Source: Thermoplasmatota archaeon (lineage in GTDB: Archaea; Thermoplasmatota; Thermoplasmata; Halarchaeoplasmatales; Halarchaeoplasmataceae). From it: a stretch of DNA of 64,000 nt. The notes below the pieces were generated by a model. It searched no databases, was not told the origin of the DNA, and saw nothing but the letters and a program-made list of their open reading frames with translations. Positions 1 to 64,000 of this stretch are shown piece by piece. The number at the start of each line of letters is the position of its first letter. Positions within the stretch are counted from its first letter, which is position 1. The DNA lies in NCBI GenBank assembly GCA_018334755.1, contig JAGXLI010000001.1:21023-85022 (forward strand). Reading direction: 5' to 3'. The position numbers and the translations under genes were made by a program.

Positions 1-2
1 AA

Positions 3-80
3 GAATTACAGGAAGTGAAGGGCATAGGGCCTGCAAAATCCGAAAAGCTGTATGAAAGCATCCAAGACGTTGAGAGCTAA
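3..80 (+). CDS. 3' fragment of a gene truncated by the window edge; the C-terminus carries a helix-hairpin-helix motif (LQEVKGIGPAKSEKLYESIQDVES*)
   Basis: Frame 3 is open from the window start to TAA at 78-80. It has a GIGxxxAxxL HhH signature typical of DNA-binding C-termini such as UvrC or XPF. Only 25 aa are visible. Confidence 0.3.
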   Translation, partial: ELQEVKGIGPAKSEKLYESIQDVES

Positions 81-349
81 AAAATAATCCTAGAAACCCG
101 CTGAGGCGTCACCATCGGATGGAGCACCGGGAGTGAGTACCGATCCTACCGTTCCCATCAATGTTTTTGATAGGGAATATGTCGATATTTAGAGGATATC
201 CCGTAAAACCCCCTCGCTGAGTCCTTTACCCGCTCTTAGAAGGATAATATTTATAGATTAGATTGACCATAAAGTATTGTTAGCCCACTTGAGAGACGAG
301 TGGAAAAAGAACTCGGACCTTCAAGTGGCGTCGAAAGGAGGTGATCGAA

Positions 350-937
350 TTGGCTATCAAATCTGTACCCTTGAGTGTGAATCGGCAAACTATAGAAAAA
401 AAAGTGGAAGAAGATCGAGATGAAGGAGGAGGATTTTTGTTTTTCAAAACCGAGCCAGAAAAAGTATCCTATTTTTGTTTGGTCGGATTCCCCTCCGTTC
501 ACATAAAATATGAACATCCAGAGAAAATAAACAAAACCACCGTGATGAAAGAGACCTCGACTATCATCGAACCCTGGCTGGGAGAGGGAAGGACAAATAT
601 GCCGAACGAGTCCGCGGCAGACCAGGTAAAATATCAAGGTTTTTCTACCCTTCAAAAAGGATACTACATCTCCTGGTCCGTTATGGACGAAAGTCCAGAG
701 AGTTTCGCGGAGAACTTCCTGGCCTCTACAAAAAAGTTAGGAGGTAGCCCCGAAGATGTCGAGATCAAGGATGTCTGTTATCTCCCACGGTTCATCGTCA
801 AATTGGAGAGATCTGACGAAGAAAGGTATCTGGTATACAACTTCAAGGGAGAAAAGATCGAACTGATATCTGAAAGGTTGACCAATGATTCGTATTACAG
901 GGAACGAGTAGAAAAGAACATGAGTGAGATCCCGTGA
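350..937 (+). CDS. hypothetical protein (about 195 aa); the start is ambiguous between GTG at 341 and TTG at 350
   Basis: ORF-track ORF 341..937. An AAGGAGGTGA Shine-Dalgarno-like motif at 334-343 sits 6 nt before the in-frame TTG at 350. I recognise no domain. The overlapping antisense ORF 251..655 is low-complexity. Confidence 0.4.
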   Translation: MAIKSVPLSVNRQTIEKKVEEDRDEGGGFLFFKTEPEKVSYFCLVGFPSVHIKYEHPEKINKTTVMKETSTIIEPWLGEGRTNMPNESAADQVKYQGFSTLQKGYYISWSVMDESPESFAENFLASTKKLGGSPEDVEIKDVCYLPRFIVKLERSDEERYLVYNFKGEKIELISERLTNDSYYRERVEKNMSEIP

Positions 938-1173
938 GAATCACCTGTAGTCATTTTATATCGTCCAATATCTATTTGTCCGATCGAAGGGGCTGACACT
1001 TCCGTATGCCCAACTCTAGCTAAACCGTTTCTAGTGACGATTCTTACGATGAATTCTCCGAGAGGATCAAATTGAAAAGTGAGTGAACGCTGCCGGATGG
1101 AAAGACCGAACATCCGTGATGAGCCTTTTAGCCCCAACACAAACTTTTTACCTACACTAATCTCTATCGTACC

Positions 1174-1905
1174 ATGGACAGAGAAGTACTCAAAGACTAT
1201 ATCCGCGAGGGGGTGGATTTTTCACAGACCGACCAGAAGAAAGGCGTTCCGATGCCGCCGGTTCAAAAAGAACCTAAAGAAGAAGCGGAACTGATAGACC
1301 TGCCCGACCCGGAAAGCCTTGACACAAGTAAAGAACTAACTGAAGCTATCTCGAACAGGGAATCGAGGCGCTCTTTCGCGAACGACTCTTTAGAACTGAA
1401 GGAACTTTCTTTCCTCCTGTGGGCGACCCAGGGAGTCCGTGAAGTAACCGATTCCGGACACGCGTACAGGGTCGTGCCTTCGGCGGGAAACCGTCACGCT
1501 CTAGAAACGTACATAGCTGCGTTCCACGTGAACGAACTGCCCCGGGCTATCTACAGGTATCTACCTCTAGACCACCAACTTGTAAAAGTGACCACATATG
1601 AGGATATGGAGGGAAAGGTGACCGAAGCCGCTAGAGGGCAAAAGTTCGTGGGGAACTGCGCCGCGACCTTTGTTTGGACAACTATTCCGTACAGGATGGA
1701 ATGGCGGTACGGAGAAGCCTCTTACAAGGTCATCGCCATAGACGCGGGTCACGTCTGCCAGAACTTGTACCTCGCCGCCGAAGCTGTAGACGCGGGGACC
1801 TGCGCGATAGCCGCCTACGATCAGGACCTGATGGATTCCTTACTAACTGTGGACGGGGAAGAGGAATTCACGATCTATCTGGCGCCTGTGGGAAAGATCT
1901 CTTGA
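1174..1905 (+). CDS. SagB-type dehydrogenase / nitroreductase-family protein
   Basis: RESRRSF...LSFLLWATQGVRE...YRVVPSAGNRHALETY...CAIAAYDQD matches the SagB/ThcOx nitroreductase-fold signature (FMN-binding R-x-S-x-R, PSAG, conserved C-terminal Y-D). Confidence 0.75.
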   Translation: MDREVLKDYIREGVDFSQTDQKKGVPMPPVQKEPKEEAELIDLPDPESLDTSKELTEAISNRESRRSFANDSLELKELSFLLWATQGVREVTDSGHAYRVVPSAGNRHALETYIAAFHVNELPRAIYRYLPLDHQLVKVTTYEDMEGKVTEAARGQKFVGNCAATFVWTTIPYRMEWRYGEASYKVIAIDAGHVCQNLYLAAEAVDAGTCAIAAYDQDLMDSLLTVDGEEEFTIYLAPVGKIS

Positions 1906-2002
1906 AAAATTAAACAGCTTTCCGATATTGGAAGAAGGGAGGAATGTAATTCGAGGTTTAAAAAATTCTCTATCTAGACCTTTCCGACCGTAAAGTGATG
2001 AT

Positions 2003-2848
2003 ATGGAGCTGAAAGATAAGATCTGTATGGTGACGGGAGCCAATTCCGGGATAGGTAAGCGTACCGCAGAAAGATTCGCGGATACGGGGGCAAAAGTAGT
2101 GATGCTCTGTAGAGACAAGGAGCGGGGCGAGAAGGCCAGAAATGACCTCGTCCAAAAGACCCAAAACGAGAACATAGAACTTCTACTCTGCGATCTCTCA
2201 TCGATGCGTTCCGTACGGCGCGCTGCCAAAGGATTCAAAGAGAACTACAGCAAATTACACGTTCTCGTGAACAACGCCGGTCTGATCTCCTCGAGTAAAA
2301 AGATCACGGAAGAAGGTAACGAGAAAACGTTCGCCACAAACTACCTAGGCCACTTCCTACTCACGTATCTTTTGATCGATCCCATGAAGGAAGCCTCTTC
2401 GGCGGAGATCATCAACGTCACCTCTGCCGCTCACAAGAGCGGAGAACTAGATTTCGACGACCTGCAGCTCAAGAGATCTACTTACTTCAGCGGCTGGAAG
2501 GCTTATGCCAATTCAAAACTGGCCCAGGTTATGTTCACCTACACACTTTCGAGGAAGTTGAAGAAAACGACGATATCGGTGAACAGCTATCATCCCGGAG
2601 TCGTAAACTCTCATTTCGGCAAGAAGACATTTTTGACGAAAATATTTTACAAGCTATTTTTCTTTTTGATGAGAGATCCTGACGATTCCGCGGAAGATAT
2701 CGTTCGATTGATCACCGATCCCGAATTTGAGGATTCAACGGGCAAGTACTTTTCGAAAGGGAAAATAAAAAAATCCTCTAAGGAATCTTACGATGTTGAA
2801 GCACGGAGGAAGCTTTGGAAAGAGAGCAAGAAGTTGGTAGGGATATAG
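2003..2848 (+). CDS. short-chain dehydrogenase/reductase (SDR family, retinol-dehydrogenase-like)
   Basis: N-terminal TGANSGIGK Rossmann motif, NNAG motif, and a catalytic YxxxK (YANSK). Confidence 0.85.
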   Translation: MELKDKICMVTGANSGIGKRTAERFADTGAKVVMLCRDKERGEKARNDLVQKTQNENIELLLCDLSSMRSVRRAAKGFKENYSKLHVLVNNAGLISSSKKITEEGNEKTFATNYLGHFLLTYLLIDPMKEASSAEIINVTSAAHKSGELDFDDLQLKRSTYFSGWKAYANSKLAQVMFTYTLSRKLKKTTISVNSYHPGVVNSHFGKKTFLTKIFYKLFFFLMRDPDDSAEDIVRLITDPEFEDSTGKYFSKGKIKKSSKESYDVEARRKLWKESKKLVGI

Positions 2849-2960
2849 AATAAGAGGCCTACCTGGCTTACAGGGAGATATGTAGAAGAGTTACCTCCGC
2901 AGAAAAGCAGTTCGGAGAGCAAGATTTTTTACCTTTAAGATATAATCCCAATTCGATAAC

Positions 2961-4058
2961 ATGATGGATGTAGATTTAGAAGAGATCGCGGACAAGATAG
3001 TGAACAAGTGCATGAGGGTAGAAGAGGACGAGGTGATCATAGTCAGCGGAGGAATACATAATTTTGAACTAGTGGAAGATATCGCCGTGAACATAAAGAA
3101 GAACGGCGCTTTCCCGGTATTAAGAGCCAATACCGAGAGACTCAGGAAAAAGATGACGGAGGAAGTGGATAAAGATCTTCTAGAGAAAACTCCCGAGCAT
3201 ATGATAAGATGGTTAGATGACGTGGACGGGAGGATAGGGATAGATAGTCAGAAGGATCCTAGGATCCTGCAGCAGCTGTCTGAAGAAAAGATCGGAGCTC
3301 AAAGGAAGGCTAGAAAACCGATACAGGACAAGATCAACGAAGAGAAGATCCGGTGGACCGGTATCGGCTATCCGACCGAAGAGAAGGCCGAGATGTACGG
3401 TATCGATTACGAAGAGTTCTGGGACATGTTCTGGAAGGCCTTGAACGTGGACTATGACGAGATGATGAAAAGAGGTCAGAAGATAGCTGAACCTCTACAA
3501 GAAGGAGATGAAGTGCATATCACGTCGGAAAAAGGGACCGATCTTGAGTTCTCCATAGGAGAGAGGAACATAATCGTGGATGACGGCATAATCTCTGAGG
3601 AGGATAAGGAAAGCGGATTCGTCGGCAACAATCTACCGTGCGGCGAGGTTTTCTGCGCTCCTATAGAGGATTCAGCGAACGGCAAGGCGTTCTTCGACGT
3701 GGCCTTCTACCGCGGCAATGAGATTAGGGGTATCGAAGCGACCTTTGAAGACGGAAAACTTGTCGACGCTACGGCTGAAAAGAATGAAGAACTCTTCCAT
3801 GAAGTCATCGAGAACGCCCAGGGCGATAAAAAACGCATCGGCGAGTTAGGCATAGGTATAAATCCGGAAGTACATCGAGCGATAGGATATACCATAACGG
3901 ACGAGAAGATAATGGGCAGCATCCACTTGGCTCTGGGTGAGAACAAGATGTTCGGCGGTGAGAACGACTCGTCTCTCCACTGGGACCTGGTGATGCTCGA
4001 TCCGTCCTTAGAAGTGAACGGCGAGAAGGTAATGGACAACGGTGAACACCTGGTCTGA
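2961..4058 (+). CDS. aminopeptidase, M29 (thermophilic metalloprotease / AmpS-PepS) family
   Basis: 365 aa. GELGIGINPE and HLALGEN motifs, and an overall layout resembling M29 aminopeptidases. Confidence 0.65.
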   Translation: MMDVDLEEIADKIVNKCMRVEEDEVIIVSGGIHNFELVEDIAVNIKKNGAFPVLRANTERLRKKMTEEVDKDLLEKTPEHMIRWLDDVDGRIGIDSQKDPRILQQLSEEKIGAQRKARKPIQDKINEEKIRWTGIGYPTEEKAEMYGIDYEEFWDMFWKALNVDYDEMMKRGQKIAEPLQEGDEVHITSEKGTDLEFSIGERNIIVDDGIISEEDKESGFVGNNLPCGEVFCAPIEDSANGKAFFDVAFYRGNEIRGIEATFEDGKLVDATAEKNEELFHEVIENAQGDKKRIGELGIGINPEVHRAIGYTITDEKIMGSIHLALGENKMFGGENDSSLHWDLVMLDPSLEVNGEKVMDNGEHLV

Positions 4059-4134
4059 ACCCTCTTTTTTTCTTCCACCTCTCTTGATAAGAAACCAAAA
4101 TCGTTATACGGGTTGAACCCATTGATAGGTATAT

Positions 4135-4392
4135 ATGGCCGAGATAACGAAGATGGATGAAAGGGGCCGTATCACGATCCCTAAGGAATTGAGAAACACC
4201 CATGACCTAGAAGGGGATGAGGAATTCCTTATCGAAGATATCGACGACGAGACTTTCATAATCACAAAAGTCGATCTAAAAGGACTGATAGACGAGGCCA
4301 AAAAAGAGCTCGAAGGTGAAAACGTCGAAAACCTACACGAAGAAGTGAAAAAAGAAGTCCATAAACTTTCAAAAGAGAAGTTCTCTTGTTGA
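4135..4392 (+). CDS. SpoVT/AbrB-domain DNA-binding protein with an acidic coiled-coil C-terminus
   Basis: N-terminal ERGRITIPKELR swapped-hairpin AbrB/MazE signature. No PIN or other toxin partner lies downstream. Confidence 0.6.
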   Translation: MAEITKMDERGRITIPKELRNTHDLEGDEEFLIEDIDDETFIITKVDLKGLIDEAKKELEGENVENLHEEVKKEVHKLSKEKFSC

Positions 4393-4642
4393 TACTGATC
4401 TATTCGTACGTGGTACTTAGAGCCGGTGAGCTTTATTGATCGACCGCTCTCTCACCGACCTACTTCACCTCTCTGAGTAGGATGTGTTTTGATCACACTA
4501 GCTGCTGACACTTCTATTTATCCTGATAGAATAGAGCAAAGTCACTTTAACCATACGATAATATTTAAGTAGAAAAAATCCGTCTCGACCGGTGGAGCGG
4601 ATAGATTTAGCTAGTCTCATGCTTCGAAGGGAAGTGAGATAT

Positions 4643-6364
4643 ATGAGATGCCAAAAGTTACTGACGATCGGCTTATCGATCTCTTTGTTACTCGGCGCAT
4701 TTATCACCTTAGCGGTCCCTGCAGACGGTTTGAACGGGAGCGCGGACCGATCGGAGCTGGAGGAACTAGGAGATACGGCCTGGCCGAGTTTTGGTAAAAA
4801 TGAAAAGAATACGGGTCTGAGTTCCTACGACACCTCTCAAGTGGACGGCGCGGTGAAGTGGGCTTCCGAAACTCGAGGGAAGATCAAAAGTTCACCCACA
4901 ATCGGCTCGGACGGGACGATCTACTTTGGCTCGAACGACGGTAGGTTGTACGCTCTGAGACCTGACGGTATACAGAAATGGAATTTTAGCACCTCGGGGA
5001 AAGTCCTCTCCTCCCCAGCTATCGGGGCGAACGGCAACATATATTTTGGTTCTGCAGATGAAAATTTTTACTCTCTCTCAACAGACGGTACCTTGAGATG
5101 GAAGTTCAATACCAGCGAGTACAGTGTTCTAGGAGGTATGATCGAATCTTCGCCCGTGATCGGACCGGACGGAACGATATATTTCGGATGCTGGAACGGC
5201 AGATTATATGCTCTTCACCAGAACGGCACAGCGAAGTGGAGCTTCGAGACTGGAGGGCCGATCAAGTCCCCTTCCCCGGCCGTAGGTTCCGACGGGACAA
5301 TTTATATCGGATCTCACTCCGGTAGCCTCTACGCCTTAAATCCCAACGGGACCAAAAAATGGAGCTACTCCGCAGGCGAGGCCTTCCATTCTACGCCGAC
5401 CATCGGTCCGGACGGGACCATCTACGTTGGGTCAGAAGATGACAATTTTTACGCTATAAACCCCGACGGGACCGAAAAATGGAACTATACCACGGGAGAT
5501 AACGTCCGAGCTTCGTCGGCTATAGGTCCTCAGGGTACGATCTATATAGGCTCTTTTGACTCGAAGATGTACGCATTCACCAAGTCTGGTTCTCTGAAGT
5601 GGTCCTTCGAATCCGACTATGCGATATACACCAATCCAGCCATAGGCAGTGAAGGTACCATCCACTTCGCTTCAGCGACGGGTACGATTTATTCGCTATA
5701 TCCGAACGGAACAGAGAAGTGGTCCACCCAGGCCCAGGATTCCATCGGCTCTTCACCCGCAATAGGTTCTAACAATAGGATCTATATCGGTTCGTCCGAC
5801 TCCAACCTGTATTCTATCGGCGCGGGTAAATCGGTCGAGAATCCTCCAGGTGAGCCTCAGAATCCTGAAGCCGAGGGAGGAAAAGGCTATGTCAAGGTAA
5901 CATGGGATCCCCCGGCCGATAAGGGCAGTTCTCTGATAGAGGAATACAGGATCTACAGAGGAGTGGATCAGACCCAGATAAGCCAATATGAAGTCGTAGA
6001 TGGATCGGAAGATTCCTTCAACGACACCGATGTAGAGGCCGGAACGACTTACTACTACAGAATCAGCGCTGTCAATGCCGCTGGCGAGGGTGAGTTGACT
6101 TCAACGGTCGAGGGAACGGTCTCCGACAGCGGTGGAGATAATAATGGTTCCTCTAATGATGACGATCCTGCCGATGAAGGATTCATATCATCCTACTGGT
6201 GGTTGATATTGCTTCTTATCATTTTGAGTGTGGTCATTATGACGATATTCCTGCTGCTTCATAAAAGAGAACCGCCGCAGAACTATCGGGACACTACTTA
6301 CGATGGACAACGATCAACTGGAGATCAGCCGCCGGAAACTACACAAAACAGGGATTCGGTTTGA
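4643..6364 (+). CDS. surface-anchored PQQ-like beta-propeller repeat protein with an FN3 domain, a C-terminal TM helix and a cytoplasmic tail
   Basis: Eight repeats of [ST]SP[AT]IG.DGTIY.GS.D..LYAL.P.G..KW, the PQQ/BamB-like blade motif. An FN3-like segment (VKVTWDPP...YYYRISAVNAAGEG) is followed by YWWLILLLIILSVVIMTIFLLL. The ORF track starts at 4592, but the signal-peptide-like start MRCQKLLTIGLSISLLLGAFITLAVPA at the in-frame ATG near 4643 is more likely. Confidence 0.7.
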   Translation: MRCQKLLTIGLSISLLLGAFITLAVPADGLNGSADRSELEELGDTAWPSFGKNEKNTGLSSYDTSQVDGAVKWASETRGKIKSSPTIGSDGTIYFGSNDGRLYALRPDGIQKWNFSTSGKVLSSPAIGANGNIYFGSADENFYSLSTDGTLRWKFNTSEYSVLGGMIESSPVIGPDGTIYFGCWNGRLYALHQNGTAKWSFETGGPIKSPSPAVGSDGTIYIGSHSGSLYALNPNGTKKWSYSAGEAFHSTPTIGPDGTIYVGSEDDNFYAINPDGTEKWNYTTGDNVRASSAIGPQGTIYIGSFDSKMYAFTKSGSLKWSFESDYAIYTNPAIGSEGTIHFASATGTIYSLYPNGTEKWSTQAQDSIGSSPAIGSNNRIYIGSSDSNLYSIGAGKSVENPPGEPQNPEAEGGKGYVKVTWDPPADKGSSLIEEYRIYRGVDQTQISQYEVVDGSEDSFNDTDVEAGTTYYYRISAVNAAGEGELTSTVEGTVSDSGGDNNGSSNDDDPADEGFISSYWWLILLLIILSVVIMTIFLLLHKREPPQNYRDTTYDGQRSTGDQPPETTQNRDSV

Positions 6365-6546
6365 GAAGTAAAGCCCCAGGCTTACCTCCCCCTCCCAAAA
6401 AGAGGTAATCCCGGGGTTCTTGATCTTGTCGTCTCATATCCTTATCCTTTACTCGTAATATATTAGGTGTACAACCATATATAATGGATTTCCGAATTGT
6501 TTGATAATTACTGCAAAGATTCGTCAAAGATGAGACACAATTCTCA

Positions 6547-6563
6547 CATAAATTATATTTAAA
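6547..6563 (+). promoter_or_regulatory. TATA-box-like element (ATAAATTATATTTAAAT) upstream of the HTH-PAS-GAF regulator gene
   Basis: AT-rich octamer about 30 bp upstream of ATG 6588, consistent with an archaeal BRE/TATA and a short leader. Confidence 0.35.
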
Positions 6564-6587
6564 TCCCTTCACTTTAGAAATGAGAAG

Positions 6588-8156
6588 ATGGAGAGTAGAA
6601 AAGTAAAACGCACCCTTTCTTATCTACTCCTAGGCCAGGAAGGAGGCGAAAACCGTTTCAAGATAATCGAGATGTTGAGGGAAAGGCCCTATAACATAAA
6701 TCAGATAGCCGAGCAGCTCGATCTTAACTATAAAACTGTGAAACATCATGTCGATGTGATGATAGAAAACGGTATATTGACTTCGTCCAAGGAAGGAGAT
6801 TACGGGAAGGTTTACTTTTTAGAGGAAAAGGTCGAAAGGAATATCGAGGTCTATGAGGACATCGTGGAGAAGTTCGAGAAATTTACTGCATCACCTGCCC
6901 TTCTAAAAAATCTGCTGAAACAGTCTGATGTAGGCCTGATAATCGCGGATGAAGAGGGTAAAACTACATTCTTGAACAAAGGAGCGGAGAAGATATTTGG
7001 TTACTCGGAGAAAGAGACCCTAGGAAAACCTCTAGAGGTATTCGAAGATGAGGAATCTACCAAAAAAATATTTCAAAAGGTCGATGACGAAGGTAAACTG
7101 AAAGAGGAAAGGAAGATAAAGAAAAAGTCGGGAGAGACCACACATATCAACCTCATAGTGGAATCCATCTTTGACGAAGACGATGAATTCATAGGCTACT
7201 CCATTTTGGCCGTAGATATCTCAGAACGGAAGGAGATAGAGAAGGAAAAGGAAGAGCAGTATAACGTACTTCAGGCTATAATGGAAAACACGGATTCTCA
7301 GCTCGTATACCTAGATAAGGGCTTCAACTTTGTTTACGTGAACAGCGCGTATGCAGAAGCGGCTGGATATACTCGAGAGGAACTTCTAGGTGAAAACCAT
7401 TTTGAACTCTTTCCCGATGAAGAGAATAAAAAAATATTCGAAAAAGTCAGGGATACAGGAGAACCCGTAACTTATCACGACAAACCTTTCGAATATCCGG
7501 ACGATCCAGAAAGAGGCACCACTTACTGGAATTGGAATCTAGCGCTGGTCAAGGACGACCAAGGAGAAGTTCAAGGACTGGTCTTGTCTCTCATGGAGAC
7601 CACGGAGAGGGTCAAGCAGGAAAAAAAGATCAAGGAGAAAAACGAGAGGATAGAATTCTTGAAGTCGTTGATAACTTCTATCAAAGATGTGAACGAACTG
7701 CTGTTGAAGGAGGATGACTTCGACAGGATAGTCGAAGAGGTGCCGTCTATTTTATTAAGCACCCAGGGATTTACGAATATCACTCTTGCCCTTTTTGAAG
7801 AAGATGATATAATGCGGCCGATCTCTAACAGCGGAGACCATGAAAGCAGGTCCTGGAAATTGACTAGAAACGGTGAAGGCGACGCGCCCGGCTGTGTTAA
7901 AAAGGCGCTGGAGACCCAAAAGAAAGCTATCGTCGACGAGATCGAAGAGTCCTGTAAAGGGTGTCCGTTTTCAGAAGAGATGCTCCCACATCAAACCGCC
8001 GTCATCCCTATAAAGGTAGAAGGCTCGATCTTGGGGATGATAAGGGCCTGTTACGAGCCGGAGGTAGAGATAGACGAGAGGACTCTAGAACTCCTTCATG
8101 ACGTGGAGGACGATCTAGCTTATGCCCTTAAAGAAGTCGGCGGAGAAAATAATTAG
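6588..8156 (+). CDS. transcriptional regulator: winged HTH (ArsR/TrmB-like) plus two PAS domains plus a C-terminal GAF-like sensor domain
   Basis: N-terminal LSYLLLGQEGGENRFKIIEMLRERPYNINQIAEQLDLNYKTVKHHV is an HTH. The PAS S-boxes are LIIADEEGKTTFLNKGAEKIFGY and FVYVNSAYAEAAGYTREELLGENHFELFPDEEN. It is paralogous to 33306..34295 and 34487..35494. Confidence 0.75.
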   Translation: MESRKVKRTLSYLLLGQEGGENRFKIIEMLRERPYNINQIAEQLDLNYKTVKHHVDVMIENGILTSSKEGDYGKVYFLEEKVERNIEVYEDIVEKFEKFTASPALLKNLLKQSDVGLIIADEEGKTTFLNKGAEKIFGYSEKETLGKPLEVFEDEESTKKIFQKVDDEGKLKEERKIKKKSGETTHINLIVESIFDEDDEFIGYSILAVDISERKEIEKEKEEQYNVLQAIMENTDSQLVYLDKGFNFVYVNSAYAEAAGYTREELLGENHFELFPDEENKKIFEKVRDTGEPVTYHDKPFEYPDDPERGTTYWNWNLALVKDDQGEVQGLVLSLMETTERVKQEKKIKEKNERIEFLKSLITSIKDVNELLLKEDDFDRIVEEVPSILLSTQGFTNITLALFEEDDIMRPISNSGDHESRSWKLTRNGEGDAPGCVKKALETQKKAIVDEIEESCKGCPFSEEMLPHQTAVIPIKVEGSILGMIRACYEPEVEIDERTLELLHDVEDDLAYALKEVGGENN

Positions 8157-8237
8157 AGGGAAAAAACCTCACTAGGCCGTTATGTAGAGCGCACTGGTGA
8201 ACTCGGGATCTATCAAGAGATAGATGATAAATTACAA

Positions 8238-8816
8238 ATGTTCGAAGTATATCTCAGAATCACATCGAAAGAGGTGTTTAATCAGGGTTTGGGCGGAAGA
8301 TTGCTTGATTATGGAGACGTAGGAGTAAGAACTGCAGGAACAGCGGGAACTGAGATCAATTTCAAAGGTGTCAGTGAACCTAAACAGGTACAGAGAATGT
8401 TGAGAGATATGATCGATAGGCATGAAGAGGACAAGGAGGTTGAAGAAAGGATAAAGAGATTTGAAGACAAATATATGATGGGGGAGATCACGAAGAAGGA
8501 GTTCGAGGAAGCAAAACAAAAACTAAGAGCAAGTGTAAATAGAGAGGACGACTTTACCCCTCCGAGTCCATCTACAGCTGCGGATACGAGCGTCACTTCA
8601 GGCCCGAACCAGGATGCGCATGGTGATGGCAGTGAATCCCCTCCTCCGGAACCACCGGCAGGAGAACCGAGAGAACAGCCACGATCCCCTTCCCCGCCAT
8701 CCGATCAGCGAACACCTGCGGAAAAGTTAGAAGAACTCCAGGAGATGAAAGATAAAGATCTGATCACTGAAGAGGAATTTGAGAGTAAAAAAGAAGAGAT
8801 ACTGGACAACTATTAG
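8238..8816 (+). CDS. bPH_2 (YdbT-like bacterial PH) domain fragment plus Pro/Ser-rich linker plus SHOCT domain protein
   Basis: YLRITSKEV...GLGGRLLDYGDVGVRTAGT...INFKGVSEPKQVQRMLRDMI matches the C-terminal half of PF03703. The C-terminus EELQEMKDKDLITEEEFESKKEEIL matches the SHOCT motif. There is no in-frame start upstream of 8238. Confidence 0.55.
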   Translation: MFEVYLRITSKEVFNQGLGGRLLDYGDVGVRTAGTAGTEINFKGVSEPKQVQRMLRDMIDRHEEDKEVEERIKRFEDKYMMGEITKKEFEEAKQKLRASVNREDDFTPPSPSTAADTSVTSGPNQDAHGDGSESPPPEPPAGEPREQPRSPSPPSDQRTPAEKLEELQEMKDKDLITEEEFESKKEEILDNY

Positions 8817-8846
8817 CAAAGCTATCCGGGATGAGCTTTTCTACCT

Positions 8847-9944
8847 TCATCCTTTCTCATCGAACTCGTCAAGCAGGTCCTCGGCCAATGGACCTTCGAA
8901 ATAATTGAAATACACGAACGTGATGAAGAAAGTGTTCACTAGGAAACCGACCAGGTAGAAGATGAATGAATACACCAATATCTCGGGATCTACGGCTTTC
9001 AGAGCTAACCTCAAGAAAAGGAAGATGGTCCCGAGCGTCAGGACGAGCCCCAGTAATCTAGATCGGGCGCCCTCGAAGAGGAAGAAATCGGCGGCGGGAC
9101 CCGGTATCTTTACTTTGAGCCTCTTGAATATGAAAAGCGGTATCACGACCACGGGTATGAAATACGAAACGGCGGAGGCCAAAGCGAAGAGTTCGCTCAA
9201 AGACCTCTCCGCTAGAAGGAGAGGATTCAAGCTTATGTAGATCGCCATGATCGAAGCCACTATGGCCTCTAGAAAGAAGGCCGACCTGAAATTTTCCCAC
9301 GAAAAACTGTCTTGAGACGTCTCTTCGTCGATCTTCATCTCACCAGTATCCAGCACCTCTGGAATATCGAAGAACCATCTGAGAAACTTTTTATAAGTCG
9401 TATTCAGGAGACTTTCACTCTCCTCCGCCTCCTTAACATCTTCGAAGATCTTCCCGAAGTACTTCCTCTGAAAGAGCACTATAAGGCTGACCAGTCCGAA
9501 ACCCTGAAGCAGGAGAATAAGCAACCCGGCTAGGTAGGAAAGGAAAAAAATCAAAGATACGACCAGAGGCATGATAAAGGCGCCTAAACCGGATAGATAT
9601 CCCCCGAAAAATGGTACTAGAACAGGTTGGTACAAAGAGTACCCTATGATGATGGTCAAGAAAGTCAGAACGAAAGATACTCCCGTCAGGAACTTCAGGA
9701 TATCTCTGGTTTTGATCCTGCCGTATTTTCCGTGGAATATTAGGGAAAAAATGCCGACAACTAAAAAAATTGTCACTAGACCGTTCAAGATCGGGTTGAT
9801 GAGCTCGAACAGGTCCCCGGCAAAATTGAATGTGATAGTGTAGATGATCCAGACGGCGAAGACCAGCATAAGTATGTAAAACAACTTGCGGATCCTATCA
9901 TCGTGTTTACTTCGAACTTTCACCGTCTCCCATTTCTCACCCAT
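8847..9944 (-). CDS. polytopic integral membrane protein (about 9 TM segments), function unknown
   Basis: Multiple hydrophobic helices, no recognised motif, convergent with 8238..8816. Confidence 0.5.
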   Translation of the reverse strand: MGEKWETVKVRSKHDDRIRKLFYILMLVFAVWIIYTITFNFAGDLFELINPILNGLVTIFLVVGIFSLIFHGKYGRIKTRDILKFLTGVSFVLTFLTIIIGYSLYQPVLVPFFGGYLSGLGAFIMPLVVSLIFFLSYLAGLLILLLQGFGLVSLIVLFQRKYFGKIFEDVKEAEESESLLNTTYKKFLRWFFDIPEVLDTGEMKIDEETSQDSFSWENFRSAFFLEAIVASIMAIYISLNPLLLAERSLSELFALASAVSYFIPVVVIPLFIFKRLKVKIPGPAADFFLFEGARSRLLGLVLTLGTIFLFLRLALKAVDPEILVYSFIFYLVGFLVNTFFITFVYFNYFEGPLAEDLLDEFDEKG

Positions 9945-10145
9945 GTTTTCCCAGAAACATAGGAGTGGTGAACCCTTTTATATTTTATTGAATCAGTCAA
10001 ACGATCCATCCTTGGATCATCCTATACGAACTTCTAATATCTTCACAACTGAACGTTTAGGTGTAAATAGTTGCTTCACCCTCATATAAAAGAGTAAAAA
10101 AATGATAGAAAAGGTTTTTTTAGATTTGACTCGCGGTTCCTTGCT

Positions 10146-13100
10146 CTAGTCTTCTTCACTAGGTTCTTCTTCGAAGGTAGATTCATCAGTAGACTCTTCT
10201 TCACCGAACAGGGCTTCTTCATTGGATCCCTCTTCCTCGAAGATTGGTTCGTCCTGGCTCTCTTCTTCACCGAACAGTTCTTCCTCAGTAGACTCTTCTT
10301 CTTCGAAGCTTGACTCGTCCCCGCTCTCTTCTTCACCGAACAGTTCTTCTTCAGTAGACTCTTCTTCTTCGAAGCTTGACTCGTCCCCGCTCTCTTCTTC
10401 ACCGAACAGTTCTTCTTCAGTAGACTCTTCTTCTTCGAAGCTTGACTCGTCCCTGCTCTCTTCTGGGGGTTCGGGCGGCCGTCTCGCTGTGTCTTTCTCT
10501 CTCGTATACAGAAGCCCGATGACGATCAGTAGCAGGATTATGATCGGGATGAGATATAGACTCAAACCGAACCCGTCCAGCATGCCTTCTTCACTCACCT
10601 GTGCTTCACTCACATCTACGCTTATAGTTTGAGTGTCTTCGTTGCCTGAACCGTCTCTGACCGTCAGCGTCACGATGTGCTCTCCGGACTCATCGAAGGT
10701 GTAAGGAATCTTCTTTCCAACATATTCCTCTCCGTCTATGGTCCAGACATATTCACTTATATTTCCAGTAGAGTTCCCGGCGTTGAGGATCTCTCTCTCG
10801 CCCTTATCAAGACTTCTGTTTCCGCCCGCCACGACTGCCGTTAATTCCTCTACGGTCTTTTCAGCTACATCTACAGTTATGGTATTAGAGCCGCTGTTCC
10901 CGGCAGCGTCTTTGACCATCAACGTGACATCGTACTCTCCGGATTCATGGAACGTGTAGTTGACCATCTTTCCTTCAAATTTATCTCCGTCTATAGTCCA
11001 GTTGTACTCGACTATCTCCACATTATCCGAAGAACCGCTGCCGTCGAAGGTGACCTCATCACCTTCCTCTACGTTTTTATCTTCACCGACATCGGCGACC
11101 GGGGCAGTTGCGTCTTTGACCGTGACGTTCAACGTATCGGTATCCGTGTTCCCGGCAGCGTCCCTGACCATCAACGTGACCTCGTACTCACCGGGATCAT
11201 CGAACGTGTAGTCGAACATCCTGACATCGAATTCTTCTCCTTCTATGTTCCAGATGTAATCGACTATCTCGACGTTATCCGAAGAGCCGGTGCCGTCGAA
11301 AGTGACATCGGTATCCTCGTCCACGTTTTTATCTTCACCCGCGTCGGCGACTGGATCGGTGATATCCTTGACCGTGACTATTACAGTGTCTGTGTCAGTG
11401 TTACCTTCAGCGTCTCTAACGGTCAGCGTGACCTCATACTCACCGGGATCATCGAACGTGTAGTTGATCCTTTCGCCTCCGAACTCTTCTCCGGTTATAT
11501 TCCAAGTATACTCGACTATCTCCACATTATCCGAGGAAGCGTTGCCATCGAAAATGACTTCGGTATCTTCCTCTACGTTTTTATCTTCTCCAGCGTCGGC
11601 GACCGGATCGGTCGCATCTTTGACCGTTATCATTACAGCATCGGAGTCCGTATTATCTTCGCCGTCCTTTACGGTCAGCGTCACTTCGTACTCTCCCGGT
11701 TCGTCGAACGTGTACGGGATCAATTCTCCTCTATATTCTTCTCCGTCTATAGTCCAGATGTACTCGGCTATATCTCCGGAGGATCCTCCGGCGTCTAGGA
11801 CCACTCTAGTGTCTTCATCCACGCTTCTATCTTCGCCTGCATCCGCTATCACTTCTTCCACGACAGTCATATGCCGGCTCTCAGATCCAAGGATTACTTC
11901 ATAATCTCCAGGTTCTTGGAGCGTGATGTTCTCGGTTATGTCTATGACTTCATCTACCACGACAGTATAAGTCCAGGACTCGACGACGATTCCAGTTTCG
12001 TTTTCAACCACTAGATCGATCTGTCCTTCGGCGGTCCCTACGTTTTCGACCGTTCCGTTGATCGTCACCTGCTCGCCTTCGACGATCTCAGAGGGATCTA
12101 CACTCAGATCGGCAATATCAAATTCCGGTACGGCCTCTTCCACGGTCACGGTCTCGCTTTTATCTCCTATTGTGACCGTATAAACCCCTGGCTCCTGGAG
12201 CGTGACGTTCTCGCTTATATGCGTGGTATTACCGGCCCCTACAGTATAATTCCATGACTCGACGACGATTCCAGTTTCGTTTTCAACCACCAGTTGGATC
12301 TGTCCTTCGGCGGTCCCTGTATTCTCAACCGTTCCGTTGATCGTCACCTGCTCGCCTTCGACGATCTCGGTCGGATCTACACTCATATTGCTGACATCAA
12401 ATTCCGGTACGGCCTCTTCTACGGTCACGGTCTCGCTTCTATCTCCTAGAGTGACCGTATAATCCCCAGGTTTCTCGAGTGTGACGTTCTCGGTTATATT
12501 CAAGGTCTTCCCGGCGCCTACAGTATAAGTCCAGGATTGGACGACACCGCCGGTTTCGTTTTCAACCACCAAATCTATCTGTCCTTCGGCGGTCCCTGTA
12601 TTCTCCACGGTACCGTTTATCATTATCTTGTCGCCTTCGACCACTCGATTTGGAGCGGTGAGGTTCAGAACGTTCAGGTCCGATGCTCTTTTTTCTACGA
12701 ATATACCGACCTGAGCGGTATCGGAGTTATTTTCTGCATCCGTAACTATCAACGTTGCGTCATAGGAACCCGAATATGGGAGTGAATGGGATATTACATC
12801 TCCTTGGAGTGTCACGGAATAGTTCTGGTTTGCGGCATCTCCGCTGATGCCTTCGACTACCCATTGGTAATCAACGATACCTATATTGTCGATAGATGCC
12901 GAACCGTTCAAGGTGAAGGTTTCGTTTGTTTTTACCAATTTGTGGCTTCCCCCTTGAGCGACCGGACTTTCAGTATCTATCGAATAAACGTTTATGGTAT
13001 CGGTATCGTGATTACCGTGGAAGTCCGTGACATTCAAGCTCACGGTATAATTCAGAGCGTAATCGAGGGTATGGTGGGTCGTTTCATGATATAGGGTGAT

Positions 13101-16100
13101 CGAAGATCCAGTCGGATCTTCTATATTCCAGGTATAGTTTGCTATGCCTACATTATCGTGGGAATTTGACGCGTCTAAAGTGATTTCGTCGCCCTGGTAA
13201 GCGGTGAAGTTCCCTCCGGCGTCAGCGACCGGCAGCGCCGTATCGTTCAGATAGAATTCCCAACTATTTCCGTAGGGTTCGACGTTTCTAATTTTATAGT
13301 CCTGGTACTCCGCGACCACGTACCAAGAGTGATTGGTAGCCATCGCTTCTTCTGATAGGTTCCAAGACACGGAAGCAGTTCCGTTCATCACACCACTGTC
13401 GTAACCTATCAGCTTGTCTGTCTGGTTCTGGTAGAAACTCACGTTCACCGGCTGTCCGATGGGTGTAGTTATGTCTACCGATAAAGTCTGGTTGGCCCCG
13501 TCCACTTGGGCTTCATCGGCTGGAACAGGATTAACGGCATCTGGCATCGGGGGTTCCTCTTTAGAATTTTCGTTCATATCCATATTGTCCACTCTATCGA
13601 CGGCTCTCACCACATAGTGCCACTGTATCCCGTCGTCACCTCTGTTTGGATCCTGGTACATGTAACTTGCTGAGTCGTCGGCCTTGACCGTGTCTATAAT
13701 TGTACTTTGATCCCAAGGTCCGGTAGAATAGTTAGATCTATAGATCACGTAATGATCCACGTCATCGGCTCCTGCACCGTCGTCGGCCGAGGCGTTCCAG
13801 GTGATCTCGTTACCCTTAACAGGGTCTAGATAAAGATCGTGTATCGATTTTAAACGTATATCGTCGACGCGCCAGCCGGCTCCATAGGCCCCGTCAAAGG
13901 CTTCTACTCCCGCGGTCCAATTGAGGTGAACGGTTTGTCCCTGATAAGCCGTCAGGTCGAAAGTGACGGTCTCCCAGCCGACTGCGCCGCCCCAGCCGGA
14001 TTCTCCTCCGAGTGGGTTACCATAACTGTCACTTATCGTACCGTCGTAACCGCTTTCAGGTTCGATGAGCTGGTAATTGCCATTAGCCCCAGTAGTAGAT
14101 ATCTTGAGATTACCACCGTCGTAGAGAGATGAATCCCCGAAGTCCCTCCAGTGTTGGAAGGTCAGTTTTACGTTATCGCCATCTTCAGGTATCGCCATTT
14201 GAGGTGTGATCAGTGAACTCATCATACCGTGAGAACTGTTCTTGTTGAACTGACCGTCGCCCCAGTCCCAGGAATTGTTCCCACTGACGGAACCGTGCTG
14301 CCGGATACCCCAGTCGCTGGCTTCTGCGTGGCTTTCTTCCGTTAAATATCCAAGATCGCCGCCTTCTACGTCATCGTACCATACAGTTTCCTCCCTGACC
14401 TTGGTATCGCCGTACCAATCCACGGTGAGATTATCCACCTGCTGGGGAGGCTTCGCATTTATCACGGCAGAGGCCGTCTTCCAAGTGGAGTAAGGAAGAT
14501 AAGTCTCGAAAGTGAAGGTAGCCGAGGTATTGGTCTTGTACCCGTCAGAGACCTCTGCATACCAATGGAAAGTACTGTTGGAACCTATGTACTCGAAGGT
14601 AACTCCGGCCCTCGTTCCGGATTCAACAGCCGTTACTGTTTTATTCCTGATCTCGCTGCCCGTTTCATTCAGTAGATGGAAGGTGACGTCAAGATCATCT
14701 CCATTGGGATCGGAGACGTTCACGCTGAGATCCGGTGAATGGGTCACATTCGTTTCGCCGTCGGTCGGGATCGGGTCCGTTGGTTTGTTCGGTGGATAGT
14801 TATGATCCACGGAGATCCTTCTAGTGGTGATATTGTCCTCTATGTTGTCGTCTTTCGGATGCATTGTTTTCAACTTGAGGACGTAGTCGCTCGGGACGAC
14901 GGCCGGTGTCCAATTAGCGAACTGAAGCTGTGTATTTTGAGTTATATTCAACGAATCTATGATCGCCTGGGAGTCGTATTCAGGGGTGGTATATTCATTC
15001 GTGACGGTCACGTTGTCGATCGTCCAGAACTCGTCCTGTTCGACTTCCATCGAGTAGAACTGCCATCCGACCATGATGTTGTCTTCACCGGAGGCCCACT
15101 GAGAAAGATCGTATGAGATATTGCCTTCCCCTACACTGCTTCCGATCCGCTGATAAGTGGTACCGTTGTCCGTTGATATCAACATGTCCCTGTCGTTGGT
15201 TCCGTTGTATCTGGATTCGAACTCCAGCAGGACACGGTGTGTCCCCACGGTACAATTTATCGGACCGGTCCATAAGACGTCATCCTCGTAGGCATCCGCC
15301 GGTGCGATCTGCATGAAGTCTCCATTTGTATCAGTCCACGTGTTATTGTTTCCGTTCCTGTCCTCCGTGGTCCAGTTGGCCGGCATACCCGCGGAGAAGT
15401 TCTCATCTACCTCCGTGACTTCAGTGATCGGTTCGATCGTCATGTTAACCGGCGTGTCCGTGATGTTCTGATTTCCCACGTTGGATACGGTTCCAGAGAC
15501 TTCCTGCTGATATTGGTAGACGGGTTCGACCGGAGTATCTATGGAAGTAGCTTCTAAATCATAAATCACGGGTCTGACCTTAACCGTCCTTCGTACCGAA
15601 TCGTTAGATTGATTCGAATCGTTTGATAATCTCGTGGTGCTGTTGATGATGTACATCCCGTCAGAGGAGGGAGTCCAGTTAGCGAATGTTGCCGTCGTGT
15701 TTTCCCCTGTATTCACATCGACCGTGACTTCGTCCGTATATTCCTGGGTCGTGTAATAAACTTCGACGTTGTCGATAGACCAGTCGTCGTATGACGAGGT
15801 CCCGTTGGTACTGTTGAATCTAAAGCCGATCTTCAGGTCCGAACTGCCGTCAGCATACGTAGAGATATCGAAATCGTACTTTCCATCCTCATCTCCAAAT
15901 CTAACGATCCTGTTCCAGGTGGCTCCACCATCGTTGCTTACAAGCACATCGCCGTAGGAATCTCCAGAGATACTGCTGTTATAGAAATCACTATCGAACT
16001 TTAACCGGGTGTTCGTGGCGTTCGTAGCATTGATCTTTGGAGTGATCAGATACTCGTCCTGCCACACGTCAGAGGAAGCTTCTTCGACAAAAGCATAAGG

Positions 16101-19100
16101 AGTATCAAAATTATATCCGTCATCCCATTTCCAGGTCTCTGAAGATTCATTGTCTATAGTCCATTCGGAAGGTATTTCGTCGTTGAAGTCCTCTTTTAGT
16201 AATCCAACTTTTTTGCCTATCGTGGTGTTGACCGGAACGTCGGTTTCGTCGACAGTCCCGTAGTTACCGACATCGGCTGTCACGTTCTGGGTGCGGTTGA
16301 AGACGACATTCGAGGGTGATATGATCTCTTCGACCCCGGTATCACTTATATTATAGGCGTCAAATTCTTCTACAGAATAATTATTGGTATCGTCCATATC
16401 AGATGACAATTCCGTCGTAACGTTAATCAAGTAGCCTCCGGGAGAAGGAGGGGTGAAATCTGCAAATGTGACATTTTTGTCCTGCCCAGCATCGATAGGT
16501 TCGTTGATCTCATCGGTATAGACTGGACTCGTTGTGTAGCCAGTTATATTGACGTTATCTACCCGCCACCATTCTGGTTCTGAATGATAGCTGTTATAGA
16601 ATCTAAACCTTACTTTTACGTTATTTTTACCCGCTGCCCACTGGGTCAGATCCATCGTTTCCGTTCCGCTGCCGGCAGTATCTACGAGATCCCAGGTACT
16701 ACCTCCATCGTTGGAGATGTATACTTCCCTAGTGTTATAACCCTCATAATCCGAGTCGAAAGTGAGTTCGACCTTGTAATCGGAGCTTGAAAGGTCGTAT
16801 GAAGCGGTGGTCATATTGTCTTCTTCATCGTCTTCAGTACTGTCGACCTGCATGTAGTCTCCGTACGTCTCGTTCCAAGTATTATTGTTACCATCTACGC
16901 TCGTAACATTCCAATCCGTAGGTAATCCAGAGGTGAAGTTTTCATCAACGGCGTAGTTATTCGCCGATATCTTCTTTATCGTTGCGTTCACAGGCACGTT
17001 TTCGTCGAAAGTCCCTAGATTACTAACATTAGCTTCGACGGCCTGTGTGACAACTCCAACGGTGCCGGTCGGTGAGATTATATGGTCCGTAGCTGCATCG
17101 TGATCGTCTATGACCTCTATCTCTTTTATCGTATGATCGTTAGATTGATCAGTATCTCCTGATAATAATGTCGTAGAGTTCATCTCGTATATGGCCTCTT
17201 CACTCGGTGTCCAGCTTGCGAAATCTGCGGTCGTGTTTGCTCCCGCGTTCACGTCTACTGTAACTTCGTCCATATATTCTGTCGACACAGAATTAAACTG
17301 TACGTCGTCCATATACCAATCCCAGAGGCCATAACTATCCCCGTCAAATTCAAACCTTACCTGGGTGCCGGTCCCTATATAACTCGATATATCCTTATCA
17401 TAAGAACTTGGACCTACATCTCCAGATATCGGGTTCGACCATGGGGTGATATCCGACCAACTGTCACTCGAATTTTGTCTAATAGAAACGTTACAATTAT
17501 ATCCGCCGCTATAATCATATATATATGAGTTGAAGTTGAGCGACAGGCTCGAGGAGCTCGTCGTGTCGATCGCCGGTGTCTGGAGATATGAATAGTCATC
17601 CGTGATGTCAGAATAGTCTAGATCCGCTTCTGGAGATGTTCCACCTGCTTCGCTACTGTCGGACTGCGACCAATCGCCGGATTCTGTAGTCCAACCTGTC
17701 GGTGGGACGCCGCCGGAGAAATCTTCGGATAACAAACTAGACATTTTCTTTATCGTCGTGTTCACAGGGACACCTGTCAGGTTATTGTCCCCGTAGTTAT
17801 GTACCACGCTTTTAACGGGATGAGTACTCGTATTCACTCTCTCTTCTGGAGAAGTGATCTCGGTAACCCCCACGTCATCGGTCGCCGCAGGTTCAGTACT
17901 CATCAGATCGTTTTCGCTTCCCGTCGTGTTATAGCCGGATCCTTCGTAACCCGGATCCTCGTCTAGGTACCATGCGGTTATGTTACCGTCATGTTCTACA
18001 TACAGCCCTTGTTCACTCGCATTCGTGGTAGTGCTGACGTTGCCCTTGAACAATCCGTCTATTTCCGGGCTTTCCGTCAATGTCACCATCACGCTGTCGA
18101 TCTCCGTCCCGGCAGCATCCTCGCTGGTTATGTTAACATCATAGGTGCCTTCGCCTGCAAGATCGATATCTCCCAGAGTGATGTTTACCGTGTCGTTCCC
18201 GGAATATTCGTTTCTATCTAAGGTAAACGTCGCATTTTTTATCATATCCTCCTGCGTATTGTATGCTGTCAGAGCGTAGTCCTGGTTGGGGGTACTGTCG
18301 TTGTTGGCATCGGCCGGGATATCGTGCCCTATAACCTTCACGGTATAGGTCCCGCTCTCTAGATCGTCCGGATGGACATACACGTTCTCCACGTTGTTCA
18401 CGTCGTCCCATCCGTCGCTGTTATTGTCGAATTCTCCCATCGCGTCAGTATTTGGATAAGAGAAACCGGTGTCGCTGACGGTTCCTCCGGTTTCATTGAA
18501 AGCGTTACCACGATAGACATCGCCGCCGGGCGAGATCACTTTTAGGTTGAGATCGTTCTTGAGTACTGGTGTTCCTCCGGAGCTGTCTCCTGACTGAGCG
18601 TTCTTATCCGTCCAGGCAAGGGTTATATTCAAAGGTTTGTCAGGGTCGTCGACCGTGAGCTGGTATTCGTCCTGTTCACCGGTCGTCAGTAGATTCGGCT
18701 GATCCTCCATCGTGAGACCCACTGGATCTGATTTAGGATATTCCAGTCTAGATAGGTCCACTATACCCCACCCTTCGTCTCGATTCGGGATATGGCCTCT
18801 TGAATTCCCAACATCAGGATCTAGATCTCTAGCCGAATTTATCAATATAGATTTGACCATCGCCGGGCTCGGAGTTTCTCCCTCGTTTGCTTCATACCAT
18901 TCGACGACGCTTGCAGCTGCGCCCGCCACAGCAGGATTGGACATCGACGTTCCCGACATCTCAGTGTAGCCTCCATCAGGCGTTAGTGAGTAGATGCCCT
19001 CGCCGGGAGCCGTGACGTCGGGTTTGATCCTATTGTCTTCCGTCCACCCTCTAGAACTGAAGTCCGCGACCGTCTCCGCATTTTCGAAGCCGTCATCAGG

Positions 19101-20627
19101 GTTATAAGTCTGTGTAGCTCCAACCGTTATGACGTTCTTTGCGGTACCCGGACTACCTATCGTTTGATCTCCTCTCGAGCCGTCGTTGCCCGCTGAGACC
19201 GTGATGACCATCGGCCTGTTCTCCGGAGTATCCCTATCCGCTTCCCTGACGGCCTGGTCGAAGACCGCGTCGGAATCACTGTAGGATCCGTCAGTACTTG
19301 AACCCCAAGAATTAGAATGTACGTAGGTGTCTGAACGCTGTGCCGGCTCCTCTACGATCGGATAATATTCGCTGGGTAAAAAGCTGCCGCCGGAATCGAA
19401 TATCCTTGTAGCGAAGACTTCAGAATCGTATGCTAGGCCCTGGGCCATGTAATAGTCGGCAAAACTGAACGTTTGACCCGTCCCACCATAGGCGTCGGCT
19501 GCTATCGAACCGGCGGTGTGGGTGCCGTGACCGTGTCCGTCTTCCCAGTTGGTGGGATCGCTTCCGAAGGAATATCCTCCTATGACCCGTCCATCTAGAT
19601 CGGAATGACCTGCATTGCCGACGGTTCCGTCACCCAGACCGGTATCGGCGGGTGAGACCGTCACACCTTCGCCTGTATAACCGATCTGATTTATGTATGC
19701 GCCGTGATCCCCGTGGTTCCTGTAAGGGATGTCGGGATTTCCTTCACGCTGGTCGCCGCCGGAGTGAGCATACTCATCATCCATGAACCAGCATCCGCCG
19801 CCGATTATCTGTGAGTCCATCTCCCCGTGTAGTTGAGGTTCCAGATGGGGTGATATATAATACACGTCGTTCATCTTCGCTAGGTCATAGAGTTCTTTCT
19901 CGGAATCGGCTTTTAAGATCAGTCTGTGACCTTCTTCTAGATCCTCCGAACCTAGAATTTTCAAGTCCGACTTTAACTTCTTGACTCTCTTCCTCTCAGC
20001 GTTCGGCCTGAGGGTGACGTCGACCACGCCGGGCCTGACGTCGGAATGGAGCTTGTAGGCCGGCTGATATATACCGACCCAGTCCACGTAATCTAACGAT
20101 TCAACTTCTTCAGCCTCTTCCGGCGTCATGCTGACTTCATAGGCGTAATTCGGCACGGAATTTACTATGTTGACGCCCTTATCTTCCAGGCCGGCTCTCC
20201 ATTCTGGATTTACGGGACCTAAAAAGTGAACGATGTAAAGTCCCTCGGTCTCGGGCTCGTAATCATCTATCTGAAGGCTGGGATCGATTTTACCATTTCC
20301 TTTCTCGATATCGAAGGTATGTCCTTTTACTGAAACCTTCGTTCTGTCGGGGAGAGTGTTGTAGATCATACCCCTCTCGGCGAGATCATCTATCTCCTCC
20401 TCAGTTCCCTCTACCAGAGCGCGGTTTCCATATCGCTCCAAGACATCCGGGCCCATACTGTTTATCTGGGAGATGTCTTCTGTTTCGGTATCGAGGAGTA
20501 CGATCTCGGTTTCTTCTTCCTTACTCGGTCGTGAGTTCGCCAGTGCTCCACCCGCTACGGAGAGCACCGAGAAGAACAGTATCGCTATGGCAAATAATGC
20601 TGCAGACTTTTCTTTTATGCTCACCAT
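10146..20627 (-). CDS. giant (3493 aa) cell-surface subtilisin-like (S8) protease / adhesin-like multidomain protein with a C-terminal TM anchor and a repetitive polyacidic cytoplasmic tail
   Basis: Signal peptide MVSIKEKSAALFAIAILFFSVLSVAGGALA. An N-terminal domain is shared with the second S8 (GPV.PEW). S8 catalytic motifs are DTGLGDG, HGHGTHTAGSIAA and GTSMSNPAVAGAAA. Then come several roughly 200-aa W/D-rich beta-sandwich modules (MAM, cleaved-adhesin or choice-of-anchor-like), three tandem CARDB-like 90-aa modules and five PKD domains (ADAGEDKNV...YTWNI...GEYEVTLTV). The TM helix is LYLIPIIILLLIVIGLLY, followed by the tail (EEEESTEEELFGEEESGDESSF)x3. NxS/T sequons are very dense. Confidence 0.85.
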   Translation of the reverse strand: MVSIKEKSAALFAIAILFFSVLSVAGGALANSRPSKEEETEIVLLDTETEDISQINSMGPDVLERYGNRALVEGTEEEIDDLAERGMIYNTLPDRTKVSVKGHTFDIEKGNGKIDPSLQIDDYEPETEGLYIVHFLGPVNPEWRAGLEDKGVNIVNSVPNYAYEVSMTPEEAEEVESLDYVDWVGIYQPAYKLHSDVRPGVVDVTLRPNAERKRVKKLKSDLKILGSEDLEEGHRLILKADSEKELYDLAKMNDVYYISPHLEPQLHGEMDSQIIGGGCWFMDDEYAHSGGDQREGNPDIPYRNHGDHGAYINQIGYTGEGVTVSPADTGLGDGTVGNAGHSDLDGRVIGGYSFGSDPTNWEDGHGHGTHTAGSIAADAYGGTGQTFSFADYYMAQGLAYDSEVFATRIFDSGGSFLPSEYYPIVEEPAQRSDTYVHSNSWGSSTDGSYSDSDAVFDQAVREADRDTPENRPMVITVSAGNDGSRGDQTIGSPGTAKNVITVGATQTYNPDDGFENAETVADFSSRGWTEDNRIKPDVTAPGEGIYSLTPDGGYTEMSGTSMSNPAVAGAAASVVEWYEANEGETPSPAMVKSILINSARDLDPDVGNSRGHIPNRDEGWGIVDLSRLEYPKSDPVGLTMEDQPNLLTTGEQDEYQLTVDDPDKPLNITLAWTDKNAQSGDSSGGTPVLKNDLNLKVISPGGDVYRGNAFNETGGTVSDTGFSYPNTDAMGEFDNNSDGWDDVNNVENVYVHPDDLESGTYTVKVIGHDIPADANNDSTPNQDYALTAYNTQEDMIKNATFTLDRNEYSGNDTVNITLGDIDLAGEGTYDVNITSEDAAGTEIDSVMVTLTESPEIDGLFKGNVSTTTNASEQGLYVEHDGNITAWYLDEDPGYEGSGYNTTGSENDLMSTEPAATDDVGVTEITSPEERVNTSTHPVKSVVHNYGDNNLTGVPVNTTIKKMSSLLSEDFSGGVPPTGWTTESGDWSQSDSSEAGGTSPEADLDYSDITDDYSYLQTPAIDTTSSSSLSLNFNSYIYDYSGGYNCNVSIRQNSSDSWSDITPWSNPISGDVGPSSYDKDISSYIGTGTQVRFEFDGDSYGLWDWYMDDVQFNSVSTEYMDEVTVDVNAGANTTADFASWTPSEEAIYEMNSTTLLSGDTDQSNDHTIKEIEVIDDHDAATDHIISPTGTVGVVTQAVEANVSNLGTFDENVPVNATIKKISANNYAVDENFTSGLPTDWNVTSVDGNNNTWNETYGDYMQVDSTEDDEEDNMTTASYDLSSSDYKVELTFDSDYEGYNTREVYISNDGGSTWDLVDTAGSGTETMDLTQWAAGKNNVKVRFRFYNSYHSEPEWWRVDNVNITGYTTSPVYTDEINEPIDAGQDKNVTFADFTPPSPGGYLINVTTELSSDMDDTNNYSVEEFDAYNISDTGVEEIISPSNVVFNRTQNVTADVGNYGTVDETDVPVNTTIGKKVGLLKEDFNDEIPSEWTIDNESSETWKWDDGYNFDTPYAFVEEASSDVWQDEYLITPKINATNATNTRLKFDSDFYNSSISGDSYGDVLVSNDGGATWNRIVRFGDEDGKYDFDISTYADGSSDLKIGFRFNSTNGTSSYDDWSIDNVEVYYTTQEYTDEVTVDVNTGENTTATFANWTPSSDGMYIINSTTRLSNDSNQSNDSVRRTVKVRPVIYDLEATSIDTPVEPVYQYQQEVSGTVSNVGNQNITDTPVNMTIEPITEVTEVDENFSAGMPANWTTEDRNGNNNTWTDTNGDFMQIAPADAYEDDVLWTGPINCTVGTHRVLLEFESRYNGTNDRDMLISTDNGTTYQRIGSSVGEGNISYDLSQWASGEDNIMVGWQFYSMEVEQDEFWTIDNVTVTNEYTTPEYDSQAIIDSLNITQNTQLQFANWTPAVVPSDYVLKLKTMHPKDDNIEDNITTRRISVDHNYPPNKPTDPIPTDGETNVTHSPDLSVNVSDPNGDDLDVTFHLLNETGSEIRNKTVTAVESGTRAGVTFEYIGSNSTFHWYAEVSDGYKTNTSATFTFETYLPYSTWKTASAVINAKPPQQVDNLTVDWYGDTKVREETVWYDDVEGGDLGYLTEESHAEASDWGIRQHGSVSGNNSWDWGDGQFNKNSSHGMMSSLITPQMAIPEDGDNVKLTFQHWRDFGDSSLYDGGNLKISTTGANGNYQLIEPESGYDGTISDSYGNPLGGESGWGGAVGWETVTFDLTAYQGQTVHLNWTAGVEAFDGAYGAGWRVDDIRLKSIHDLYLDPVKGNEITWNASADDGAGADDVDHYVIYRSNYSTGPWDQSTIIDTVKADDSASYMYQDPNRGDDGIQWHYVVRAVDRVDNMDMNENSKEEPPMPDAVNPVPADEAQVDGANQTLSVDITTPIGQPVNVSFYQNQTDKLIGYDSGVMNGTASVSWNLSEEAMATNHSWYVVAEYQDYKIRNVEPYGNSWEFYLNDTALPVADAGGNFTAYQGDEITLDASNSHDNVGIANYTWNIEDPTGSSITLYHETTHHTLDYALNYTVSLNVTDFHGNHDTDTINVYSIDTESPVAQGGSHKLVKTNETFTLNGSASIDNIGIVDYQWVVEGISGDAANQNYSVTLQGDVISHSLPYSGSYDATLIVTDAENNSDTAQVGIFVEKRASDLNVLNLTAPNRVVEGDKIMINGTVENTGTAEGQIDLVVENETGGVVQSWTYTVGAGKTLNITENVTLEKPGDYTVTLGDRSETVTVEEAVPEFDVSNMSVDPTEIVEGEQVTINGTVENTGTAEGQIQLVVENETGIVVESWNYTVGAGNTTHISENVTLQEPGVYTVTIGDKSETVTVEEAVPEFDIADLSVDPSEIVEGEQVTINGTVENVGTAEGQIDLVVENETGIVVESWTYTVVVDEVIDITENITLQEPGDYEVILGSESRHMTVVEEVIADAGEDRSVDEDTRVVLDAGGSSGDIAEYIWTIDGEEYRGELIPYTFDEPGEYEVTLTVKDGEDNTDSDAVMITVKDATDPVADAGEDKNVEEDTEVIFDGNASSDNVEIVEYTWNITGEEFGGERINYTFDDPGEYEVTLTVRDAEGNTDTDTVIVTVKDITDPVADAGEDKNVDEDTDVTFDGTGSSDNVEIVDYIWNIEGEEFDVRMFDYTFDDPGEYEVTLMVRDAAGNTDTDTLNVTVKDATAPVADVGEDKNVEEGDEVTFDGSGSSDNVEIVEYNWTIDGDKFEGKMVNYTFHESGEYDVTLMVKDAAGNSGSNTITVDVAEKTVEELTAVVAGGNRSLDKGEREILNAGNSTGNISEYVWTIDGEEYVGKKIPYTFDESGEHIVTLTVRDGSGNEDTQTISVDVSEAQVSEEGMLDGFGLSLYLIPIIILLLIVIGLLYTREKDTARRPPEPPEESRDESSFEEEESTEEELFGEEESGDESSFEEEESTEEELFGEEESGDESSFEEEESTEEELFGEEESQDEPIFEEEGSNEEALFGEEESTDESTFEEEPSEED
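10238..10470 (-). repeat. 3.5 tandem copies of a 66-bp in-frame repeat encoding the 22-aa acidic unit ESSFEEEESTEEELFGEEESGD in the cytoplasmic tail of the giant protein
   Basis: The unit gaagcttgactcgtccccgctctcttcttcaccgaacagttcttcttcagtagactcttcttcttc recurs perfectly at about 10304 and 10370, with diverged copies at about 10238 and 10436. Confidence 0.8.
11880..12700 (-). repeat. three tandem DNA repeats of about 273 bp encoding CARDB-like modules (VPEFD..SVDP.EIVEGEQVTINGTVEN.GTAEGQI.LVVENETG)
   Basis: Strings such as gattccagtttcgttttcaaccac recur at about 11990, 12270 and 12545. The protein modules are more than 80% identical. Confidence 0.6.
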
Positions 20628-20929
20628 CTTAAATACACCATAAGATTGCGCTTACAATGAATAAAGCTATTTATTTTTTATCAAAAACCTTCTATGGATA
20701 ACAGACCGGTTTTGATTAATCCAGAGGAACAGCGCGCTGTATAAGCAACTAAGCAAAGTTTTAGCGTCGGAAAGTAACTCTACCGAACGGATAGCTGGAA
20801 GTCCTATTGAAATATCGACCTAAGATAATTCTGCGGAAGACTCCTTGTTTTCGTACTCTCTGTAAACATGGCTCGAAGTTTGAAAGTTCAGCCGTATCAC
20901 TTTTCAGATCCTAAAAAGAAGAGAGTAGA

Positions 20930-22123
20930 TCATCTCTCTTCATAGATGATGCCTTCGTACATCGGATGCCTCCTCTCCTCGACCTTTTTGTCTTTATCCT
21001 CGAAGACCCTCTTTTTTAGGCTGTCGAGCCCTTCATCCAGGGCCTCCATCATGTTCCAGTCCACCTTCTTAGCGTAGTACATCCCGAAATCGGTCGACAA
21101 CCGCAATCTTACGCTGTACTTGGCTTGAGTTCCGTCTTCCTGGTGAGACACGACGTGAACGTTCAACACCAGAGGATCTAAGACCTTGTTCATCTTTCCT
21201 AAACACTTTTGGATCATATCATACATCTGGTCGTAAACATCGGATCGCCCCTTCAACCCGGATATCTGTACATAGACCTGGTCAGCTTCCCGGAAACTCG
21301 TGATCATCTCTATCAGGTCGAACTGAGTGATAACGCCTTTGATTTCACCCTCTCGTGTCACCACCAGTGTAGAGATGCCTCTCTCGTTCATCTTTTTAGC
21401 TGCGTCGTGTATACTAGAATTCAGAGAGATCGTTATCGCGGATTCGGACATCACGCTTTTGACCTCTATGTCCCTTTGAGGCGAATCTATCTCACCGCCT
21501 TTGCTATTTTTCTCTTCTCTGGGTATAGGTCTGGCAACTTTATTTAAAATATCCTGGATACCGATCATGCCTATGAGTTTTTCGTGTTGATCCACAACGG
21601 GAAGGACCCTGACGTCGTACCTATCCATCATCGATTTTGCTTTACCGATATGTTCGTCTTCCTCGATGGTTTCGGGATCCGGGGTCATGTAGTCCTTTAC
21701 CGAGGTCTTTTTTAGCTCGTTTATCGAGGGGATCGTTCTGCTTATGTCCTTCCGGCTGATGAATCCTTCGTATTTTCCACTTTCAGAAGTAACCGGGACT
21801 CCACGGTAACCGGAGGAGAGAAGGAGTTCGCAGATCTTGACGAGTGAATAATCCTTCTTCACCTCTGGAGGTGGATTCATCACGTGTTTTATCTTTGTGG
21901 AAAAGGAGAGGTTCCTTCGATCTATGAATGTATTATCGCTGATGAACCCTACCACTTCCCCATCTTTCACGACCGGGACCTCTTCCAGATCGTATTCTCT
22001 CATGAGACCGATAACGTCCGAAACGGTCTCGTCCGGGCTCGTGTGCTTCAACTTTCCGCTCATCACATCTCCTGCTTTGATATCTTTTATGTTTGTCATT
22101 TCTGTCACCTTCCTTCTTCTCAC
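20930..22123 (-). CDS. CBS-domain protein (four CBS motifs) with an HPF/YfiA-like (ribosome hibernation factor fold) C-terminal domain
   Basis: Four CBS modules, for example VMSGKLKHTSPDETVSDVIGLMREYDLEEVPVV and VMSESAITISLNSSIHDAAKKMNERGISTLVV. The C-terminal roughly 100 aa (VYVQISGLKG...VHVVSHQEDGTQAKYSVRLRLST...MEALDEGLDSLKKRVFEDKDKK) resemble the sigma-54 modulation / HPF fold. The likely true start is the internal Met of MTNIKDIK at about 22099. Confidence 0.65.
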   Translation of the reverse strand: MRRRKVTEMTNIKDIKAGDVMSGKLKHTSPDETVSDVIGLMREYDLEEVPVVKDGEVVGFISDNTFIDRRNLSFSTKIKHVMNPPPEVKKDYSLVKICELLLSSGYRGVPVTSESGKYEGFISRKDISRTIPSINELKKTSVKDYMTPDPETIEEDEHIGKAKSMMDRYDVRVLPVVDQHEKLIGMIGIQDILNKVARPIPREEKNSKGGEIDSPQRDIEVKSVMSESAITISLNSSIHDAAKKMNERGISTLVVTREGEIKGVITQFDLIEMITSFREADQVYVQISGLKGRSDVYDQMYDMIQKCLGKMNKVLDPLVLNVHVVSHQEDGTQAKYSVRLRLSTDFGMYYAKKVDWNMMEALDEGLDSLKKRVFEDKDKKVEERRHPMYEGIIYEER

Positions 22124-22633
22124 TATTACCCAACAGGTTTAAGAATTTTCCCTATTCTATTGAAGAGAATGCCGGTCCAAGTCTTTTGAGAGATATCGTT
22201 TCGAAAAATTTTTAAATTCCACGCGAGATGGAATAAACATGGCATCAGAAAAAGTGACCACGGTGCTTAGAGATGATCGAGGACATAACCGAGATAAGTG
22301 AAAGAGGCGTAATGGTGACCCCTGCCTTGGCGATCGACAGTGAAACAAAAGCTAAAGGCGAAGTACTGGATCCGGAAAAGATAAAGGAACTGCTGAAGTG
22401 AGGGGAAACTCGTCCTGCCAGGCCGTAAGCGAGGTATGATCGGGGATCGAGAGTAAAGTTTCTGAAGTCACCCTGAAAATCTCTTTCCCTTCTCAGTTAT
22501 ATGATAGATCACGAAATTAGACCTTCTTTCACCATCTATGAGTCCAACATCCTTCAGAATGGAGAGATGATAGGATAACTTCGAGTCCCCGATTTCCAAC
22601 ATCTATAAATATTCGTATAACCTTAATATAGAT

Positions 22634-23137
22634 ATGTCATCTGCAAAAGAGGTAGTTATCAAAAGTATCGACGAAATAGAATCACTTTTAGCGAGGGCCT
22701 ACTGGTTAGAGGAGGAATTTGAAGGAGTGACGCAGTGGGAGGCTTACACATCGGTAGAAGATAAATACAAGGAGCTCCTTTTCAGGTTATCTCATGAATC
22801 TGAGGGACATAAGGAATCCTTAAAAAAACTGATCTCGAATGTCGAAGGTTTGGACATGGATGCTATCAAGCAAAATTCCCAAGCTCGTAATGAGATAAAG
22901 TTCAAAAAGCATACTGAAGACGTTGAGATCTTGTATGAAGTATACGAGAACGACCAATTAGCTCTAGATCTCTACCAAAAAATACACTCGATGACTTCTC
23001 ATGAATTCGTTGAAGAGGTGTGGAATGGAGATGATCCTGAAGAATTTTTTGAAATACTTTCTGATATCATCAAAGAAGAGAAAGAACACATCAATGCTTT
23101 GGGGCAATACGCTCAAAAGCTGGGGCGTGTCAAATAA
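22634..23137 (+). CDS. ferritin-like (rubrerythrin-like diiron) domain protein, putative
   Basis: Two E...ExxH pairs (EEEFEG / ESEGH and ENDQ / EEKEH) spaced as in four-helix-bundle diiron proteins. TATA-like TATAAATA lies about 35 bp upstream. Confidence 0.4.
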   Translation: MSSAKEVVIKSIDEIESLLARAYWLEEEFEGVTQWEAYTSVEDKYKELLFRLSHESEGHKESLKKLISNVEGLDMDAIKQNSQARNEIKFKKHTEDVEILYEVYENDQLALDLYQKIHSMTSHEFVEEVWNGDDPEEFFEILSDIIKEEKEHINALGQYAQKLGRVK

Positions 23138-23170
23138 AAATAGATAGAAAATAGCATCTTCCTACTTTTT

Positions 23171-23620
23171 TTACTTCGAATTCAACTCATCGAATACCGC
23201 TTCAACGTTCTCTCCGGTCTCTTCGACTATCTCCTGCCATTCTTTGTTATCGGGCGCGACGCCCAGCAATCTGGCTACCTTCATAATCGAGATGTGATAA
23301 ACGGTCTGAACTCCCGGTTCCTCTTCCCAGATGACCATATTGCAGGGGAAGAGGCCGCCCATCCTCATCGTTTGGTCTAGAGCTCGATCCGCCACCTCCG
23401 CGTTACAGGCGCCGAGCACGTAGTAGGGGTCTCGATCAGCGTCCACTTTTTTATTCAAAACTTCTGAGGGCGAAAATTCCACCAGGATGCCGAAGCCGTT
23501 CTTTTCACATACCTCTCTCACATATTCTACGGCTTCTTCGTGCTCCATCTTGAGCGTAGCTATTTTCTCTCCCCTGTCTTCTGGCTCGAAGACGCTGGGA
23601 TCCACTTTCAGTTGCATCAA
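23171..23620 (-). CDS. DUF302-domain protein
   Basis: GFGILVEF...YYVLGACNAEVADRALDQ...GLFPCNMVIWEE matches the DUF302 pattern (G.C.P...LPC...V.E). Confidence 0.65.
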   Translation of the reverse strand: MMQLKVDPSVFEPEDRGEKIATLKMEHEEAVEYVREVCEKNGFGILVEFSPSEVLNKKVDADRDPYYVLGACNAEVADRALDQTMRMGGLFPCNMVIWEEEPGVQTVYHISIMKVARLLGVAPDNKEWQEIVEETGENVEAVFDELNSK

Positions 23621-23623
23621 CTC

Positions 23624-24067
23624 TCACCTGCTGAGTTTCACGTCTACGCCTTTCTCTAGGGTGCTATCCACAGGGCACCTATTCTCTATGGTCTCTAAAA
23701 AGTGCGGTATCTCCTCATCAGGTATGCCCTCTATATTTATCACTTTCACCCGTATCTCTTGGAAACCCGAAGGTACGTCCGCTTCTCCTCTGACTCCCCG
23801 GGTATCCAGATCTCCTTCTACTTCGAGTTGGAAATCCTTCAGTTCATGTCCCATCTGTTTTGCGACTATGGTCCCTGTAAAATCGAGACAGGCGCCGAGC
23901 GAGCCCAGAAGTACCTCAACGGGATTCGGACCTTTATTCGTTCCACCGAGCCTTTCCGGCTCGTCTATAGTGATAGAGAAGTCCCTTATCTTGATCTCGG
24001 ATTCGAATCCACTTTTTTTCTCCAGCAGAGCTTCGTAAGTGTTCATATTTTCGCTATTTTCACCCAT
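23624..24067 (-). CDS. OsmC/Ohr-family peroxiredoxin-like protein
   Basis: GGTNKGPNPVEVLLGSLGACL and a C-terminal CPV motif, characteristic of OsmC. Confidence 0.8.
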   Translation of the reverse strand: MGENSENMNTYEALLEKKSGFESEIKIRDFSITIDEPERLGGTNKGPNPVEVLLGSLGACLDFTGTIVAKQMGHELKDFQLEVEGDLDTRGVRGEADVPSGFQEIRVKVINIEGIPDEEIPHFLETIENRCPVDSTLEKGVDVKLSR

Positions 24068-24238
24068 GTTATCGTTATAGATATAAGGGAGTTATATAAT
24101 AAAGTTGGGGGGTTAGCGGCTTCATCACAAAATGTTTAATTAGATTTTTATCTCAGAAAAATGTGGTAGTCATTTGTTCCTCTTGCGTATAACAAATCCC
24201 AAAAAAATATAAGTTCCTGGATAACTATCACTTAACAT

Positions 24239-26461
24239 ATGGCCAGAAGACGTTTGGATATGATGAGTAGGATATTTACACTCATGGTCATCTCCTTTTT
24301 AGCTTTGGGCGTGGTCTCAACATCACAGGCCTCTCTCTCCACTCCAGAACAGGCTACTGTTATCTCCCCACGGAGTACTGAGGAAGTAGAAAGTGACTAC
24401 CAATCTCACGGGTCGATAAGGATAGATTCTAACGAGGACTTCGCAGCCCAGGCTGAACAAGAAAACTGGCCCGGGAACGGAACCGCGGAAGATCCTTACA
24501 TGATAGAGGGATACGAGATAGACAGTAAGGGCTCTGGTTACTGCATCTATATTGGGAATACCACCGTAAACTTTGAGATCAAGGACAATTACCTCCATGG
24601 GGCGAGCGGGAATGATGGGAGATTCTTTAGAAACTCCGGGGTGTATCTACGCAACGTAAAGAACGGTCTTGTTACCAATAACACGGCGGTGAATAACGAG
24701 TACTATGGTATCTACCTCTTAGGGTCTCAAAATATCGCCGTTATCAACAATACTGCGAGGAAGAACGATATGGGGGTCGCCCTCGAGGAGTACAGCAAGG
24801 AAAACACGGTGGCAGACAACACAGCCTCGGAAAACGGGTATCACGGGATACTTCTGATGGGATCTAGCGATAATAATGTTATCAAAAACAACATCGTCTC
24901 GAACAATACCAGAGCCGGGGTTCGGATCGAAGGGTCTAACGATAATTTAATCTATCACAACCGATTACTTGAAAACGGCAATCAGGCCTATGATGACGGA
25001 AATAACAGTTGGGACGATGGAGACCCTGCGGAAGGCGGTGGCGGTGGAAATTACTGGTCGGATTACAAGGGAAATAACAGAGGAGACGGTATAGGCGATG
25101 ACCCTTACCGCGTGGAGGGAGATGGTAATCAAGACGATTATCCGTGGGTAAATATTCGGATGATCCATCCAGCGGGTAGTTTCAATATCTCTGTAAAGGA
25201 TATTCCCGTCGGAGAGTCTCCAATTATAGAGATATCCGACGGGTACGATGTGCACGACAACCTCCTGAACGGTGATTACAGCGTAGAAGTCGTGGTAAAC
25301 AACAGGACGGAGAGGAAGGAACTGACATTTTCTCAAGGCGATTCAAAATATGTTGGAAAAGAAATGAATGAGACCGGCGAATATACCGCCAAAGTTACTA
25401 TAGATGGCGTCACTGGATATGATACCTTTTCCGTGGGGGTCGAAACCCAGGGAAGGATCGAGATCGAGCCGGAGGGAAAAACCGTCCATGCAGGCCAGAA
25501 GGTCTCTTACACGGCAACGGAGTATGACGAGAACGGCTCTGAGGTAGGGAACGTGACCGAAGAAACGGAGTGGTCGATAGAGGATGGAGCGGGTGGCAGC
25601 TGGGATCAGTCCCGGGGGTTCTATACTTCGGAGAACGTCGGCGAATGGAAAGTTACAGGCACCTACGAGGAACTGACCGATAATGAAACTCTAACAGTCG
25701 TTCCGTCGGATTATAATCTCACGATATCTATCCAGGGGGAAGGGAGTACGGATCCATCCGAGGGTATACACGCCTACGAAGACGGTACCGAGGTCGATGT
25801 AACGGCCATACCGGACGAGGGCTGGTATTTTGCCGGGTGGACTGGAAACATTACCAGTGGTGAGGGGGAGATCACGGTGAAGATGGACAGCCATAAGAAC
25901 TTAACCGCCAACTTTCAAAAGGAAGGAGTCGAATACTTCGATGTGAAGATCATCTCATGGGATGAAGAAGCGGGGAAAGAAGATAAGCTGACGGTAACCT
26001 ACAGAGTTAAAAACATGGGTAAAGAGAAGGGCACACAGGATATAGCCTTTTATGTAGATGGCAAGAAAATCGATAGGAGGAAGGACGTCGCCATCCCGGC
26101 CGGAGAAAATCGTACCGATCATTTCACCTGGGAATTTGAAGAGGGAAGGGAATACGAAATCGAAGTTGCCAGCAATGATACGACCGATTCAGAGATGGTG
26201 ACAGTAGATGGTACTTCCTCCCTTGATGAAGAGAGTCCAATATTGGGGATATTGAGCCACTACTGGTGGTTGGTACTTCTTGTGGTGATAGTAGCCCTCG
26301 CCGGTATGGTTTTCGTTATTACCCGAGGTAAAGGAGACTCGGAGGGAAAAAAACCGGAGCAGCCCCCTGCTCAGAAAAAACAGTATCAAGATTTCCCTAC
26401 AAGCGAATCGTTTGAAGAGGAGAAAGGAGAGCGCTCCGACTCCTCTAAGTATGACTTCTAG
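24239..26461 (+). CDS. surface protein with a right-handed parallel beta-helix (NosD/PbH1-like) region, Ig-like domains, a C-terminal TM anchor and a charged tail
   Basis: Signal peptide. PbH1 repeats (NNTAVNNEYYGIYLLGSQNIAVINNTARKNDMGVAL...NNIVSNNTRAGVRIEGSNDNLIYHN). The C-terminus is HYWWLVLLVVIVALAGMVFVI followed by a K/E-rich tail. Confidence 0.7.
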   Translation: MARRRLDMMSRIFTLMVISFLALGVVSTSQASLSTPEQATVISPRSTEEVESDYQSHGSIRIDSNEDFAAQAEQENWPGNGTAEDPYMIEGYEIDSKGSGYCIYIGNTTVNFEIKDNYLHGASGNDGRFFRNSGVYLRNVKNGLVTNNTAVNNEYYGIYLLGSQNIAVINNTARKNDMGVALEEYSKENTVADNTASENGYHGILLMGSSDNNVIKNNIVSNNTRAGVRIEGSNDNLIYHNRLLENGNQAYDDGNNSWDDGDPAEGGGGGNYWSDYKGNNRGDGIGDDPYRVEGDGNQDDYPWVNIRMIHPAGSFNISVKDIPVGESPIIEISDGYDVHDNLLNGDYSVEVVVNNRTERKELTFSQGDSKYVGKEMNETGEYTAKVTIDGVTGYDTFSVGVETQGRIEIEPEGKTVHAGQKVSYTATEYDENGSEVGNVTEETEWSIEDGAGGSWDQSRGFYTSENVGEWKVTGTYEELTDNETLTVVPSDYNLTISIQGEGSTDPSEGIHAYEDGTEVDVTAIPDEGWYFAGWTGNITSGEGEITVKMDSHKNLTANFQKEGVEYFDVKIISWDEEAGKEDKLTVTYRVKNMGKEKGTQDIAFYVDGKKIDRRKDVAIPAGENRTDHFTWEFEEGREYEIEVASNDTTDSEMVTVDGTSSLDEESPILGILSHYWWLVLLVVIVALAGMVFVITRGKGDSEGKKPEQPPAQKKQYQDFPTSESFEEEKGERSDSSKYDF

Positions 26462-26524
26462 GCAGCTGTGACTCTTAGCGTGAAATGATCTCACCTAAAA
26501 AGGGTGAAATAGAAAGGTTCGTTT

Positions 26525-27022
26525 TCAGTAGATGGTTACGCTCTTCACACCTTTTATCTCTTTAATCCTTTCTACGGCTTCCATCGGAACCGAGGTATCG
26601 GTGGTTATGAAAATCTTCGCCTTCTCGTGGAACTCGATCTCCCTCGTGATACACTGCCTTACGATCACATCCAGGTCTGCCAAAATTTGAGTCACCCCTG
26701 CTATTATCCCTGGTTCTTCAGCCGAGGTCGGTATGATCTCTATCAGACCGGCATCTATCTCCCGGGCTACCTCTCCAAAAAATGCAGTAGTCTTCAAGTT
26801 ACTATATATATTGTACAGTTCCTCGTTTTCCTGGATCGTCTTGATAGTCGCATTGACGGTCCTTCTATCCACGTCTAGCACTCTAGAGATCCTGACAGGT
26901 GACATGAGTATCTCGTTGCAGTATATCTTCCCATCCTTCACCTTGAGTCCCGTCTCTAGAAGGAATTTAGCTACTTTTTGTTGGGATGAATAATTTTGAA
27001 AGTGCTTTTTGATCCTCCACAT
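26525..27022 (-). CDS. ACT-domain regulator (archaeal HTH plus ACT amino-acid-binding regulator family, COG2150-like)
   Basis: An N-terminal winged-helix-like region (VAKFLLETGLKVKDGKIY) and a C-terminal ACT fold (PGIIAGVTQILADLDVIVRQC). It is divergent from the second S8 protease gene. Confidence 0.65.
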   Translation of the reverse strand: MWRIKKHFQNYSSQQKVAKFLLETGLKVKDGKIYCNEILMSPVRISRVLDVDRRTVNATIKTIQENEELYNIYSNLKTTAFFGEVAREIDAGLIEIIPTSAEEPGIIAGVTQILADLDVIVRQCITREIEFHEKAKIFITTDTSVPMEAVERIKEIKGVKSVTIY

Positions 27023-27158
27023 CGCTTCAATTGAACTAAATTATAGGTAATTAGTTTTTTGGTTTGCTACACTCTCAGAAGTAATGTCGTTAAAATTTCG
27101 TTCCATTTTAGAATTTATCATCTTCCAGATGTCCTTGGAGAGTCCCTTTTTTCAATCA

Positions 27159-27172
27159 TATTATATATATTT
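27159..27172 (+). promoter_or_regulatory. TATA-box-like element (ATATTATATATATTTT) upstream of the second S8 protease gene
   Basis: About 55 bp upstream of the start. A second TGTATAAATG lies at about 27194. Confidence 0.3.
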
Positions 27173-27223
27173 TATGGACAACCCTTATTAGCAATGTATA
27201 AATGAGTACATTGAGGACTTAAC

Positions 27224-30200
27224 ATGCGTGAAAAAGTCTCTTTTATAGTCATCAGTTTATGTATGGCTGCATTGTTGGTGATAGGCGGTGTCTCCACTGC
27301 TACTTTTTCTAGCGGTCCTGACACTGGCACGGAAAAACAGACGACAGGGGAAAATCACATATTGATAGAAAAACCGAAGGATTTCTCTCCAACCGAATTC
27401 AATCTTGAGATCGTAGAAGACTATGGATCTACCCTCCTGATAGAACCCGACTCTGGAGGAATACAATTGAGCTCGAGCGATGATTTCACTGTCCTGAATG
27501 ACAATCTGAACAAGATATATCTGAGGAGAGAGACCATAAACGTGAACACTGAACCTTCGCTCCAAGTGGCTGAAGGTGTTGAAGATGGCTATTACATGAT
27601 AAAGACCATCGGGCCTGTAAAGCCAGAGTGGCAGGAAACCTTGGAGGAAGAAGGCGAGATAGTGGATTATATACCCCAGAACACTTATGTCATGGAAATA
27701 AGCTCTAGTGGTTTAACGAACATCAGGGAGAAAGATTTCGTCCAGTGGATCGGAGAATATAAGCCGGAGTACAGGATTTCCCCGGAGCTTGAAGATGCAG
27801 AGGGAAATATTAAGGTGACCATCAGCTGCTATAGGGAGACTTTTCAGGTCGGGACAGAAGTGGAAGAATTTGGAGATGTTATCAAAACCGGTGAGGAGAC
27901 CCTCACGGCAATAGTGGATAGCTCAGATATAAAAGATATAGCCAATATAAAAGGTATCAGTTGGATAGAAAAGGATACAGAGATGCAACTGATGAATGCA
28001 GATGCTCAATGGACTGTCCAGACAGGAAATACTGGTGAACGATCGGTCTGGGACCACGGATTGACCGGCGACGGTGAGATCGTCGGTATCTCGGATACCG
28101 GTATCGATTACGATCATTCTGCATTCAGGGATCCAGATGATAACCCGATCGGTTTCGACCATAGAAAGATAGTCAGATACAAGGCGTATGCGGACGATCA
28201 TGACCTGGACGAGAGCGGGCACGGCACCCATACCTCGGGTAGTATAGCCGGTAATGATTCCCCGTTCGGTTCGAACTCCAACGATGGGATAGCCAAGGAC
28301 GCAAGGTTGTCATTCTTCGATGTGGGTGGAGATGGAGATAGCCTGGAACTCCCGAGCGACTATTCAGAGATATTCCAGCCAGCTTATGATGACGGCGCCA
28401 GAGTACATTCCAACAGCTGGGGAGGACAGGACAGTTCCTATACCTCCGACGCCAAGGATGTAGACGAGTTCATGTGGAATAATAAGGATATGCTTATATT
28501 GTATGCTGCGGGTAATGCTGGGGATGGTGCCAGTACGATAGGCACTCCAGCGACCGCTAAGAATTTGATCTCAGTAGGCGCCTCTGGAGACGGAAATAGA
28601 GAAGTATCTAAGAACGATATGGCGAGCTTCAGTTCGAGAGGTCCGACCGACGATGGGAGGATGAAACCTGAAATTGTAGCTCCAGGCGCTGGAGGCGAAG
28701 GTACTTATGGAGATGATGACATCATCTCTGCGGACTCTGACGGGGATCTGAGCACTGATAACAGCGGCTACACGGATATGCAGGGCACCAGCATGGCCTG
28801 CCCCGTAACTGCGGGAGCGGCCGCATTGGCCCGAGAATATTTCGTGAAGGGTTATTATCCTGATGGAGATGTATCGAACCCCTCGGCAGCATTGATAAAA
28901 TCGGTTCTGGTCAACAGCGCCGAAGAGATAACTGGCAGCGGGGCTTACGCCAATGATGACAGCTATCCCAACGATGATCAAGGATTCGGTCGTATAGAAC
29001 TGGAGAACGCGCTTGAGTTCAGCGGAGACAGCGAAGATCTAAAAGTATATGACGAGACAAGTGGATTGGGTACCGGTGAGACCGATACTTACACTGTCGG
29101 AGTAGAAGATACCTCTCAGGCCCTGGAGATCACGATGGCCTACACCGATTATCCAGGTTCGACTTCATCGAGTAAAGCTCTAGTGAACAATTTGGATCTT
29201 AAAGTCACCGCACCAGATGGTTCGGTTTATAAAGGCAACGTATACAGTGGTAAGAACCCTGGTCAATCCACTACAGGTGGGAGTTATGATGACCTCAACC
29301 CGTTGGAGAACGTATTGAGACTTTCTCCACAATCCGGAGAATACACCATAGAAGTCATAGGTAATAATGTTCCTGAAGGTCCTCAGCCATATGCTCTTTC
29401 TTTGACCGGCGGTTTCAGCTCTTCCGGCGGAGGAGGAAACACGGCGCCTGTAGCTGACTTCAGTTACAGTCCGACCGATCCCGGCACGGGAGAGACGGTT
29501 CAGTTCACGGACCAATCATCTGACAGCGACGGAAGCATAAGTTCACATTCATGGGACTTCGGTGACGGCTCGACCTCGAGTTCTTCTGATCCTTCTCACA
29601 ATTACTCATCTTCGGGCACTTATACTGTACAACTGACCGTAACGGATGACGGGGGAGCTACGGACACGGCTTCTCAGGACCTCTCGGTAGGATCAAGCAG
29701 CGGCGGAGACGGATACAGCACGGTAAACGGTGGAGATACTAGCTATGGAGAGTACATAACGAACGTGCAGTTCAACGGGATAAACAAGGACTCGGGAGAC
29801 GATGGAGGTTACGCTGACCATACCGGAAGCGTGTCTAACAACGTAGAGCCGGGACAGACCTACGAGCTCTCGGTGACGTTGAGCACGGAAGGTTACTCGG
29901 ACTACGCTTCAGTGGCTATAGACTGGGACCAGGATCAAGACCTCAGTAACGATCAGGTTATAGAGATAGGTAATGGGAACAGCGATCCGCTGACGGTCAC
30001 GGAGCAGATAACCGTACCTTCTGATGCGGCGGAAGGAGAGACGAGGATGAGAGTGATGCAGGAATACGACGGTTACCATACCGATCCGACATCTGATCAG
30101 AGTTATGGAGAGACCGAAGATTATACCGTTTCAGTAGGTTCTAACAGCGGTGGAGGGAACACGGCTCCGGTCGCTGACTTCAGTTACAGCCCGACCGATC

Positions 30201-32182
30201 CCAGCACGGGAGAGACGGTTCAGTTCACGGACCAATCATCTGACAGCGACGGAAGCATAAGTTCACATTCATGGGACTTCGGTGACGGCTCGACCTCGAG
30301 TTCCGCGGACCCATCACACAGTTACTCATCTTCAGGCACTTATACTGTACAACTGACCGTAACGGATGATGAGGGAGCTACGGACACGGCTTCTCAGGAT
30401 ATCTCGGTAGGATCGAGCAGCGGCGGAGATGGATACAGTACGGTAAACGGTGGAGATACTAGCTATGGAGAGTACATAACGAACGTGCAGTTCAACGGGA
30501 TAAACAAGGACTCGGGAGACGACGGAGGTTACGCTGACCATACCGGAAGCGTGTCTAACAACGTAGAGCCGGGACAGCCCTACGAGCTCTCGGTGACGTT
30601 GAGCACGGAAGGTTACTCGGACTACGCTTCAGTGGCTATAGACTGGGACCAGGATCAAGACCTCAGTAACGATCAGGTTATAGAGATAGGCAATGGGAAC
30701 AGCGATCCGCTGACGGTAACGAAGCAGATAACCGTACCATCGGATGCGGCGGAAGGAGAGACGAGGATGAGAGTGATGCAGGAATACGACGGTTACCATA
30801 CCGATCCGACATCTGATCAGAGTTATGGAGAGACCGAAGATTATACCGTTTCAGTAGGTTCTAACAGCGGTGGAGGGAACACGGCTCCGGTCGCTGACTT
30901 CAGTTACAGCCCGACCGATCCCAGCACGGGAGAGACGGTGCAGTTCACGGACCAATCATCTGACAGCGACGGAAGCATAAGTTCACATTCATGGGACTTC
31001 GGTGACGGCTCGACCTCGAGTTCTTCTGATCCTTCTCACAGTTACTCATCTTCAGGCACTTATACTGTACAACTGACCGTAACGGATGATGAGGGAGCTA
31101 CGGACACGGCTTCTCAGGATATCTCCGTAGGATCGAGCAGCGGCGGAGACGGATACAGTACGGTAAACGGTGGAGATACTAGCTATGGAGAGTACATAAC
31201 GAACGTGCAGTTCAACGGGATAAACAAGGACTCGGGAGACGATGGAGGTTACGCTGACCATACCGGAAGCGTGTCTAACAATGTAGAGCCGGGACAGACC
31301 TACGAGCTCTCGGTGACATTGAGTACGGGAGGTTACTCGGACTACGCTTCAGTGGCTATAGACTGGGACCAGGATCAAGACCTCAGTAACGATCAGGTTA
31401 TAGAGATAGGTAATGGGAACAGCGATCCGCTGACGGTCACGGAGCAGATAACCGTACCATCGGACGCGGCAGAAGGAGAGACGAGGATGAGAGTGATGCA
31501 GGAATACGACGGTTACCATACCGATCCGACGTCTGATCAGAGTTACGGCGAGACCGAGGATTATACCGTTTCGGTAAATGCAGATGGATCAGGCGGCGGT
31601 AGCGGTGATGGATACAGCACGGTAAGTGGTGGAGACACGAGCGATGGGGAGTACATTACGAACGTGCAATTCAATGGGATAAACAAGGATTCAGGAGACG
31701 ACGGAGGTTACGCAGATCATACCGGAAGCGTGTCTAACAACGTAGAGCCGGGACAGACCTACGAGCTCTCGGTGACGTTGAGCACGGAAGGTTACTCGGA
31801 CTACGCTTCAGTGGCTATAGACTGGGACCAGGATCAAGACCTCAGTAACGATCAGGTTATAGAGATAGGCAATGGGAACAGCGATCCGCTGACGGTTACG
31901 GAGCAGATAACCGTACCATCGGATGCGGCGGAAGGAGAGACGAGGATGAGAGTGATGCAGGAATACGACGGTTATCATACCGATCCTACGTCTGATCAGA
32001 GTTATGGAGAGACCGAAGATTATACGGTCTCGGTAGGCGCACAGAGTACAAATGCAGTGGTTGAGGGATCGGCTGAGGATTTGAACTTTCAGTCAGCTGA
32101 TTCCTTCCAATCTCATCAAACAAATGATCTGAATCTGATTGAAGAAGCTGAGATAAGAGTTCCCGGTAAAACTACCATTTAA
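27224..32182 (+). CDS. secreted subtilisin-like (S8) protease with a fervidolysin-like beta-sandwich, three PKD domains and four GEVED-like domains
   Basis: Signal peptide. Catalytic motifs DTGIDYDHSAF, HGTHTSGSIAG and GTSMACPVTAGAAA. The PKD domains read FSYSPTDP.TGETVQFTDQS...SWDFGDGS...GTYTVQLTVTDD. The modules ending ...MRVMQEYDGYHTDPTSDQSYGETEDYTVSV match the GEVED-domain terminal signature. There is no C-terminal TM helix. The N-terminal pro-domain is paralogous to that of the giant protein. Confidence 0.85.
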   Translation: MREKVSFIVISLCMAALLVIGGVSTATFSSGPDTGTEKQTTGENHILIEKPKDFSPTEFNLEIVEDYGSTLLIEPDSGGIQLSSSDDFTVLNDNLNKIYLRRETINVNTEPSLQVAEGVEDGYYMIKTIGPVKPEWQETLEEEGEIVDYIPQNTYVMEISSSGLTNIREKDFVQWIGEYKPEYRISPELEDAEGNIKVTISCYRETFQVGTEVEEFGDVIKTGEETLTAIVDSSDIKDIANIKGISWIEKDTEMQLMNADAQWTVQTGNTGERSVWDHGLTGDGEIVGISDTGIDYDHSAFRDPDDNPIGFDHRKIVRYKAYADDHDLDESGHGTHTSGSIAGNDSPFGSNSNDGIAKDARLSFFDVGGDGDSLELPSDYSEIFQPAYDDGARVHSNSWGGQDSSYTSDAKDVDEFMWNNKDMLILYAAGNAGDGASTIGTPATAKNLISVGASGDGNREVSKNDMASFSSRGPTDDGRMKPEIVAPGAGGEGTYGDDDIISADSDGDLSTDNSGYTDMQGTSMACPVTAGAAALAREYFVKGYYPDGDVSNPSAALIKSVLVNSAEEITGSGAYANDDSYPNDDQGFGRIELENALEFSGDSEDLKVYDETSGLGTGETDTYTVGVEDTSQALEITMAYTDYPGSTSSSKALVNNLDLKVTAPDGSVYKGNVYSGKNPGQSTTGGSYDDLNPLENVLRLSPQSGEYTIEVIGNNVPEGPQPYALSLTGGFSSSGGGGNTAPVADFSYSPTDPGTGETVQFTDQSSDSDGSISSHSWDFGDGSTSSSSDPSHNYSSSGTYTVQLTVTDDGGATDTASQDLSVGSSSGGDGYSTVNGGDTSYGEYITNVQFNGINKDSGDDGGYADHTGSVSNNVEPGQTYELSVTLSTEGYSDYASVAIDWDQDQDLSNDQVIEIGNGNSDPLTVTEQITVPSDAAEGETRMRVMQEYDGYHTDPTSDQSYGETEDYTVSVGSNSGGGNTAPVADFSYSPTDPSTGETVQFTDQSSDSDGSISSHSWDFGDGSTSSSADPSHSYSSSGTYTVQLTVTDDEGATDTASQDISVGSSSGGDGYSTVNGGDTSYGEYITNVQFNGINKDSGDDGGYADHTGSVSNNVEPGQPYELSVTLSTEGYSDYASVAIDWDQDQDLSNDQVIEIGNGNSDPLTVTKQITVPSDAAEGETRMRVMQEYDGYHTDPTSDQSYGETEDYTVSVGSNSGGGNTAPVADFSYSPTDPSTGETVQFTDQSSDSDGSISSHSWDFGDGSTSSSSDPSHSYSSSGTYTVQLTVTDDEGATDTASQDISVGSSSGGDGYSTVNGGDTSYGEYITNVQFNGINKDSGDDGGYADHTGSVSNNVEPGQTYELSVTLSTGGYSDYASVAIDWDQDQDLSNDQVIEIGNGNSDPLTVTEQITVPSDAAEGETRMRVMQEYDGYHTDPTSDQSYGETEDYTVSVNADGSGGGSGDGYSTVSGGDTSDGEYITNVQFNGINKDSGDDGGYADHTGSVSNNVEPGQTYELSVTLSTEGYSDYASVAIDWDQDQDLSNDQVIEIGNGNSDPLTVTEQITVPSDAAEGETRMRVMQEYDGYHTDPTSDQSYGETEDYTVSVGAQSTNAVVEGSAEDLNFQSADSFQSHQTNDLNLIEEAEIRVPGKTTI
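29433..31592 (+). repeat. three direct tandem copies of a 720-bp unit, more than 95% identical, each encoding one PKD plus one GEVED-like module; a fourth partial copy (GEVED only) extends to about 32040
   Basis: Units start near 29433, 30153 and 30873 with nearly identical strings (ggaaacacggc[gt]cc[tg]gt[ac]gctgacttcagttacag...). The antisense shadow ORFs 30332..30541 and 31052..31261 are identical as a consequence. Confidence 0.85.
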
Positions 32183-32226
32183 ACCCTCTTTCTAAATTTT
32201 AATAATTTTTTATTTAAAAGAAACTA

Positions 32227-32289
32227 CACGAAGGTGGTGATACCTCCCTCATTTTTTATATATTCTTATTACGAATCTCCACCTTCGTG
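32227..32289. promoter_or_regulatory. perfect 11-bp inverted repeat (CACGAAGGTGG ... CCACCTTCGTG) flanking a 41-nt T-rich spacer that contains a T6 run; terminator-like or a bipartite protein-binding site
   Basis: Read directly from the sequence. It lies 45 nt after the S8 stop codon (32182). The oligo-T is consistent with archaeal termination. Confidence 0.4.
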
Positions 32290-32348
32290 CAGGATTCTTA
32301 ATCTGTATCATGCAATCTAGTTTTGATAAGACTTCTTCAAAATTGTAG

Positions 32349-32368
32349 ACAAATATAACAATATTTGT
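32349..32368. promoter_or_regulatory. palindromic operator-like site ACAAATAT-aaca-ATATTTGT upstream of the isochorismatase gene
   Basis: Perfect 8-bp arms with a 4-nt spacer, about 95 bp upstream of the start at 32463 and next to a 14-mer (TTACATACAATTTT, 32376..32389) repeated at 34412..34425. Confidence 0.35.
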
Positions 32369-32462
32369 GTGTTATTTACATACAATTTTGTTATAAAATC
32401 GTTTTTTTGATAGTCTGGCAGATGAGAGAAAGGATGAAAAAATGTATATGAGTTGAAAATGA

Positions 32463-33134
32463 TTGGTCACAATAGGAGAGGTCGCAGTGGAAAAAAAGTC
32501 CCCTTTGAAAGATCTGTATTCCCCGCTGACTCGAGAAGAACTATCCGAGGGAAAATTGGCTCTCATAATCATAGATATGCAGTACAATATAACCGCCCAG
32601 GGACACGGGGTTTTGAAGCACGCGAAGGAGTTGGGAGTTAGAGAGGGATACGAATATTATCATGATCGGATCCAGAATGACATAATTCCGAATGTCCAGG
32701 AGCTCCTCAAAAAGTTTCGAGAAAGTGAAAAGATTATCGTATTCACGAAGATCAGGTCGACTTCTTTTAACGGAAAAAAGGAAGATATCGACTCTGAAGG
32801 ATCGGATTCAAAGGAAGGTGTGATACTAAAAGAGGTCGAGCCGACGGAAAACGACGTTGTAATAACAAAGGATGATCCTGACATCTTTCAAGGTACGGAG
32901 CTGGATTCACACCTTAGAGAGAGCGGTGTGGATACTTTGGTCATCACTGGGGTCCTGACGAACGAATGCGTCGAGGCGTCGGTCCTTCAGGCCGTGGAGA
33001 ACGATTACAGGGTCATCTTGGTTGAGGATTCCACCGCCGCTTTCTCCGAAGAGATCCATGAAAAAGCATTAGATCTCATCCAAAAGAACTCCACTATAAT
33101 CACCTCGACCGACGACATATTGAGATTAGTGTAA
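32463..33134 (+). CDS. isochorismatase-family cysteine hydrolase
   Basis: LALIIIDMQ...; VITGVLTNECVEASVLQAVENDYRVILVEDSTAA carries the catalytic Cys in a TNxCV context. Confidence 0.75.
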   Translation: MVTIGEVAVEKKSPLKDLYSPLTREELSEGKLALIIIDMQYNITAQGHGVLKHAKELGVREGYEYYHDRIQNDIIPNVQELLKKFRESEKIIVFTKIRSTSFNGKKEDIDSEGSDSKEGVILKEVEPTENDVVITKDDPDIFQGTELDSHLRESGVDTLVITGVLTNECVEASVLQAVENDYRVILVEDSTAAFSEEIHEKALDLIQKNSTIITSTDDILRLV

Positions 33135-33305
33135 AGGCCTAGGGGTATGGATTTAAGCGCTCCCCTATAGAGAAAAACAGGATGATCCCCAGGCCCATGA
33201 TTATTATATGTGTTATAAGGGTGAGGATTTGATAAATTGTTTTTTCAAAATCTATTATGATTCTCGTACTTTTTATGTAAGTATTAATTACAAAAGAGGT
33301 GCAAT

Positions 33306-34295
33306 TTACTCGTCGACTTCGTACGAAGACAATACGAGCCCTTTCACCTTTTTTTCCTCATCCTTGACCGGCTCCAAAGCCCAATATATGCCGTCCTGGT
33401 CAGTCTCCTCCGAGGCGAGAAGATCTCTGTCTTTGATGGACATGGATTCTCCCTCATCTATCACTTCTTGGAAGATCCTGTTATTCTCTCCGTCCGGGAA
33501 CAGATCGAAGTGGTTCATACCGACGAGCTCTTCAGGAGAATGATCAGTGTTCTTCGCATAGGCTGAATTGACGTAGGCCAGATCAAAATCTAAATTCAGA
33601 TATGCCATCATGACCTCGGAATGGTCCATAAGAGCCTTCAAGATATCTTTCTGCTTTGTCTCTCTGGTGATATCTTTCACGAGGAGAGAGAAGCCTTTAT
33701 CTCCATCTCCGTCGAAGTGAAAATAATCCATGGTGACGATGACGTTTTTCGTTTCTCCAGACTTTGTTTCTATATTTATCATCTCTTCGATGAACTCGTC
33801 CTTTGCTAAAACTTCCTGTTCCAGGTCCTGGTGTATATCAGATTCTAACAAGGCCTCTACATTTTTACCGAGCAGATCTTCATCTTTGTATCCCGTTATC
33901 TCTTCGGCACTTTTATTGATCAGGATTACGTCCTTGTTTTCATCCAGCAGGATCAGCCCGTCATGGGTCTGTTCCACGACCTTTTCGTAAAGTTTTGGAG
34001 ATTTAGAGACGGTCTCGAGTTTCTTTTTCATCTTCTCCAGCATTTCGTAATTCTCTTCCATCTTTTGGGTTAAAAGATACACTTTCCCGTAACCTTCGCC
34101 GGAAGGTTCGATCAGGTCATACTCCAATAGTCTATTGATGTGGTGTTCGATGGTTCGATAATTGAGGTCCAGTTCGTTGGACAGTTGATTGAGATTGTAA
34201 GATCTCTCTTTAAGAAGTTCCAATATCTTGATCCGATTCTCCCCACCCTGCTGACCGAGTATAAGATATGAAAGTTCTCGTTTGAGCTTATCCAA
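33306..34295 (-). CDS. winged-HTH plus PAS transcriptional regulator (paralog 2)
   Basis: LSYLILGQQGGENRIKILELLKERSYNLNQLSNELDLNYRTIEHHI is the HTH. The PAS domain reads ILINKSAEEITGYKDEDLLGKN. It is about 80% identical to the neighbour 34487..35494. Confidence 0.75.
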   Translation of the reverse strand: MDKLKRELSYLILGQQGGENRIKILELLKERSYNLNQLSNELDLNYRTIEHHINRLLEYDLIEPSGEGYGKVYLLTQKMEENYEMLEKMKKKLETVSKSPKLYEKVVEQTHDGLILLDENKDVILINKSAEEITGYKDEDLLGKNVEALLESDIHQDLEQEVLAKDEFIEEMINIETKSGETKNVIVTMDYFHFDGDGDKGFSLLVKDITRETKQKDILKALMDHSEVMMAYLNLDFDLAYVNSAYAKNTDHSPEELVGMNHFDLFPDGENNRIFQEVIDEGESMSIKDRDLLASEETDQDGIYWALEPVKDEEKKVKGLVLSSYEVDE

Positions 34296-34486
34296 TGTTT
34301 AACCCCTTTGGATATTTCAATATATCTAAAAAAGATAGATACTTTTTATAAGGTAATTTTTCACAAATACATGATAATTTCCATGCAAATCTTATCATAA
34401 TTAGACACAAATTACATACAATTTTTAATAAAATAGATTCAGAATATTATTTTTCAGACCCCGTTCGGAATACAATCGCTAAACGC

Positions 34487-35494
34487 TCAGGGAGGTACCT
34501 TGAACAATGATAGTACGAGCCCTTTAACACTGTCTTTCTCATTTTTGACAGGTTCTAAGGAACAATATATATCCTCATCATCACAACCCTCCGGCTCGAA
34601 TAGGCCACTATCCTCGATAGACTTAGGTTCCCCCTCCTCTATCACACCTTGGAATATCTTTTTTTTCTCTCCGTCCGGAAACAGATCGAAGTGGTTCATA
34701 CCGACGAGCTCTTCAGGAGAATGATCGGTGTTCTTCGCATAGGCTGAATTGACGTAAACAAGATCAAAATCTAAATTCAGATATGCCATCATGACCTCGG
34801 AGTGATCCATCAGGGCATTCAACACCTCTCTCTGCTCCGCCTCTCTGGTGACATCTTTGATTATGAGAGAGAAACCTTTATCTCCATCTCCGTCGAAATG
34901 GAAATAGTCCAAGGTGACGATGACGTTTTTCGTTTCTCCAGACTTTGTTTCTATATTTATCATCTTTTTGACGAACTCATCCCTTCTCAAGACCTCCTCA
35001 ACTAGGTCCTGGTGGATATCTGAATCTAACAAGGTCTCTATATTTTTACCGAGCAGATCTTCGTCTTTATATCCGGTTATCTCTTCCGCGCTTTTGTTTG
35101 TGAGTATGATATCCTTGTTTTCATCTAAAAGGATTAACGCGTCGTGTATCTGTTCTACGACCTTCTCGTAAAGCTTTGGGGATTTAGAGACCGTCTGGAG
35201 TTTACCTTTCATCCTCTCTAACATATCGTAATTTTCTTCCATCTTGGGACTGAGAAAATACACCTTCCCGTACCCTTCGCCGGACTTATCGATCAGATCG
35301 TACTCTGACAGTATATCTATATGATACTTGATAGTTCGATAATTGAGGTCCAATTCGTTGGACAGTTGATTGAGGTTGTAGGACCTTTCTTTAAGATGTT
35401 CTAGAATCTTGATCCGATTCTCCCCGCCCCGCTGTCCCAACATCAGGTAGGATAGATTCTGCTTAAGGCTACTCATCTTTGGACCCAACAGCAC
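34487..35494 (-). CDS. winged-HTH plus PAS transcriptional regulator (paralog 3)
   Basis: The architecture matches paralog 2. The likely start is the internal Met of MSSLKQNLSYLMLGQRGG at about 35476. Confidence 0.75.
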   Translation of the reverse strand: MLLGPKMSSLKQNLSYLMLGQRGGENRIKILEHLKERSYNLNQLSNELDLNYRTIKYHIDILSEYDLIDKSGEGYGKVYFLSPKMEENYDMLERMKGKLQTVSKSPKLYEKVVEQIHDALILLDENKDIILTNKSAEEITGYKDEDLLGKNIETLLDSDIHQDLVEEVLRRDEFVKKMINIETKSGETKNVIVTLDYFHFDGDGDKGFSLIIKDVTREAEQREVLNALMDHSEVMMAYLNLDFDLVYVNSAYAKNTDHSPEELVGMNHFDLFPDGEKKKIFQGVIEEGEPKSIEDSGLFEPEGCDDEDIYCSLEPVKNEKDSVKGLVLSLFKVPP

Positions 35495-35585
35495 TTAATA
35501 TGGTCCCCCTCAGTATATAGACTTTTTCCAAAAGCCGTCTGGATAGGTCTGCGCGCTATTTTAATAGGGGGGTCGCGAGAGTAAA

Positions 35586-35596
35586 GGTATAAATAC
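35586..35596 (+). promoter_or_regulatory. TATA-box-like element GGTATAAATAC upstream of msrA
   Basis: About 40 bp upstream of ATG 35632, in the divergent intergenic region shared with HTH-PAS paralog 3. Confidence 0.35.
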
Positions 35597-35631
35597 GACG
35601 AAAGACAAGTTCAATGTGGTGATCTAAGATC

Positions 35632-36318
35632 ATGATTTTCGGAAGAGATGGAGAGGAATTGATAACCGGAGAGGTCCCTGCTTTGGATAGAGACCCTCCG
35701 GAGGAAACGAAGACGGCCACCTTTTCACTCGGCTGCTTCTGGGGACCGGACGCAACTTTCGGCTCCTTACCTGGTATCGTAAAAACAAGGGTGGGCTACG
35801 CGGGTGGAGAAAAGAGAGATCCAAGTTACCGGAGCCTTGGAGGTCATACCGAGACCCTACAGGTGGATTACGATTTGGAGAAGATGAACTATAAAAGATT
35901 ATTGAACATCTTCTGGGATCGGCACGATTTCACGCGAAGTAAGAAAGCCCAGTACAGGTCCATGATATTTTTTCACGGAGAGGAACAGAAGGAGATCGCC
36001 TCTAGATCAAAGAGGAAAAAGGAGAAAGAAGTACGAGGCGATGTGAAGACCGTCATCAGAGGATACTCGGAATTCCATATGGCCGAAGATTATCACCAGA
36101 AGTATCATCTCACCAAGAAGAAGGCTCTACACGATGCGCTTAGGAACGTCTATACCGATATAGAGGACTTCATAGATTCTACTGCAGTAGCAAGGGCTAA
36201 CGGTTACGTATCGGGCCACGGAGATATCTCATCAGCAGATGATCTCAAAGGGCTGGGATTGAACGAAGAAGGACGAGAATTTTTGTATGAAATTTGGAAG
36301 AAAGTGAGAGGTGTTTGA
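35632..36318 (+). CDS. msrA: peptide-methionine (S)-S-oxide reductase MsrA with a roughly 60-aa C-terminal extension
   Basis: Catalytic GCFWG motif in ATFSLGCFWGPD, followed by GYAGG. TATA-like GGTATAAATAC lies about 40 bp upstream. Confidence 0.9.
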   Translation: MIFGRDGEELITGEVPALDRDPPEETKTATFSLGCFWGPDATFGSLPGIVKTRVGYAGGEKRDPSYRSLGGHTETLQVDYDLEKMNYKRLLNIFWDRHDFTRSKKAQYRSMIFFHGEEQKEIASRSKRKKEKEVRGDVKTVIRGYSEFHMAEDYHQKYHLTKKKALHDALRNVYTDIEDFIDSTAVARANGYVSGHGDISSADDLKGLGLNEEGREFLYEIWKKVRGV

Positions 36319-36321
36319 ATC

Positions 36322-36777
36322 ATGGACGAAGAAGATTTCGAAAAACCGTCGGACCAGGAACTGAGAGAGATGCTGACTCCGAAACAGTACGAAGTTACCC
36401 GGGAGAAAGGCACGGAACCGGCTTTCAATAACGAGTACTGGGATAACGAAAGGGAGGGCATCTACGTCGACCTTGTCTCTGGAGAGGTGCTTTTCAGTTC
36501 CAAAGATAAATTCGAGTCGGGCTCTGGCTGGCCGAGCTTCACCAAGCCGTTGGAGCCGGAGAATGTAGTGACGAAGAAAGAAGACGGTATACTCGACAGG
36601 AGGACTGAAGTCGTCAGTAAGAAGGCGGGTTCCCATCTCGGGCACCTGTTCAAGGACGGTCCACCTCCTACGGGTAAACGCTACTGCATGAATTCCGCCG
36701 CTCTAGAGTTTATACCGAAAGAGGAGATGGAAGAGGAAGGATACGGAGATCACCTTGAAATATTCGAAGAGGACTGA
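36322..36777 (+). CDS. msrB: peptide-methionine (R)-S-oxide reductase MsrB (no CxxC zinc motifs)
   Basis: GSGWPSF and RYCMNSAAL motifs. The start lies 4 nt after the msrA stop, so the two are probably an operon. Confidence 0.9.
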   Translation: MDEEDFEKPSDQELREMLTPKQYEVTREKGTEPAFNNEYWDNEREGIYVDLVSGEVLFSSKDKFESGSGWPSFTKPLEPENVVTKKEDGILDRRTEVVSKKAGSHLGHLFKDGPPPTGKRYCMNSAALEFIPKEEMEEEGYGDHLEIFEED

Positions 36778-36792
36778 ATTCTCTTAAAAAGA

Positions 36793-37455
36793 TCAGTCCT
36801 TTTTACCTAGTAATTTCCTGCTTTTCTTCTCCCGTGGAGAGTCCCGATCCGTCATCCTGTCGAAGAACGCTGGAGATATCACTGCACAAAAGATGACTAC
36901 AGAGATCAAGAGCAGGATCGCCGTGGGGTAATACAAATTTCCGATAGATTCCGGGGTAACGTCGATCACCGCCGTTTTCCTGTCCATCGGCAGACCCATG
37001 TTCAACAGCTTTATGTTGAAGGTCATCACCGCGGTAAAGGTATGTATCCCGCTTTCAGCTTTCCAAAAAAAATCGAAGGTCTCACTGCTGTTGCTTTTTA
37101 GACTAAAATTCGTCCAAGAGATCAATATATCTTCAAAATGCATCAGCGTGACGTTAACGCTCTCAACGATCGTAAGATTGCTCAGATCTATCGTTTCGTT
37201 GTTAGTTATAGTCAAAGAGATCGTTATGTTGTCTCCTTCTCTCGGATTGTCTTTTGAGAAAGTTATGTTGGAGATGGTGATATTGAAGCTTTCCTGGCCC
37301 GGCTGATCTTGGGCTGGTTCTATCTGATCTATCTTTTGTCCAGCATCTCCGAGAGCGGGTGTCGATACGGGGATTAAAAGCATCACCGCGATCATCAGTG
37401 CCAATATAACAGGACCGCGGAGACCGACTTTTGCATCTCTCGATATCTTCATCAT
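36793..37455 (-). CDS. membrane-anchored CARDB/Ig-like domain protein, probably an accessory subunit of the downstream ABC-2 transporter
   Basis: N-terminal TM/signal sequence, an NxT-rich beta-sandwich (NITISNITFSKDNPREGDNITISLTITNNET) and a C-terminal TM helix. It abuts the permease gene. Confidence 0.5.
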   Translation of the reverse strand: MMKISRDAKVGLRGPVILALMIAVMLLIPVSTPALGDAGQKIDQIEPAQDQPGQESFNITISNITFSKDNPREGDNITISLTITNNETIDLSNLTIVESVNVTLMHFEDILISWTNFSLKSNSSETFDFFWKAESGIHTFTAVMTFNIKLLNMGLPMDRKTAVIDVTPESIGNLYYPTAILLLISVVIFCAVISPAFFDRMTDRDSPREKKSRKLLGKKD

Positions 37456-37456
37456 A

Positions 37457-38272
37457 TCACTCCATCCTCCTCTCTATAGAGATCCATAAGCCGACGAAGA
37501 ACAATCCTATGGTATATGCGAACATCACGCCCAATCCCGTGTAGAAATCAGGTGAAAACCGTGTGATCCCGCCGCCGGGACCACCCCCAACTTGGGTGGT
37601 CGCGGAGAACACGTCGGTTATCAGACCGGCGGAGTAAGTCACTATGTACCACGGTTCGGTCTCTACTAGGAATTGAAGTACGTTGCTGATTATCGGCAGT
37701 ATCATCATCAGAGAAAAAAAGCCCAGCAGGGTAGAAGTTATCTTCCTCTGAAGTATACTGCTGAAGAGGAAAACTACGCTTACCGCGCTCGTCGAGTATA
37801 TCAGAGCCACAAGAAAAGATTTTAGGAAATCTAGATTCAGAGCGCCTAACCCATATATGCCCACTACTTCGCCCGTAACGGTCAAGTAATATATGGAGAC
37901 CACGAGCATGGTGGGGATCAACGCACCTATATACTTACCGATAAAGATGGTCATGTGTCTCTGCGGCGTCGGGAACAGCAGAAGCCCGGTCTTCTCTTCG
38001 AACTCGCCCGAAACCGCGTCTCCAGCGAAGAGTGAACCGGCGATTATTATCAAAAGACTTACGAACTCTAAGTTAAGACTGGCGAACCGCTCTGCGGTAT
38101 CCGGAAAGTCGGCCCAGATCTTCGGAACGACGTAGAATATCAGCGGTAAGATCACCGCCAATGAGAATGATATGATCACCCTTTTCCTTTTGAAGTGCTT
38201 CTCCAACTCGAACTCGATAGTGAGCCAAGTGTTCCTGACGTCCTCACAGATATCATCTTTGATCGACTTCAT
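37457..38272 (-). CDS. ABC-2 family transporter permease
   Basis: Six predicted TM helices. It overlaps the ATPase gene by 4 nt. Confidence 0.6.
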   Translation of the reverse strand: MKSIKDDICEDVRNTWLTIEFELEKHFKRKRVIISFSLAVILPLIFYVVPKIWADFPDTAERFASLNLEFVSLLIIIAGSLFAGDAVSGEFEEKTGLLLFPTPQRHMTIFIGKYIGALIPTMLVVSIYYLTVTGEVVGIYGLGALNLDFLKSFLVALIYSTSAVSVVFLFSSILQRKITSTLLGFFSLMMILPIISNVLQFLVETEPWYIVTYSAGLITDVFSATTQVGGGPGGGITRFSPDFYTGLGVMFAYTIGLFFVGLWISIERRME

Positions 38273-39228
38273 CGGGCTCCCTCCTTCTCCTCTATCAACG
38301 AAACGTAAAAATCTTCAAGATCGGACTTCTCAGGAGTGTAAGAGACTATATCGAAACCGTTCTCTACTATCTTCCTGAGCATCTCGGCGGTCGTTCCAGG
38401 GTCGCCGTCGTTTTTCGTGACCCTGATCCGGCTGTCATCTATCTTTTTCACATCGTCGATCATCTCGATCTTTTTCATATCTTTCAGGTCTGATTTTCTT
38501 ATATCTTCTAAGAGTTCGACATCTATCAGGCGGTACTGCTTCATGATCTCGTCGATACGCTCCACCGAATCCTTTTCAACCACACGGCCGTCGTAGAGGA
38601 AGATAACTGAATCGCAGACCTTGCTAACCTCGTCGAGGAGATGAGAACTCAGGAATACGGTAACATCTTTTTCTTGAAAGCTCTTGATCAGTTCCCGCAT
38701 CTCTTTTATCCCCTCCGGGTCGAGTCCCAGGACGGGTTCGTCCAGGATCAGGATAGAAGGCTCGTGAAAGATGGATTTCGCTATGGCCAGCCGCCTCTCC
38801 ATACCGGTGCTGAAAGTCCCCACTTTCGAGTCTTTCCAGTCCGATAAATTCACCATGTTCAGGACTTCCTTTATCCGCTCGTCGATCCTCTGTTTGGGCA
38901 GCCCGTACAGTTTTCCAAAGTATCTCAATAATTCCGTGGGAGTCAGATAGCTGTAAACTCCCGGCACGCCTATCAGAGAGCCCACGCTTTTCAGCGCCTC
39001 CTTGGGATGCCTGTTGACGTCTATACCGTTTATACAGGCGTGGCCTGCGGTGGGTTTGATCAGGTTCGTCATGATCTTGATGGTGGTGGTCTTGCCGGCG
39101 CCGTTAGGGCCTAGATAACCTACGACCTCTCCCTTTTCGATCTTAAAAGAGACATCGTCGACCGCGGTGACGCCGTCTCCGAATTTCTTTACGAGGTTCT
39201 GTGTTTCCATCACTATATCTTTGGACAT
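38269..39228 (-). CDS. ABC transporter ATP-binding protein
   Basis: Walker A GPNGAGKTT, signature FSTGMERRL, Walker B ILILDEP, and an H-loop. Confidence 0.9.
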   Translation of the reverse strand: MSKDIVMETQNLVKKFGDGVTAVDDVSFKIEKGEVVGYLGPNGAGKTTTIKIMTNLIKPTAGHACINGIDVNRHPKEALKSVGSLIGVPGVYSYLTPTELLRYFGKLYGLPKQRIDERIKEVLNMVNLSDWKDSKVGTFSTGMERRLAIAKSIFHEPSILILDEPVLGLDPEGIKEMRELIKSFQEKDVTVFLSSHLLDEVSKVCDSVIFLYDGRVVEKDSVERIDEIMKQYRLIDVELLEDIRKSDLKDMKKIEMIDDVKKIDDSRIRVTKNDGDPGTTAEMLRKIVENGFDIVSYTPEKSDLEDFYVSLIEEKEGAR

Positions 39229-39368
39229 CGCTGGATCCTCCAGTGACCGCCTAGATATTCCTTCCGAGCGGATGAATCTTCAATGTTCCTCCTTTATTTA
39301 TCTCTTATTGAGATATTCAAAATAGACGAAACATCAACTATTTATCTTTCGAAGCCATTCTAAAAGCG

Positions 39369-40400
39369 ATGAGAGTGACGATCCTGGGAGGCGGGTTCTG
39401 CGGTGCGATGGTGGCAAAAAATTTGGATGACCAGAAGGATCCAGAAGTGAGTTTGATAGACAAAAATGATCGGTTTGAATATTACCCGTCCTTACCCAAA
39501 TTGTTGACCGAACCTTCTCATCAAGAGAAGATAATTAAACCGTACTCTGAATTTTTGGATAATACGGAGATCATAACGGAAGAAGTGGTCGAGATCACCC
39601 CGGAATATTTCTCCACGAAGAGTAAAAAGATCCCCTTCGATATCTCGGTGATCTCTATAGGAGCCAGATATCCGATCTATCTGGATGATGAGAGAGACGT
39701 TTTCACCATAAGTTCCGTTAAAGAGGTAAAAGACTTATCGAAGCGAATCGAAGAAGCGGACAGGATATTGATAGTCGGCGGCGGTCTCATAGGGACCGAG
39801 ACAGCGGCGGAACTGGGAGCGAACACAGAAAAGGAGATAACTCTGGTGCATTCCCACGAGAGGCTGATCGAGAGGAATTCAAAGATGGCCTCCTATCTCG
39901 CAGAGAGGTTCCTCGAAGAGAAAAACGTAAAATTGATCCTGGATCAAAAAGTCGTAGATCGTCAAGAGAAGATGTTTAAAACCGACGATGGGAAAGAACT
40001 CGAAGCCGATATATGTATATGGAGCACTGGGTTGAGTTACGACGAGAGTATCTTCAGCGGTTTTGAACCTTCTTCTTTCGCAGACGACGGTTCACTGAGA
40101 GTCAACGAACATCTCCAGGTCAGAGCTCATCCGAACGTATTCGCAGGAGGGGACATCACCGATACAGACGAGGAGAAAACTGGACATAATGCCGATTCGC
40201 ACTCTAAGGTGATTTCCGAGAACATTAGGAGAAAAGCAAAAGGACGGTCATTGAAAAATTACAGCAGAACACAGTTCCCTCTCCTCATAAGTCTGGGTCA
40301 GATCAACGGTCTCCTTTCTCTTCCGAAGCTGGCTCTACCCGGTCCTGTTCCTGCACTCATCAAACATCTGCTGGAGAAGGGCGCGTTGTTGAGATTTTGA
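39369..40400 (+). CDS. FAD/NAD(P)-binding oxidoreductase (pyridine nucleotide-disulfide oxidoreductase / NDH-2-like)
   Basis: Two dinucleotide-binding motifs, ILGGGFCGAMVA and ILIVGGGLIGTETAAEL. It is about 343 aa. Confidence 0.7.
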   Translation: MRVTILGGGFCGAMVAKNLDDQKDPEVSLIDKNDRFEYYPSLPKLLTEPSHQEKIIKPYSEFLDNTEIITEEVVEITPEYFSTKSKKIPFDISVISIGARYPIYLDDERDVFTISSVKEVKDLSKRIEEADRILIVGGGLIGTETAAELGANTEKEITLVHSHERLIERNSKMASYLAERFLEEKNVKLILDQKVVDRQEKMFKTDDGKELEADICIWSTGLSYDESIFSGFEPSSFADDGSLRVNEHLQVRAHPNVFAGGDITDTDEEKTGHNADSHSKVISENIRRKAKGRSLKNYSRTQFPLLISLGQINGLLSLPKLALPGPVPALIKHLLEKGALLRF

Positions 40401-40401
40401 T

Positions 40402-41352
40402 TCATAGATATGCCTGGAGGATCAGATCGAGGCCGTAACCGGCCATCAGGAACAGGGAGAAGGAGATATACAGGGTGAAGTTCAGCTTTGAAAGCTCATC
40501 TATCTTTTCACCGTACCCGTCCATCTTTTTCAAGCTCGCTATAAGTTTCGGTAGAAGAAAGATATGGGGGAGAAAAGCGATCAGCAGAGGCCAACCCGGG
40601 TTCAGAAAAAAAAATATTACGAAAAAAACGTTGAGAAGCGCGATCATGTGTACAGCTATCATACCGAACTTTGCTCTTTCAAAACCTAGTCTGGCGACCA
40701 ATCCTATCTTACCGCCTTTTAGATCTGTCGGCAGATCGACCATCTCGCCCATCCAGACTATGAAAAGGGTGCTGAGCCCTGTGATAGGAGAGATAGCTAA
40801 GATGATAGGATGGAAACCCATATTTTGACCGAAGGAGGCTAGAAACACGGCAAGCGGACCGAAGCCGAGCACCACCACGACTTCACCCAATCCTCTATAG
40901 GCCATCTTGAAAGGCTCAGCGGTGTAATATTTACTCAAAAATACCGAGATGGCGATGACGATCCAGAGCGGTAACCAGAGCGCTCTATCGATAAAGAACA
41001 TCAGGAAAAAGGTGGCCGTGACTCCTACTACGATCCCGGTCCTTGCGATCATATACATCTTCGGAAGCAGGTCCCGATCATCGACTATCACACCAGATCC
41101 ACCGCTGAATTCGTTTTCTTTAGATTCCTGATCGTCGGCTCCCTGTTTGGTGTCGTATATGTCGTTGTACACGTTCGTGGTTATGTGAAGACTGAAACCG
41201 GTGATAGAAGCGAATACGAATCCGAAAAGGTTGAACGAGCCCGAGATCGAAGTGGAAACTAAAGTAACAGAGACTAGAGGCACCAGTATGGCGAAGAGGA
41301 AAGGGGCTCTTATCATCTTCAAGAAACCCGGTTCATCTTCTCCCTCGGACAT
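40402..41352 (-). CDS. UbiA-superfamily prenyltransferase (MenA-like)
   Basis: NVYNDIYDTKQGADD fits the UbiA/MenA NDxxDxxxD motif. It has about 8 TM helices. Confidence 0.7.
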   Translation of the reverse strand: MSEGEDEPGFLKMIRAPFLFAILVPLVSVTLVSTSISGSFNLFGFVFASITGFSLHITTNVYNDIYDTKQGADDQESKENEFSGGSGVIVDDRDLLPKMYMIARTGIVVGVTATFFLMFFIDRALWLPLWIVIAISVFLSKYYTAEPFKMAYRGLGEVVVVLGFGPLAVFLASFGQNMGFHPIILAISPITGLSTLFIVWMGEMVDLPTDLKGGKIGLVARLGFERAKFGMIAVHMIALLNVFFVIFFFLNPGWPLLIAFLPHIFLLPKLIASLKKMDGYGEKIDELSKLNFTLYISFSLFLMAGYGLDLILQAYL

Positions 41353-41508
41353 TATTGAGATGCAACATATAGGAGGCTATTTAAAGTAATTGTTCGTTGT
41401 AGGGTGAGAGAACTCTTTCCTGAAAAAAGCTCTGTGATCTCTTTGTCTCTAATATGAAGAGTCATAATCTTTATATCTTCTGCCAAGGATAACTTATCGG
41501 TCGACACT

Positions 41509-42522
41509 TTGCAGCGCCTAATAGAGATGATAATACCCGGGAAAAAGCTGGAAAAAGCCCGTGATCTATTGGAGGAAGACGATAAAGTACTGGACTTCTG
41601 GCATGAAGATGTGGCGGAAGAGAAGGTCCTGATGAAGCTGCTCGTCGACGCGGACGAGAGCCAGACAGTCATAGACAGTTTGAACGACAAGTTCAGCCGC
41701 TATGAAGCTTTTAGGCTCCTTTTGTTCCGGGTGGAGGCCTCTCTCCCCGTTGCTGAAGAGGAGGAAGAGGAGGAAGAGGAGAAAGAAGAAGGGAAAGAGG
41801 AAGATGGCAAAGAGACGAGAGGAGTTAGCAGAGAGGAGTTGTATGCTGAAGTCAAGGATCAGAGTGAACTGAGCAGGGTTTATGTTTTACTCACTCTTTT
41901 AGCTGCCGTAGTGGCTTCTATAGGCGTTTTGAGGGACGATGTTGCTGTGATAGTGGGGGCCATGGTGATCGCCCCTATGCTCGCTCCGAACGTGGGCCTT
42001 TCTTTGGCAACGACTTTAGCGGATGTAGACCTGGCTAAGTTAGCGGCTAAAACTGCCGTAATGGGTATATTATTGTCCTTTCTTGTTTCCATAGCTCTTG
42101 GTGTCATCCTTCCCGTGGATCCAAATACTGCCCAGATATCCGCTAGAACCGACGTTTCAATTTTACATGTCGTTTTAGCCCTGTCTGCGGGGAGTGCCGG
42201 GACCTTGGCTTATACTAAAGGACTTTCCTCTGCGGTCATAGGCGTCATGGTGGCCCTCGCTTTAGTCCCGGCGATAGCCGCTTCCGGCCTACTCATAGGA
42301 TCTCAATATTTCACCTTGGGTTTCAACGCCCTGATAATGTTCTTCGTCAATCTGATATGCATCAATCTGGCCGGTGTTCTGACCTTCGTGGCCCAGGGCT
42401 TCGAACCGAGTACGTGGTGGGAAGCCGATAAAGCTAGAAAATTGACGAGAAAAGCACTGATGATTTGGATCTCACTCCTTGCGGTATTAATCGCCGGGAT
42501 AATGTATATCCAATATCTATGA
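41509..42522 (+). CDS. DUF389 (TIGR00341) family membrane protein with an N-terminal soluble domain and a poly-Glu linker
   Basis: GAMVIAPMLAPNVGLSLATTLAD matches the DUF389 hallmark (AMLIAPLMGP). EEEEEEEEEKEE linker. Confidence 0.6.
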   Translation: MQRLIEMIIPGKKLEKARDLLEEDDKVLDFWHEDVAEEKVLMKLLVDADESQTVIDSLNDKFSRYEAFRLLLFRVEASLPVAEEEEEEEEEKEEGKEEDGKETRGVSREELYAEVKDQSELSRVYVLLTLLAAVVASIGVLRDDVAVIVGAMVIAPMLAPNVGLSLATTLADVDLAKLAAKTAVMGILLSFLVSIALGVILPVDPNTAQISARTDVSILHVVLALSAGSAGTLAYTKGLSSAVIGVMVALALVPAIAASGLLIGSQYFTLGFNALIMFFVNLICINLAGVLTFVAQGFEPSTWWEADKARKLTRKALMIWISLLAVLIAGIMYIQYL

Positions 42523-42584
42523 AAACTTGAAATTCATGCGTCGGATTTCACCCTAAAAATTAATCAAACCCGTTCTTTTTCCCG

Positions 42585-43814
42585 GTGAGGATGAAGACCG
42601 GAAGTCAGGTGTTACGTCTAGGAAAAAAGCACCGCTGGCTGATACTCCTACTTTTGGTATTGTCTATCCTTGTAGGGTATCTCGCCCGTATGAGCGTTTC
42701 CATCGCACTCCCTTTCGTATCGCAGGACTACGGATGGACCACCGCTGAGAAAGGCACTCTTGGTGGTATCCTGATGGGCATATTCTTGGTAAGTTACGGA
42801 TTCTCCAACATATTCTTCAGTCCTTTTATTGATATATACGGTCCTAAAAAGATGCTGACCATAGCTCTCGCAACGTGGTCCGGCGCCCTCGTTCTCGGCG
42901 CTTATTTCGGACAGATCTACTGGGTTTTTCTACTTTCAAGAGTTCTATTGGGACTCGGTCAGGGAGTTCTGTTCCCATGCGCCAGCAAGGTCACCGGAGC
43001 TTGGTTCTCACCCGAGGAGAGAGGCCGGGCGAATTCGCTCTATATGAGCGGAGGGCCTATCGGTGTGATGCTGGCGCCTCTGATCATGACGCCGATAATT
43101 TTGGGTACTTCCTGGGAGATGTCTTTTTACTTTGTTGCCGCGCTCGGATTTGCACTAGCTTTACCTGTCTTTCTGTTGATCGAGGGGACCCCGTCTGACG
43201 AGTATCCGAAAGAGAAAAGATCTTCACCGGACATCAAGGGAGACCTTAAAGAATTGATATCGGACAGGCAGTTCCAGCTGCTCCTCTTCGGTTTTACGGC
43301 TTTAACGACGGTCTGGTGGGGGATGTCCCTCTGGATACCCACGTACCTTGTGGAAGCACGCGGCCTCCCGATAGATGAGATGTCCTTCGGCGCGAGTTTC
43401 CCGTATGTGGGGGCTATCTTGGGCATGTACCTCGGTTCATGGATAAGTGATAAGACCGGGCAGAGAAGATGGATCATCATCCTGGCGCTTCTGATGAACG
43501 CGGCACTTCTCTTCGCTCTCACCATCCTGGAGATCCAGTCACTGACGGTCGCTATAATCCTGCTCTTTTTTGCCTTCTTCGGGGGACAGATGGCCCCACC
43601 GCTGTGCTTCACGGTCTTACAGTCCAAAGTTTCAGGTAAAACATTGGGCTCCGCCACGGGCATCATGAACGGGCTCGGTAACGGCATTGGGGTTTTAGGG
43701 CCTATAACCGTGGGTCTCGTTGTCGCGTTCACCGGTTCTTATGACTTGGGTCTTCTCTCACTGGCTCTTATATCTATTCTAGGGATATTGCTGTTCTATA
43801 GATACGAGGGTTGA
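42585..43814 (+). CDS. MFS transporter
   Basis: Twelve TM helices. An MFS signature-like GQGVLFPCASKVTGAWFSPEERGRANSL sits between TM2 and TM3. Confidence 0.8.
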   Translation: MRMKTGSQVLRLGKKHRWLILLLLVLSILVGYLARMSVSIALPFVSQDYGWTTAEKGTLGGILMGIFLVSYGFSNIFFSPFIDIYGPKKMLTIALATWSGALVLGAYFGQIYWVFLLSRVLLGLGQGVLFPCASKVTGAWFSPEERGRANSLYMSGGPIGVMLAPLIMTPIILGTSWEMSFYFVAALGFALALPVFLLIEGTPSDEYPKEKRSSPDIKGDLKELISDRQFQLLLFGFTALTTVWWGMSLWIPTYLVEARGLPIDEMSFGASFPYVGAILGMYLGSWISDKTGQRRWIIILALLMNAALLFALTILEIQSLTVAIILLFFAFFGGQMAPPLCFTVLQSKVSGKTLGSATGIMNGLGNGIGVLGPITVGLVVAFTGSYDLGLLSLALISILGILLFYRYEG

Positions 43815-43936
43815 GCGGCGGAAGATTTTGACAGCTGTGTTCAAAACTCAAAACCTTAAATAGAGAGTCGATTATATGAGTTCAGGGCCTAACCAAAACG
43901 CCGCATCATGCCCTTAAACCCTTTGGATAGAAGATC

Positions 43937-44848
43937 ATGACCGAAAAAGAGCCAGTTATAAAGATAAGAGGCCTCACCAAGATGTATGGTGATGTCGTCG
44001 GTATAAAAGATCTAGATCTTGATGTATACCCGGGAGAGGTGATGGGCTTTTTAGGACCCAACGGCGCGGGGAAGACCACCACCATCAGGACGTGTCTCGG
44101 TTTCCTTCAAAAGACTGAAGGTGACGTGAAGATATTCGGTAAAGATTCAAACCGTGATTCCGTAGAGATATCGAAACGGACGGGATACATACCAGGAGAC
44201 TTCGATCTTTACCCTGACCTGAAAGTGAAAACCGTCCTGAACTATCTTTTATCGTTGAGCGGGACCAGATCAAAGGAGAAGATGCTGGACCTAGCGGAAA
44301 GATTTGAACTGGATCTAGAGAAAAAGATCAAAGAACTCTCCAAGGGTAATCGACAGAAAGTTGGAATAGTCCAGGCCTTCATGGCCGATCAGGACCTTTT
44401 GATATTAGATGAACCCACCGCCGGTTTAGACCCTCTGATGCAGGAAGAATTTTACGACCTCGTCAGGGAGGAGAAAGAGAAAGGAAAGACTATCTTCATG
44501 TCGTCTCACATCCTGGCCGAGGTAGAAAAAATATGCGATAGGGTGGCGATCATACGCGACGGCACTCTCCAAGTCGTTGAACATATCGAAAAATTGCAGG
44601 ATAAAGTGGGTAAAGTGATGAACGTGGAATTTAGAGAGGAAATAGACCCGTCTGCCTTCGATATAGAGGGCGTTAAGGACATCGAGCGGGAAGGCAGCGA
44701 GTTGGAGATGATAATCACACATAATATCGACGAAGTGATAAAAGAGGTCTCGAGACACCAGATAGTCAATCTTAACCTGGAAACGTTCAGCCTAGACCAG
44801 TTATTTTTACGATTCTATTCCGAGGGGGATGAGGACGATGATGGGTAG
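43937..44848 (+). CDS. ABC transporter ATP-binding protein (ABC-2 type)
   Basis: Walker A GPNGAGKTTT, signature LSKGNRQKV, Walker B LLILDEPTAGLD. Confidence 0.9.
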   Translation: MTEKEPVIKIRGLTKMYGDVVGIKDLDLDVYPGEVMGFLGPNGAGKTTTIRTCLGFLQKTEGDVKIFGKDSNRDSVEISKRTGYIPGDFDLYPDLKVKTVLNYLLSLSGTRSKEKMLDLAERFELDLEKKIKELSKGNRQKVGIVQAFMADQDLLILDEPTAGLDPLMQEEFYDLVREEKEKGKTIFMSSHILAEVEKICDRVAIIRDGTLQVVEHIEKLQDKVGKVMNVEFREEIDPSAFDIEGVKDIEREGSELEMIITHNIDEVIKEVSRHQIVNLNLETFSLDQLFLRFYSEGDEDDDG

Positions 44849-45917
44849 AACGTTCTTTATGGAGTTCAGGAAAGGGTGGAAAGGATTTCTGCTGTTCATG
44901 ATCATAATCCTTATAGTGGTTGGAGGGATGGTCAGTTTTTACCCTACTGTAGCCGAAACAGAAGACCCGGAACTAGAAGGGGCGGAGAACGTTGAGCTAA
45001 AGGTGGACGAAACAGGTAGCAATATCACCGTGACGTGGAAAACACTCGACAGAGCAGATGGATATAGGGTCTATGCGGATAACAGGACATCGATGATAAC
45101 GGCTGAGATGGTCTATAACGGTACAGAGAACAGTACGGTCTTACCGCATGATCCGGAAGAACCGCTGTATTACTCCGTGGTTGGTATCGTAGACGGCGAG
45201 TCAAAGTTTGTCGGTATGAACACCACTGCTGATAAGGAGCGTATGTTGGATCAGCTCATGGAGACGGGCTATTACAACACTTTAAGCGGGGGAAGGAATA
45301 TATCTATGTACGAACTCAAGGGCTTTCTCTCTGTGGAGGTCTTCAGCTGGTTTTTCATTTTGACCGGACTGTATATCGGTTATATATCCGTCAAGACCTT
45401 GACTAACGATATCGAAGAAAGGAGGATAGATCTTATCATCTCCAGCGGTATTTCAAGGAGGGGATATCTCATCGAAAAATTCGTCTCTTTAGCGGTATAT
45501 TCTCTAGTTATGTTAACAGCCGCTGGACTGGTTATGAAAATGTCCGCGAATGGCATAGGAGAAAGTGCTGATCTATCCTGGAAAACATCTATATCTGTTT
45601 TTCTCGGATTCTGGCCCGTTTTGATGGTCGTGATCGCCGTCGGCTTCCTACTCGCGGTCCTTTTCAAAAATTCCAGGACCACCGTCGGCTTGATACTCCT
45701 TTTCGGATTTTCTCAGTACGCCATGCAGTTAATATCCGGACTTTCTAGAGATTACAGGTGGGTCAACGACTTTTGTATACTGGGATACTGGGATTACAAT
45801 TCGATCCTGTTCGATGGTGCCTTTAAAACCGGACACTTTTTTGGTTTACTGGTTCTGTCTATACTTGTCTTTAGCCTTGCAGTCTTTACATTCGAAAATG
45901 TAGATGTACCTGCGTGA
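44829..45917 (+). CDS. ABC-2 permease with a large FN3-like extracytoplasmic domain
   Basis: It overlaps the ATPase gene by 20 nt. An N-terminal TM helix precedes a roughly 150-aa ectodomain (VTWKTLDRADGYRVYADN), followed by 5 TM helices. Confidence 0.6.
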   Translation: MRTMMGRTFFMEFRKGWKGFLLFMIIILIVVGGMVSFYPTVAETEDPELEGAENVELKVDETGSNITVTWKTLDRADGYRVYADNRTSMITAEMVYNGTENSTVLPHDPEEPLYYSVVGIVDGESKFVGMNTTADKERMLDQLMETGYYNTLSGGRNISMYELKGFLSVEVFSWFFILTGLYIGYISVKTLTNDIEERRIDLIISSGISRRGYLIEKFVSLAVYSLVMLTAAGLVMKMSANGIGESADLSWKTSISVFLGFWPVLMVVIAVGFLLAVLFKNSRTTVGLILLFGFSQYAMQLISGLSRDYRWVNDFCILGYWDYNSILFDGAFKTGHFFGLLVLSILVFSLAVFTFENVDVPA

Positions 45918-45951
45918 GCAGATGATCGGTAAACGGAGTTCAGGATCCAGC

Positions 45952-46638
45952 TCACATAACTTTCTGATAGTATAGCTGAGTTCTTAAGTTTCTGCTGCTG
46001 CCCTGGCCTCTTAGGGTACTTTTATCGGATGATGTAGAGTCCGGCAGATCGTATTCTTCGAGCAGGTCTTCGACAAGATCCTCGTCTTTGGTCATATCGA
46101 CCAACTTCTGCTTTCCAAATTTTTTACCAAGGTCATAGACTATGTCTTTTGTGAAGAATTCGTCTTTTCTTTCGGGGTTCAGTACAGCGTACGCGTTCGG
46201 AGTGTTGGCCAATTCCAAGAGACTGTTATTCTTCAGCATCCCGCTGACTATTTTTCTGAAGTACTTCCCGTGCTTTAGACGCTTGATGGTTGCTTTATCC
46301 ACGTAGGGAAGCATGTCCTTCAAGAATTTAGATAGGTTCACCCGATTCGTATTTTTATAGGTCTCCCATCTCTCGCTGTGTTCTTCCTTTATATAGGCTT
46401 CTTTCCCGACCTCCTCCCTAATGGTTTTGGATTTCAAGAAGTACGGATGGGTCTGGAGCTTCTTTTCTACACTTTTTACATCCTTTAAAGATCCATCTTT
46501 TAGATGCCGGAGTTTTAGATAATCGGTGTGCTCTTCTTTCCTGTGGTTGAATTCTTGGATCCTCTTCTGATTACAGTATCTTCTCATGACTGTCTGGTTT
46601 ATCTCGATGAGCTGGAACTCTCTTATTCTCAGCTCCAT
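45952..46638 (-). CDS. hypothetical highly basic (Lys-rich) protein
   Basis: 228 aa, no recognised motif. It is divergently arranged with the small GTPase gene. Confidence 0.4.
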   Translation of the reverse strand: MELRIREFQLIEINQTVMRRYCNQKRIQEFNHRKEEHTDYLKLRHLKDGSLKDVKSVEKKLQTHPYFLKSKTIREEVGKEAYIKEEHSERWETYKNTNRVNLSKFLKDMLPYVDKATIKRLKHGKYFRKIVSGMLKNNSLLELANTPNAYAVLNPERKDEFFTKDIVYDLGKKFGKQKLVDMTKDEDLVEDLLEEYDLPDSTSSDKSTLRGQGSSRNLRTQLYYQKVM

Positions 46639-46914
46639 ATTATAGTTTATATGGTTCTGATTATTTACGTGTTATGGTGGGAAAGTATTGCCTTTTTCGA
46701 ACTTGCTCTTGTCGAGAGTTGAGTGCGTTTCCTCACTAAAGAGACGGGGTCTACATATCCTTATCCTCGTCACCACTCTAGAGGACAGGATTAAAAGATA
46801 GGGGAAGCAAATTCGGTTACGTTTAAAATCAAAAGTGCGAAATATATGGGAAGAAAAAACTTTTATTATACTAAAAGATTGCCAATATCGAGCAAGAAGT
46901 GGATAGGAGATAAA

Positions 46915-47730
46915 ATGAGAGGTAAAAAGAGTAAAAGAAAAGTCAATCTTTTGGGTGAAGCTGGTGTAGGCAAAACGTCCTTAACACTCCGTTTTGTCAA
47001 AGACATCTTCGGGGAGGAGTATTTGAAGACCATAGGCACGAACATATATACCAAGGAGGTTCCGGTTACGGGTTCTGAAGTAAAGCTCGTCATCCACGAT
47101 ATCATGGGTGATACTGATTTTGATACAGTTAGGGAGACGGCGTTTGAAAAATCGACTGGAGCTATAGCCGTAGCCGACTGCATGAGGAAGGAGAGTCTAG
47201 ATAAACTTATCGAGGACTGGCTGCCCAAATATAAAGAAGCGGCAGTGGATAATGCCCCTATCATCCTGGCTGTCAATAAAGTAGATCTAGAAGATCACGA
47301 GATCACGGAAGAGGTAGTGACCGACGAGGCACCATTTTATTTTGATAGCGTCTTTTATACCTCTGCTAAGATGGGTAAAAACGTGGAAGATATGTTCAAA
47401 GAGCTCGGGTTCAGGGCCGTCTATAATAAGCCGTCCTTGGCGAGGAAAGGGGAAGATATCGTGACCATGGATAAAAGGATAGATGACCCAAGAAAATTGA
47501 TGTCCGCCCTTCTCACTTATGCCTCCACGAAAGGTGACATGTCTTACTCTACCAGAGAGGAGATATTCGAACAGAGCGGGATAGACAAATTTTCTTTAAA
47601 TGAGGAGATGTCTGAGGACAATACTTTGTCTTTTGCCGACGGATTGATCGAGTGGTACGAGGAAGACGATGATACCGAGTCAGCTAAAGCTGTCAGGAAT
47701 TTACTCGAAAAATATGAGAAAGAGTCATGA
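46915..47730 (+). CDS. Ras-superfamily small GTPase (Rab/Ras-like G domain) with a roughly 110-aa acidic C-terminal extension
   Basis: G1 GEAGVGKTS, G2 Thr in YLKTIGT, G3 DIMGD (DxxG, with Asp in place of Ras Gln61), G4 NKVD, G5 TSAK. The ORF track begins at 46846, but ATG at 46915 is preceded by GGAGA. Confidence 0.7.
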   Translation: MRGKKSKRKVNLLGEAGVGKTSLTLRFVKDIFGEEYLKTIGTNIYTKEVPVTGSEVKLVIHDIMGDTDFDTVRETAFEKSTGAIAVADCMRKESLDKLIEDWLPKYKEAAVDNAPIILAVNKVDLEDHEITEEVVTDEAPFYFDSVFYTSAKMGKNVEDMFKELGFRAVYNKPSLARKGEDIVTMDKRIDDPRKLMSALLTYASTKGDMSYSTREEIFEQSGIDKFSLNEEMSEDNTLSFADGLIEWYEEDDDTESAKAVRNLLEKYEKES

Positions 47731-47864
47731 ATTATAGGGTCGATCACCTTTTTCGAGTCTAAATAATTGAAGGTGAGAGATCATGTTATATTAATCTTTC
47801 TGGTAGAGTATCTATCAGAGAAATGAGAAAAAGCTTTTATCAGACCTCTTTAGAGATTCTCACC

Positions 47865-48776
47865 TTATACCTTCTTCCCGCCAGTTTCTACCTTACCCGA
47901 TAGATCGACCTGTGGGAAGGGTATCTCGATATCCTCTTCGTCGAATCTTTCCTTTACGTCCTGCACGAATTCCGACCTTATATTCATGAAGTCGGCTCGG
48001 CTTGGATCTTCTATCCATATCCTCGACTGCAGGCCGATGTAGGAATCCGCCAGTTCGGTCACCACTACACTGGGTTCTGGATCGTCCATGATCTGTTCGT
48101 TCTCGTTTGCTTTCTTCAAGATGATCTCTGTAGCTTTATTTATATCGTCTTCGTAAGATATCCCGAATAGGAACTTGACCCTCAGCTTGTCTTTTGCGAC
48201 TGGGTTCTTCACAACTCGGTTGGTAAGTTGAGAATTGGGTACTGTCAGTAATTCGTTATCGAAGGTCCTGACCCTGGTTACTCTTAATTCGATGTCCTCC
48301 ACGACGCCTGAATTTCCGTCCCATTCTATCCAGTCCCCGATGACAAAGGGCTTTTCTATGTAGATGAAGATACCGCTGACAAAGTTCCCTATTATGTCCT
48401 TCATGGCGAACCCTATAGCCAAGGTTCCCGCCGCGGCGATGGTCGCAAAGGCCGTGAGGAAATTGCCAAATCCAGCTACACCGAAAGCCACGGCTACAGC
48501 TATGAACAGAACGGCAAATCTTGAGATCTTCAGGATGGGTTTCTTCGCGTACTCCTTCAAACCCCGCTTCTTTAGAGCTCTATCGATGAGAGGAAGAACT
48601 ACAAGTTTTCCTATAATATATATGACCAGGAAGGAGATCACGAAATATATCGCCTGGGTCACTACACCGGCGTATGCTCCAAAGAATCTATCTATGAATG
48701 GTAGCGGTTTCACCATATTATCTATGAAGTAAAGAAAATCTAATATACTTTTTCCTTCTCCCACCTTTAGGAACAA
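47865..48776 (-). CDS. mechanosensitive ion channel, MscS family
   Basis: TM3 and beta-domain signature AAAGTLAIGFAMKDIIGNFVSGIFIYIEKPFVIGDWIE...GVVEDIELRVTRVRTFDNELLTVPNSQL. Confidence 0.85.
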   Translation of the reverse strand: MFLKVGEGKSILDFLYFIDNMVKPLPFIDRFFGAYAGVVTQAIYFVISFLVIYIIGKLVVLPLIDRALKKRGLKEYAKKPILKISRFAVLFIAVAVAFGVAGFGNFLTAFATIAAAGTLAIGFAMKDIIGNFVSGIFIYIEKPFVIGDWIEWDGNSGVVEDIELRVTRVRTFDNELLTVPNSQLTNRVVKNPVAKDKLRVKFLFGISYEDDINKATEIILKKANENEQIMDDPEPSVVVTELADSYIGLQSRIWIEDPSRADFMNIRSEFVQDVKERFDEEDIEIPFPQVDLSGKVETGGKKV

Positions 48777-48807
48777 TTAGAAATAGAATAAACACCTTAC
48801 CCTTTTT

Positions 48808-49053
48808 ATGAGCGAGGAATCGATAAACGAGTACTTGGAGAATAGTAGCCTTGGTTCGAACTGCGAGAATTGTGAGAGCCAGATGAAATTGTTGGACTTC
48901 CGATGGGGCGATACCGAGAGCCATAGAGGCCTAGTGACCATCTTAAATACTATACTGGAAGAGGATGAGATGCTGGACGAACCCTTTCAATATGATAAAT
49001 TGAGTCTAGAGTACTGTGATAACTGTGGTGCTATAAACCTCTCGATATCGTAG
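48808..49053 (+). CDS. small Cys-rich hypothetical protein (zinc-ribbon-like NCENCES...CDNCGA)
   Basis: 81 aa with two CxxC pairs. No homolog recognised. Confidence 0.35.
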   Translation: MSEESINEYLENSSLGSNCENCESQMKLLDFRWGDTESHRGLVTILNTILEEDEMLDEPFQYDKLSLEYCDNCGAINLSIS

Positions 49054-49144
49054 TGAAGAGCTAAAGGTCTACTGAGAGAAAAAAATAAGAGCGGGATCGT
49101 TTCCTCCACAGGTCCCTCCCTATATGGGACTGGAGGTCCCGGCT

Positions 49145-49249
49145 CTATTCGCTAGATAGATACTCGAAACTGCATGTCCTGCATTTAATGGATTTTTCTT
49201 CTCGTTCGATCTTTGTGGATTCACATATTGGACACTTTTTCTCGCTCAT
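49145..49249 (-). CDS. 34-aa zinc-ribbon mini-protein (MSEKKCPICESTKIEREEKSIKCRTCSFEYLSSE)
   Basis: Found by hand because it is below the ORF-track size cutoff. It has CPIC...CRTC spacing like rubredoxin or zinc-ribbon proteins, and an AT-rich TATA-like box about 30 nt upstream on the minus strand. Confidence 0.3.
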   Translation of the reverse strand: MSEKKCPICESTKIEREEKSIKCRTCSFEYLSSE

Positions 49250-49517
49250 TCTCTTTCACCCATATCCCCCTAAAATATACTTGTATATATATTTTAAATG
49301 TATGGACGTGCAAGTCTTTTGTTTAGTGCCTCAACGACAAAAAGAATCGGAGTAAAGGCCTATTCTTACTCGGTTCTAGACAGATCAGACCAAATACGAT
49401 GAGGATAAGAAGGATGCTTCCGTCTAGGCCTATCTGAAAATGGATATCGCTTCTATCTAAGATCATTTTCTAACCCTCCAAAATCTCTTTTAAGCTCCTT
49501 GTCGTTCGCCGATAGAG

Positions 49518-50672
49518 ATGCAGTTACCGGATTACGAAGGGAAGAGCATAGTCAATCTGATGAGCTCTATATCAGGGTCGTTCGGGGTTCCCTCGAATTA
49601 TCCGGCTCTTGAAGAGCTGAGATCGGCGGACCTTGAAAATCATAAGAACGTAGTACTTCTAGTGATAGACGGTTTGGGATTTAGATATCTGGATTCTAAG
49701 GAAAGTAACTCTTTCCTGAAACGGAACCTTAAGACAAAGATCACCTCGGTCTTTCCATCATCTACGGCCTCGGCGATACCGACGTTCCTTACGGGAAACG
49801 CCCCTCAGAAACACGCGATAACTGGATGGTACATGCATCTCAAGGAGATAGGAACGGTCTCGACCGCACTGCACTTCGCGCCGCGTTATGGAGATAGGGC
49901 CTTCTCCGAGGACGGGATAGATTTACAGGAGTTGTTGGAGCTAGACCCCATCTATGAAAAATTTGAAAATTCATTCATCGTGACTGATGAAGATATAAAA
50001 GAGAGTGTTTTGAGTAAAACTACGAGCGCGGAAGCTGTAACATATGGATATGAAGATATGGACAGTTTTACTGGATCCTTAGAGAGGGCGGTCAGAGCCT
50101 CGGAAGAAAGAAAGTACATCTATGCTTACTGGCCGGGTTTCGATTCACTAGCCCATGAACATGGAGTCAGCAGTACAGAAGTAGAGCGGCATTTTCAAGA
50201 ACTGGATAAGAAGTTGAAACAGTTCGTTGAAGATATAAAAGATACGGATACCATGCTGATGATCACTTCTGACCACGGCTTCATCGATACGACAGAGGAG
50301 AAGTCAATTAGACTCAAGGATCACCCGGAGATGGAGGAATGTCTCACGCTGCCTATGTGCGGCGATTACAGATCCGCTTACTGCTACTTGCGCCCCTCTA
50401 AGGATGACAGATTTCGTAACTACTGGGAAGACGAATTGCAGGACTTCTGCCGCCTTCACGAGGCTCAGGAACTTATAGAAAAAAATTACTTCGGCATCCA
50501 TGAGCCGGATCCCAAGCTCTTCGATAGGATCGGGGACTACGTCTTGATCATGAAGGAAAATTACACGATGCAGCACGGATATCCTAACAAGGACGATCCG
50601 TTCATGATAGGTCAACATGGAGGAGTGACCGAAAAGGAGATGTGGACCCCACTCTCAGTTATCGAATTGTAG
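49518..50672 (+). CDS. alkaline-phosphatase-superfamily enzyme (nucleotide pyrophosphatase/phosphodiesterase-like)
   Basis: LLVIDGLG metal site, VFPSSTASAIPTFLTG (nucleophile Thr/Ser motif as in NPP FPTkTfPNH.sivTG) and ITSDHGF. Confidence 0.65.
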   Translation: MQLPDYEGKSIVNLMSSISGSFGVPSNYPALEELRSADLENHKNVVLLVIDGLGFRYLDSKESNSFLKRNLKTKITSVFPSSTASAIPTFLTGNAPQKHAITGWYMHLKEIGTVSTALHFAPRYGDRAFSEDGIDLQELLELDPIYEKFENSFIVTDEDIKESVLSKTTSAEAVTYGYEDMDSFTGSLERAVRASEERKYIYAYWPGFDSLAHEHGVSSTEVERHFQELDKKLKQFVEDIKDTDTMLMITSDHGFIDTTEEKSIRLKDHPEMEECLTLPMCGDYRSAYCYLRPSKDDRFRNYWEDELQDFCRLHEAQELIEKNYFGIHEPDPKLFDRIGDYVLIMKENYTMQHGYPNKDDPFMIGQHGGVTEKEMWTPLSVIEL

Positions 50673-53246
50673 TGTATAGCTGATCGTCCAGTCCACGGAA
50701 ACGTCCCCGGAATTATAAACCCAGTAGCCACGCCCTTCTTTCATATAGTGGTCATTTAGATCGTGGATATACTGTATATTGCTTTCCATCGATGAGTTGA
50801 ACACACCTATCTTCGTCACCTCGGAAGGTAGCGTGTCCCTAGCCCTCCTCTTGACGGATGAAGGATAGCCGACCATGTTCCATCCCGCCTCCAGTTGAAT
50901 GGTGGTCGACCTCGGTGCCGTTCCCTCGATAGATAGAGTATCCAGTTGTGTCATATGTATCCATAGACCCATCGTCCTATCCCAGGTGGAAAGGTCGTCG
51001 AATCTTGAATTTCTATTTGGGATGTAGCTCTTCCAGTTTTCACTTTTCCTCTCATAATACATCACTTTGTCATAGTGGCCAGCCACGCCGTACTCTGGAT
51101 CGTCCAATATCTCTACGAGGTCGTTCGATCTTTGGTAATTGTTGCCGTCCGCTATGACGCTCGAAGAAACGAAGTTCCACCCGGGCCGGAGTTCGATATC
51201 TCTCGTTACATACTTTCTTTCCGTAGTAAATGACCAGGTACTTGAGGTAGTAGTGTCCGTCCCGTCGGAGACCTCGACGTACCAATGATAGGTCGTACCA
51301 TAGGCTACATCCCAACTGACAGAGACGGTCTCGCCATCCGAAACGCCCGTCCGTTGGGCGATCCGATCTCCGTTAGATGCGTTGTAGAAGGATACGGTCA
51401 TCTGGTCCTGGTCCGTATCGAAAAGATCGACTTCGAGCGTTAGAGACGGCTTGACTTCGGAGGCTCCGTCTGAGGGATATGGATTCGAGGGTTTTTCAGG
51501 AGCTGCGTTGATATTGAACGACCACGTTATCGACTTATTTGTATCGAAACCATCATTTGCTACAGCGTACCACGAATAACTCTTTCCAAGAGTGAGACCG
51601 TTCCAGACGACGGAAGCTTTGTTTCCGCTCGCGACCCCCGTGTCGTTCGCTATCAGGTCTCCCGTATCGGCATTATAAAAAGAAACGTCCATGGCGTCGT
51701 TCTCAACGTCCGAAACATCGACCGAGAGAGTGACCGAACTCGTTTCACCGAGTTCTTCTCCCCCGCTCGGAGAACCGCCAGAAGGCGAATCGGGAACGAT
51801 GTTTTCTCTAGCGGTATAGTAGATATCGAAATCAGTTCCCTCCAGTAGTTGGATGGGTTTGTTTTCATATCCCCAGTACAGAGCCTGGGTATCGTTACCC
51901 TCCAGCCACGTATGGTGAGTGGTCCCGTCGTATCGAACTTTGATGAACGAGATATCGAATTCCAAATCTAAAAGTCCGTATTTCCTCTCCGCAAATTCGT
52001 AAAGCCCGCTTCCGTTGGTGGTTCCGCTGCTGTCCACGGTATCTTTGATAGAAGATTCGTGTATAAAATTACCATCCAGGTCCCTATAGGCCGTGTTGTT
52101 ATATACATATATTTCCGCTCCCGAGATAGGGTTTCCGGACTTATCCGTCACCTTGATGTAATTCTTGTCCGGTACGAAGTACCGGTTGATATGTTCTGGA
52201 TAGGTGTCGTATATCCTTGAATCAGCTCCCATCTTCGAGATCACGTTCTTCGAGTATTTGGAGAAGGTATCCACGCCGTACGGATAGTCCATTATACGAA
52301 CGTTGTTCGTACTCGGTTGATGACCGACGGAAGCTACCCCGTTATTGCTCGGTTCCACTTCCCAGAGATAGAAATCCGGTATACCTCTATAGTGCCCGGT
52401 CTCGTGAACGAAGGCGTCGTAAGCTCCACTGTCGGTCAAAGGGTTCCAGTTATGACCGATTGCATAATACCTGTCGCCCATATATCCCCCGAAAGAGCCG
52501 TTCTGATTGAAGAGGACTAGTAGATCATCACTGTGAGGGGTCTCTTCGAAGAGCTCGCTCCAAGAGTCTTGAGAGTAAGTATATATCTCGGAAACGTTGT
52601 ACCAGATCTTCAGGTCGTTTTTATCGTATATCTTGTTGGTATAGTTGAAAGTGTCCCAGACCAGGTCTTCATAATGGGTGTAGTTCTCGTACGTTTCGTC
52701 TGAAACCCCTACTCTGACGTCATCGAAAATTTTCACTGAAGTATCGACGGTCAAAGTTCGAACGGAACTCCAGCTGCTGGCAGATCCTCCATCCCGTGCA
52801 TAGACCCTCCAGTGGTATGTCTTCCCGTTTGAAAGAGTTACATCGTTATCGCTGCCGATCACGAACGAAGTGTCGTTCATCCCAGCGTCTTTCGTGAAAA
52901 CAGGCGATGAAAAGTCACTGTTATCATCGAGCTGAAAGACATAATAGAGATCGTCTCCGTCTGGATCTTCGACCTGTTCGCAGACCAATGTCGGTTGAGA
53001 AGGGGCAAAAGATGCGGAATTGTGAGGATAAATTAGGGAAGGAGTCGGGGGCGGTGTATTCTGTGTCTTTTCGTCTATCTCCTCACTCGTTCCGGCCTTA
53101 CCATTTGAAAAAGTGGTTGTCTTCCCAGAGCCCAAAGAGGGGATCAGTAGCGCAGCGGAGCTACTCGCAAATATCAGGATTATAACGATAAAAGTGAGAA
53201 ACTTGTTTTCTCTTTGTCTCATAGTTAATATTGGACCTGCAGACAT
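50655..53246 (-). CDS. secreted HExxH zinc-metallopeptidase-like protein with FN3/Ig-like domains
   Basis: A signal peptide after MRQREN. HETGHYRGIPDFYLWE is HExxH plus a downstream Glu. Repeated roughly 80-aa Ig-like modules (...SVSW....YHWYVEVSDGTDTT.S.TWSF) are also present in the giant S8 protein. There is no TM anchor. Confidence 0.5.
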   Translation of the reverse strand: MSAGPILTMRQRENKFLTFIVIILIFASSSAALLIPSLGSGKTTTFSNGKAGTSEEIDEKTQNTPPPTPSLIYPHNSASFAPSQPTLVCEQVEDPDGDDLYYVFQLDDNSDFSSPVFTKDAGMNDTSFVIGSDNDVTLSNGKTYHWRVYARDGGSASSWSSVRTLTVDTSVKIFDDVRVGVSDETYENYTHYEDLVWDTFNYTNKIYDKNDLKIWYNVSEIYTYSQDSWSELFEETPHSDDLLVLFNQNGSFGGYMGDRYYAIGHNWNPLTDSGAYDAFVHETGHYRGIPDFYLWEVEPSNNGVASVGHQPSTNNVRIMDYPYGVDTFSKYSKNVISKMGADSRIYDTYPEHINRYFVPDKNYIKVTDKSGNPISGAEIYVYNNTAYRDLDGNFIHESSIKDTVDSSGTTNGSGLYEFAERKYGLLDLEFDISFIKVRYDGTTHHTWLEGNDTQALYWGYENKPIQLLEGTDFDIYYTARENIVPDSPSGGSPSGGEELGETSSVTLSVDVSDVENDAMDVSFYNADTGDLIANDTGVASGNKASVVWNGLTLGKSYSWYAVANDGFDTNKSITWSFNINAAPEKPSNPYPSDGASEVKPSLTLEVDLFDTDQDQMTVSFYNASNGDRIAQRTGVSDGETVSVSWDVAYGTTYHWYVEVSDGTDTTTSSTWSFTTERKYVTRDIELRPGWNFVSSSVIADGNNYQRSNDLVEILDDPEYGVAGHYDKVMYYERKSENWKSYIPNRNSRFDDLSTWDRTMGLWIHMTQLDTLSIEGTAPRSTTIQLEAGWNMVGYPSSVKRRARDTLPSEVTKIGVFNSSMESNIQYIHDLNDHYMKEGRGYWVYNSGDVSVDWTISYTLQFDN

Positions 53247-53276
53247 TTAAAATTTATCAAGCTTTAGTAAATCAAT

Positions 53277-53708
53277 TTAAAATAGAGAGTCTGCGGTGGC
53301 CGCTCCTATTACGCTGAAGAGGGAGACTATACTGACCACCTTTACGGCGGTGAAGAGCGTAGCGCCGAATGTCACGGTCGCTCCAAATATGAGAATAAGT
53401 AAAGTAACGGAGGCGTAGGAGACGAAGATTAAGGATAGGAAACGGAGAGGAATCCCCATCCACTCCGCTTCATCCTTCTGTTCTCTATCTACGTCGGCTT
53501 CGTACAGAGCCCCGTAACCGATACTGAAAACGATCAGAGTCGCTAACAGGGACTGGTACCAGTGCAGATTGTTGGCCAACGCCCATACCTCTTCGGTCAC
53601 AACGAAAGGCCCTGAGAGAAGGAATCCTCCTACGAGCTGCTGCGCTAAGTCTGCAAGGGAAAATACCCTTATCCTAGGTTTTTCTTTCTTGAACAATGGT
53701 ATCCTCAC
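53277..53708 (-). CDS. small integral membrane protein (3-4 TM segments), function unknown
   Basis: Hydrophobic profile. A conserved-looking TEEVWALAN motif. Confidence 0.45.
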   Translation of the reverse strand: MRIPLFKKEKPRIRVFSLADLAQQLVGGFLLSGPFVVTEEVWALANNLHWYQSLLATLIVFSIGYGALYEADVDREQKDEAEWMGIPLRFLSLIFVSYASVTLLILIFGATVTFGATLFTAVKVVSIVSLFSVIGAATADSLF

Positions 53709-53760
53709 CGATTTTATCGATCTTTTGTATTTTCAGCTTTGTTAACATTATAGTAAAACT

Positions 53761-54759
53761 TTAAAAAGATTTTCTAACGGACTTAGCCACTTCTTCCGGC
53801 TTCTTGTTAGAGTACGGTTCGTCCATGAGTTTAGGCATCGCGAAGACGTCCGACCAGTAGAACCTGTCAAGGTTGCTCCTGGTGACCATGTCTATGACCG
53901 TGGCAAATCTGTCCTTGTCACTTCCCAGAGGTGGGATGAAAACGGAGAGGTTGAACGAATTGTAATCCATATCATGGTACGCTTTTAGCACTTTCACTAT
54001 ACAGGAAGAGAGGTCCTTGATATCTTCACCGTTCAGGTCCATGAAGTCTTTCAGGTTGATCCCCTTGACGTGCTCGAAACCCCTCGGGGCGTGGGCGGAA
54101 AGCCAGTCCCAACTTCCCGTTTTACCGATATATCGTTCACCATCTCTCTCTTCACGGATCAGGTCTTCCCAGTAACTTTTGCCTTCCGCGTCGTAATACT
54201 CTGAACCTTCCTCGAGCATCCTCCGCTGGTAATCCATCTTTTTTTTGGAGACTAGAAGCTGAAGGTGGGGGTGTACTATACTGCTGCCGGCTGGCTTAAG
54301 GTAGTTCATAAGGATGGTCGGCACATCCTTTCGGTCGTGGTTTTCCATCCTACTCAGGTATCTCTTCGCTAGTTCGAAGGCGTCGGCAAAGTGTTTAGAA
54401 TCAAACTCGTCCAGTTCGAGAAAATGATCTTCGGTCAACCTTATGACAAGAGAGTGCTTGGAATAAGGCGTCACGTTTGAAAGTAGTACGGCCTCATCCT
54501 TCTCCAATCTTTCTCGTGAAAGCACTTCTATGTCTCTAGCGCCCACTTCGTCTATATTCTCAGGGCAGAAGGGGCAGAAATCATACTCCTCCACGTCACT
54601 CATATCCGGATCCGAAGGGATCGGCAGGGGCTTATCCAGTATCCTGGACGTCTTCCCTGTTAGTGGATCCGATCGAATTTCAACTTTTACTTCCTGCTCC
54701 TCGTCCTGGGTCGGATCGTAGAAGCGGTTGATCTCGATGTCTTTGTTGAATCTTAACAT
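53761..54759 (-). CDS. galactose-1-phosphate uridylyltransferase-like HIT-superfamily nucleotidyltransferase
   Basis: CPFCPEN zinc knuckle near the N-terminus and SIVHPHLQLL, the HxHxQ active-site motif of the GalT branch. Confidence 0.7.
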   Translation of the reverse strand: MLRFNKDIEINRFYDPTQDEEQEVKVEIRSDPLTGKTSRILDKPLPIPSDPDMSDVEEYDFCPFCPENIDEVGARDIEVLSRERLEKDEAVLLSNVTPYSKHSLVIRLTEDHFLELDEFDSKHFADAFELAKRYLSRMENHDRKDVPTILMNYLKPAGSSIVHPHLQLLVSKKKMDYQRRMLEEGSEYYDAEGKSYWEDLIREERDGERYIGKTGSWDWLSAHAPRGFEHVKGINLKDFMDLNGEDIKDLSSCIVKVLKAYHDMDYNSFNLSVFIPPLGSDKDRFATVIDMVTRSNLDRFYWSDVFAMPKLMDEPYSNKKPEEVAKSVRKSF

Positions 54760-54863
54760 GGTGTTTGGAGCGAGAAATCGATTAATAAATCTTTCTTTTC
54801 ATCCTTGACTTGTAACGAACCTGCTGATAAAATATTTTTATGGGAAACCCATTTGAATGAACG

Positions 54864-55367
54864 ATGAAGCGAAGACAGGTCGTTCGAACGATATTTGTTT
54901 TCTCTCTTGTTCTGATGCTCTTACTTTCTTCTTCTTCGATTCTTGATGCGCAGGAGGGAGAAGAGGAGGAAGAAGAGGAAGTTACAGAAGAATATATCGA
55001 GTTGACGGGTACGCTCAATTACGTCTTGTTCGGTCTAGCCGCAGTTATGATCTTTTGGAAGTACCTGAAAAAGATCTTCTCCGAGCTTAAAAAATTCCAT
55101 AATATCGGAAAATACATCCACTGTATCGTAGGTTTCGGTGCCGCGGGGACGATAACTTTTCACGCCTATCTGACATTACCGAAATGGAATTTCGCTCTTA
55201 TCATAGGCTTGGTTTTGATCTGGGCTTATGTTCTGACCGGAGCTATCTTCTGGTTGAAAAAGATCCCGGCACGACTCAAAAAATGGTCATATAACATCCA
55301 TGCACATGTTGTATTCTTGATGATCACGGCATCATTTCTCTATCTCGGCCATCTTTTGGCTGATTGA
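54864..55367 (+). CDS. small membrane protein with a signal peptide, a poly-Glu segment and four TM helices carrying conserved His residues
   Basis: MKRRQVVRTIFVFSLVLMLLL, EEEEEEEV, then helices containing HCIVG, HAYL and HAHVV. It may bind heme or metal. No family recognised. Confidence 0.4.
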   Translation: MKRRQVVRTIFVFSLVLMLLLSSSSILDAQEGEEEEEEEVTEEYIELTGTLNYVLFGLAAVMIFWKYLKKIFSELKKFHNIGKYIHCIVGFGAAGTITFHAYLTLPKWNFALIIGLVLIWAYVLTGAIFWLKKIPARLKKWSYNIHAHVVFLMITASFLYLGHLLAD

Positions 55368-55372
55368 CTGGA

Positions 55373-58300
55373 TCATCTATCTCTTGACCCTTCTCCTGGG
55401 TTCTCTTCATGATCGGAAGTTTCTTTCTCTTCTCCACTTCCATAAAAGAATGGAGGTACTTCTTCTACAGATTGGCCAGAGTTCTCTTCGAGATCCTCAT
55501 CCAAGTCCTCTTCCACGTCATCCTCTAGGCTTTTACTCTCCTCGTCTTCAAAGTAAGAAGTTTCATCATCAGGTCGATCCTCATCGTTCTCTTCAAAACC
55601 GATATCCTCGGACTCTTCTTCTCTTTCCTTTCTTCTCATAGCCAGCATCGCTATCAAAATTATAAGCAGGATAACTATCAGGGGGATAAACCACCAGTAA
55701 TCTGAGAGCGTCCTGTCCTCGTCCGATCGACTCTCTGAATCTTCTCCATTACCATCATCTTCGGCACTTTCGATCTTGAAGTCGATCCTTTCCGTTCCAC
55801 TATTCCCGACCTCGTCTACGGCTTTTACCCTGACAGTGTGGTTACCTTCCGAAAGATTTGTGAAGTCATGTCGGGTAGCTGTTCCAGTATCTATCCATCC
55901 TTCTCCATCTATACAGACTTCGTATCTCTCTATACCGCTCCCGGGATCTTCGCCCTCCCAATCTACCGAAACGGACTCATTCGAGAGTAGTGATCCTTTG
56001 ACCGGTTTTATGACTTCGATGGAAGGGGCCGAAGTGTCTACGTAAACACTTGTGGAATTATCGACAATGATCTCTTCCAGATTACCCGAGCTGTCTTCAG
56101 CGGCGGTGCAGAACTCATAGAGTCCGTCTTTTTCAGATGCCGTAAAGTTGAATATACCTTCGGTTCCAGCACCGGAGATATTTAAACTCTCAAAGTCTTT
56201 CCACTCCCTTCCATCAACTCTGTAGTGGAGCGTTACCTTGGATAGCTCCCTGTTATCGTCCGCGGTGAAATCTACCATGAAGTTGGTCGAGTTGGTGTAT
56301 TCACCCAAACCTTTTTCAAGACTGGCCGAACTTGAGGGAGCTATAACGTCGATAACATCCGTATTTTTTACTTTAGTCTCTTTCCAATTTTGGTTCTCAT
56401 CTACGGCGGAAAAGTGATACTTCAAGGAAGAGGCATCTTCTGGCACTTCTTCGATCGATTGATAGGTGTGAAGTCCAATCTTTTCTAGTGTGATATTATT
56501 TATCGACTCGTTATCGAACCCGTAATTCAGGAAAACATCGTCTATCTCATCTTCATCGTCAACCACGGCCTCGAACGTGAAGTCCATCCCGGTTTTTGCC
56601 TCGGAGGAAGACCTATCGAATATCCGAGGTGAGGTGAAATCTGTGGTCATCACTTCTGTCCTGTTCCAGTTCTGTGAACTATCCACCACGTTGGCGTAGT
56701 AGCTCAATTTGTTAGCATCGTCCGGTATTTCAAGTACGGTCCCATAGATATCGCTGCCAGTCTTTTCTACGCTTATATTTTTGTACTCGCGGTCATCGAA
56801 CCAATAATTCAGGTATACATCGGAGACTTCTATATTGTCCTTGGCATCGATCTTCACCACGTACTCGTTCTCCCCACCGCCTTCCATCCCAGGGCTCTTA
56901 TCTTCAATGAAGGGCTTGTCATCATCTATCACCTCTCTACGGTACATTTCGGTGGAATTCCAATTCCCGGAAAGATCTTTTGCCCTTATGGTGTAATTCA
57001 ATTCCGTGGCGGAAGACGGTACCGAGATCTCCTTGGAATATCTTCCCGGTCCCGTTCTATTCATAGTTAAATTCTTTTCATCGGTCACGTCGGTCTCGTA
57101 GTTGAGTAAAACTTCGCTGACCTCGATATTATCAGAGGCCGAGGCTTCGAATACATGATCATCGCCTGTAGTCATATCGGTCGAACTCTTATCGAAGATC
57201 TTCGGAGCCTCTATATCATCTACTGGGACCTCGACTTCCTCGGTCCTGTTCATATTACTAGATTCGTCCTCGGTTACGATCCTGTAGGTCAGCTTTTCAG
57301 CATCGGATGGTATTTCTATCTTTTTTCTAAATGTGACTTCTCCCAGCCTGTCCGAGCTCTGAATGTCCATCGGGATGTTCTTAGTAGTTATTCCCCCATC
57401 TTCCTTATGTACAGAATAATTGACATGGGTGTGATCGATCTTCATCTCATCTTTCACCGTAGCGTTAAAAGTGTAATTCATCCCGGTTTCAGCGCTTTTT
57501 TGGCTGTTATCCGTTATTTTCGGCTTTAGGTAGTAATCCAATATGGCCTGTACGAAGGTCGCATGGGTCCATGTCAATGGATTGGCGGTACTCCCTCCTC
57601 GATAGGCCTGCCCCAGTCTTCCGTCACCGTAATCTTTTGTGGTCTCGGGCAGATAGTTCAATGGAGACCTGGCCTGCATCGCGCGCCACATGTATCTGTC
57701 ACTTACGTTCCTCCTGCCGGCTCTGGTGCAATAAAAGGAAAGGTACAGATATCGGTTGGTCCAGTCATGGGTGAAGTTCCATCCCGGACCGGGACTTGGA
57801 TCATGGGCCGTCGAATATTCAAAGGTATCTTTTATCCGCGGATCGTCAGGTGAATGCACGTCCAGCCACCACATGGAAGGTACCCAGTCTAGACCCCCGT
57901 TGGGATACGTATAATAATGCTCGTCGTCCGGGCTGCTCGGCGGATCGGGCATGGGATCGATATCATTATCTGTCTGGTTGTAAACGATCCTCTGGAGATA
58001 TACGCTTTCGTTCTCGTCCCAGAGGTGTTCCTCTATCCCCTGGTAGACTCTAGAAGAGGCGTTCATCAGTTCATCTCTGAATTGCTCGTCTTTGCCCAGT
58101 ATAGAAGCTATCTCTCTCGTCCGGTTCCAGGCCGCCACGGCTAGCGTGTTTGACCAGAAACTCTGGCTCCACTCGAATGGACGTTCATTATAATCGCAGT
58201 GCGGTACCAAAAGGTCGTTATCCCATATCCTTTCGGTCAGATAAGAAGCTGCGGGTTTGATCGTCTCATTATAGTAATTTTTCAACCAAGTTTTGTTTTC

Positions 58301-59776
58301 AGTATGCAGGTAATGATACCAGGCGCCCATCACGACCAGTGAGGGTTGGTCCAGTTCTGGCCCGGCCTGCTGATCGGGGAGATAATCTACTGCGCCGACA
58401 GCCTTTCCATCTGGGTTATAAGATTGGAGCCATCCCCCGTCGTCCTCTTGTACCGAAGCCATGAACTCGTAAAATTTACGTGCTTCTTCATGATAGCCCG
58501 CGGAGTCATAGGTCCAGGCGATATACGTCCCGTCACGGGGCCAGCTCTGTTTATATTCCGGTTGGATCAAAGGAGAGGCGGGGATGTGTCCGAGCTTTTC
58601 ATTGAAATTACCCCGCATGGTGATGAGTGCTCGTCGATAAACTCTTTCGGTAGTTTCATTGAGACCCGATGGGATCTTCGCCTTAGATATCCAATCCTTC
58701 CACCAATCCGTGGTCTCGGTCCTGAGCGAGTCCCAACCTTTCTCTCTTGCCATAGACAAACGCTCTAAAGATTCGGTCTTGTTTTTACCCATGGAGAAGA
58801 AAAGGGTCACCTCTTCGTTTTCCTCTGGGGCCAGTTCTCCCAGATCGAATTCCATATAATCGTTTCCTTTTCCAGTGGTCAAGTTCTCGTTGTCTTGTAG
58901 ACCCTCTTGGACGGCATCGTAGGCGCTGTCCCCGCCCCAGTCCCCTAAAAAGAGTTTGCTTATGTTCCTGTCCGAACCGATGGACAATGTGAAGGGATCA
59001 TCACCGTTCGGACCGGTATAAGTTATCGCGTCTTTAGATCCATTGTAGGTGATATCGTTCTGCCATCGGGGGTCGATGATCCCCTGTTTGGGCCAGTGAA
59101 AATTGGTTTCCTGGCTGTATATATCGAATGTGAAGTAATGGCCGTCCTGCTCCGGAGCATTTCCCTGTTTAGCTCTGTTCAGGTTGAACTGTGAATAATA
59201 TGTGAGGTTGAAAAGCGCTTCTATATCCCGCTCGTTGGTGAGATCGAAATGCTGGACCAGGACCGGTTCGTGTTTATAGGCGAAGGCAGTATTTTTTAAA
59301 GTATAGTTAGATGTTTCATGCTTCATATCTACGATCATAGAGTCCTCCCTGAAGGACATCTCGTGATCGGAGGCGTTACTCACCCATCTATAATCATCGT
59401 TCATCCTGACGCCGGGCCTTCCTCCCATCCATTCTTTGTGGGATGAGATCCTGGGCGGTTCTCCATACTTGTTCTCGTAACCGGCGTGACTAGAGTTGTA
59501 TTCCATGTGAGCGTAATAGCCGACCCATGGGTACATGAAATTCTGCATAGTTCCTTGGGCGTCGAAAGAGGCACTGAGAGAACGGGAATTGCTGACCACT
59601 GCGTAACTGTCGCAGGCGCCGAAGGCAGAGGCGGTATAGTCCTTGTCCTGAAGCTCGTTTTCCTTTTCAGGATCGTTCTCCGATTCTCCCTCGACGTTGA
59701 TACCTGGTAAAAGCAGAGATGTCAATATAACTGCTGTCACTACACAGATCTTGACATTCTTTTTCATCGTGCTCAA
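55373..59776 (-). CDS. large (1467 aa) membrane-anchored surface protein with an N-terminal GH15 (glucoamylase-like, alpha/alpha6 barrel) domain, Ig/FN3-like repeats, a C-terminal TM helix and a long acidic tail
   Basis: Signal peptide. KQSWPRDGTYIAWTYDSAGYHEEARKFYEFMASVQEDDGGWLQSYNPDGKAVG fits the GH15 WxRD plus G.W.Q.Y..DG region. Then come at least 5 beta-sandwich repeats (..NYS..VTFRKKIEIPSDA..L.Y). The C-terminus is DYWWFIPLIVILLIILIAMLAM followed by a roughly 100-aa D/E-rich tail. Confidence 0.7.
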   Translation of the reverse strand: MSTMKKNVKICVVTAVILTSLLLPGINVEGESENDPEKENELQDKDYTASAFGACDSYAVVSNSRSLSASFDAQGTMQNFMYPWVGYYAHMEYNSSHAGYENKYGEPPRISSHKEWMGGRPGVRMNDDYRWVSNASDHEMSFREDSMIVDMKHETSNYTLKNTAFAYKHEPVLVQHFDLTNERDIEALFNLTYYSQFNLNRAKQGNAPEQDGHYFTFDIYSQETNFHWPKQGIIDPRWQNDITYNGSKDAITYTGPNGDDPFTLSIGSDRNISKLFLGDWGGDSAYDAVQEGLQDNENLTTGKGNDYMEFDLGELAPEENEEVTLFFSMGKNKTESLERLSMAREKGWDSLRTETTDWWKDWISKAKIPSGLNETTERVYRRALITMRGNFNEKLGHIPASPLIQPEYKQSWPRDGTYIAWTYDSAGYHEEARKFYEFMASVQEDDGGWLQSYNPDGKAVGAVDYLPDQQAGPELDQPSLVVMGAWYHYLHTENKTWLKNYYNETIKPAASYLTERIWDNDLLVPHCDYNERPFEWSQSFWSNTLAVAAWNRTREIASILGKDEQFRDELMNASSRVYQGIEEHLWDENESVYLQRIVYNQTDNDIDPMPDPPSSPDDEHYYTYPNGGLDWVPSMWWLDVHSPDDPRIKDTFEYSTAHDPSPGPGWNFTHDWTNRYLYLSFYCTRAGRRNVSDRYMWRAMQARSPLNYLPETTKDYGDGRLGQAYRGGSTANPLTWTHATFVQAILDYYLKPKITDNSQKSAETGMNYTFNATVKDEMKIDHTHVNYSVHKEDGGITTKNIPMDIQSSDRLGEVTFRKKIEIPSDAEKLTYRIVTEDESSNMNRTEEVEVPVDDIEAPKIFDKSSTDMTTGDDHVFEASASDNIEVSEVLLNYETDVTDEKNLTMNRTGPGRYSKEISVPSSATELNYTIRAKDLSGNWNSTEMYRREVIDDDKPFIEDKSPGMEGGGENEYVVKIDAKDNIEVSDVYLNYWFDDREYKNISVEKTGSDIYGTVLEIPDDANKLSYYANVVDSSQNWNRTEVMTTDFTSPRIFDRSSSEAKTGMDFTFEAVVDDEDEIDDVFLNYGFDNESINNITLEKIGLHTYQSIEEVPEDASSLKYHFSAVDENQNWKETKVKNTDVIDVIAPSSSASLEKGLGEYTNSTNFMVDFTADDNRELSKVTLHYRVDGREWKDFESLNISGAGTEGIFNFTASEKDGLYEFCTAAEDSSGNLEEIIVDNSTSVYVDTSAPSIEVIKPVKGSLLSNESVSVDWEGEDPGSGIERYEVCIDGEGWIDTGTATRHDFTNLSEGNHTVRVKAVDEVGNSGTERIDFKIESAEDDGNGEDSESRSDEDRTLSDYWWFIPLIVILLIILIAMLAMRRKEREEESEDIGFEENDEDRPDDETSYFEDEESKSLEDDVEEDLDEDLEENSGQSVEEVPPFFYGSGEEKETSDHEENPGEGSRDR

Positions 59777-59884
59777 AAATCAGATGTTGATTATAAATAA
59801 TTTGTGCACTTTGGAGAATTTGTCTGCTTATATCCAAAAATATAAATCTCAAAAAAAGCGGTTAGAGCCCGTGTAAGTTATAAT

Positions 59885-61324
59885 ATGGATGACAAGGAAA
59901 AATCGACAGAGATCAAGGGAGAGCGTAACCGTCTGGTAAGAGCCCTTCCGAGGGCGCTGTCCAAACTCGGCCTGCTTGACGAAAGAAGAGGTACGGAGGC
60001 TTTCAGCCTGGCATGGCCAGTTATAATCACAGGTGGTCTGCGGGTGGCCCTCCGTCTGACCGATTTCTTGATGGTCGGGGTAGCTGTAGGCGCCGCAGGC
60101 GTGGCCGCGCTCGGTTTCGGATTCCAGTTCTTCTTCATCGGCTTCGCACTGGCACTAGCTCTTTCAAGCGGGACCATCAGCCTCGTCTCTCAGCACTTCG
60201 GTGCCGGTGAGTACAAAAAGGCGGATTTCGTGTTAAAGCAGTCTGTCTGGCTCGCTTTAATGATCTCGATACCGCTGATGGTCACTACATGGTTTTATGC
60301 GGAAGATATGATCGCGTTACTCGGGGCCGAAGCCAATGTGATAAGACTGGGCGGCGCCTACCTCAGAGTTTTGATGCTTGGTCTTTTCTTTCGCTTCTTC
60401 TCGATGATAAGCGCCAGAGGTTTCGCCGGTGCGGGGGATACGCGGACTCCCATGTATATCCAGGCCTTCGGCGTGCCCTTCAATGTGATCCTGAACTGGC
60501 TGCTGATATTCGGGATATGGAGATTTCCGGAACTTGGAGTCCTCGGAGCCGGATTGGGTACCGCCATCACCAACCTCTGCGTGGCCGCTATCTTCTTCGC
60601 TCTCATCCTCTCTAAAAGGTTCAAGGCGAGATTGAGGTTGGGAGGAAAGCAGTGGGATTTCACGGTGGTGAAGAAGCTGTTTACGGTTTCGATACCTCTA
60701 TTGAGTATGAGGATGGCGAGGACTCTAGGTAGATTTCCATTTTTGTGGATACTAGCGACTTTTGGTACAGGTACCGTCGCCGCTTTCCAGGTCGGTAGAA
60801 GAGTTCAGTTGATGGCGATGCAGCCCGCCTGGGGTTTCGGTACCGCCGCGAGCACTTTGGTCGGTCAGTCTCTCGGTGCCGAGAAAGAAAGTGAGGCCGA
60901 ATCCTACGGCTGGGATACGTTGAAGATAGCCATCGTTGTCATGCTGCCGATCGGCCTGTTACTGGCGATCTTCGGAGGTCCCATCTCGGGACTCTTTGCA
61001 GACGATCCAGAAGTCATCTCGTTGAGTAAATTGTTCATCTATGTTAACGCGGTAGGAGTGTTAGGCTATGCCGTAAACAGGATAATGCGAGGCGGTCTTC
61101 GAGGAGCCGGAGACACAAGATGGCCGCTCTATGGCAACCTGATAGGGATCTACGGATGGATGCTCCCGGTCTCTTACTTTTTCGGTATAAAGCTTGGTTA
61201 TGGTGTTCCGGCCATCTTCGCCGGGATTTTGGGAAGTCTATTCATCCCGGGTGTGGTCAACCTTATACGCTTCAAGAGCGGAAAATGGAAAGGAGTCAGT
61301 AGACGGTTGAGGGGAGTTGAATAA
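59885..61324 (+). CDS. MATE-family efflux transporter
   Basis: Twelve TM helices with the internal duplication typical of MATE/NorM proteins. Confidence 0.8.
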   Translation: MDDKEKSTEIKGERNRLVRALPRALSKLGLLDERRGTEAFSLAWPVIITGGLRVALRLTDFLMVGVAVGAAGVAALGFGFQFFFIGFALALALSSGTISLVSQHFGAGEYKKADFVLKQSVWLALMISIPLMVTTWFYAEDMIALLGAEANVIRLGGAYLRVLMLGLFFRFFSMISARGFAGAGDTRTPMYIQAFGVPFNVILNWLLIFGIWRFPELGVLGAGLGTAITNLCVAAIFFALILSKRFKARLRLGGKQWDFTVVKKLFTVSIPLLSMRMARTLGRFPFLWILATFGTGTVAAFQVGRRVQLMAMQPAWGFGTAASTLVGQSLGAEKESEAESYGWDTLKIAIVVMLPIGLLLAIFGGPISGLFADDPEVISLSKLFIYVNAVGVLGYAVNRIMRGGLRGAGDTRWPLYGNLIGIYGWMLPVSYFFGIKLGYGVPAIFAGILGSLFIPGVVNLIRFKSGKWKGVSRRLRGVE

Positions 61325-61360
61325 GTATCGAAAAGATTTTTTTAGCGATTTTACTTTATC

Positions 61361-62158
61361 TTGAAAATGATGAGTGGGAAGAGTATCAAGATCGGCACCT
61401 GCGGGTACGGATACTACGAGCCTAATGAGGGATGGAAAGAAAGGTACGAAAGCAAACTTCAAGCATACGCTGACGAATTTGAAACCGGAGAGATTAACAA
61501 GACTTTTTATAAATTACCGATGGTCAAGACCGCTGAAAGGTGGAGGGAAAATGCACGTGATGATTTTGAATTCACTCTAAAAACATGGCAGGCACTGACG
61601 CATCCAACTACGAGCCCGACCTGGCGCAACAAAAAGGATAAACTCTCTGGGTCCCAAAAAGAGAATTTTGGCTACCTGAGACCGAACGACGATGTAGTCG
61701 AAGCATGGGAGAGAACTAAAGAAATAGCCGAAGCTCTAGAAGCCGAGGTTTGCCTTATCCAGACTCCGGGGAGTTTTGAACCCAGAGATGAGAACGAGAA
61801 AAATATGAGGCAGTTTTTCGAAAGGATAGATAGAGAGGGTCTTACAATCGCGTGGGAACCGAGAGGAGAATGGAAAGAGGATCCAGGTAAAGTCAAGGAA
61901 GTCTGTGACGACCTGGATCTGATACATGTCGTGGATATAATGAGGAGAGAGCCCGTGTCCGATCACAGTATCGCATATACGAGATTGCACGGACTCAATC
62001 CCGACGAATACGACTACGCATACGACTATTCAGAAGAGGAACTCCAGGAACTTGCTGAAAAGTTGGAAGAACTGTCCGAAGAACACGGTAAAGTGTACTG
62101 CATGTTCAATAACTACGAGATGTTTGAAAATGCAAAAAAATTGAGAAAGATGGTTTAA
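61361..62158 (+). CDS. DUF72 (UPF0759) family protein
   Basis: IKIGTCGYGYY...WKERYESKLQAYADEFETGEINKTFYKLP...FEFTLKTWQALTH matches the DUF72 N-terminal signature. Confidence 0.8.
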   Translation: MKMMSGKSIKIGTCGYGYYEPNEGWKERYESKLQAYADEFETGEINKTFYKLPMVKTAERWRENARDDFEFTLKTWQALTHPTTSPTWRNKKDKLSGSQKENFGYLRPNDDVVEAWERTKEIAEALEAEVCLIQTPGSFEPRDENEKNMRQFFERIDREGLTIAWEPRGEWKEDPGKVKEVCDDLDLIHVVDIMRREPVSDHSIAYTRLHGLNPDEYDYAYDYSEEELQELAEKLEELSEEHGKVYCMFNNYEMFENAKKLRKMV

Positions 62159-62177
62159 AAGCTGTTTTCAGTGTGAC

Positions 62178-63344
62178 CTAACTACTTTCCTGCTCCTCAA
62201 GTTTCTGCTCCAGCTCGTCTATCCTATCCTTCAACTCTTTTATCTCTTCTTCTTTCTTCTTCCTTGAAGGGACCACCATCTCTTCGTAGGTCTCTTTGAA
62301 GGAGTCTAGAGCCTTCTCTACGATCCCGGAATAATCTTCCAGCGTTTCCTCTCTGAATTCCTCGATCTTTTTGAGCATCTTGGGTTTCTCTTTACCCATC
62401 TTCTTCCAGAAAGCTTCATAAAGATGGTCGTGTTCTTCGAAGCCCTCTGATAACTGTGCTTCAAAATCTTCGGAGAGGACGTCCCAGAACTTCTCAAGGT
62501 TTTCTATCTCCTCGCCACCATATTCGGTGGAGATATCTTTCAATTTCTCCGTGAAATCTTTTCTGAATTCTTCCCAGAGTTCGTAGATACTCTCTTCTCT
62601 ATCTTCCATGAAGTTCCTGGCCTCTTCGAGTTCCTCCCTGATTTCCTCTAACATATCGAACCATAACGTGTAAAGTTCACTGGCATCCTCTTCGGGATTG
62701 GCGATCATCTTCTTGCTCTTGTTGGTGTGTTTCTTTATCGTGTTCAATATATTGTCTTTTCTAAGTTTGAGTTCTATCGGGATCTCACCTAGCTGGAGGT
62801 TCATCTCTTTGACGAAACCTTTCCAAAGGTTCATCAGTTCATCGACGTCTTCCTCCGGTATCTCTTCTCCCGCTAGCTCTTCTATCTTTTTCTGGAGCTT
62901 TCGACTCCTCTCTTTCCACTCCTTTTCCACATCCTTCCAGTATCTTTGTGGTGTGATCTCGAAGTCTTCGAAACCCTTCATAACTTCCTTCTGGAGTTCC
63001 TCCCAAAAGTTCTCCATGTCCTTCGAATCTCCGGTCGCAAAAGTCATCAGTAATTTAGAAGGTGAGAGCATATCCTTTATCGAGCTCTTCTCTTCGGCTC
63101 CACCCGTCCCTTTTTTCTTTGCTGAAATGTTCTCTCGAAAGTCCCCTGAAGCCATCTTTTCCGAAAGGTCGTCCTTCGTCCAGCCGGATTTCACCTCGAT
63201 ACCGGCGCTCTCGACGAGGTCCACCATCTCATCTTTGAGGAACTCGTCTTTGATGTCATTCTGCAGCTCTTCCTTACTTTTGTCTTCTTCATATCTATCT
63301 AGAAATCTCTCTTTTAGTTCATCTATATCAGTCATCGTAATCAC
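62178..63344 (-). CDS. highly charged coiled-coil protein with recurring aromatic [FL]WEEL-type amphipathic motifs; hypothetical
   Basis: 388 aa, about 45% D/E/K/R. Repeated motifs NFWEELQKEV, NLWKGFVKEM, ELWEEFRKDF, KFWDVLSEDF and AFWKKMGKEK. Confidence 0.5.
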   Translation of the reverse strand: MITMTDIDELKERFLDRYEEDKSKEELQNDIKDEFLKDEMVDLVESAGIEVKSGWTKDDLSEKMASGDFRENISAKKKGTGGAEEKSSIKDMLSPSKLLMTFATGDSKDMENFWEELQKEVMKGFEDFEITPQRYWKDVEKEWKERSRKLQKKIEELAGEEIPEEDVDELMNLWKGFVKEMNLQLGEIPIELKLRKDNILNTIKKHTNKSKKMIANPEEDASELYTLWFDMLEEIREELEEARNFMEDREESIYELWEEFRKDFTEKLKDISTEYGGEEIENLEKFWDVLSEDFEAQLSEGFEEHDHLYEAFWKKMGKEKPKMLKKIEEFREETLEDYSGIVEKALDSFKETYEEMVVPSRKKKEEEIKELKDRIDELEQKLEEQESS

Positions 63345-63452
63345 TCCTCTATCTACTTATACAGGAAAAGTAAAGAACTTAATATAATTTTTCAATCAGA
63401 AGATATGCTGATGACGTAAGGATTTGCCTTCATATCTAACAGAATTGAAGGA

Positions 63453-63527
63453 TAGCGGGGAGTGGATTTGAACCACTGATCTCCGGGTTATGAGCCCGGC
63501 GGAATCTCCTGGCTATCCTACCCCGCT
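63453..63527 (-). tRNA. initiator tRNA-Met (anticodon CAU) of archaeal type
   Basis: Hand-folded 75-nt cloverleaf: acceptor AGCGGGG/CCCCGCT with A1:U72, D-stem GGAT/ATTC, anticodon stem CCGGG/CCCGG with three consecutive G:C pairs next to loop CTCATAA, T-arm AGTGG-TTCAAAT-CCACT, discriminator A. CCA is not encoded. ORF 63436..63684 overlaps it and is spurious. Confidence 0.85.
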
Positions 63528-63646
63528 GTAACGTTTCAAAAGTGCTATCTTGTCGGCTCTGGGATTTGCTCATAGCATCCTCTATTTTATAAATCTTTCC
63601 TTTTTCTTTAACAAATTTCTCAAGGCCTTCTATCTGAAGAAATAGA

Positions 63647-64000
63647 TCATCTTTCGTACAATAAGACGGTCTTGAAATCACCATAACCCATGCCGACCTC
63701 TTCCGCCGCCTTCACCACCCGTTCGGAGGCGGTCTTTATCGAATACCTGTCATGATCCCTCTCTATACTCCATTTGAGTCCCAGGTTGAAGAGGTCTTTC
63801 ATGTCTTCGATCGACCCGTTGATGAAGGGGATGCTGAGGGAATCGTACGGCTCGTAGTGATGGAAGAAAGCTAGGCCGTCTCCGGTAGAATAGCATTTAT
63901 CTTTCTTCACTTCTTTCTCGATAAGATCTTCATCAAGGTCGTAGGTGGTCCAGTGCTGCATGTACTGGCCGGCATTTTCTTCAAGTTCTTCCGATGAGAG
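63647..64000 (-). CDS. 5'-truncated hypothetical gene at the window edge
   Basis: The reading frame stays open beyond 64000. No domain recognised in the 118 visible aa. Confidence 0.35.
   Translation of the reverse strand, partial: LSSEELEENAGQYMQHWTTYDLDEDLIEKEVKKDKCYSTGDGLAFFHHYEPYDSLSIPFINGSIEDMKDLFNLGLKWSIERDHDRYSIKTASERVVKAAEEVGMGYGDFKTVLLYER

Follow-up and report, generated by a model that had tools for sequence, protein, structure and literature searches.

A conserved S-x-Y-W-W-[LF] edge on the C-terminal membrane helices of unrelated secreted proteins in a Thermoplasmatota archaeon, most likely part of a lineage-typical anchor

Three secreted proteins encoded in a 64-kb stretch of Thermoplasmatota DNA (the window, meaning the whole stretch analysed) end in a membrane helix that opens with the same aromatic sequence, YWW[LF]. 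This raises the question of whether the sequence is a sorting or processing signal, or the edge of an anchor that stays in the membrane.

The YWW motif and its carriers in the window

The three proteins, their anchor cores (from the motif pattern and ORF reading) and their tails are the following:

4592..6364, plus strand: secreted PQQ/beta-propeller and fn3 protein with YWW anchor (Pfam Beta-prop_ACSF4, PQQ_2, fn3)
6188..6259, plus strand: anchor core of the PQQ protein, SSYWWLILLLIILSVVIMTIFLLL
6260..6361, plus strand: its cytoplasmic tail, 34 residues starting HKRE, net charge -1, not acidic
24239..26461, plus strand: secreted NosD/right-handed beta-helix, InlB-B-repeat and CARDB protein with YWW anchor (Pfam)
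26255..26323, plus strand: anchor core of the beta-helix protein, SHYWWLVLLVVIVALAGMVFVIT
26324..26458, plus strand: its tail, 45 residues of mixed charge (RGKGDSEGKK...SFEEEK...), net charge -2
55373..59776, minus strand: 1467-aa secreted giant with a weakly GH15-like N-terminal part, Ig-like repeats and YWW anchor (Pfam)
55637..55705, minus strand: anchor core of the GH15-like giant, SDYWWFIPLIVILLIILIAMLAM
55376..55636, minus strand: its tail, 87 residues, strongly acidic, net charge -30, predicted to be unstructured (AlphaFold2)

The ATG at 4643 is the likely start of the PQQ protein. The beta-helix protein is identical to the NCBI entry 'right-handed parallel beta-helix repeat-containing protein [Candidatus Thermoplasmatota archaeon]' (P0004), and the GH15-like giant corresponds to KGY76_00270. 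The giant matched Pfam Big_7 above the cut-off and Glyco_hydro_15 below it (19.5 bits against a cut-off of 22), and gave no sequence match in PDB. According to a hydropathy scan and their N-termini, all three proteins have an N-terminal signal peptide and a single C-terminal hydrophobic segment. Their C-termini read ...GFISSYWWLILLLIILSVVIMTIFLLL-HKR (nt 6188-6259) in the PQQ protein, ...GILSHYWWLVLLVVIVALAGMVFVIT-RGK (nt 26255-26323) in the beta-helix protein and ...RTLSDYWWFIPLIVILLIILIAMLAM-RRK (nt 55637-55705, minus strand) in the GH15-like giant. These readings confirm the sequences given in the initial annotation, and its claim that YWW[LF] plus a transmembrane helix is common to unrelated ectodomains (PQQ propeller, NosD beta-helix and GH15-like) stands.

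The variants in the window read S-[SHD]-Y-W-W-[LF]. The anchors as a whole follow the consensus Φ-Φ-S-x-Y-W-W-[LF]-Φ-[LP]-L; a K/R cluster comes 20-22 residues past the Tyr, and several members show a Pro three or four residues past WW, within the helix. Across all six frames the window contains only three YWW tripeptides, each at the start of the C-terminal membrane helix of one of these signal-peptide proteins. The amino-acid composition predicts 0.17 YWW in 18,869 residues (P about 7e-4), and the chance that three of the five C-terminal anchors of the window would carry YWW at the helix edge is about 1e-12. At the DNA level, TAYTGGTGG was found three times against 0.52 expected, a count of at least three being reached in none of 100 shuffles, and a 36-nt degenerate pattern of the motif was found three times against 0.00 expected. 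The YWW motif is real and far beyond chance.

Single-sequence AlphaFold2 models of two anchors show one confident helix spanning the motif and the transmembrane segment, with linker and tail unstructured. In the last 110 residues of the beta-helix protein this helix covers positions 37-67 (pLDDT 88-95), and in the GH15-like giant it starts at the D of S-D-Y and is 25 residues long.

Anchors without WW and the cytoplasmic tails

WW is absent from the other two C-terminally anchored proteins of the window:

10146..20627, minus strand: 3493-aa secreted S8 peptidase with PKD repeats and an anchor lacking WW (profile and hydropathy)
10506-10565, minus strand: anchor of the S8 giant, LSLYLIPIIILLLIVIGLLY, which has LS-x-Y...IP in common with the GH15-type anchor
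10149-10505, minus strand: its acidic tail, 119 residues built of a 66-bp tandem repeat, net charge -54
36793..37455, minus strand: 220-aa CARDB-like secreted protein with a C-terminal transmembrane helix starting NLYYPTAILLL (hydropathy, Pfam)

The C-terminal helix of the S8 giant reads GLSLYLIPIIILLL. Helix and tail agree with the earlier description of this protein as a transmembrane segment plus acidic tail without YWW, and the shared residues suggest that its anchor may be related, in degenerate form, to the GH15-type one. The CARDB-like protein has a Tyr-Tyr cap and a basic tail.

A long acidic tail had been included in the signature. This holds for the GH15-like giant, but the tails of the PQQ protein, rich in T, Q and P, and of the beta-helix protein are near neutral. 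Across all members, the tails have between 8 and about 170 residues, and some are near-neutral while others are very acidic, which does not bear out an association of acidic tail and motif; the acidic tail is separate from the signature and not part of it.

Conservation in the orthologue and in other assemblies

An orthologue of the PQQ protein, 75% identical, was found in locus L043 of a sister genome. Identity between the two is 81% in the folded domains and 93% in the motif, compared with 44% in the linker, 33% in the second half of the transmembrane segment and 35% in the tail. In this alignment the motif is selectively conserved relative to its neighbours. Apart from forced codons, the DNA flanking the three window motifs is unrelated, which excludes recent gene conversion between the anchors, and the protein flanks are unrelated too.

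The analysis covered 64 kb of this genome and a number of small loci. Five more archaeal assemblies have this anchor on different ectodomains, which brings the assemblies with the motif to six. The motif is not confined to three paralog-derived tails, since it is conserved in the orthologue and recurs on proteins elsewhere. Six examples that came up without use of the YWW pattern (the three window proteins, the second protein of locus L054, P0018/P0274 and P0021), and that represent at least five ectodomain architectures, keep the exact Y-W-W with Ser two residues before Tyr. In eight anchors, the distance from Tyr to the first K/R is 20-22 residues, and the basic cluster after the helix reads HKR, RGK, RRK, KRK, RKR, KRR or KKRR. 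The layout of signal peptide, single C-terminal transmembrane helix and basic cluster (type I) was present in all cases examined. L054 encodes two adjacent YWW proteins whose tails, at most about 170 residues long, both end in the zinc ribbon IECPVCGREVxPDAEKCWACGE, which matches Pfam DUF7575/Zn_ribbon_3 just under the cut-off. The shortest tail among YWW members has 8 residues (P0018/P0274), and relatives with SSY[FL]WL have 4-6.

These data bear on whether the similarity is simply inherited, by recent duplication or shuffling of one anchor module, or due to chance, in either case without selective meaning. The beta-helix members (window, L009 and P0021) plausibly received the anchor along with the ectodomain, and the GH15-like giant and the two L054 proteins all have Ig-like domains ahead of it. 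However, the unrelated DNA and protein flanks and the motif-only conservation in the orthologue largely refute a recent module or chance, chance being excluded, and the motif occurs in six assemblies. We regard this explanation as very improbable.

Close homologues are less strict, and drift to YFW, YLW, YEW and FWW. Among beta-helix homologues the helix caps are SSYFWL, SSYLWL, SNYEWL, NFWWL, PWW and DILW. Trp stands at the boundary in 17 of 33 anchors that are not of the PGF/PEF type, against 27% expected (P = 0.002). More distant beta-helix homologues of other archaea show PGF/PEF-CTERM at the same position, with true PGF ends only in P0009, P0014, P0060 and P0075.

Search for sorting signals and processing enzymes

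The C-termini do not match PGF-CTERM, PEF-CTERM or PIP-CTERM, in agreement with the initial annotation: Pro-Gly-Phe is not found at the helix edge, no CTERM sorting family was detected in an NCBIfam scan of four C-termini (E<=10), and a Pfam scan of C-termini (E<=10) gave nothing above the cut-off. The Gly-Gly signature of GlyGly-CTERM, typical of rhombosortase substrates, is absent from the motif proteins. Pfam and NCBIfam scans also agree with the earlier observation that no archaeosortase or rhomboid-like gene is visible in the 64-kb window, where no CPBP-type protease was detected either. A single polytopic protein of the window (8847-9944) was left unassigned, and it contains neither Cys nor any rhomboid or CPBP motif. 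The very short basic tail of known sortase-type signals was rejected as a description of these proteins, whose tails count 34, 45 and 87 residues in the three window proteins and up to about 170 in L054, P0018/P0274 being the only short one.

The motif could still be an undescribed C-terminal sorting signal of halophilic Thermoplasmatota, and possibly of some DPANN, that replaces the PGF/PEF-CTERM archaeosortase system of related archaea; it would be read by an envelope-assembly system, or by a membrane enzyme (archaeosortase-like, rhomboid-like or other) that cleaves, lipid-anchors or sheds the ectodomain. As in PGF-CTERM, PEF-CTERM and PEP-CTERM proteins, the helix has a brief signature at its outer end and a basic cluster after it, and one genome uses this arrangement on many secreted proteins that are unrelated to each other. 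The motif is exact on non-homologous proteins in several assemblies, it lies where homologues elsewhere have PGF/PEF-CTERM, and about 100 kb of sequence from this lineage showed no PGF-CTERM protein. Furthermore, the Pro past WW might break the helix, the tail is short in some members, and a Trp-capped beta-helix homologue in L086 has a rhomboid gene about 0.5 kb away. Nevertheless, these anchors differ from PGF/PEF-CTERM in having neither P-G-F nor P-E-F, no match to a CTERM model, no archaeosortase or other candidate enzyme in the window, and tails that, instead of a few basic residues, can be long and end in a zinc ribbon, which cleavage would waste. No gene consistently adjoining motif proteins was found across the compared loci, and the closest homologues have degenerate motifs. 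Taken together, a processing signal of this kind seems distinctly unlikely.

A probable retained anchor with an aromatic interfacial collar

Sequence comparison also revealed the motif outside archaea. Bacterial GspF/PilC (T2SSF), DUF805 and SPFH proteins have a transmembrane start [SAG]-(x)-Y-W-W-[LF]-[IV]-L-[LF], with K/R about 20 residues on, although in internal or N-terminal helices of unrelated membrane proteins that are not homologous to the archaeal ones. The DUF805 motif comes after an R-R cluster and so probably faces the cytoplasm. The bacterial proteins are polytopic and not processed, and this recurrence, together with the drift in homologues, points to membrane-interface physics more than to the recognition by a processing enzyme that had been proposed. 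YWW takes 7th place among the 8000 tripeptides when these are scored on the Wimley-White interfacial scale.

Rather than a new sorting signal that is cleaved, the signature is most likely an anchor typical of the lineage. More precisely, it is probably the outer end of a type I (N-out, C-in) stop-transfer anchor that stays in the membrane and is capped by an extreme aromatic collar at the interface. The anchors show one C-terminal helix, a positive-inside cluster and W/Y at the outer boundary, as in aromatic-belt type I anchors, which likewise have a signal peptide, a C-terminal helix of about 21 residues, an acidic outside and K/R inside. The preference of W/Y for the interface is strongest in helices that only anchor, with enrichment of negative residues outside (PMC5525207). 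The tails look retained because the two L054 tails end in a folded zinc ribbon, and long tails oppose the cleaved sortase-type pattern, in which tails are short. In addition, the gradual drift of homologue caps makes the motif a continuum and not an all-or-none recognition site. We infer that the anchor is probably not cleaved, and that the motif would act by interfacial partitioning and not through an enzyme.

According to this proposal, a salt-adapted group of Thermoplasmatota would place the anchor on many large secreted enzymes and adhesin-like proteins. These would be exported through Sec by means of their N-terminal signal peptide until the C-terminal helix halts translocation, and the K/R cluster 20-22 residues after Tyr would fix the cytoplasmic end. 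Under a strongly acidic extracellular linker, the S-x-Y-W-W-[LF] collar would lock the start of the helix into the lipid-water interface, and the cytoplasmic tail, variable, mostly disordered and acidic where long, would stay on. The proteome is acidic overall.

In contrast to ordinary aromatic-belt anchors, the cap is unusually strong here and keeps its sequence (S-x-Y-W-W-[LF]-Φ-[LP]-L) across non-homologous proteins and genomes. A lineage-specific constraint beyond interface physics alone is indicated by the sequences, because a generic belt would tolerate more variation than the exact S-x-Y-W-W seen. Such a constraint might reflect a specific interaction surface, used for lateral helix-helix association in an envelope lattice or for binding a lineage-specific (glyco)lipid head group. 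The conservation that exceeds a generic belt includes the Ser two residues before Tyr and Φ-[LP]-L, and in the window it is the largest surface proteins that bear the motif. A canonical S-layer is missing from many Thermoplasmata, which depend on glycoproteins anchored in the membrane, and this also speaks for the explanation. However, two of the five C-terminal anchors of the window have no WW, homologues drift, and the motif recurs in unrelated bacterial helices, so we consider an interaction surface unlikely.

Biological meaning

If the motif is an anchor only, it would be a sequence marker for the membrane-tethered exo-enzymes of an uncultured salt-adapted Thermoplasmatota group, among them S8 peptidases, beta-helix and propeller proteins and a glycosidase-like giant, and would show how a cell whose surface proteome is very acidic may tether huge ectodomains to its membrane. 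That GspF/PilC and DUF805 helices open with YWW as well suggests a generally optimal way for a helix to end at the membrane interface. Were the motif a processed signal after all, it would represent a new archaeal sorting system whose substrates could be listed straight from sequence.

Shared C-terminal signature of three secreted proteins

The three C-termini that the initial annotation had described as sharing a YWW anchor match that account in sequence, and the aligned signature, Φ-Φ-S-x-Y-W-W-[LF]-[IVL]-[LP]-L, exceeds the one first given in length, with the first K/R located 20-22 residues past its Tyr. The six reading frames of the window contain three YWW tripeptides and no others. Each opens a single C-terminal hydrophobic segment, and all three proteins show an N-terminal signal peptide. 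Analysis with Pfam agreed that the ectodomains are unrelated, since they have three different domain architectures. The S8 giant, which Pfam identified as an S8 peptidase with PKD repeats, has, as described, a C-terminal helix lacking WW and an acidic tail.

Secreted proteins with a C-terminal helix
4592-6364 (+): PQQ protein; PQQ/beta-propeller and fn3
10146-20627 (-): S8 giant, 3493 aa; S8 peptidase and PKD repeats, no YWW
24239-26461 (+): beta-helix protein; NosD beta-helix, InlB-B-repeat and CARDB
55373-59776 (-): GH15-like giant; weakly GH15-like domain and Ig-like repeats

The Glyco_hydro_15 match of the last protein is under Pfam's cut-off, a sequence match in PDB was absent, and the search with its full length retrieved the protein itself and two irrelevant matches. 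The other two C-terminal anchors of the window are capped by Tyr only (LSLYLIP and NLYYPTA).

Observed and expected occurrence of the motif in the window
TAYTGGTGG, both strands: observed 3, expected 0.52, 0 of 100 shuffles reaching 3
36-nt degenerate motif pattern: observed 3, expected 0.00
YWW by amino-acid composition, 18,869 residues: observed 3, expected 0.17, P about 7e-4
YWW at the helix edge in 3 of 5 C-terminal anchors: P about 1e-12

A copied module or recent gene conversion was ruled out by DNA alignment of the three regions, which are unrelated except where Y-W-W-[LF] dictates the codons; the protein flanks of the three motifs fail to align as well. Pure inheritance or chance, as the origin of the similarity, is essentially excluded.

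Conservation and occurrence in other archaea

The window has a G+C content of 42-52% and encodes moderately acidic proteins (D+E 17.0%, K+R 9.3%). Two of the encoded proteins have identical NCBI entries, which derive from a MAG labelled 'Candidatus Thermoplasmatota archaeon' (locus tag KGY76_), and a search for sequence extending the window yielded only short Logan contigs of SRR14023937. The closest genome found is that of an 'uncultured Thermoplasmata archaeon', isolate ERP127260_co1_119 (GCA_964462425.1); its contig shares synteny with the window's left end. One homologue of the beta-helix protein is labelled 'Candidatus Saliniplasma', which is placed in the order 'Ca. Halarchaeoplasmatales', halophilic and probably salt-in (PMC11332174).

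The PQQ orthologue in the sister genome (locus L043) shows 75% overall identity, unevenly distributed along the protein.

Identity between the PQQ protein and its sister-genome orthologue, by region
Folded domains: 81%
Acidic linker: 44%
GF[IM]SSYWWLILLLII: 93%
Helix, second half: 33%
Tail: 35%

By these regional identities, it is the motif together with the initial helical turns that is under selection; the tail is not.

The motif could have been confined to three paralog-derived tails, a case raised by the initial annotation; instead, it recurs on other ectodomains in other assemblies. Scanning of a species-representative genome collection with a degenerate DNA pattern gave at least 60 stretches, mostly from DUF805 and GspF proteins, and for this reason no taxonomic distribution can be read from the list. 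Four archaeal matches were among those listed, and three of the four anchor giant secreted proteins at the C-terminus. Furthermore, two entries among the 120 homologues of the beta-helix protein have exact YWW anchors.

YWW-anchored proteins outside the window
Beta-helix protein, >1640 residues, another Thermoplasmata MAG: LSEYWWLILLFMII, EAPTEEE-repeat tail
PQQ orthologue, sister genome (L043): genome-scan match
S8 peptidase, 1674 aa, MAG labelled Aenigmatarchaeota (locus L054): TSSYWWLIPLLVV
Second Ig-domain protein, adjoining the S8 peptidase in L054: ISGYWWLLPLILI
Beta-helix homologue P0021, GCA_003552585.1: ILSDYWWLLIALII, acidic tail of 57 residues
Beta-helix homologue P0018/P0274, GCA_905333415.1 and sister genome GCA_964462425.1: GSGYWWLILILIG, tail of 8 residues

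The total is nine YWW-anchored proteins, which come from six assemblies and represent at least five ectodomain architectures. Six were found without a YWW-based search and the rest were ascertained by the motif itself. No further YWW anchors were present in the flanks of six beta-helix homologues (loci L085-L087 and L091-L093). A profile of the motif alone, run on a 5.8-billion-protein collection, produced 281 candidates that shared words with it, but no match at E<=10, because a 50-column transmembrane motif is too short at such a database size. Among the top 150 matches of the PQQ protein in 1.84 billion representatives, C-terminal helices occur in 18, all of them without YWW; these matches are mostly bacterial multi-propeller giants and serve as a negative control, uninformative on lineage.

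Drift of the motif and its use in unrelated membrane proteins

In the beta-helix homologues nearest to the window protein (41-44% identity), the anchors read SSYFWLFLFF, SSYLWLILLF, SNFLILALFF and SNYEWLILLS, followed by tails of 4-38 residues, and helix starts in other homologues are NFWW, PWW, DILW or DYIW. When PGF/PEF-like ends are set aside, 33 homologue anchors are left; Trp lies in the boundary window of 17 of them, where 27% would be expected (P = 0.002). Eight homologues carry PGF-/PEF-CTERM-like ends in the same architectural position as the YWW anchor. This series of endings suggests that the motif forms a continuum and is not a strict recognition site.

A non-membrane domain, 'GxGYWV...W.V.W', closes 34 of the 120 beta-helix homologues. 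An 863-aa secreted protein of the window (50655-53246, -), which has no C-terminal transmembrane segment, closes in the same way, with 'GRGYWVYN...VDWTISY'. This ending probably represents a separate, uncharacterised domain for C-terminal attachment, used in place of the membrane anchor.

A metagenome scan with the anchor alignment produced 160 pattern matches reduced to 22 loci, 12 of which were examined ORF by ORF. None of the 22 contained an archaeal C-terminal anchor; they encode helices of GspF/PilC or, as in SPFH/Band_7 proteins, anchors near the N-terminus. In the metagenome and genome scans together, the helix start [SAG]-(x)-Y-W-W-[LF]-[IV]-L-[LF] was found in several bacterial families (Pfam T2SSF, DUF805 and Band_7). 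It opens the second transmembrane helix of GspF/PilC platform proteins and helix 1 of DUF805 proteins (RRSEYWWFVLF), and in SPFH and some other proteins it belongs to the N-terminal anchor. From this recurrence, YWW plus a hydrophobic run is a transmembrane-helix start that has been used repeatedly and convergently. By the Wimley-White interfacial scale, YWW comes seventh among the 8000 tripeptides. The interfacial preference of Trp and Tyr and the negative-outside enrichment are reported to be strongest in helices that only anchor (PMC5525207).

Cytoplasmic tails

The tails had been described as 35-100 residues long and acidic. They comprise 34, 45 and 87 residues, roughly in that range; the acidity holds for the GH15-like giant (net charge -30) and not for the PQQ (-1) and beta-helix (-2) proteins. 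The tail of the S8 giant has a net charge of -54 and is encoded by a 66-bp tandem repeat (10194-10464, 4.1 copies, 92% matches; repeats ESSFEEEESTEEELFGEEESGD). The beta-helix and GH15-like tails have one or two similar elements each, of the form S/x-F-E-E-E. S-F-E-E-E, found in three tails, was set aside as evidence for a common acidic-aromatic motif because a single tandem repeat, itself in acidic surroundings, accounts for nine of its 11 tail copies.

The two YWW proteins of L054 have tails of about 170 residues each, rich in acidic residues and Lys, and both close with the same zinc ribbon, IECPVCGREVxPDAEKCWACGE (Pfam DUF7575/Zn_ribbon_3, just under cut-off). They are encoded at L054:2054-7078 (-) and by an adjoining partial ORF on the minus strand at the locus edge. 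A cytoplasmic zinc-ribbon module joined to a surface enzyme is an unusual arrangement.

Search for a processing enzyme

S-x-Y-W-W is exact across unrelated proteins of these genomes, beyond the needs of a generic belt, and two readings are therefore kept alongside that of an anchor. A specific lipid- or partner-binding role seems unlikely to us, and a genuine signal for sorting or processing somewhat less likely still. NCBIfam and Pfam scans of the C-termini matched no curated sorting domain, in agreement with the mismatch to known signals reported initially. Likewise, no archaeosortase or rhomboid was found among the polytopic proteins of the window with Pfam and NCBIfam; those assigned to a family are an ABC-2 permease, UbiA, TIGR00341, MFS, MscS and MatE. 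Three membrane proteins have no family assignment:

8847-9944 (-): 365-aa protein with about nine transmembrane segments, between the PQQ and S8-giant genes, no Pfam/NCBIfam family
44829-45917: putative second ABC-transporter permease, NCBIfam match far under cut-off
54864-55367: small membrane protein, beside the GH15-like gene

The first lacks Cys and is therefore not an archaeosortase-type enzyme, and no rhomboid or CPBP motifs were seen in it. In the sister-genome locus L043 its orthologue likewise adjoins the PQQ gene, which is ordinary synteny of close relatives. Across the loci compared, no gene consistently adjoins the YWW-anchored genes. In the related locus L086 (9410-13019), rhomboid and M50 site-2-protease genes lie downstream, within 0.5-3 kb, of a Trp-capped beta-helix homologue with the anchor start GGSDILWIVLIII; this proximity, a single case, may be coincidence.

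Other genes of the window

6588-8156 (+): regulator with PAS and GAF domains (Pfam)
33306-34295 (-) and 34487-35494 (-): regulators, near-duplicates in tandem
23487-24038 (+): S/P-rich ORF, 183 aa
36793-39228 (-): small secreted protein, CARDB-like, its C-terminal anchor capped by Tyr-Tyr, directly downstream of ABC-2 permease and ABC ATPase genes
46846-47730 (+): 294-aa protein, clear small-GTPase domain of the Ras/Roc type (Pfam Ras E=1e-30), acidic C-terminal extension

The three regulators are paralogous and share a near-identical ArsR-type HTH N-terminus, LSYL.LGQ.GGENR.KI.E.L.ER.YN.NQ. The S/P-rich ORF is probably not a gene; gene calls on an identical Logan contig put DUF302 and OsmC at this position, on the other strand. 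The CARDB-like protein, the permease and the ATPase apparently form one operon. An Arf/Ras/Roc gene similar to that of the GTPase is found in L086.

Structure and interpretation of the anchor

AlphaFold2 models built from single sequences, for the C-terminal 150 residues of the GH15-like giant and the C-terminal 110 of the beta-helix protein, predicted one confident helix comprising the motif and the transmembrane segment (pLDDT 84-95), with linker and tail unstructured in both. The predicted helix begins directly after the Ser in the GH15-like model and eight residues earlier in the beta-helix model, and because of this disagreement Ser is at most a possible helix N-cap.

With 64 kb of the source genome and small related loci as the evidence base, the best-supported reading, which we consider probable, is that the signature is part of a retained type I stop-transfer anchor. 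The components of such a protein would be its signal peptide, huge acidic ectodomain, acidic linker and aromatic collar, together with a ~21-residue helix and a positive-inside cluster. The cytoplasmic tail would be variable, mostly disordered and acidic if long, with a zinc ribbon in one lineage. No description of the motif was found in the libraries or papers searched, and it is a new, lineage-typical form of the C-terminal membrane anchor, which is itself well known.

Follow-up and report, generated by a model that had tools for sequence, protein, structure and literature searches.

Introduction

Giant surface proteins headed by a protease, with a C-terminal transmembrane helix and a cytoplasmic part, are already known from archaea (PMC6642349). 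Among them are the SPEARE proteins of the Nanohaloarchaeota (Hamm et al. 2019), of up to 8553 aa, and halomucin, of about 9000 aa (PMC6642349). SPEARE proteins, which come from hypersaline habitats, join an outer serine-protease region and adhesion domains to a transmembrane helix near the C-terminus and a cytoplasmic end; their own features are a conserved cytoplasmic type III restriction-enzyme-like domain and, in the ectodomain, laminin-G and toxin-like regions (PMC6642349). Among the S8 proteases, the bacterial KP-43 is small (434 residues) and secreted. In furin and kexin the S8 protease is followed by a beta-barrel domain, a single transmembrane helix and a tail with an acidic Ser-rich cluster, which in furin is a sorting motif.

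Here we describe a protein of 3493 aa encoded in a 64,000-nt stretch of DNA (the window) from a salt-in halophilic Thermoplasmatota archaeon of the Ca. Halarchaeoplasmatales / PWKY01 group. To our knowledge, no S8 surface peptidase from the MAGs of halophilic Thermoplasmatota has been studied experimentally, and the metabolic reconstructions that we consulted for this order do not discuss a surface-protease trait. The proteome of the window is acidic, which is consistent with the salt-in strategy reported for the order (PMC11332174). Scans of the window for tRNAs and Rfam families returned one tRNA-Met only.

The protein shares with SPEARE the protease and adhesion domains, the transmembrane helix near the C-terminus, the cytoplasmic end and the hypersaline habitat. 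In contrast to SPEARE, it belongs to another phylum, domain HMM searches found no laminin-G, toxin-like or type III restriction-enzyme domain in it, and homology beyond generic domains was not found; because the restriction-enzyme domain is absent, membership of SPEARE was ruled out. An earlier note on this DNA had counted the ORF among the longest of archaea; at 3493 aa it is large, yet not near the record represented by SPEARE and halomucin.

Gene and assembly

The gene is a single uninterrupted ORF of 10.5 kb at 10146..20627 on the minus strand, open throughout in the frame that had been proposed for it. It is on public record as NCBI MBS3815950.1, an "S8 family serine peptidase" of a Thermoplasmatota MAG, and is P0121 in our homologue set. 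As read from the sequence, an SD-like GGTG lies 9-12 nt 5' of the ATG, with an A/T-rich stretch before it. The encoded features are as follows.

20535..20627, minus strand: signal peptide, aa 1-31, MVSIKEKSAALFAIAILFFSVLSVAGGALANS (hydrophobic window 4-32)
19698..20534, minus strand: conserved pro-region, aa ~32-310, three tandem beta-alpha-beta-beta-alpha-beta units (AF2)
18753..19685, minus strand: subtilase (S8) catalytic domain, aa 315-625 (PF00082; D328, H367, S561, oxyanion N481)
18303..18710, minus strand: KP-43-type C-terminal jelly-roll of the protease, aa ~640-775 (contiguous alignment to KP-43/SubHal)
17928..18260, minus strand: beta domain with no family label, aa ~790-900, NATFTLDRNEYSGNDTVNITLGDIDL... 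(conserved in relatives)
14778..17915, minus strand: four supermodules of ~260 aa, aa 905-1165, 1166-1428, 1429-1689 and 1690-1950 (CARDB with nested jelly-roll)
13263..14777, minus strand: conserved cassette, aa 1951-2455 (Ig-like, InhA/MAM-like jelly-roll, Fn3-like, second Ig-like)
12708..13256, minus strand: two PKD domains, aa 2458-2640 (PKD_4; self-similarity to the C-terminal PKD array)
11868..12704, minus strand: three intact CARDB repeats of 93 aa, aa 2642-2920 (tandem repeat and CARDB HMM)
10602..11861, minus strand: five PKD repeats of 84 aa, aa 2923-3342 (tandem repeat and PF18911)
10506..10574, minus strand: single transmembrane helix, aa ~3352-3374, LSLYLIPIIILLLIVIGLLY, then basic TREKDTARR (Kyte-Doolittle)
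10149..10505, minus strand: predicted cytoplasmic acidic tail, aa ~3375-3493 (~115 aa), four 22-aa units (ESSFEEEESTEEELFGEEESGD)

The source of the sequence is a metagenome-assembled genome and the gene contains three tandem-repeat arrays, circumstances that would suit an artefact in which several genes were fused across repeats. We give this explanation hardly any credence: the PKD and CARDB copies are only 76-85% identical in DNA, the frame stays open for 10.5 kb without a break, and independent relatives, recurring in separate assemblies, are collinear with the protein in single alignments that span as many as 2450 residues. Relatives of 3281-4316 aa, assembled independently, are collinear at 40-50% identity; P0122 aligns in one HSP over residues 2-2451 (41% identity) and P0125 over residues 9-2071 (50%), and sister giants are present in NCBI, JGI and Logan assemblies. 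Because such independently assembled relatives are collinear with it, we regard the ORF as real and not as a chimera. Doubt over the assembly is limited to how many copies of its 66-nt repeat the tail has, two of the units being identical.

Protease head

The N-terminal segment 4-32 has a Kyte-Doolittle maximum of 2.41 and is one of only two hydrophobic stretches in the protein, the other being 3348-3378; alignments of homologues start at residue 2-9. The pro-region that follows (~280 aa) is kept across the head family, and it had no Pfam or NCBIfam match (the I9 HMM included) and no PDB sequence or profile match. In an AF2 model of the head (pLDDT 80) it forms units at 40-106, 129-186 and 200-260, and Foldseek aligned this model to the pro-forms ProN-Tk-SP and pro-subtilisin E. 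The secondary-structure topology of the units makes it probable that the pro-region is a propeptide or intramolecular chaperone.

Signal peptide and pro-region thus precede the S8 domain, which had been placed at the very N-terminus. The domain itself is complete and its D/H/S residues are intact, as had been noted from the sequence: Peptidase_S8 (PF00082) matches residues 319-621 over the whole length of its model (1-288), scoring 145.9 bits where the cut-off is 21.8, and the catalytic residues stand in canonical motifs (D328 in ADTGLG, H367 in HGTH, N481 in SAGNDG and S561 in GTSMSNP). These four residues are invariant or at least 90% conserved among 30 family heads. The catalytic domain and the next jelly-roll (pLDDT >85) align as one contiguous block to both KP-43 and SubHal (1wmd, 5fax), query 315-773 corresponding to 1wmd 17-424. 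The phmmer match to 1wmd has an E of 5.7e-52 and 33% identity, and Foldseek places the head model on 1wmd with TM 0.86 and rmsd 2.8 A. The triad Asp/His/Ser and the oxyanion Asn occupy identical positions, D328, H367 and S561 aligning to Asp30, His68 and Ser255 of KP-43.

Unlike KP-43, the giant has a three-unit pro-region of 280 aa, about 2600 further extracellular residues, a transmembrane helix and a cytoplasmic tail. Its likeness to furin and kexin is an analogy only, as the P-domain HMM had no match, the structural match was weaker (TM ~0.5), and the domain of life and the trafficking machinery are different. These data support the prediction of a subtilase with an intact catalytic site, carried on a long stalk of beta-sandwiches.

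Stalk

The beta domain at ~790-900 is conserved in P0003, P0049 and P0122-P0127; its Pfam matches were all sub-threshold and its model had a pLDDT <50. Each of the four supermodules that follow consists of a CARDB domain with a W/D-rich jelly-roll of ~150 aa inside a loop, and the four show 31-53% similarity to one another (AF2 pLDDT 81, pTM 0.74). In Foldseek the nested insert matched the carbohydrate-binding module CBM29 (1gwk, TM 0.62) and gingipain Kgp K3 (3m1h, TM 0.60, rmsd 3.3 A), and further K1 (4itc, TM 0.58), MAM (8a28) and InhA2 (4yu6). Gingipains resemble the giant also in having a jelly-roll joined to a protease; identity to the gingipain, MAM and CBM29 modules is, however, <20%, their curated HMMs were unmatched, and the jelly-roll of the giant is inserted in CARDB and not in line. 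HMMs for Cleaved_Adhesin, MAM and choice-of-anchor J (Pfam, NCBIfam, E <=1) found nothing on the supermodules or the isolated inserts. As modelled, then, the nested jelly-rolls resemble cleaved-adhesin, MAM and CBM modules at the level of fold only. The earlier description of W/D-rich cleaved-adhesin or MAM modules holds for the fold and fails for the family HMMs, and the modules are actually nested in split CARDB domains. Once spliced, the flanks of the supermodules match CARDB only, one with 24.3 bits (gathering score 22.7) and two with 17-19 bits; the fourth had no match in the CARDB HMM test. A word-index homology search with one supermodule returned 0 matches, and its relatives emerged from an exhaustive profile search, which found the supermodule in 4261 proteins of a representative library.

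The conserved cassette comprises an InhA/MAM-like jelly-roll at ~2075-2255, with a weak, below-cut-off match to InhA-like_MAM (E 0.0055), and an Fn3-like domain at ~2262-2350; its Fn3-like and Ig-like labels reflect sequence pattern and had no HMM match. It is collinear in the sister giants, and in P0013, for example, it stands directly after the head.

The three CARDB-like modules foreseen by the earlier note proved to be the 93-aa repeats at 2642-2920, to which the four split CARDB domains are to be added. The CARDB HMM matches this array with E 4e-7 and 30.6 bits (cut-off 22.7); its DNA is a 279-nt tandem repeat (2.4 copies, 85% matches), and its copies are 56-82% identical in protein. The number of PKD domains is seven (2458-2640 and 2923-3342), instead of the five first counted: PF18911 (PKD_4) scored 253.9 bits in 7 stretches and PF00801 116 bits, with unit boundaries taken from self-comparison. 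The C-terminal array is a 252-nt tandem repeat in DNA (3.4 copies, 76% matches), with copies 40-78% identical in protein. N-X-S/T sequons number 109 against 42 +/- 5 expected, and are concentrated in residues 750-3000, with 0 in residues 1-500.

Membrane anchor

The transmembrane segment reaches a Kyte-Doolittle maximum of 3.03 (windows 3348-3378), and the basic cluster TREKDTARR lies on its C-terminal side. The hydrophobicity scan and these basic residues bear out the proposal of a single C-terminal helix with an intracellular tail, and support a predicted type I topology with the tail in the cytoplasm. The region before the helix reads ...LDGFGLSLYLIP..., and the acidic tail of 115 aa comes after it.

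Substrates of archaeosortase A carry PGF before the transmembrane helix and a short basic terminal tail, a combination that the giant does not have. The helix might still be a degenerate PGF-CTERM, with an archaeosortase-like cleavage that leaves the ectodomain lipid-anchored and the tail as a discarded or separately acting remnant, since three sister giants (P0134, P0136, P0138) and nine of the shorter relatives have IPGFT/PGF, a transmembrane helix and KKK at their C-terminus, and since DGFG in the giant and PGM in P0123 and P0125 stand immediately before the helix. We consider this very unlikely: the giant is without the Pro of PGF, its tail is 115 aa long and acidic where a short and basic one would be expected, and no archaeosortase-like gene was found in the window. 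An adjacent 8-TM ORF (8847-9944), tried as an archaeosortase, was without Pfam or NCBIfam match; as read from the sequence, it apparently has its own A/T-rich promoter region 3' of an oligo-T stretch. We retain the helix as the probable membrane anchor.

Acidic tail

The 22-aa units with LFGEEE described by the earlier note are present and in frame after the helix. In DNA they form a tandem repeat at 10194-10464 (TRF, period 66 nt, 4.1 copies, 92% matches); in protein, LFGEEE occurs four times and nine Phe stand exactly 11 residues apart (3397 + 11n), defining nine 11-aa half-units, and Asp and Glu make up 50% of the tail, taken as ~3379-3493. The pattern aromatic-[GDE][DE][DE] was found 9 times against 1.24 in shuffles. 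The tail does resemble an array of short linear motifs, as the earlier note had it. Units 1 and 2 have the same DNA sequence, so repetition within this tail is not independent evidence; unit 4, with 12 codon differences, yet keeps the Phe and LFGEEES.

The 22-aa repeat is the giant's own. The tails of its relatives are not alignable and range from 19 to 115 aa, and kindred motifs occur in L001 (EEEELYGEP, EEEVFEES), P0007/P0012 (DFEEEPFEEEEFEEDLFDDEF), P0122 (GFEEP six times and DLFGEEETN), P0123 and P0125. Phe-acidic motifs with a transmembrane helix are also carried by two surface proteins of the window, of NosD and GH15 type, that are unrelated to the giant, and the acidic tail is not the peculiarity that it had seemed. 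In 7 of the 11 acidic tails Phe is enriched 2-6-fold over the ectodomains, whereas there is almost no Val, Ile, Tyr, Trp or Met. Where cluster members are nearly identical, the indels that separate them fall in the acidic spacers, and every Phe site is retained. For L001, P0009, the GH15 protein and, with the pattern as used, P0122, the enrichment of the motif fell short of significance. P0124 and P0127 have short tails in which the motif is scarce or absent, and other sister giants have PGF-CTERM-like ends; the tail is therefore dispensable for the function of the ectodomain.

Searches for further carriers added little. A word-index search with HMMER for relatives of helix and tail yielded 8000 candidates and 0 at E <=1, the low-complexity region being unsuited to HMMER. 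A metagenome DNA-pattern scan for EELFGEEE listed >120 stretches in mixed contexts, in unrelated bacterial and other proteins; among the matches listed were ~360-aa proteins with EEELFPEEEELFGEEE repeats, gut-bacterial proteins of up to ~3640 aa ending in EELFGEEEILPE, and histidine-kinase-like and other proteins. No Thermoplasmatota protein with a transmembrane helix and tail was among the matches listed, and the exact octapeptide is therefore not a specific signature. Neither a partner gene nor a conserved neighbourhood was common to the window, L001, L122 and L124, which showed no synteny.

The tail could be a generic, polyanionic and disordered slippage product without a specific partner, tolerated in a salt-in halophile or of slight benefit to it, and we rate this as a real possibility, somewhat below an even chance. 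Its half-acidic composition, low complexity and DNA-identical units would fit, as would the acidic proteome throughout, the unalignable tails of variable length, the relatives without Phe motifs or with PGF-CTERM-like or zinc-ribbon ends, and the lack of detected tail homologues. Such a tail might quite possibly act as a topology lock, as an entropic bristle that provides solubility or spacing, or as a K+/Mg2+-binding cushion under the membrane. This reading does not, however, account for the selective enrichment of Phe with exclusion of other hydrophobic residues, the recurrence of the Phe-acidic motif in divergent orthologues and on unrelated ectodomains, its persistence in unit 4 despite the changed codons, and indels that hit the spacers and spare the motifs. 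Recurrence of the motif in unalignable tails and unrelated surface proteins suggests instead a putative cytoplasmic docking motif. Of the two roles that the earlier note had proposed for the tail, docking platform and cation binding, the analysis lent indirect support to docking only. We accordingly prefer to see the tail as an array of hydrophobic-Phe-(Gly/Glu)-Glu-Glu motifs with an acidic Ser/Thr-rich spacer, produced by slippage and evolving fast, which would serve as a multivalent platform for a putative cytoplasmic partner common to several surface proteins.

A bolder and rather unlikely extension is that hydrophobic-Phe-(Gly/Glu)-acidic motifs constitute a lineage-wide cytoplasmic docking code on bitopic surface proteins in halophilic Thermoplasmatota, an alternative to PGF-CTERM/archaeosortase by which many weak contacts would link ectoproteins of very large size to a machine inside the cell. 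In its boldest version, equally doubtful, aP1-like Leu-Phe-Gly would bring translation GTPases, or other factors that bind the stalk, to the membrane. The factor-binding motif of the aP1 stalk is a C-terminal Leu-Phe-Gly with free carboxylate, with Leu100 and Leu103 on one helix face (PMC4267659). The acidic runs and Leu-Phe-Gly of the tail units copy this strictly conserved tip; the LFG triads of the giant, however, are internal (3407-3409, 3429-3431, 3451-3453 and 3473-3475), and positions -3 and -6 from their Leu are Glu and Ser. An aP1-type motif was rejected on these sequence requirements.

Relatives in halophilic Thermoplasmatota

Homologues of the head gave 580 matches, of which ~98 are close (35-57% identity) and come from halophilic Thermoplasmatota, where at least 98 proteins share the head; with the sister giants included, head identity spans 35-64%. 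Those of the closest that are named belong to Ca. Natronoplasma, Ca. Saliniplasma and other Thermoplasmatota MAGs. Most are, unlike the giant, just 1000-1570 aa long. At least eight other giants (2831-4316 aa) have the same collinear architecture, and with these numbers the combination of protease, adhesin stalk and acidic tail, which the earlier note had called unusual, is not so in this lineage. The sister giants P0122-P0127 and P0134-P0138 share the head, supermodules, Ig/MAM/Fn3 cassette and PKD arrays in identical order, and several also a transmembrane helix with an acidic Phe-motif tail. Among head-sharing relatives, stalks and anchors are interchangeable, the ends being a beta-domain, a PGF-CTERM-like end, a transmembrane helix with zinc ribbons, or one with an acidic Phe tail. 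S8 genes also occur in tandem arrays (L124), and the window holds a second one.

Discussion

The giant is, as far as its sequence allows, most likely a glycosylated, membrane-tethered extracellular protease-adhesin. The fuller account, which we hold to be probable, is that of a Sec-secreted, N-glycosylated surface subtilase anchored by its transmembrane helix, a protease-adhesin on a long stalk whose tail acts as a motif platform. A KP-43-type S8 protease would be made as a zymogen behind the three-unit pro-region and be carried at the distal end of a stalk in which ~19 Ig-like domains (CARDB, PKD, Fn3-like) follow in line, and which by a very rough estimate would measure ~70-100 nm if fully extended. 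The excess of sequons points to heavy N-glycosylation of the ectodomain. The four side-mounted jelly-rolls nested in CARDB, and the MAM-like jelly-roll that stands in line, are probably modules for binding polymers or particles. With these and an active protease held off the cell, the protein would be able to attach to extracellular protein and digest it. The giant would be one among many paralogous surface proteases of the lineage.

A different use of the same parts would be a device for cell-cell interaction or attack, in the manner of SPEARE, acting mainly on the envelope of another cell and not on detrital protein. The overall topology, which matches that of SPEARE (PMC6642349), and the very long stalk with adhesin-like folds, the gingipain cleaved-adhesin fold included, are compatible with it. 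We consider it improbable, as the cytoplasmic type III restriction-enzyme domain, the most conserved SPEARE element, is missing, toxin-like and laminin-G domains were not found, and paralogues so numerous, on stalks so varied, suggest a set of proteases for nutrition; the window also encodes several metabolic enzymes, transporters and regulators, although these say little on lifestyle. A protease-adhesin for extracellular protein remains our preferred reading.

In summary, uncultured salt-in Thermoplasmatota possess an expanded modular set of surface-tethered subtilases, some of >3000 residues, and this repertoire points to protein degradation outside the cell and to particle attachment. Going by its count in the representative library, the CARDB domain that encloses a jelly-roll is widespread; it is without a curated Pfam or NCBIfam HMM and would merit a family model. 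In the swappable anchors, nature has set up an experiment on the ways in which archaea fix giant ectoproteins to the cell and may also regulate them. Should the tail motif prove to have a partner, it would join a very small number of short linear motifs known from the cytoplasmic face of surface proteins in archaea.

The giant protein and its protease head

The 3493-aa S8-headed surface protein (hereafter the giant) is a genuine large member of an expanded surface-subtilase family in halophilic Thermoplasmatota, and is already in the public record: its sequence is identical to that of P0121, NCBI entry MBS3815950.1, on a 91-kb contig. The ORF was as the earlier note had described it, a description that we confirm with the corrections made below:

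10146..20627, minus strand: giant ORF, 3493 residues, no interruption

Compared with two sister giants, which share its head and collinear architecture, the giant gave one HSP over residues 2-2451 with P0122 (41% identity) and matched P0125 over residues 9-2071 (50% identity); proteins of this type were found repeatedly across NCBI, JGI and Logan assemblies. Because such collinear relatives recur in these assemblies, it is very unlikely that the giant is an assembly chimera, and the sole uncertain point of its assembly is the copy number of the 66-nt repeat that encodes its tail.

The giant is very acidic (pI 4.05), with only three Cys, and its only hydrophobic stretches lie at residues 4-32 (N-terminal, signal-like) and 3348-3378, near the C-terminus. 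The proteins of the window are uniformly acidic, which fits the salt-in strategy inferred for the host order, known from MAGs alone (PMC11332174, PMC11287216). The giant contains 109 N-X-S/T sequons versus 42 +/- 5 in shuffles, clustered at residues 750-3000 and absent from residues 1-500, the pattern that a predicted glycosylated archaeal ectodomain would be expected to show.

Peptidase_S8 was matched at residues 319-621 (Pfam, 145.9 bits), and the best solved relatives of the head were KP-43 (1wmd, E 5.7e-52) and SubHal, whose alignment was contiguous over residues 315-773, comprising the catalytic domain and the jelly-roll after it. The catalytic residues are intact, as had been claimed: D328, H367, N481 and S561 all lie in canonical motifs, and across 30 aligned family heads each was either invariant or no less than 90% conserved. 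Residues 1-900, modelled with AlphaFold (pLDDT 80), superposed onto 1wmd with a TM-score of 0.86 and an rmsd of 2.8 A. Upstream of the catalytic domain the model contains three beta-alpha-beta-beta-alpha-beta units (40-106, 129-186 and 200-260), an arrangement that is the topology of subtilase propeptides. This pro-region is conserved within the family and has no sequence relative in Pfam, NCBIfam or PDB, so we only infer, from the model, that it may act as a propeptide.

Diversity of the head family

A search with the head gave 580 hits, about 98 of them with 35-57% identity along most of its length. Where the closest relatives were named proteins, they came from Ca. Natronoplasma, Ca. Saliniplasma and other Thermoplasmatota MAGs, and the closest match in a species-representative genome (64% identity over the head) was L001, from the Thermoplasmatota MAG isolate NA-30cm_bin.11. 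These relatives vary in their stalks and bear at least five types of C-terminus:

beta-domain of ~110 aa, found too on the window ORF 50655..53246
PGF-CTERM-like signals
TM helix and short basic tail
TM helix and long tail with two zinc ribbons
TM helix and acidic Phe-rich tail

With so many head relatives and such interchangeable stalks and anchors, the design, which had been regarded as unusual, is not very unusual in this lineage.

The ~110-aa domain (...GYW.YN....V.W.V.Y), the commonest C-terminus in the S8 family, is present on P0002, P0013, P0040 and ~35 other head homologues, and also ends an unrelated secreted 863-aa protein (50655-53246, minus strand); it had no match in Pfam or NCBIfam, and may serve in sorting or in attachment to the cell surface. 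In five other head relatives (P0004, P0005, P0010, P0062 and P0073), one or two zinc-ribbon-like CxxC...CxxC units (such as CPTCG..WYCxxCxxYK) form part of the cytoplasmic tail that follows the TM helix; an extracellular protease here bears a predicted folded module on its cytoplasmic side. On the Ca. Saliniplasma contig L124 (JAWOGF010000090.1, 1045-15190), three S8 genes of 1381, 2117 and >1328 aa lie in tandem on one strand, showing a local paralogue expansion of the protease family.

A CARDB-nested jelly-roll in the stalk

Self-comparison split the stalk into four ~260-aa supermodules, a pair and an array of PKD units, and 93-aa repeats:

residues 905-1950, minus strand: four supermodules, ~260 aa each (self-comparison)
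residues 1951-2455, minus strand: cassette of Ig-like, MAM-like, Fn3-like and second Ig-like domains, recurring in relatives
residues 2458-2640, minus strand: two PKD units (self-comparison)
residues 2642-2920, minus strand: three 93-aa CARDB repeats (self-comparison; HMM)
residues 2923-3342, minus strand: five 84-aa PKD units (self-comparison)

The three CARDB-like modules noticed earlier correspond to the 93-aa repeats, which scored 30.6 bits against the CARDB cut-off of 22.7, while the count of five PKD domains has to be raised to seven. The MAM-like part of the cassette gave a weak InhA-like MAM match (E 0.0055).

In each supermodule, CARDB-like sequence is broken by a W/D-rich segment of ~150 aa. 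One supermodule, modelled with AlphaFold (pLDDT 81, pTM 0.74), matched the jelly-roll binding module CBM29 (TM 0.62), the cleaved-adhesin domains K3 (TM 0.60) and K1 (TM 0.58) of Lys-gingipain and, further, InhA2 and a MAM domain. None of the curated HMMs of Cleaved_Adhesin, MAM and choice-of-anchor J was matched by the jelly-roll modules of the giant; the cleaved-adhesin or MAM-like label thus holds for the fold, but not for family membership. When the insert was deleted and the flanks were joined, three of the four supermodules matched CARDB alone among families, over both halves, and one of these exceeded the Pfam gathering score. On the basis of these spliced matches and of the model, each supermodule is a CARDB domain with a jelly-roll nested in it.

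A profile of the four supermodules matched 4261 proteins (E <= 1e-3), the best matches including giants of 2831-4316 aa that carry the same head. The nested module is widespread, yet missed by the curated HMMs tried, and is one of the two features of the giant worth further study. Four other giants (P0126, P0128, P0130 and P0131) lack the S8 head and contain the module in up to 13 matching stretches each.

The acidic Phe-rich tail

The single TM helix and the acidic tail of 22-aa units were found as reported. The helix is followed by the basic sequence TREKDTARR and by 115 residues with 50% Asp+Glu, encoded by 4.1 copies of the 66-nt repeat at 10194-10464. In the protein these form nine 11-residue half-units with a single Phe each, at positions 3397 + 11n, and the 22-aa unit reads ESSFEEEESTEEELFGEEESGD. 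Units 1 and 2 have the same DNA sequence; unit 4 has 12 changed codons (six synonymous, six not) and retains the Phe and LFGEEES. One helix, combined with a signal peptide and an exported ectodomain, means that by predicted topology the tail must lie in the cytoplasm.

The tails of the relatives are not alignable, yet related motifs recur in them:

L001: EEEELYGEP, EEEVFEES
P0007 and P0012: DFEEEPFEEEEFEEDLFDDEF
P0122: GFEEP (six times) and DLFGEEETN
P0123: EEFGEEE, DIFGEEDDEL
P0125: ALFEEE, ELFEEE, DLFEED, DLFGES, KLFDE

Three bitopic secreted proteins of the window have a WW-flanked C-terminal TM helix:

4592-6364, plus strand: PQQ-like beta-propeller + Fn3 protein, 590 aa
24239-26461, plus strand: NosD/beta-helix + CARDB protein, 740 aa
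55373-59776, minus strand: GH15-like glycosidase + Big_7 protein, 1467 aa

After this helix the NosD and GH15-like proteins, both unrelated surface proteins, have an acidic tail in which SFEEE, GFEEN or YFEDEE occurs. Phe was 2-6 times commoner than in the ectodomain in 7 of 11 acidic tails, with Val, Ile, Tyr, Trp and Met near zero. Tested against shuffles, the motif aromatic-[GDE][DE][DE] was in excess in the giant, P0007, P0012 and P0123, and not in L001, P0009, P0122 (with the pattern used) or the GH15 protein. Among the near-identical P0125, P0271 and P0272, indels sit in the acidic spacers and all Phe sites are kept.

This pattern is what a multivalent platform of short linear motifs would show, and falls short of proof: any unit can be spread by slippage, some relatives do without such a tail, and no linked partner gene emerged when the neighbourhoods of the window, L001, L122 and L124 were compared. 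A HMMER search with the tail gave nothing specific, nor did an exact-pattern scan of metagenome DNA for EELFGEEE among the matches listed. These included ~360-aa proteins (L019, L020, L039, L065 and L078; contigs Ga0209410, Ga0190319 and Ga0180302) whose C-terminal third is a EEELFPEEEELFGEEE(PEVG) repeat, resembling the tail unit of the giant but in an unrelated host protein. With their acidic run and Leu-Phe-Gly, the units also look like the end of the ribosomal stalk protein aP1, where a Leu-Phe-Gly tip is strictly conserved; binding by aP1, however, uses leucines upstream of the tip and the free carboxylate of the C-terminus (PMC4267659), which the tail units lack, and an aP1-like role would be a low-probability lead only. 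The Phe-acidic cytoplasmic tail is the other feature of the giant worth further study.

Neighbouring genes

Other genes of the window include:

8847-9944, minus strand: 365-aa protein with ~8 TM segments, co-oriented with the giant
27224-32182, plus strand: second S8 surface protease, 1652 aa, with signal peptide, Peptidase_S8, three PKD and four GEVED domains
6588-8156 (plus), 33306-34295 (minus) and 34487-35494 (minus): three paralogous ArsR-type HTH + PAS regulators, spanning <30 kb, one also with GAF

The 1652-aa protease, on the opposite strand 6.6 kb from the giant, has no C-terminal TM helix and is an anchorless paralogue of the giant with another stalk. The ~8-TM gene, whose product matched nothing in Pfam or NCBIfam, lies 201 nt downstream of the giant; since an oligo-T stretch and then an A/T-rich (TATA-like) element lie between the two, the sequence suggests that they are transcribed separately.

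Function of the giant

Giant proteins with a protease head, a C-terminal TM helix and a cytoplasmic part, of up to 8553 aa, are known from Nanohaloarchaeota as SPEARE proteins, and halomucin has ~9000 aa (PMC6642349). The restriction-enzyme domain that defines SPEARE proteins is absent from the giant, which rules out that it is one of them. Most likely, the giant functions as a predicted glycosylated, membrane-tethered protease-adhesin acting on extracellular protein.

Follow-up and report, generated by a model that had tools for sequence, protein, structure and literature searches.

Expanded repertoires of Ras-like GTPases with dedicated regulators are usually regarded as characteristic of eukaryotes and of their Asgard relatives. 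The archaeal Rab-like proteins have been described with short C-termini (PMC4915359, PMC10933270). The prokaryotic Ras-like proteins known as Rup were surveyed by Wuichet and Sogaard-Andersen (2014), leaving out proteins of more than 240 aa; the archaeal group 2 of that survey is crenarchaeal, and in its group 1, which also lacks the Gln of G3, the genes lie in conserved contexts alongside those for membrane proteins and signal transduction (PMC4316618). Another archaeal small GTPase, ArvA, holds an MMR_HSR1/Arf-like G domain, with arvB (DUF2073) and arvC (DUF2072) directly downstream of its gene (PMC10927574).

The protein described here is encoded within a 64-kb stretch of DNA (the window) from a Ca. 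Thermoplasmatota archaeon MAG. With moderate confidence, it is regarded as a cytoplasmic, receptor-linked switch of the Ras superfamily, in the Rab/Ras/Rho branch, and as one member of a lineage-specific, multi-copy family of halo(alkali)philic Thermoplasmata. A literature search found no earlier description of this GTPase family or of a receptor–GTPase module, and the family is large and undescribed.

G domain and the residue at the Gln61 position

Among the Pfam models, Ras matches the protein best (106.8 bits, against a cutoff of 21.6), followed by Roc (72), Arf (34.9), and GTP_EFTU (28.8), whereas MMR_HSR1 reaches 16.5 bits and the scores for the Era, Der, and Obg models fall far under their cutoffs. 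The small-GTPase alpha/beta fold is present, and the best matches in both sequence and structure are Rab-like and Ras-like GTPases, such as Rab21, Rab1, and the Thorarchaeota Rab 7EZB. These scores bear out the preliminary description, which had proposed a Ras-superfamily small GTPase and not a translation factor or an Era/Obg-type protein. Judged by its sequence, the protein falls in the Rab/Ras/Rho branch of the Ras superfamily of GTPases (PF00071), which corresponds to the "Rup" type in the prokaryotic nomenclature.

That the protein is a vesiculating GTPase like ArvA, or belongs to some other archaeal small GTPase group already known (MglA, Arf-like), and acts in membrane remodelling is very unlikely. 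The protein is an archaeal small GTPase from a lineage of euryarchaeal grade, ArvA is widespread in Euryarchaeota (PMC10927574), and the gene is set among membrane and surface-protein genes. However, both the profile scores, with Arf and MMR_HSR1 so far below Ras, and the gene context contradict it, as DUF2073 and DUF2072 are absent from all annotated loci. MglA itself was also discarded, because neither the loss of the G3 Asp nor the coupling to a stand-alone MglB gene is found.

The canonical G1–G5 set noted before is invariant or nearly so across the family, and by these motifs all the nucleotide-binding elements are in place (all features of the GTPase gene given here lie on the + strand). 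The P-loop or G1, GEAGVGKT (46954..46977), occupies residues 14–21 of 271, with G14, V18, G19, K20, and T21 invariant in 37 members. Switch I/G2, YLKTIGT (47020..47040), holds the Mg-binding Thr39, with Y36, L37, K38, T39, and G41 invariant, and YLKT[IVL]G is present in 115 of 120 family members. G3, at the start of switch II, is DIMGD (47098..47112), which aligns to DTAGQ of Rab21 and places Asp66 at the position of Ras Gln61. G4, NKVD (47275..47286), responsible for guanine specificity, has an invariant N121, and K122 and D124 are conserved in at least 90% of the members (NKxD in 118/120). Finally, S150, A151, and K152 of G5, SAK (47362..47370), are invariant. The protein shares with the Rab/Ras-like proteins of eukaryotes and Asgard archaea the G-domain fold, the G1–G5 motifs, and a Rab-like TIG in switch I. 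Unlike them, its family holds Asp or Glu in place of the catalytic Gln. Contrary to eukaryotic-type Rabs, it has no prenylatable Cys (CC, CXC, or CAAX) and ends in ...LLEKYEKES.

The catalytic Gln immediately after DxxG is absent from this protein, as the preliminary description had stated in reporting an Asp in its place. That observation stands for the protein itself, but the substitution across the family is mostly to Glu (102 of 120 members), with Asp in 15 and Gln in only one. A Gln after DxxG is a typical trait of the superfamily rather than an obligatory one, because several accepted members, such as Rup group 1, also lack it. Ras Q61E has been reported to have a raised intrinsic GTPase activity, taken to support general-base catalysis (PMC2987813, PMC10515638), so that the dependence on a GAP acting in trans predicted earlier does not follow from an acidic substitution. 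Both cases place a carboxylate at the position of the catalytic Gln; however, Q61E is an engineered eukaryotic mutant, whereas here the carboxylate occurs naturally and is conserved across a whole family, with Asp in the clade of the window protein. The canonical Gln would be replaced in GTP hydrolysis either by this carboxylate acting as a general base or by the completion of the active site by a partner.

Family extent and the C-terminal domain

More than 120 homologues of approximately 270 aa each were found, almost solely, among those seen here, in halo(alkali)philic Thermoplasmata (Ca. Halarchaeoplasmatales and relatives). By sequence, the family has two hallmarks: the G3 motif D-[IV]-M-G-[ED], and an acidic, predicted helical C-terminal domain of approximately 95 aa. 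The best 80 of 492 matches yielded 91 full-length members in 40 species genomes, with up to 8 copies per MAG among those same matches (i.e., at least 8 in one MAG). This describes a separate archaeal lineage with many Ras/Rab-type paralogues per genome, a natural carboxylate at the catalytic-Gln site, and a private domain. Many members already bear the NCBI label "Rab family GTPase", and such generic labels, including "GTP-binding protein", give way to a definable family that comprises at least three subfamilies, each specific to a partner. Two unannotated domains are also flagged as worth modelling.

The C-terminal domain is joined to the G domain by a linker (residues ~171–189; 47425..47481), poorly conserved and modelled with low confidence, as indicated by its variable alignment columns and a pLDDT below 50 at residues 175–181 of the full-length model. 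The domain that follows (residues ~190–271; 47482..47727) is predicted by AF2 to form a compact, all-helical bundle (pLDDT about 82–94, pTM 0.72) of four long helices plus a short turn, and holds a conserved SGIDKF loop, a WY, and a KY. The acidic domain had been described before as being of unknown fold. It is conserved and falls in no assignable family: Pfam searches with each member, a profile search of the PDB, and Foldseek gave no significant match. Its profile, when run against 1.84 billion representative proteins, found matches only within the GTPase family and no other architecture holding the domain. Of the 12 representative matches, three (P0151, P0157, and P0158) are artefacts of repeats or low complexity, and those of short length represent fragments. 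This private bundle may work as the protein-interaction module of the GTPase.

In Rag/Gtr (G plus roadblock), Roco (Roc plus COR), and RJL/DNAJC27 (Rab plus J), a folded domain for binding to partners or to itself likewise lies C-terminal to a Ras-like G domain. None of the three accommodates the present family. In comparison with Rag/Gtr, the C-terminal domain is all-helical, with only 0.4% in hhalign against MglB/LAMTOR2; the tandem gene copies (see below) are recent duplicates and not two ancient lineages; and no Gtr1_RagA match was obtained at E <= 0.1 in the Pfam scan of the window protein. Neither the COR domain directly after the G domain of Roco proteins, usually with LRRs before it, nor the C-terminal J domain with an HPD motif of RJL is found. 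The family also departs from eukaryotic-type Rabs in holding a folded helical domain instead of a C-terminal hypervariable tail, from the archaeal Rab-like proteins in the same folded domain of approximately 95 aa and in its occurrence in Thermoplasmata rather than in Asgard archaea, and from Rup in this private domain and in the replacement of the Gln by an acidic residue specifically. In common with Rup, it has a prokaryotic G domain of the Ras-like kind, with G motifs resembling those of eukaryotes, and no adjoining stand-alone MglB gene.

Compact helical bundles often serve oligomerisation, and the nearest structural matches of the C-terminal domain include designed helical oligomers. Both features are consistent with a GAD-type switch, in which the bundle would join two GTPase chains (a homodimer, or a heterodimer of tandem paralogues) and catalysis would take place across the interface, a mechanism compatible with the receptor-linked switch that would account for the Gln missing family-wide. 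Same-strand tandem pairs or triples are indeed frequent, and 30 of 88 loci hold more than one Ras-like match. Nevertheless, identity is 0.67–0.82 within a tandem pair versus 0.56–0.79 between same-position copies across genomes. The tandem copies are, therefore, recent duplicates, which rules out ancient heterodimeric pairs and any conserved A/B pair of the RagA/RagC kind, and numerous members, the window copy among them, have no second copy at their locus. A GAD-type switch is thus considered unlikely.

Gene neighbours and the tail-domain partner

The GTPase gene is divergent from a gene encoding a Lys-rich protein of 228 aa (45952..46638), with which it shares an intergenic region of 277 bp. 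This neighbour, with a pI of 9.4, is among the few basic proteins of an acidic proteome, while the C-terminal domain of the GTPase is acidic, and it is conserved in a lineage-restricted manner, with approximately 30 homologues. These features had suggested that it could be a regulator or effector of the GTPase, such as a GAP that supplies the missing catalytic residue in trans. However, no 228-aa homologue was detected by tblastn in eight loci of family GTPases (L001–L008), and the protein was a singleton when the proteins from 77 later genome loci were clustered. Conversely, four loci around 228-aa homologues contain no family GTPase; the nearest Ras-like gene, 5.6 kb from one of the homologues, belongs to a different, 209-aa family, and their neighbours vary (NikR, ParB/gyrase, and a methyltransferase). 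No homologue was found beside a family GTPase, either in 12 homologue loci or in the loci of the 228-aa protein's own homologues. The absence of the association in related genomes, which had been set beforehand as the refuting observation, refutes the pairing, and a role of this protein as a regulator or effector is now very improbable. By gene neighbourhood and sequence, the conserved partner of the subfamily of the window GTPase is a class of tail-domain proteins, whose genes are normally immediate neighbours of the GTPase gene, and not the 228-aa protein.

This partner was found by clustering the neighbour proteins of the 77 genome loci, followed by searches with an HMM of the tail domain, a conserved domain of approximately 130 aa located on the cytoplasmic side of the partner proteins. 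A tail-domain protein is encoded within three genes in 19 of 22 relatives with at least 58% identity to the window GTPase, and in 23 of the 30 members of its own subfamily (group 6). Most of the partners are giant, single-pass, adhesin-like surface proteins, whose genes are usually arranged tail-to-tail with that of the GTPase, the stop codons lying 10–25 bp apart. In these proteins, an ectodomain with CARDB, Big_7, Flg_new_2, GLUG, or Big_9 domains is followed by a transmembrane helix, a Lys-rich stretch, and the tail domain. In the other type of partner, a STAND ATPase-TPR protein (AAA_16 plus TPR_MalT), the tail domain is inserted between Walker A and Walker B. Three paralogous GTPase loci of a single genome, JAZKSP (L016, L025, and L028), each have their own partner. 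Reciprocally, all 11 metagenome loci picked out by their tail domain only carry an adjacent, convergent GTPase gene, although they come from two metagenomes only. A word-indexed search for homologues of the tail profile gave just 11 proteins, short and unannotated.

The flank on the side of the GTPase gene away from the partner is not conserved. Some of the adjacency could, however, reflect synteny inherited among related MAGs, and the convergent genes of GTPase and partner are not co-transcribed, which counts against coupling. The subfamilies also differ in their neighbours, since in others the GTPase gene is found next to genes for DUF835 proteins, Zn-ribbon proteins, or other GTPases, or has none, so that the members of the family are unlikely all to share one mechanism. 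The tight linkage of the GTPase gene to genes for transmembrane surface proteins concerns one subfamily.

A weak signal, sub-significant throughout, relates the tail domain to Roadblock/MglB-like domains. Robl_LC7 matches 2–3 of 17 members with an E of 0.02–0.03, in a constant register but below the cutoff, and a profile search of the PDB gave no Roadblock match, with no significant match in Pfam or the PDB overall. When aligned by hhalign to a Roadblock reference, the domain reached a probability of 36% over 39 columns, versus 0.4% for the control, and 20% with a larger alignment; against a longin reference the value was 0.3% (the reference sequences were checked against the PDB). For Roadblock and longin alike, the results from Pfam, the PDB profile, and hhalign, with the enriched alignment as well, were all sub-significant.

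By analogy with MglA–MglB, Rag–Ragulator, and the actinobacterial conservon, a small GTPase is here genetically coupled to a compact, possibly Roadblock-like domain and, as in the conservon, to a membrane-spanning, sensor-like protein. Unlike in those systems, the GTPase is of the Ras/Rab type and not of the MglA or Rag type, and the candidate platform is not a free protein of approximately 120 aa but forms the cytoplasmic end of a giant surface protein or lies within a STAND ATPase. Partners consisting of single-pass surface proteins and STAND ATPases with a common domain of approximately 130 aa also set the family apart from Rup. The receptor-linked switch favoured here would then involve the GTPase as the intracellular partner of receptor-like surface proteins, with the tail domain serving as a docking, GAP, or GEF platform, as Roadblock proteins do for MglA or Rag. 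A more extended model is put forward tentatively: halo(alkali)philic Thermoplasmata may hold a receptor-coupled small-GTPase system outside Asgard archaea and eukaryotes, in which dozens of variable adhesin-like receptors and STAND sensors would each bear a conserved cytoplasmic Roadblock-like platform that docks and regulates a dedicated GTPase through its C-terminal domain, the cassette having been duplicated many times per genome and the window gene having been uncoupled from its receptor. If the coupling is functional, it would represent a prokaryotic case, evolved independently, of outside-in signalling by way of a small GTPase, and a natural system to study Gln-independent GTP hydrolysis.

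Alternatively, the C-terminal domain could be a death-fold-like module (PYD, CARD, or DD) for homotypic assembly, and the family, together with the STAND ATPase-TPR neighbours, part of an NTPase-based conflict or immunity system. This is improbable. PADLOC returned no match for the GTPase, the 228-aa neighbour, or a type A partner, and the STAND partner matched only generic TPR models, which led to the defence-system reading being dropped.

The window copy and its upstream region

Within the 64 kb of the window, neither tblastn nor a six-frame HMM search found a tail-domain gene, so that the partner model is carried over to this GTPase from its relatives. The surface proteins of the window do hold transmembrane anchors, but their tails are short and of low complexity. 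The window copy is a solo paralogue, whose partner, if any, is encoded outside the 64 kb.

The gene is a real one: the ORF at 46915..47730, of 271 aa plus stop, is 100% identical to MBS3815975.1 (P0001), annotated as "GTP-binding protein". Both domains show a dN/dS of 0.05–0.15 against the closest relatives, which points to an intact copy under purifying selection. A 294-aa version beginning at the first ATG was dropped in favour of the 271-aa form, as all 10 homologue genes inspected have an in-frame stop upstream. The second ATG (46915) is probably the true start, because the homologues all begin there and the upstream extension is not conserved; together with the identity to MBS3815975.1 and the dN/dS, this makes 46915..47730 the most likely expressed form. 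The in-frame extension of 23 codons in the mechanical ORF (46846..46914) contains promoter-like elements and is probably a promoter and 5' leader rather than coding sequence.

One of these elements, the TATA-box-like CTTTTATTATA (46860..46870), can be read from the sequence approximately 50 nt 5' of the ATG at 46915 and has a putative promoter role; CTTTTATT is kept at the equivalent relative position in the closest relative, L001. The other is a Shine-Dalgarno-like GGATAGGAGAT (46901..46911), whose AGGAG ends 5 nt 5' of the ATG and which may act in translation initiation, and L001 holds GGATAGAGAT at the equivalent position.

The Ras-like GTPase family and its C-terminal domain

The gene reported in the preliminary description is present, but not with the start codon first assumed. 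The mechanical open reading frame of 294 residues was confirmed at 46846..47730 (+); however, the second in-frame ATG, at 46915, is the start of MBS3815975.1 ('GTP-binding protein', from a Ca. Thermoplasmatota archaeon MAG, 91-kb contig), which is identical over 271 residues. This start position is common to all aligned homologues, and an in-frame stop lies just 5' of the equivalent codon in ten homologue genes. The putative 23-codon N-terminal extension also contains a TATA-like CTTTTATT about 50 nt 5' of the ATG and an SD-like GGATAG(G)AGAT immediately before it, both shared by the window gene and its closest relative. The longer reading was therefore dropped, and the gene is taken as 46915..47730.

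The original assignment to the Ras superfamily is correct, since the product matches the Pfam Ras model with 1.1e-30 and 106.8 bits (cutoff 21.6), above Roc (72 bits), Arf (34.9), and GTP_EFTU (28.8), while the NCBIfam scan returned only the generic small_GTP domain, with the Era, Der, and Obg models far under their cutoffs. A word-indexed search retrieved 183 homologues, the best 120 of which are nearly all 260–290 residues long and come from Thermoplasmatota MAGs, including Natronoplasma, Saliniplasma, and 'Thermoplasmata archaeon'. Across 37 spread members, the invariant residues are G14, V18, G19, K20, and T21 in the P-loop, Y36, L37, K38, T39, and G41 in switch I, and D62, M64, G65, N121, S150, A151, and K152 in G3–G5, which are predicted to be the nucleotide-binding ones.

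The Asp noticed at the catalytic-Gln position of the window protein is genuine, and an acidic residue there is a signature of the whole family, most often as Glu. Of the best 120 members, 102 have Glu directly behind DxxG, 15 (the window clade) have Asp, and one has Gln; two were not scorable, one being truncated and the other extended at its N-terminus. The dependence on a trans-acting GAP that had been predicted from it is an optional inference and does not follow from an acidic residue alone, since Ras Q61E is cited as hydrolysing GTP faster on its own and as favouring a general-base mechanism (PMC2987813, PMC10515638). The mechanism of GTP hydrolysis that we infer for this family, like any role of the C-terminal bundle, is a putative one. 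Among individual members, P0041 (383 residues) is the only one with the canonical Gln (DIMGQ) and has an added Glu/Lys-rich coiled-coil tail, P0027 (342 residues) holds an extra C-terminal helix-hairpin-helix (HhH)2 module, and P0155 (283 residues), with degenerate switch I and G3 motifs, may be a pseudo-GTPase.

The acidic C-terminal domain, for which the preliminary description had suggested structure prediction, spans residues ~190–271 and is conserved across the family (SGIDKF loop, WY, KY). In isolation it is confidently predicted to form a helical bundle with four long helices and a short turn (pLDDT 84–94, pTM 0.72), joined to the G domain by a low-confidence linker. None of the 37 members gave a significant Pfam match here, and among PDB sequences the profile of the domain retrieved designed helical proteins only (E ≥ 0.04). 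When 1.84 billion cluster representatives were searched exhaustively by HMM, 12 proteins matched, namely full-length family members, their fragments, and three repeat or low-complexity artefacts, and the domain is thus confined to this GTPase family. Its net charge per residue (−0.11 to −0.16) makes it more acidic than the window's proteome, itself acidic (median −0.057, median pI 4.8); a salt-in strategy and acidified proteomes have been reported for Haloplasmatales (bioRxiv 10.1101/2023.07.03.547478). P0151 (844 residues), with 14 near-identical 59-residue repeats that each hold a fragment like the first helices of this domain, seems to be an artefact of assembly or gene calling.

In the literature searched, neither this family nor its C-terminal domain or proposed receptor coupling is described. 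A 2014 survey of Ras-like GTPases in prokaryotes left out proteins of more than 240 residues and therefore would not have classified it; the nearest conceptual relative is Rup group 1, likewise without the Gln and found in signal-transduction neighbourhoods (PMC4316618). For a Thermoplasmatales archaeon and for Aciduliprofundum, a 2016 study noted one Rab-like protein each, of very divergent sequence, and it described archaeal Rab-likes as lacking C-terminal extensions (PMC4915359). The window GTPase also differs from ArvA, the only experimentally studied euryarchaeal small GTPase, which has an MMR_HSR1/Arf profile and a DUF2073 and DUF2072 operon (PMC10927574). PADLOC gave no defence-system match.

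Proteins encoded beside the GTPases

The preliminary description proposed as regulator or effector the divergently encoded, Lys-rich 228-residue protein (45952..46638 (−)), whose pI is 9.4 within an acidic proteome. Neither Pfam nor NCBIfam has a model that matches it, and with ~30 homologues it forms a small family restricted to this lineage. The co-occurrence check across genomes refutes the proposal: tblastn found no homologue in the eight GTPase-centred loci L001–L008, and the protein is a singleton in the clustering of the later genome loci. Its own homologues adjoin varying genes (NikR and an ABC transporter; ParB and gyrase; a methyltransferase), and the nearest Ras-like gene to any of those inspected lies 5.6 kb away and encodes a 209-residue, 36% identical protein of a different family. 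The pairing is local to the window and not conserved; a nucleic-acid-binding role for this protein would be a guess.

Clustering of all flanking ORFs revealed instead, as the chief conserved neighbour, a set of large proteins with a common tail domain of ~130 residues (consensus in alignment A3: ...FLIxxxGxLIxHxTRxxxxxxDxDIFAxMLxAVQxFVxDSF...LNxxEYGDxKIL...LAVVYxG...WxGD). Type A proteins hold a signal/anchor, a long ectodomain with CARDB, Big_7, Flg_new_2, GLUG, or Big_9 repeats, one transmembrane helix, a Lys-rich stretch, and the tail domain at the extreme C-terminus, which the positive-inside rule places in the cytoplasm. Type B proteins are STAND ATPases (AAA_16 plus MalT-type TPR) with the tail domain between Walker A and Walker B. 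This insertion, an unusual place for a module, is seen for the tail-like domain in L023_5, L033_5, L033_6, L034_1, L035_5, and L075_3.

A tail-domain protein lies at most three genes away in 19 of the 22 relatives with at least 58% identity to the window protein, usually as the immediate neighbour, encoded tail-to-tail on the other strand. In the window protein's subfamily by average-linkage grouping (30 members, 18 genomes), 23 members have such a neighbour (17 type A, 6 type B). Reciprocally, a metagenome scan seeded on the tail domain alone gave 11 loci, from two soda-lake metagenomes and so partly dependent on the MAGs, all 11 carrying a convergent family GTPase with 10–25 bp between stop codons, and three of them a second copy in tandem. 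In the JAZKSP genome, three paralogous GTPase loci (L016, L025, L028) are each accompanied by a separate type A partner and differ on the other flank, suggesting duplication of a two-gene cassette. The GTPases of this subfamily are best read as normally coupled to receptor-like proteins via this common cytoplasmic domain, with which they would interact physically.

The predicted strand-strand-helix-strand-strand-helix pattern of the tail domain, together with its pairing with a small GTPase, points to a putative Roadblock/MglB-type platform, a weak likeness, but one with a consistent register. Robl_LC7 was matched at E 0.02–0.03 in two to three of 17 tail domains, in one register, with traces of longin families. 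With hhalign, the tail domain aligned to MglB of M. xanthus and T. thermophilus and human LAMTOR2 (MglB/LAMTOR2 sequences being exact PDB matches) at a probability of 36% over 39 columns, falling to 20% with a larger tail alignment, versus 0.4% for the GTPase's own C-terminal domain as control and 0.3% for the tail domain against a longin reference. The PDB profile search gave no Roadblock match for the tail domain.

Surface proteins of these archaea, including type A partners (L016, L020, L025, and others) and the window proteins at 24239..26461 (+) and 55373..59776 (−), have in common a C-terminal anchor motif, xWW[PS]YLIL..., in which basic residues come after a hydrophobic helix. It occurs with or without a tail domain after it and may represent a signal for membrane anchoring or sorting that is specific to this lineage.

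Copy number and other Ras-like families

When one genome per species was scanned, 492 stretches coding for relatives were found, a number that may include related Ras-like families sharing the search patterns. The best 80 gave 78 loci (L013–L090), all from halo(alkali)philic Thermoplasmata MAGs except for a few contigs binned under other names. These loci hold at least 91 full-length members, spread over 40 genomes, and as many as eight of them lie in one MAG. A second Ras-like gene is present at 30 of 88 loci. Tandem copies are more similar within pairs (identity 0.67–0.82) than same-position copies are across genomes (0.56–0.79) and are thus recent duplicates, which rules out an ancient RagA/RagC-like pair. 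Typical members with 42–67% identity to the window protein also occur in a Syntrophomonadaceae MAG (L019), a Thermotogae MAG (L059), and two Aenigmatarchaeota MAGs (L024, L089), with a type A partner on L019 and L024; these are most likely mis-binned Thermoplasmata contigs.

A second subfamily (30 members) associates with DUF835 proteins (19), a Zn-ribbon protein of ~150 residues (14), and tandem copies. DUF835 (PF05763, 1.7e-23), which may be a second GTPase-linked adaptor domain, occurs in 19 neighbouring proteins (L038–L048, L053, L062, L074, L078, L079, L089) of 248–307, 500–623 (fused to a DnaA-like AAA domain), or 1048–1427 residues. The Zn-ribbon protein, with a C-terminal CxxC...CxxC, lies between tandem GTPase genes in eight genomes (L038_2, L039_2, L040_4, L042_6, L045_4, L048_5, L053_7, L073_1) and recalls the Zn-ribbon ArvC adjoining ArvA, as well as ArfGAP zinc fingers.

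In a third subfamily, a 277-residue DLIGQ GTPase adjoins in five of five cases (L061, L072, L075, L076, L077), convergent and 0.3–0.9 kb downstream of the family gene; it represents a third Ras-like family, with its own, different C-terminal extension. The second Ras-like family (209–218 residues) keeps the catalytic Gln (DIYGQ) and has an insertion of ~35–40 residues before G5. It is encoded on the opposite strand beside family members, divergent and ~130 bp upstream at L041, L047, L050, L058, and L064, and present also at L053, L067, and L073, often with a 303-residue DUF835 protein and a PQQ/PKD beta-propeller protein.

The window copy

The best reading of the window gene is that of a solo copy from an undescribed family of Ras/Rab-like switches, expanded in Ca. 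Halarchaeoplasmatales-type archaea. Neither tblastn nor a six-frame HMM search found a tail domain within the 64-kb window, and the subfamily has at least four further solo members (L015, L029, L031, L032). The gene is not decaying: its motifs are all intact, and it is under purifying selection, with a dN/dS of 0.05–0.15 against its closest relatives in both domains, dS being saturated in some comparisons.

An MscS channel gene lies directly 3' of the GTPase gene. The surface proteins of the window are two giant subtilase-PKD proteins, one protein with NosD, Flg_new_2, and CARDB domains, one with Big_7, and one of 863 residues without Pfam match. The tail domain is absent from their C-termini, and two of them (740 and 1467 residues) end in a transmembrane anchor and a short low-complexity tail. 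The two subtilases, secreted and encoded at 10146..20627 (−) and 27224..32182 (+), of 3493 and 1652 residues, hold a Peptidase_S8 domain and many PKD and GEVED domains, the larger ending in a striking acidic tandem repeat (EEESTEEELFGEEESGDESSF...). An 81-residue ORF at 48808..49053 (+), between the MscS gene and a type I phosphodiesterase/nucleotide pyrophosphatase gene (49518..50672), has two CxxC pairs (NCENCES...YCDNCGA) with weak zinc-ribbon matches.
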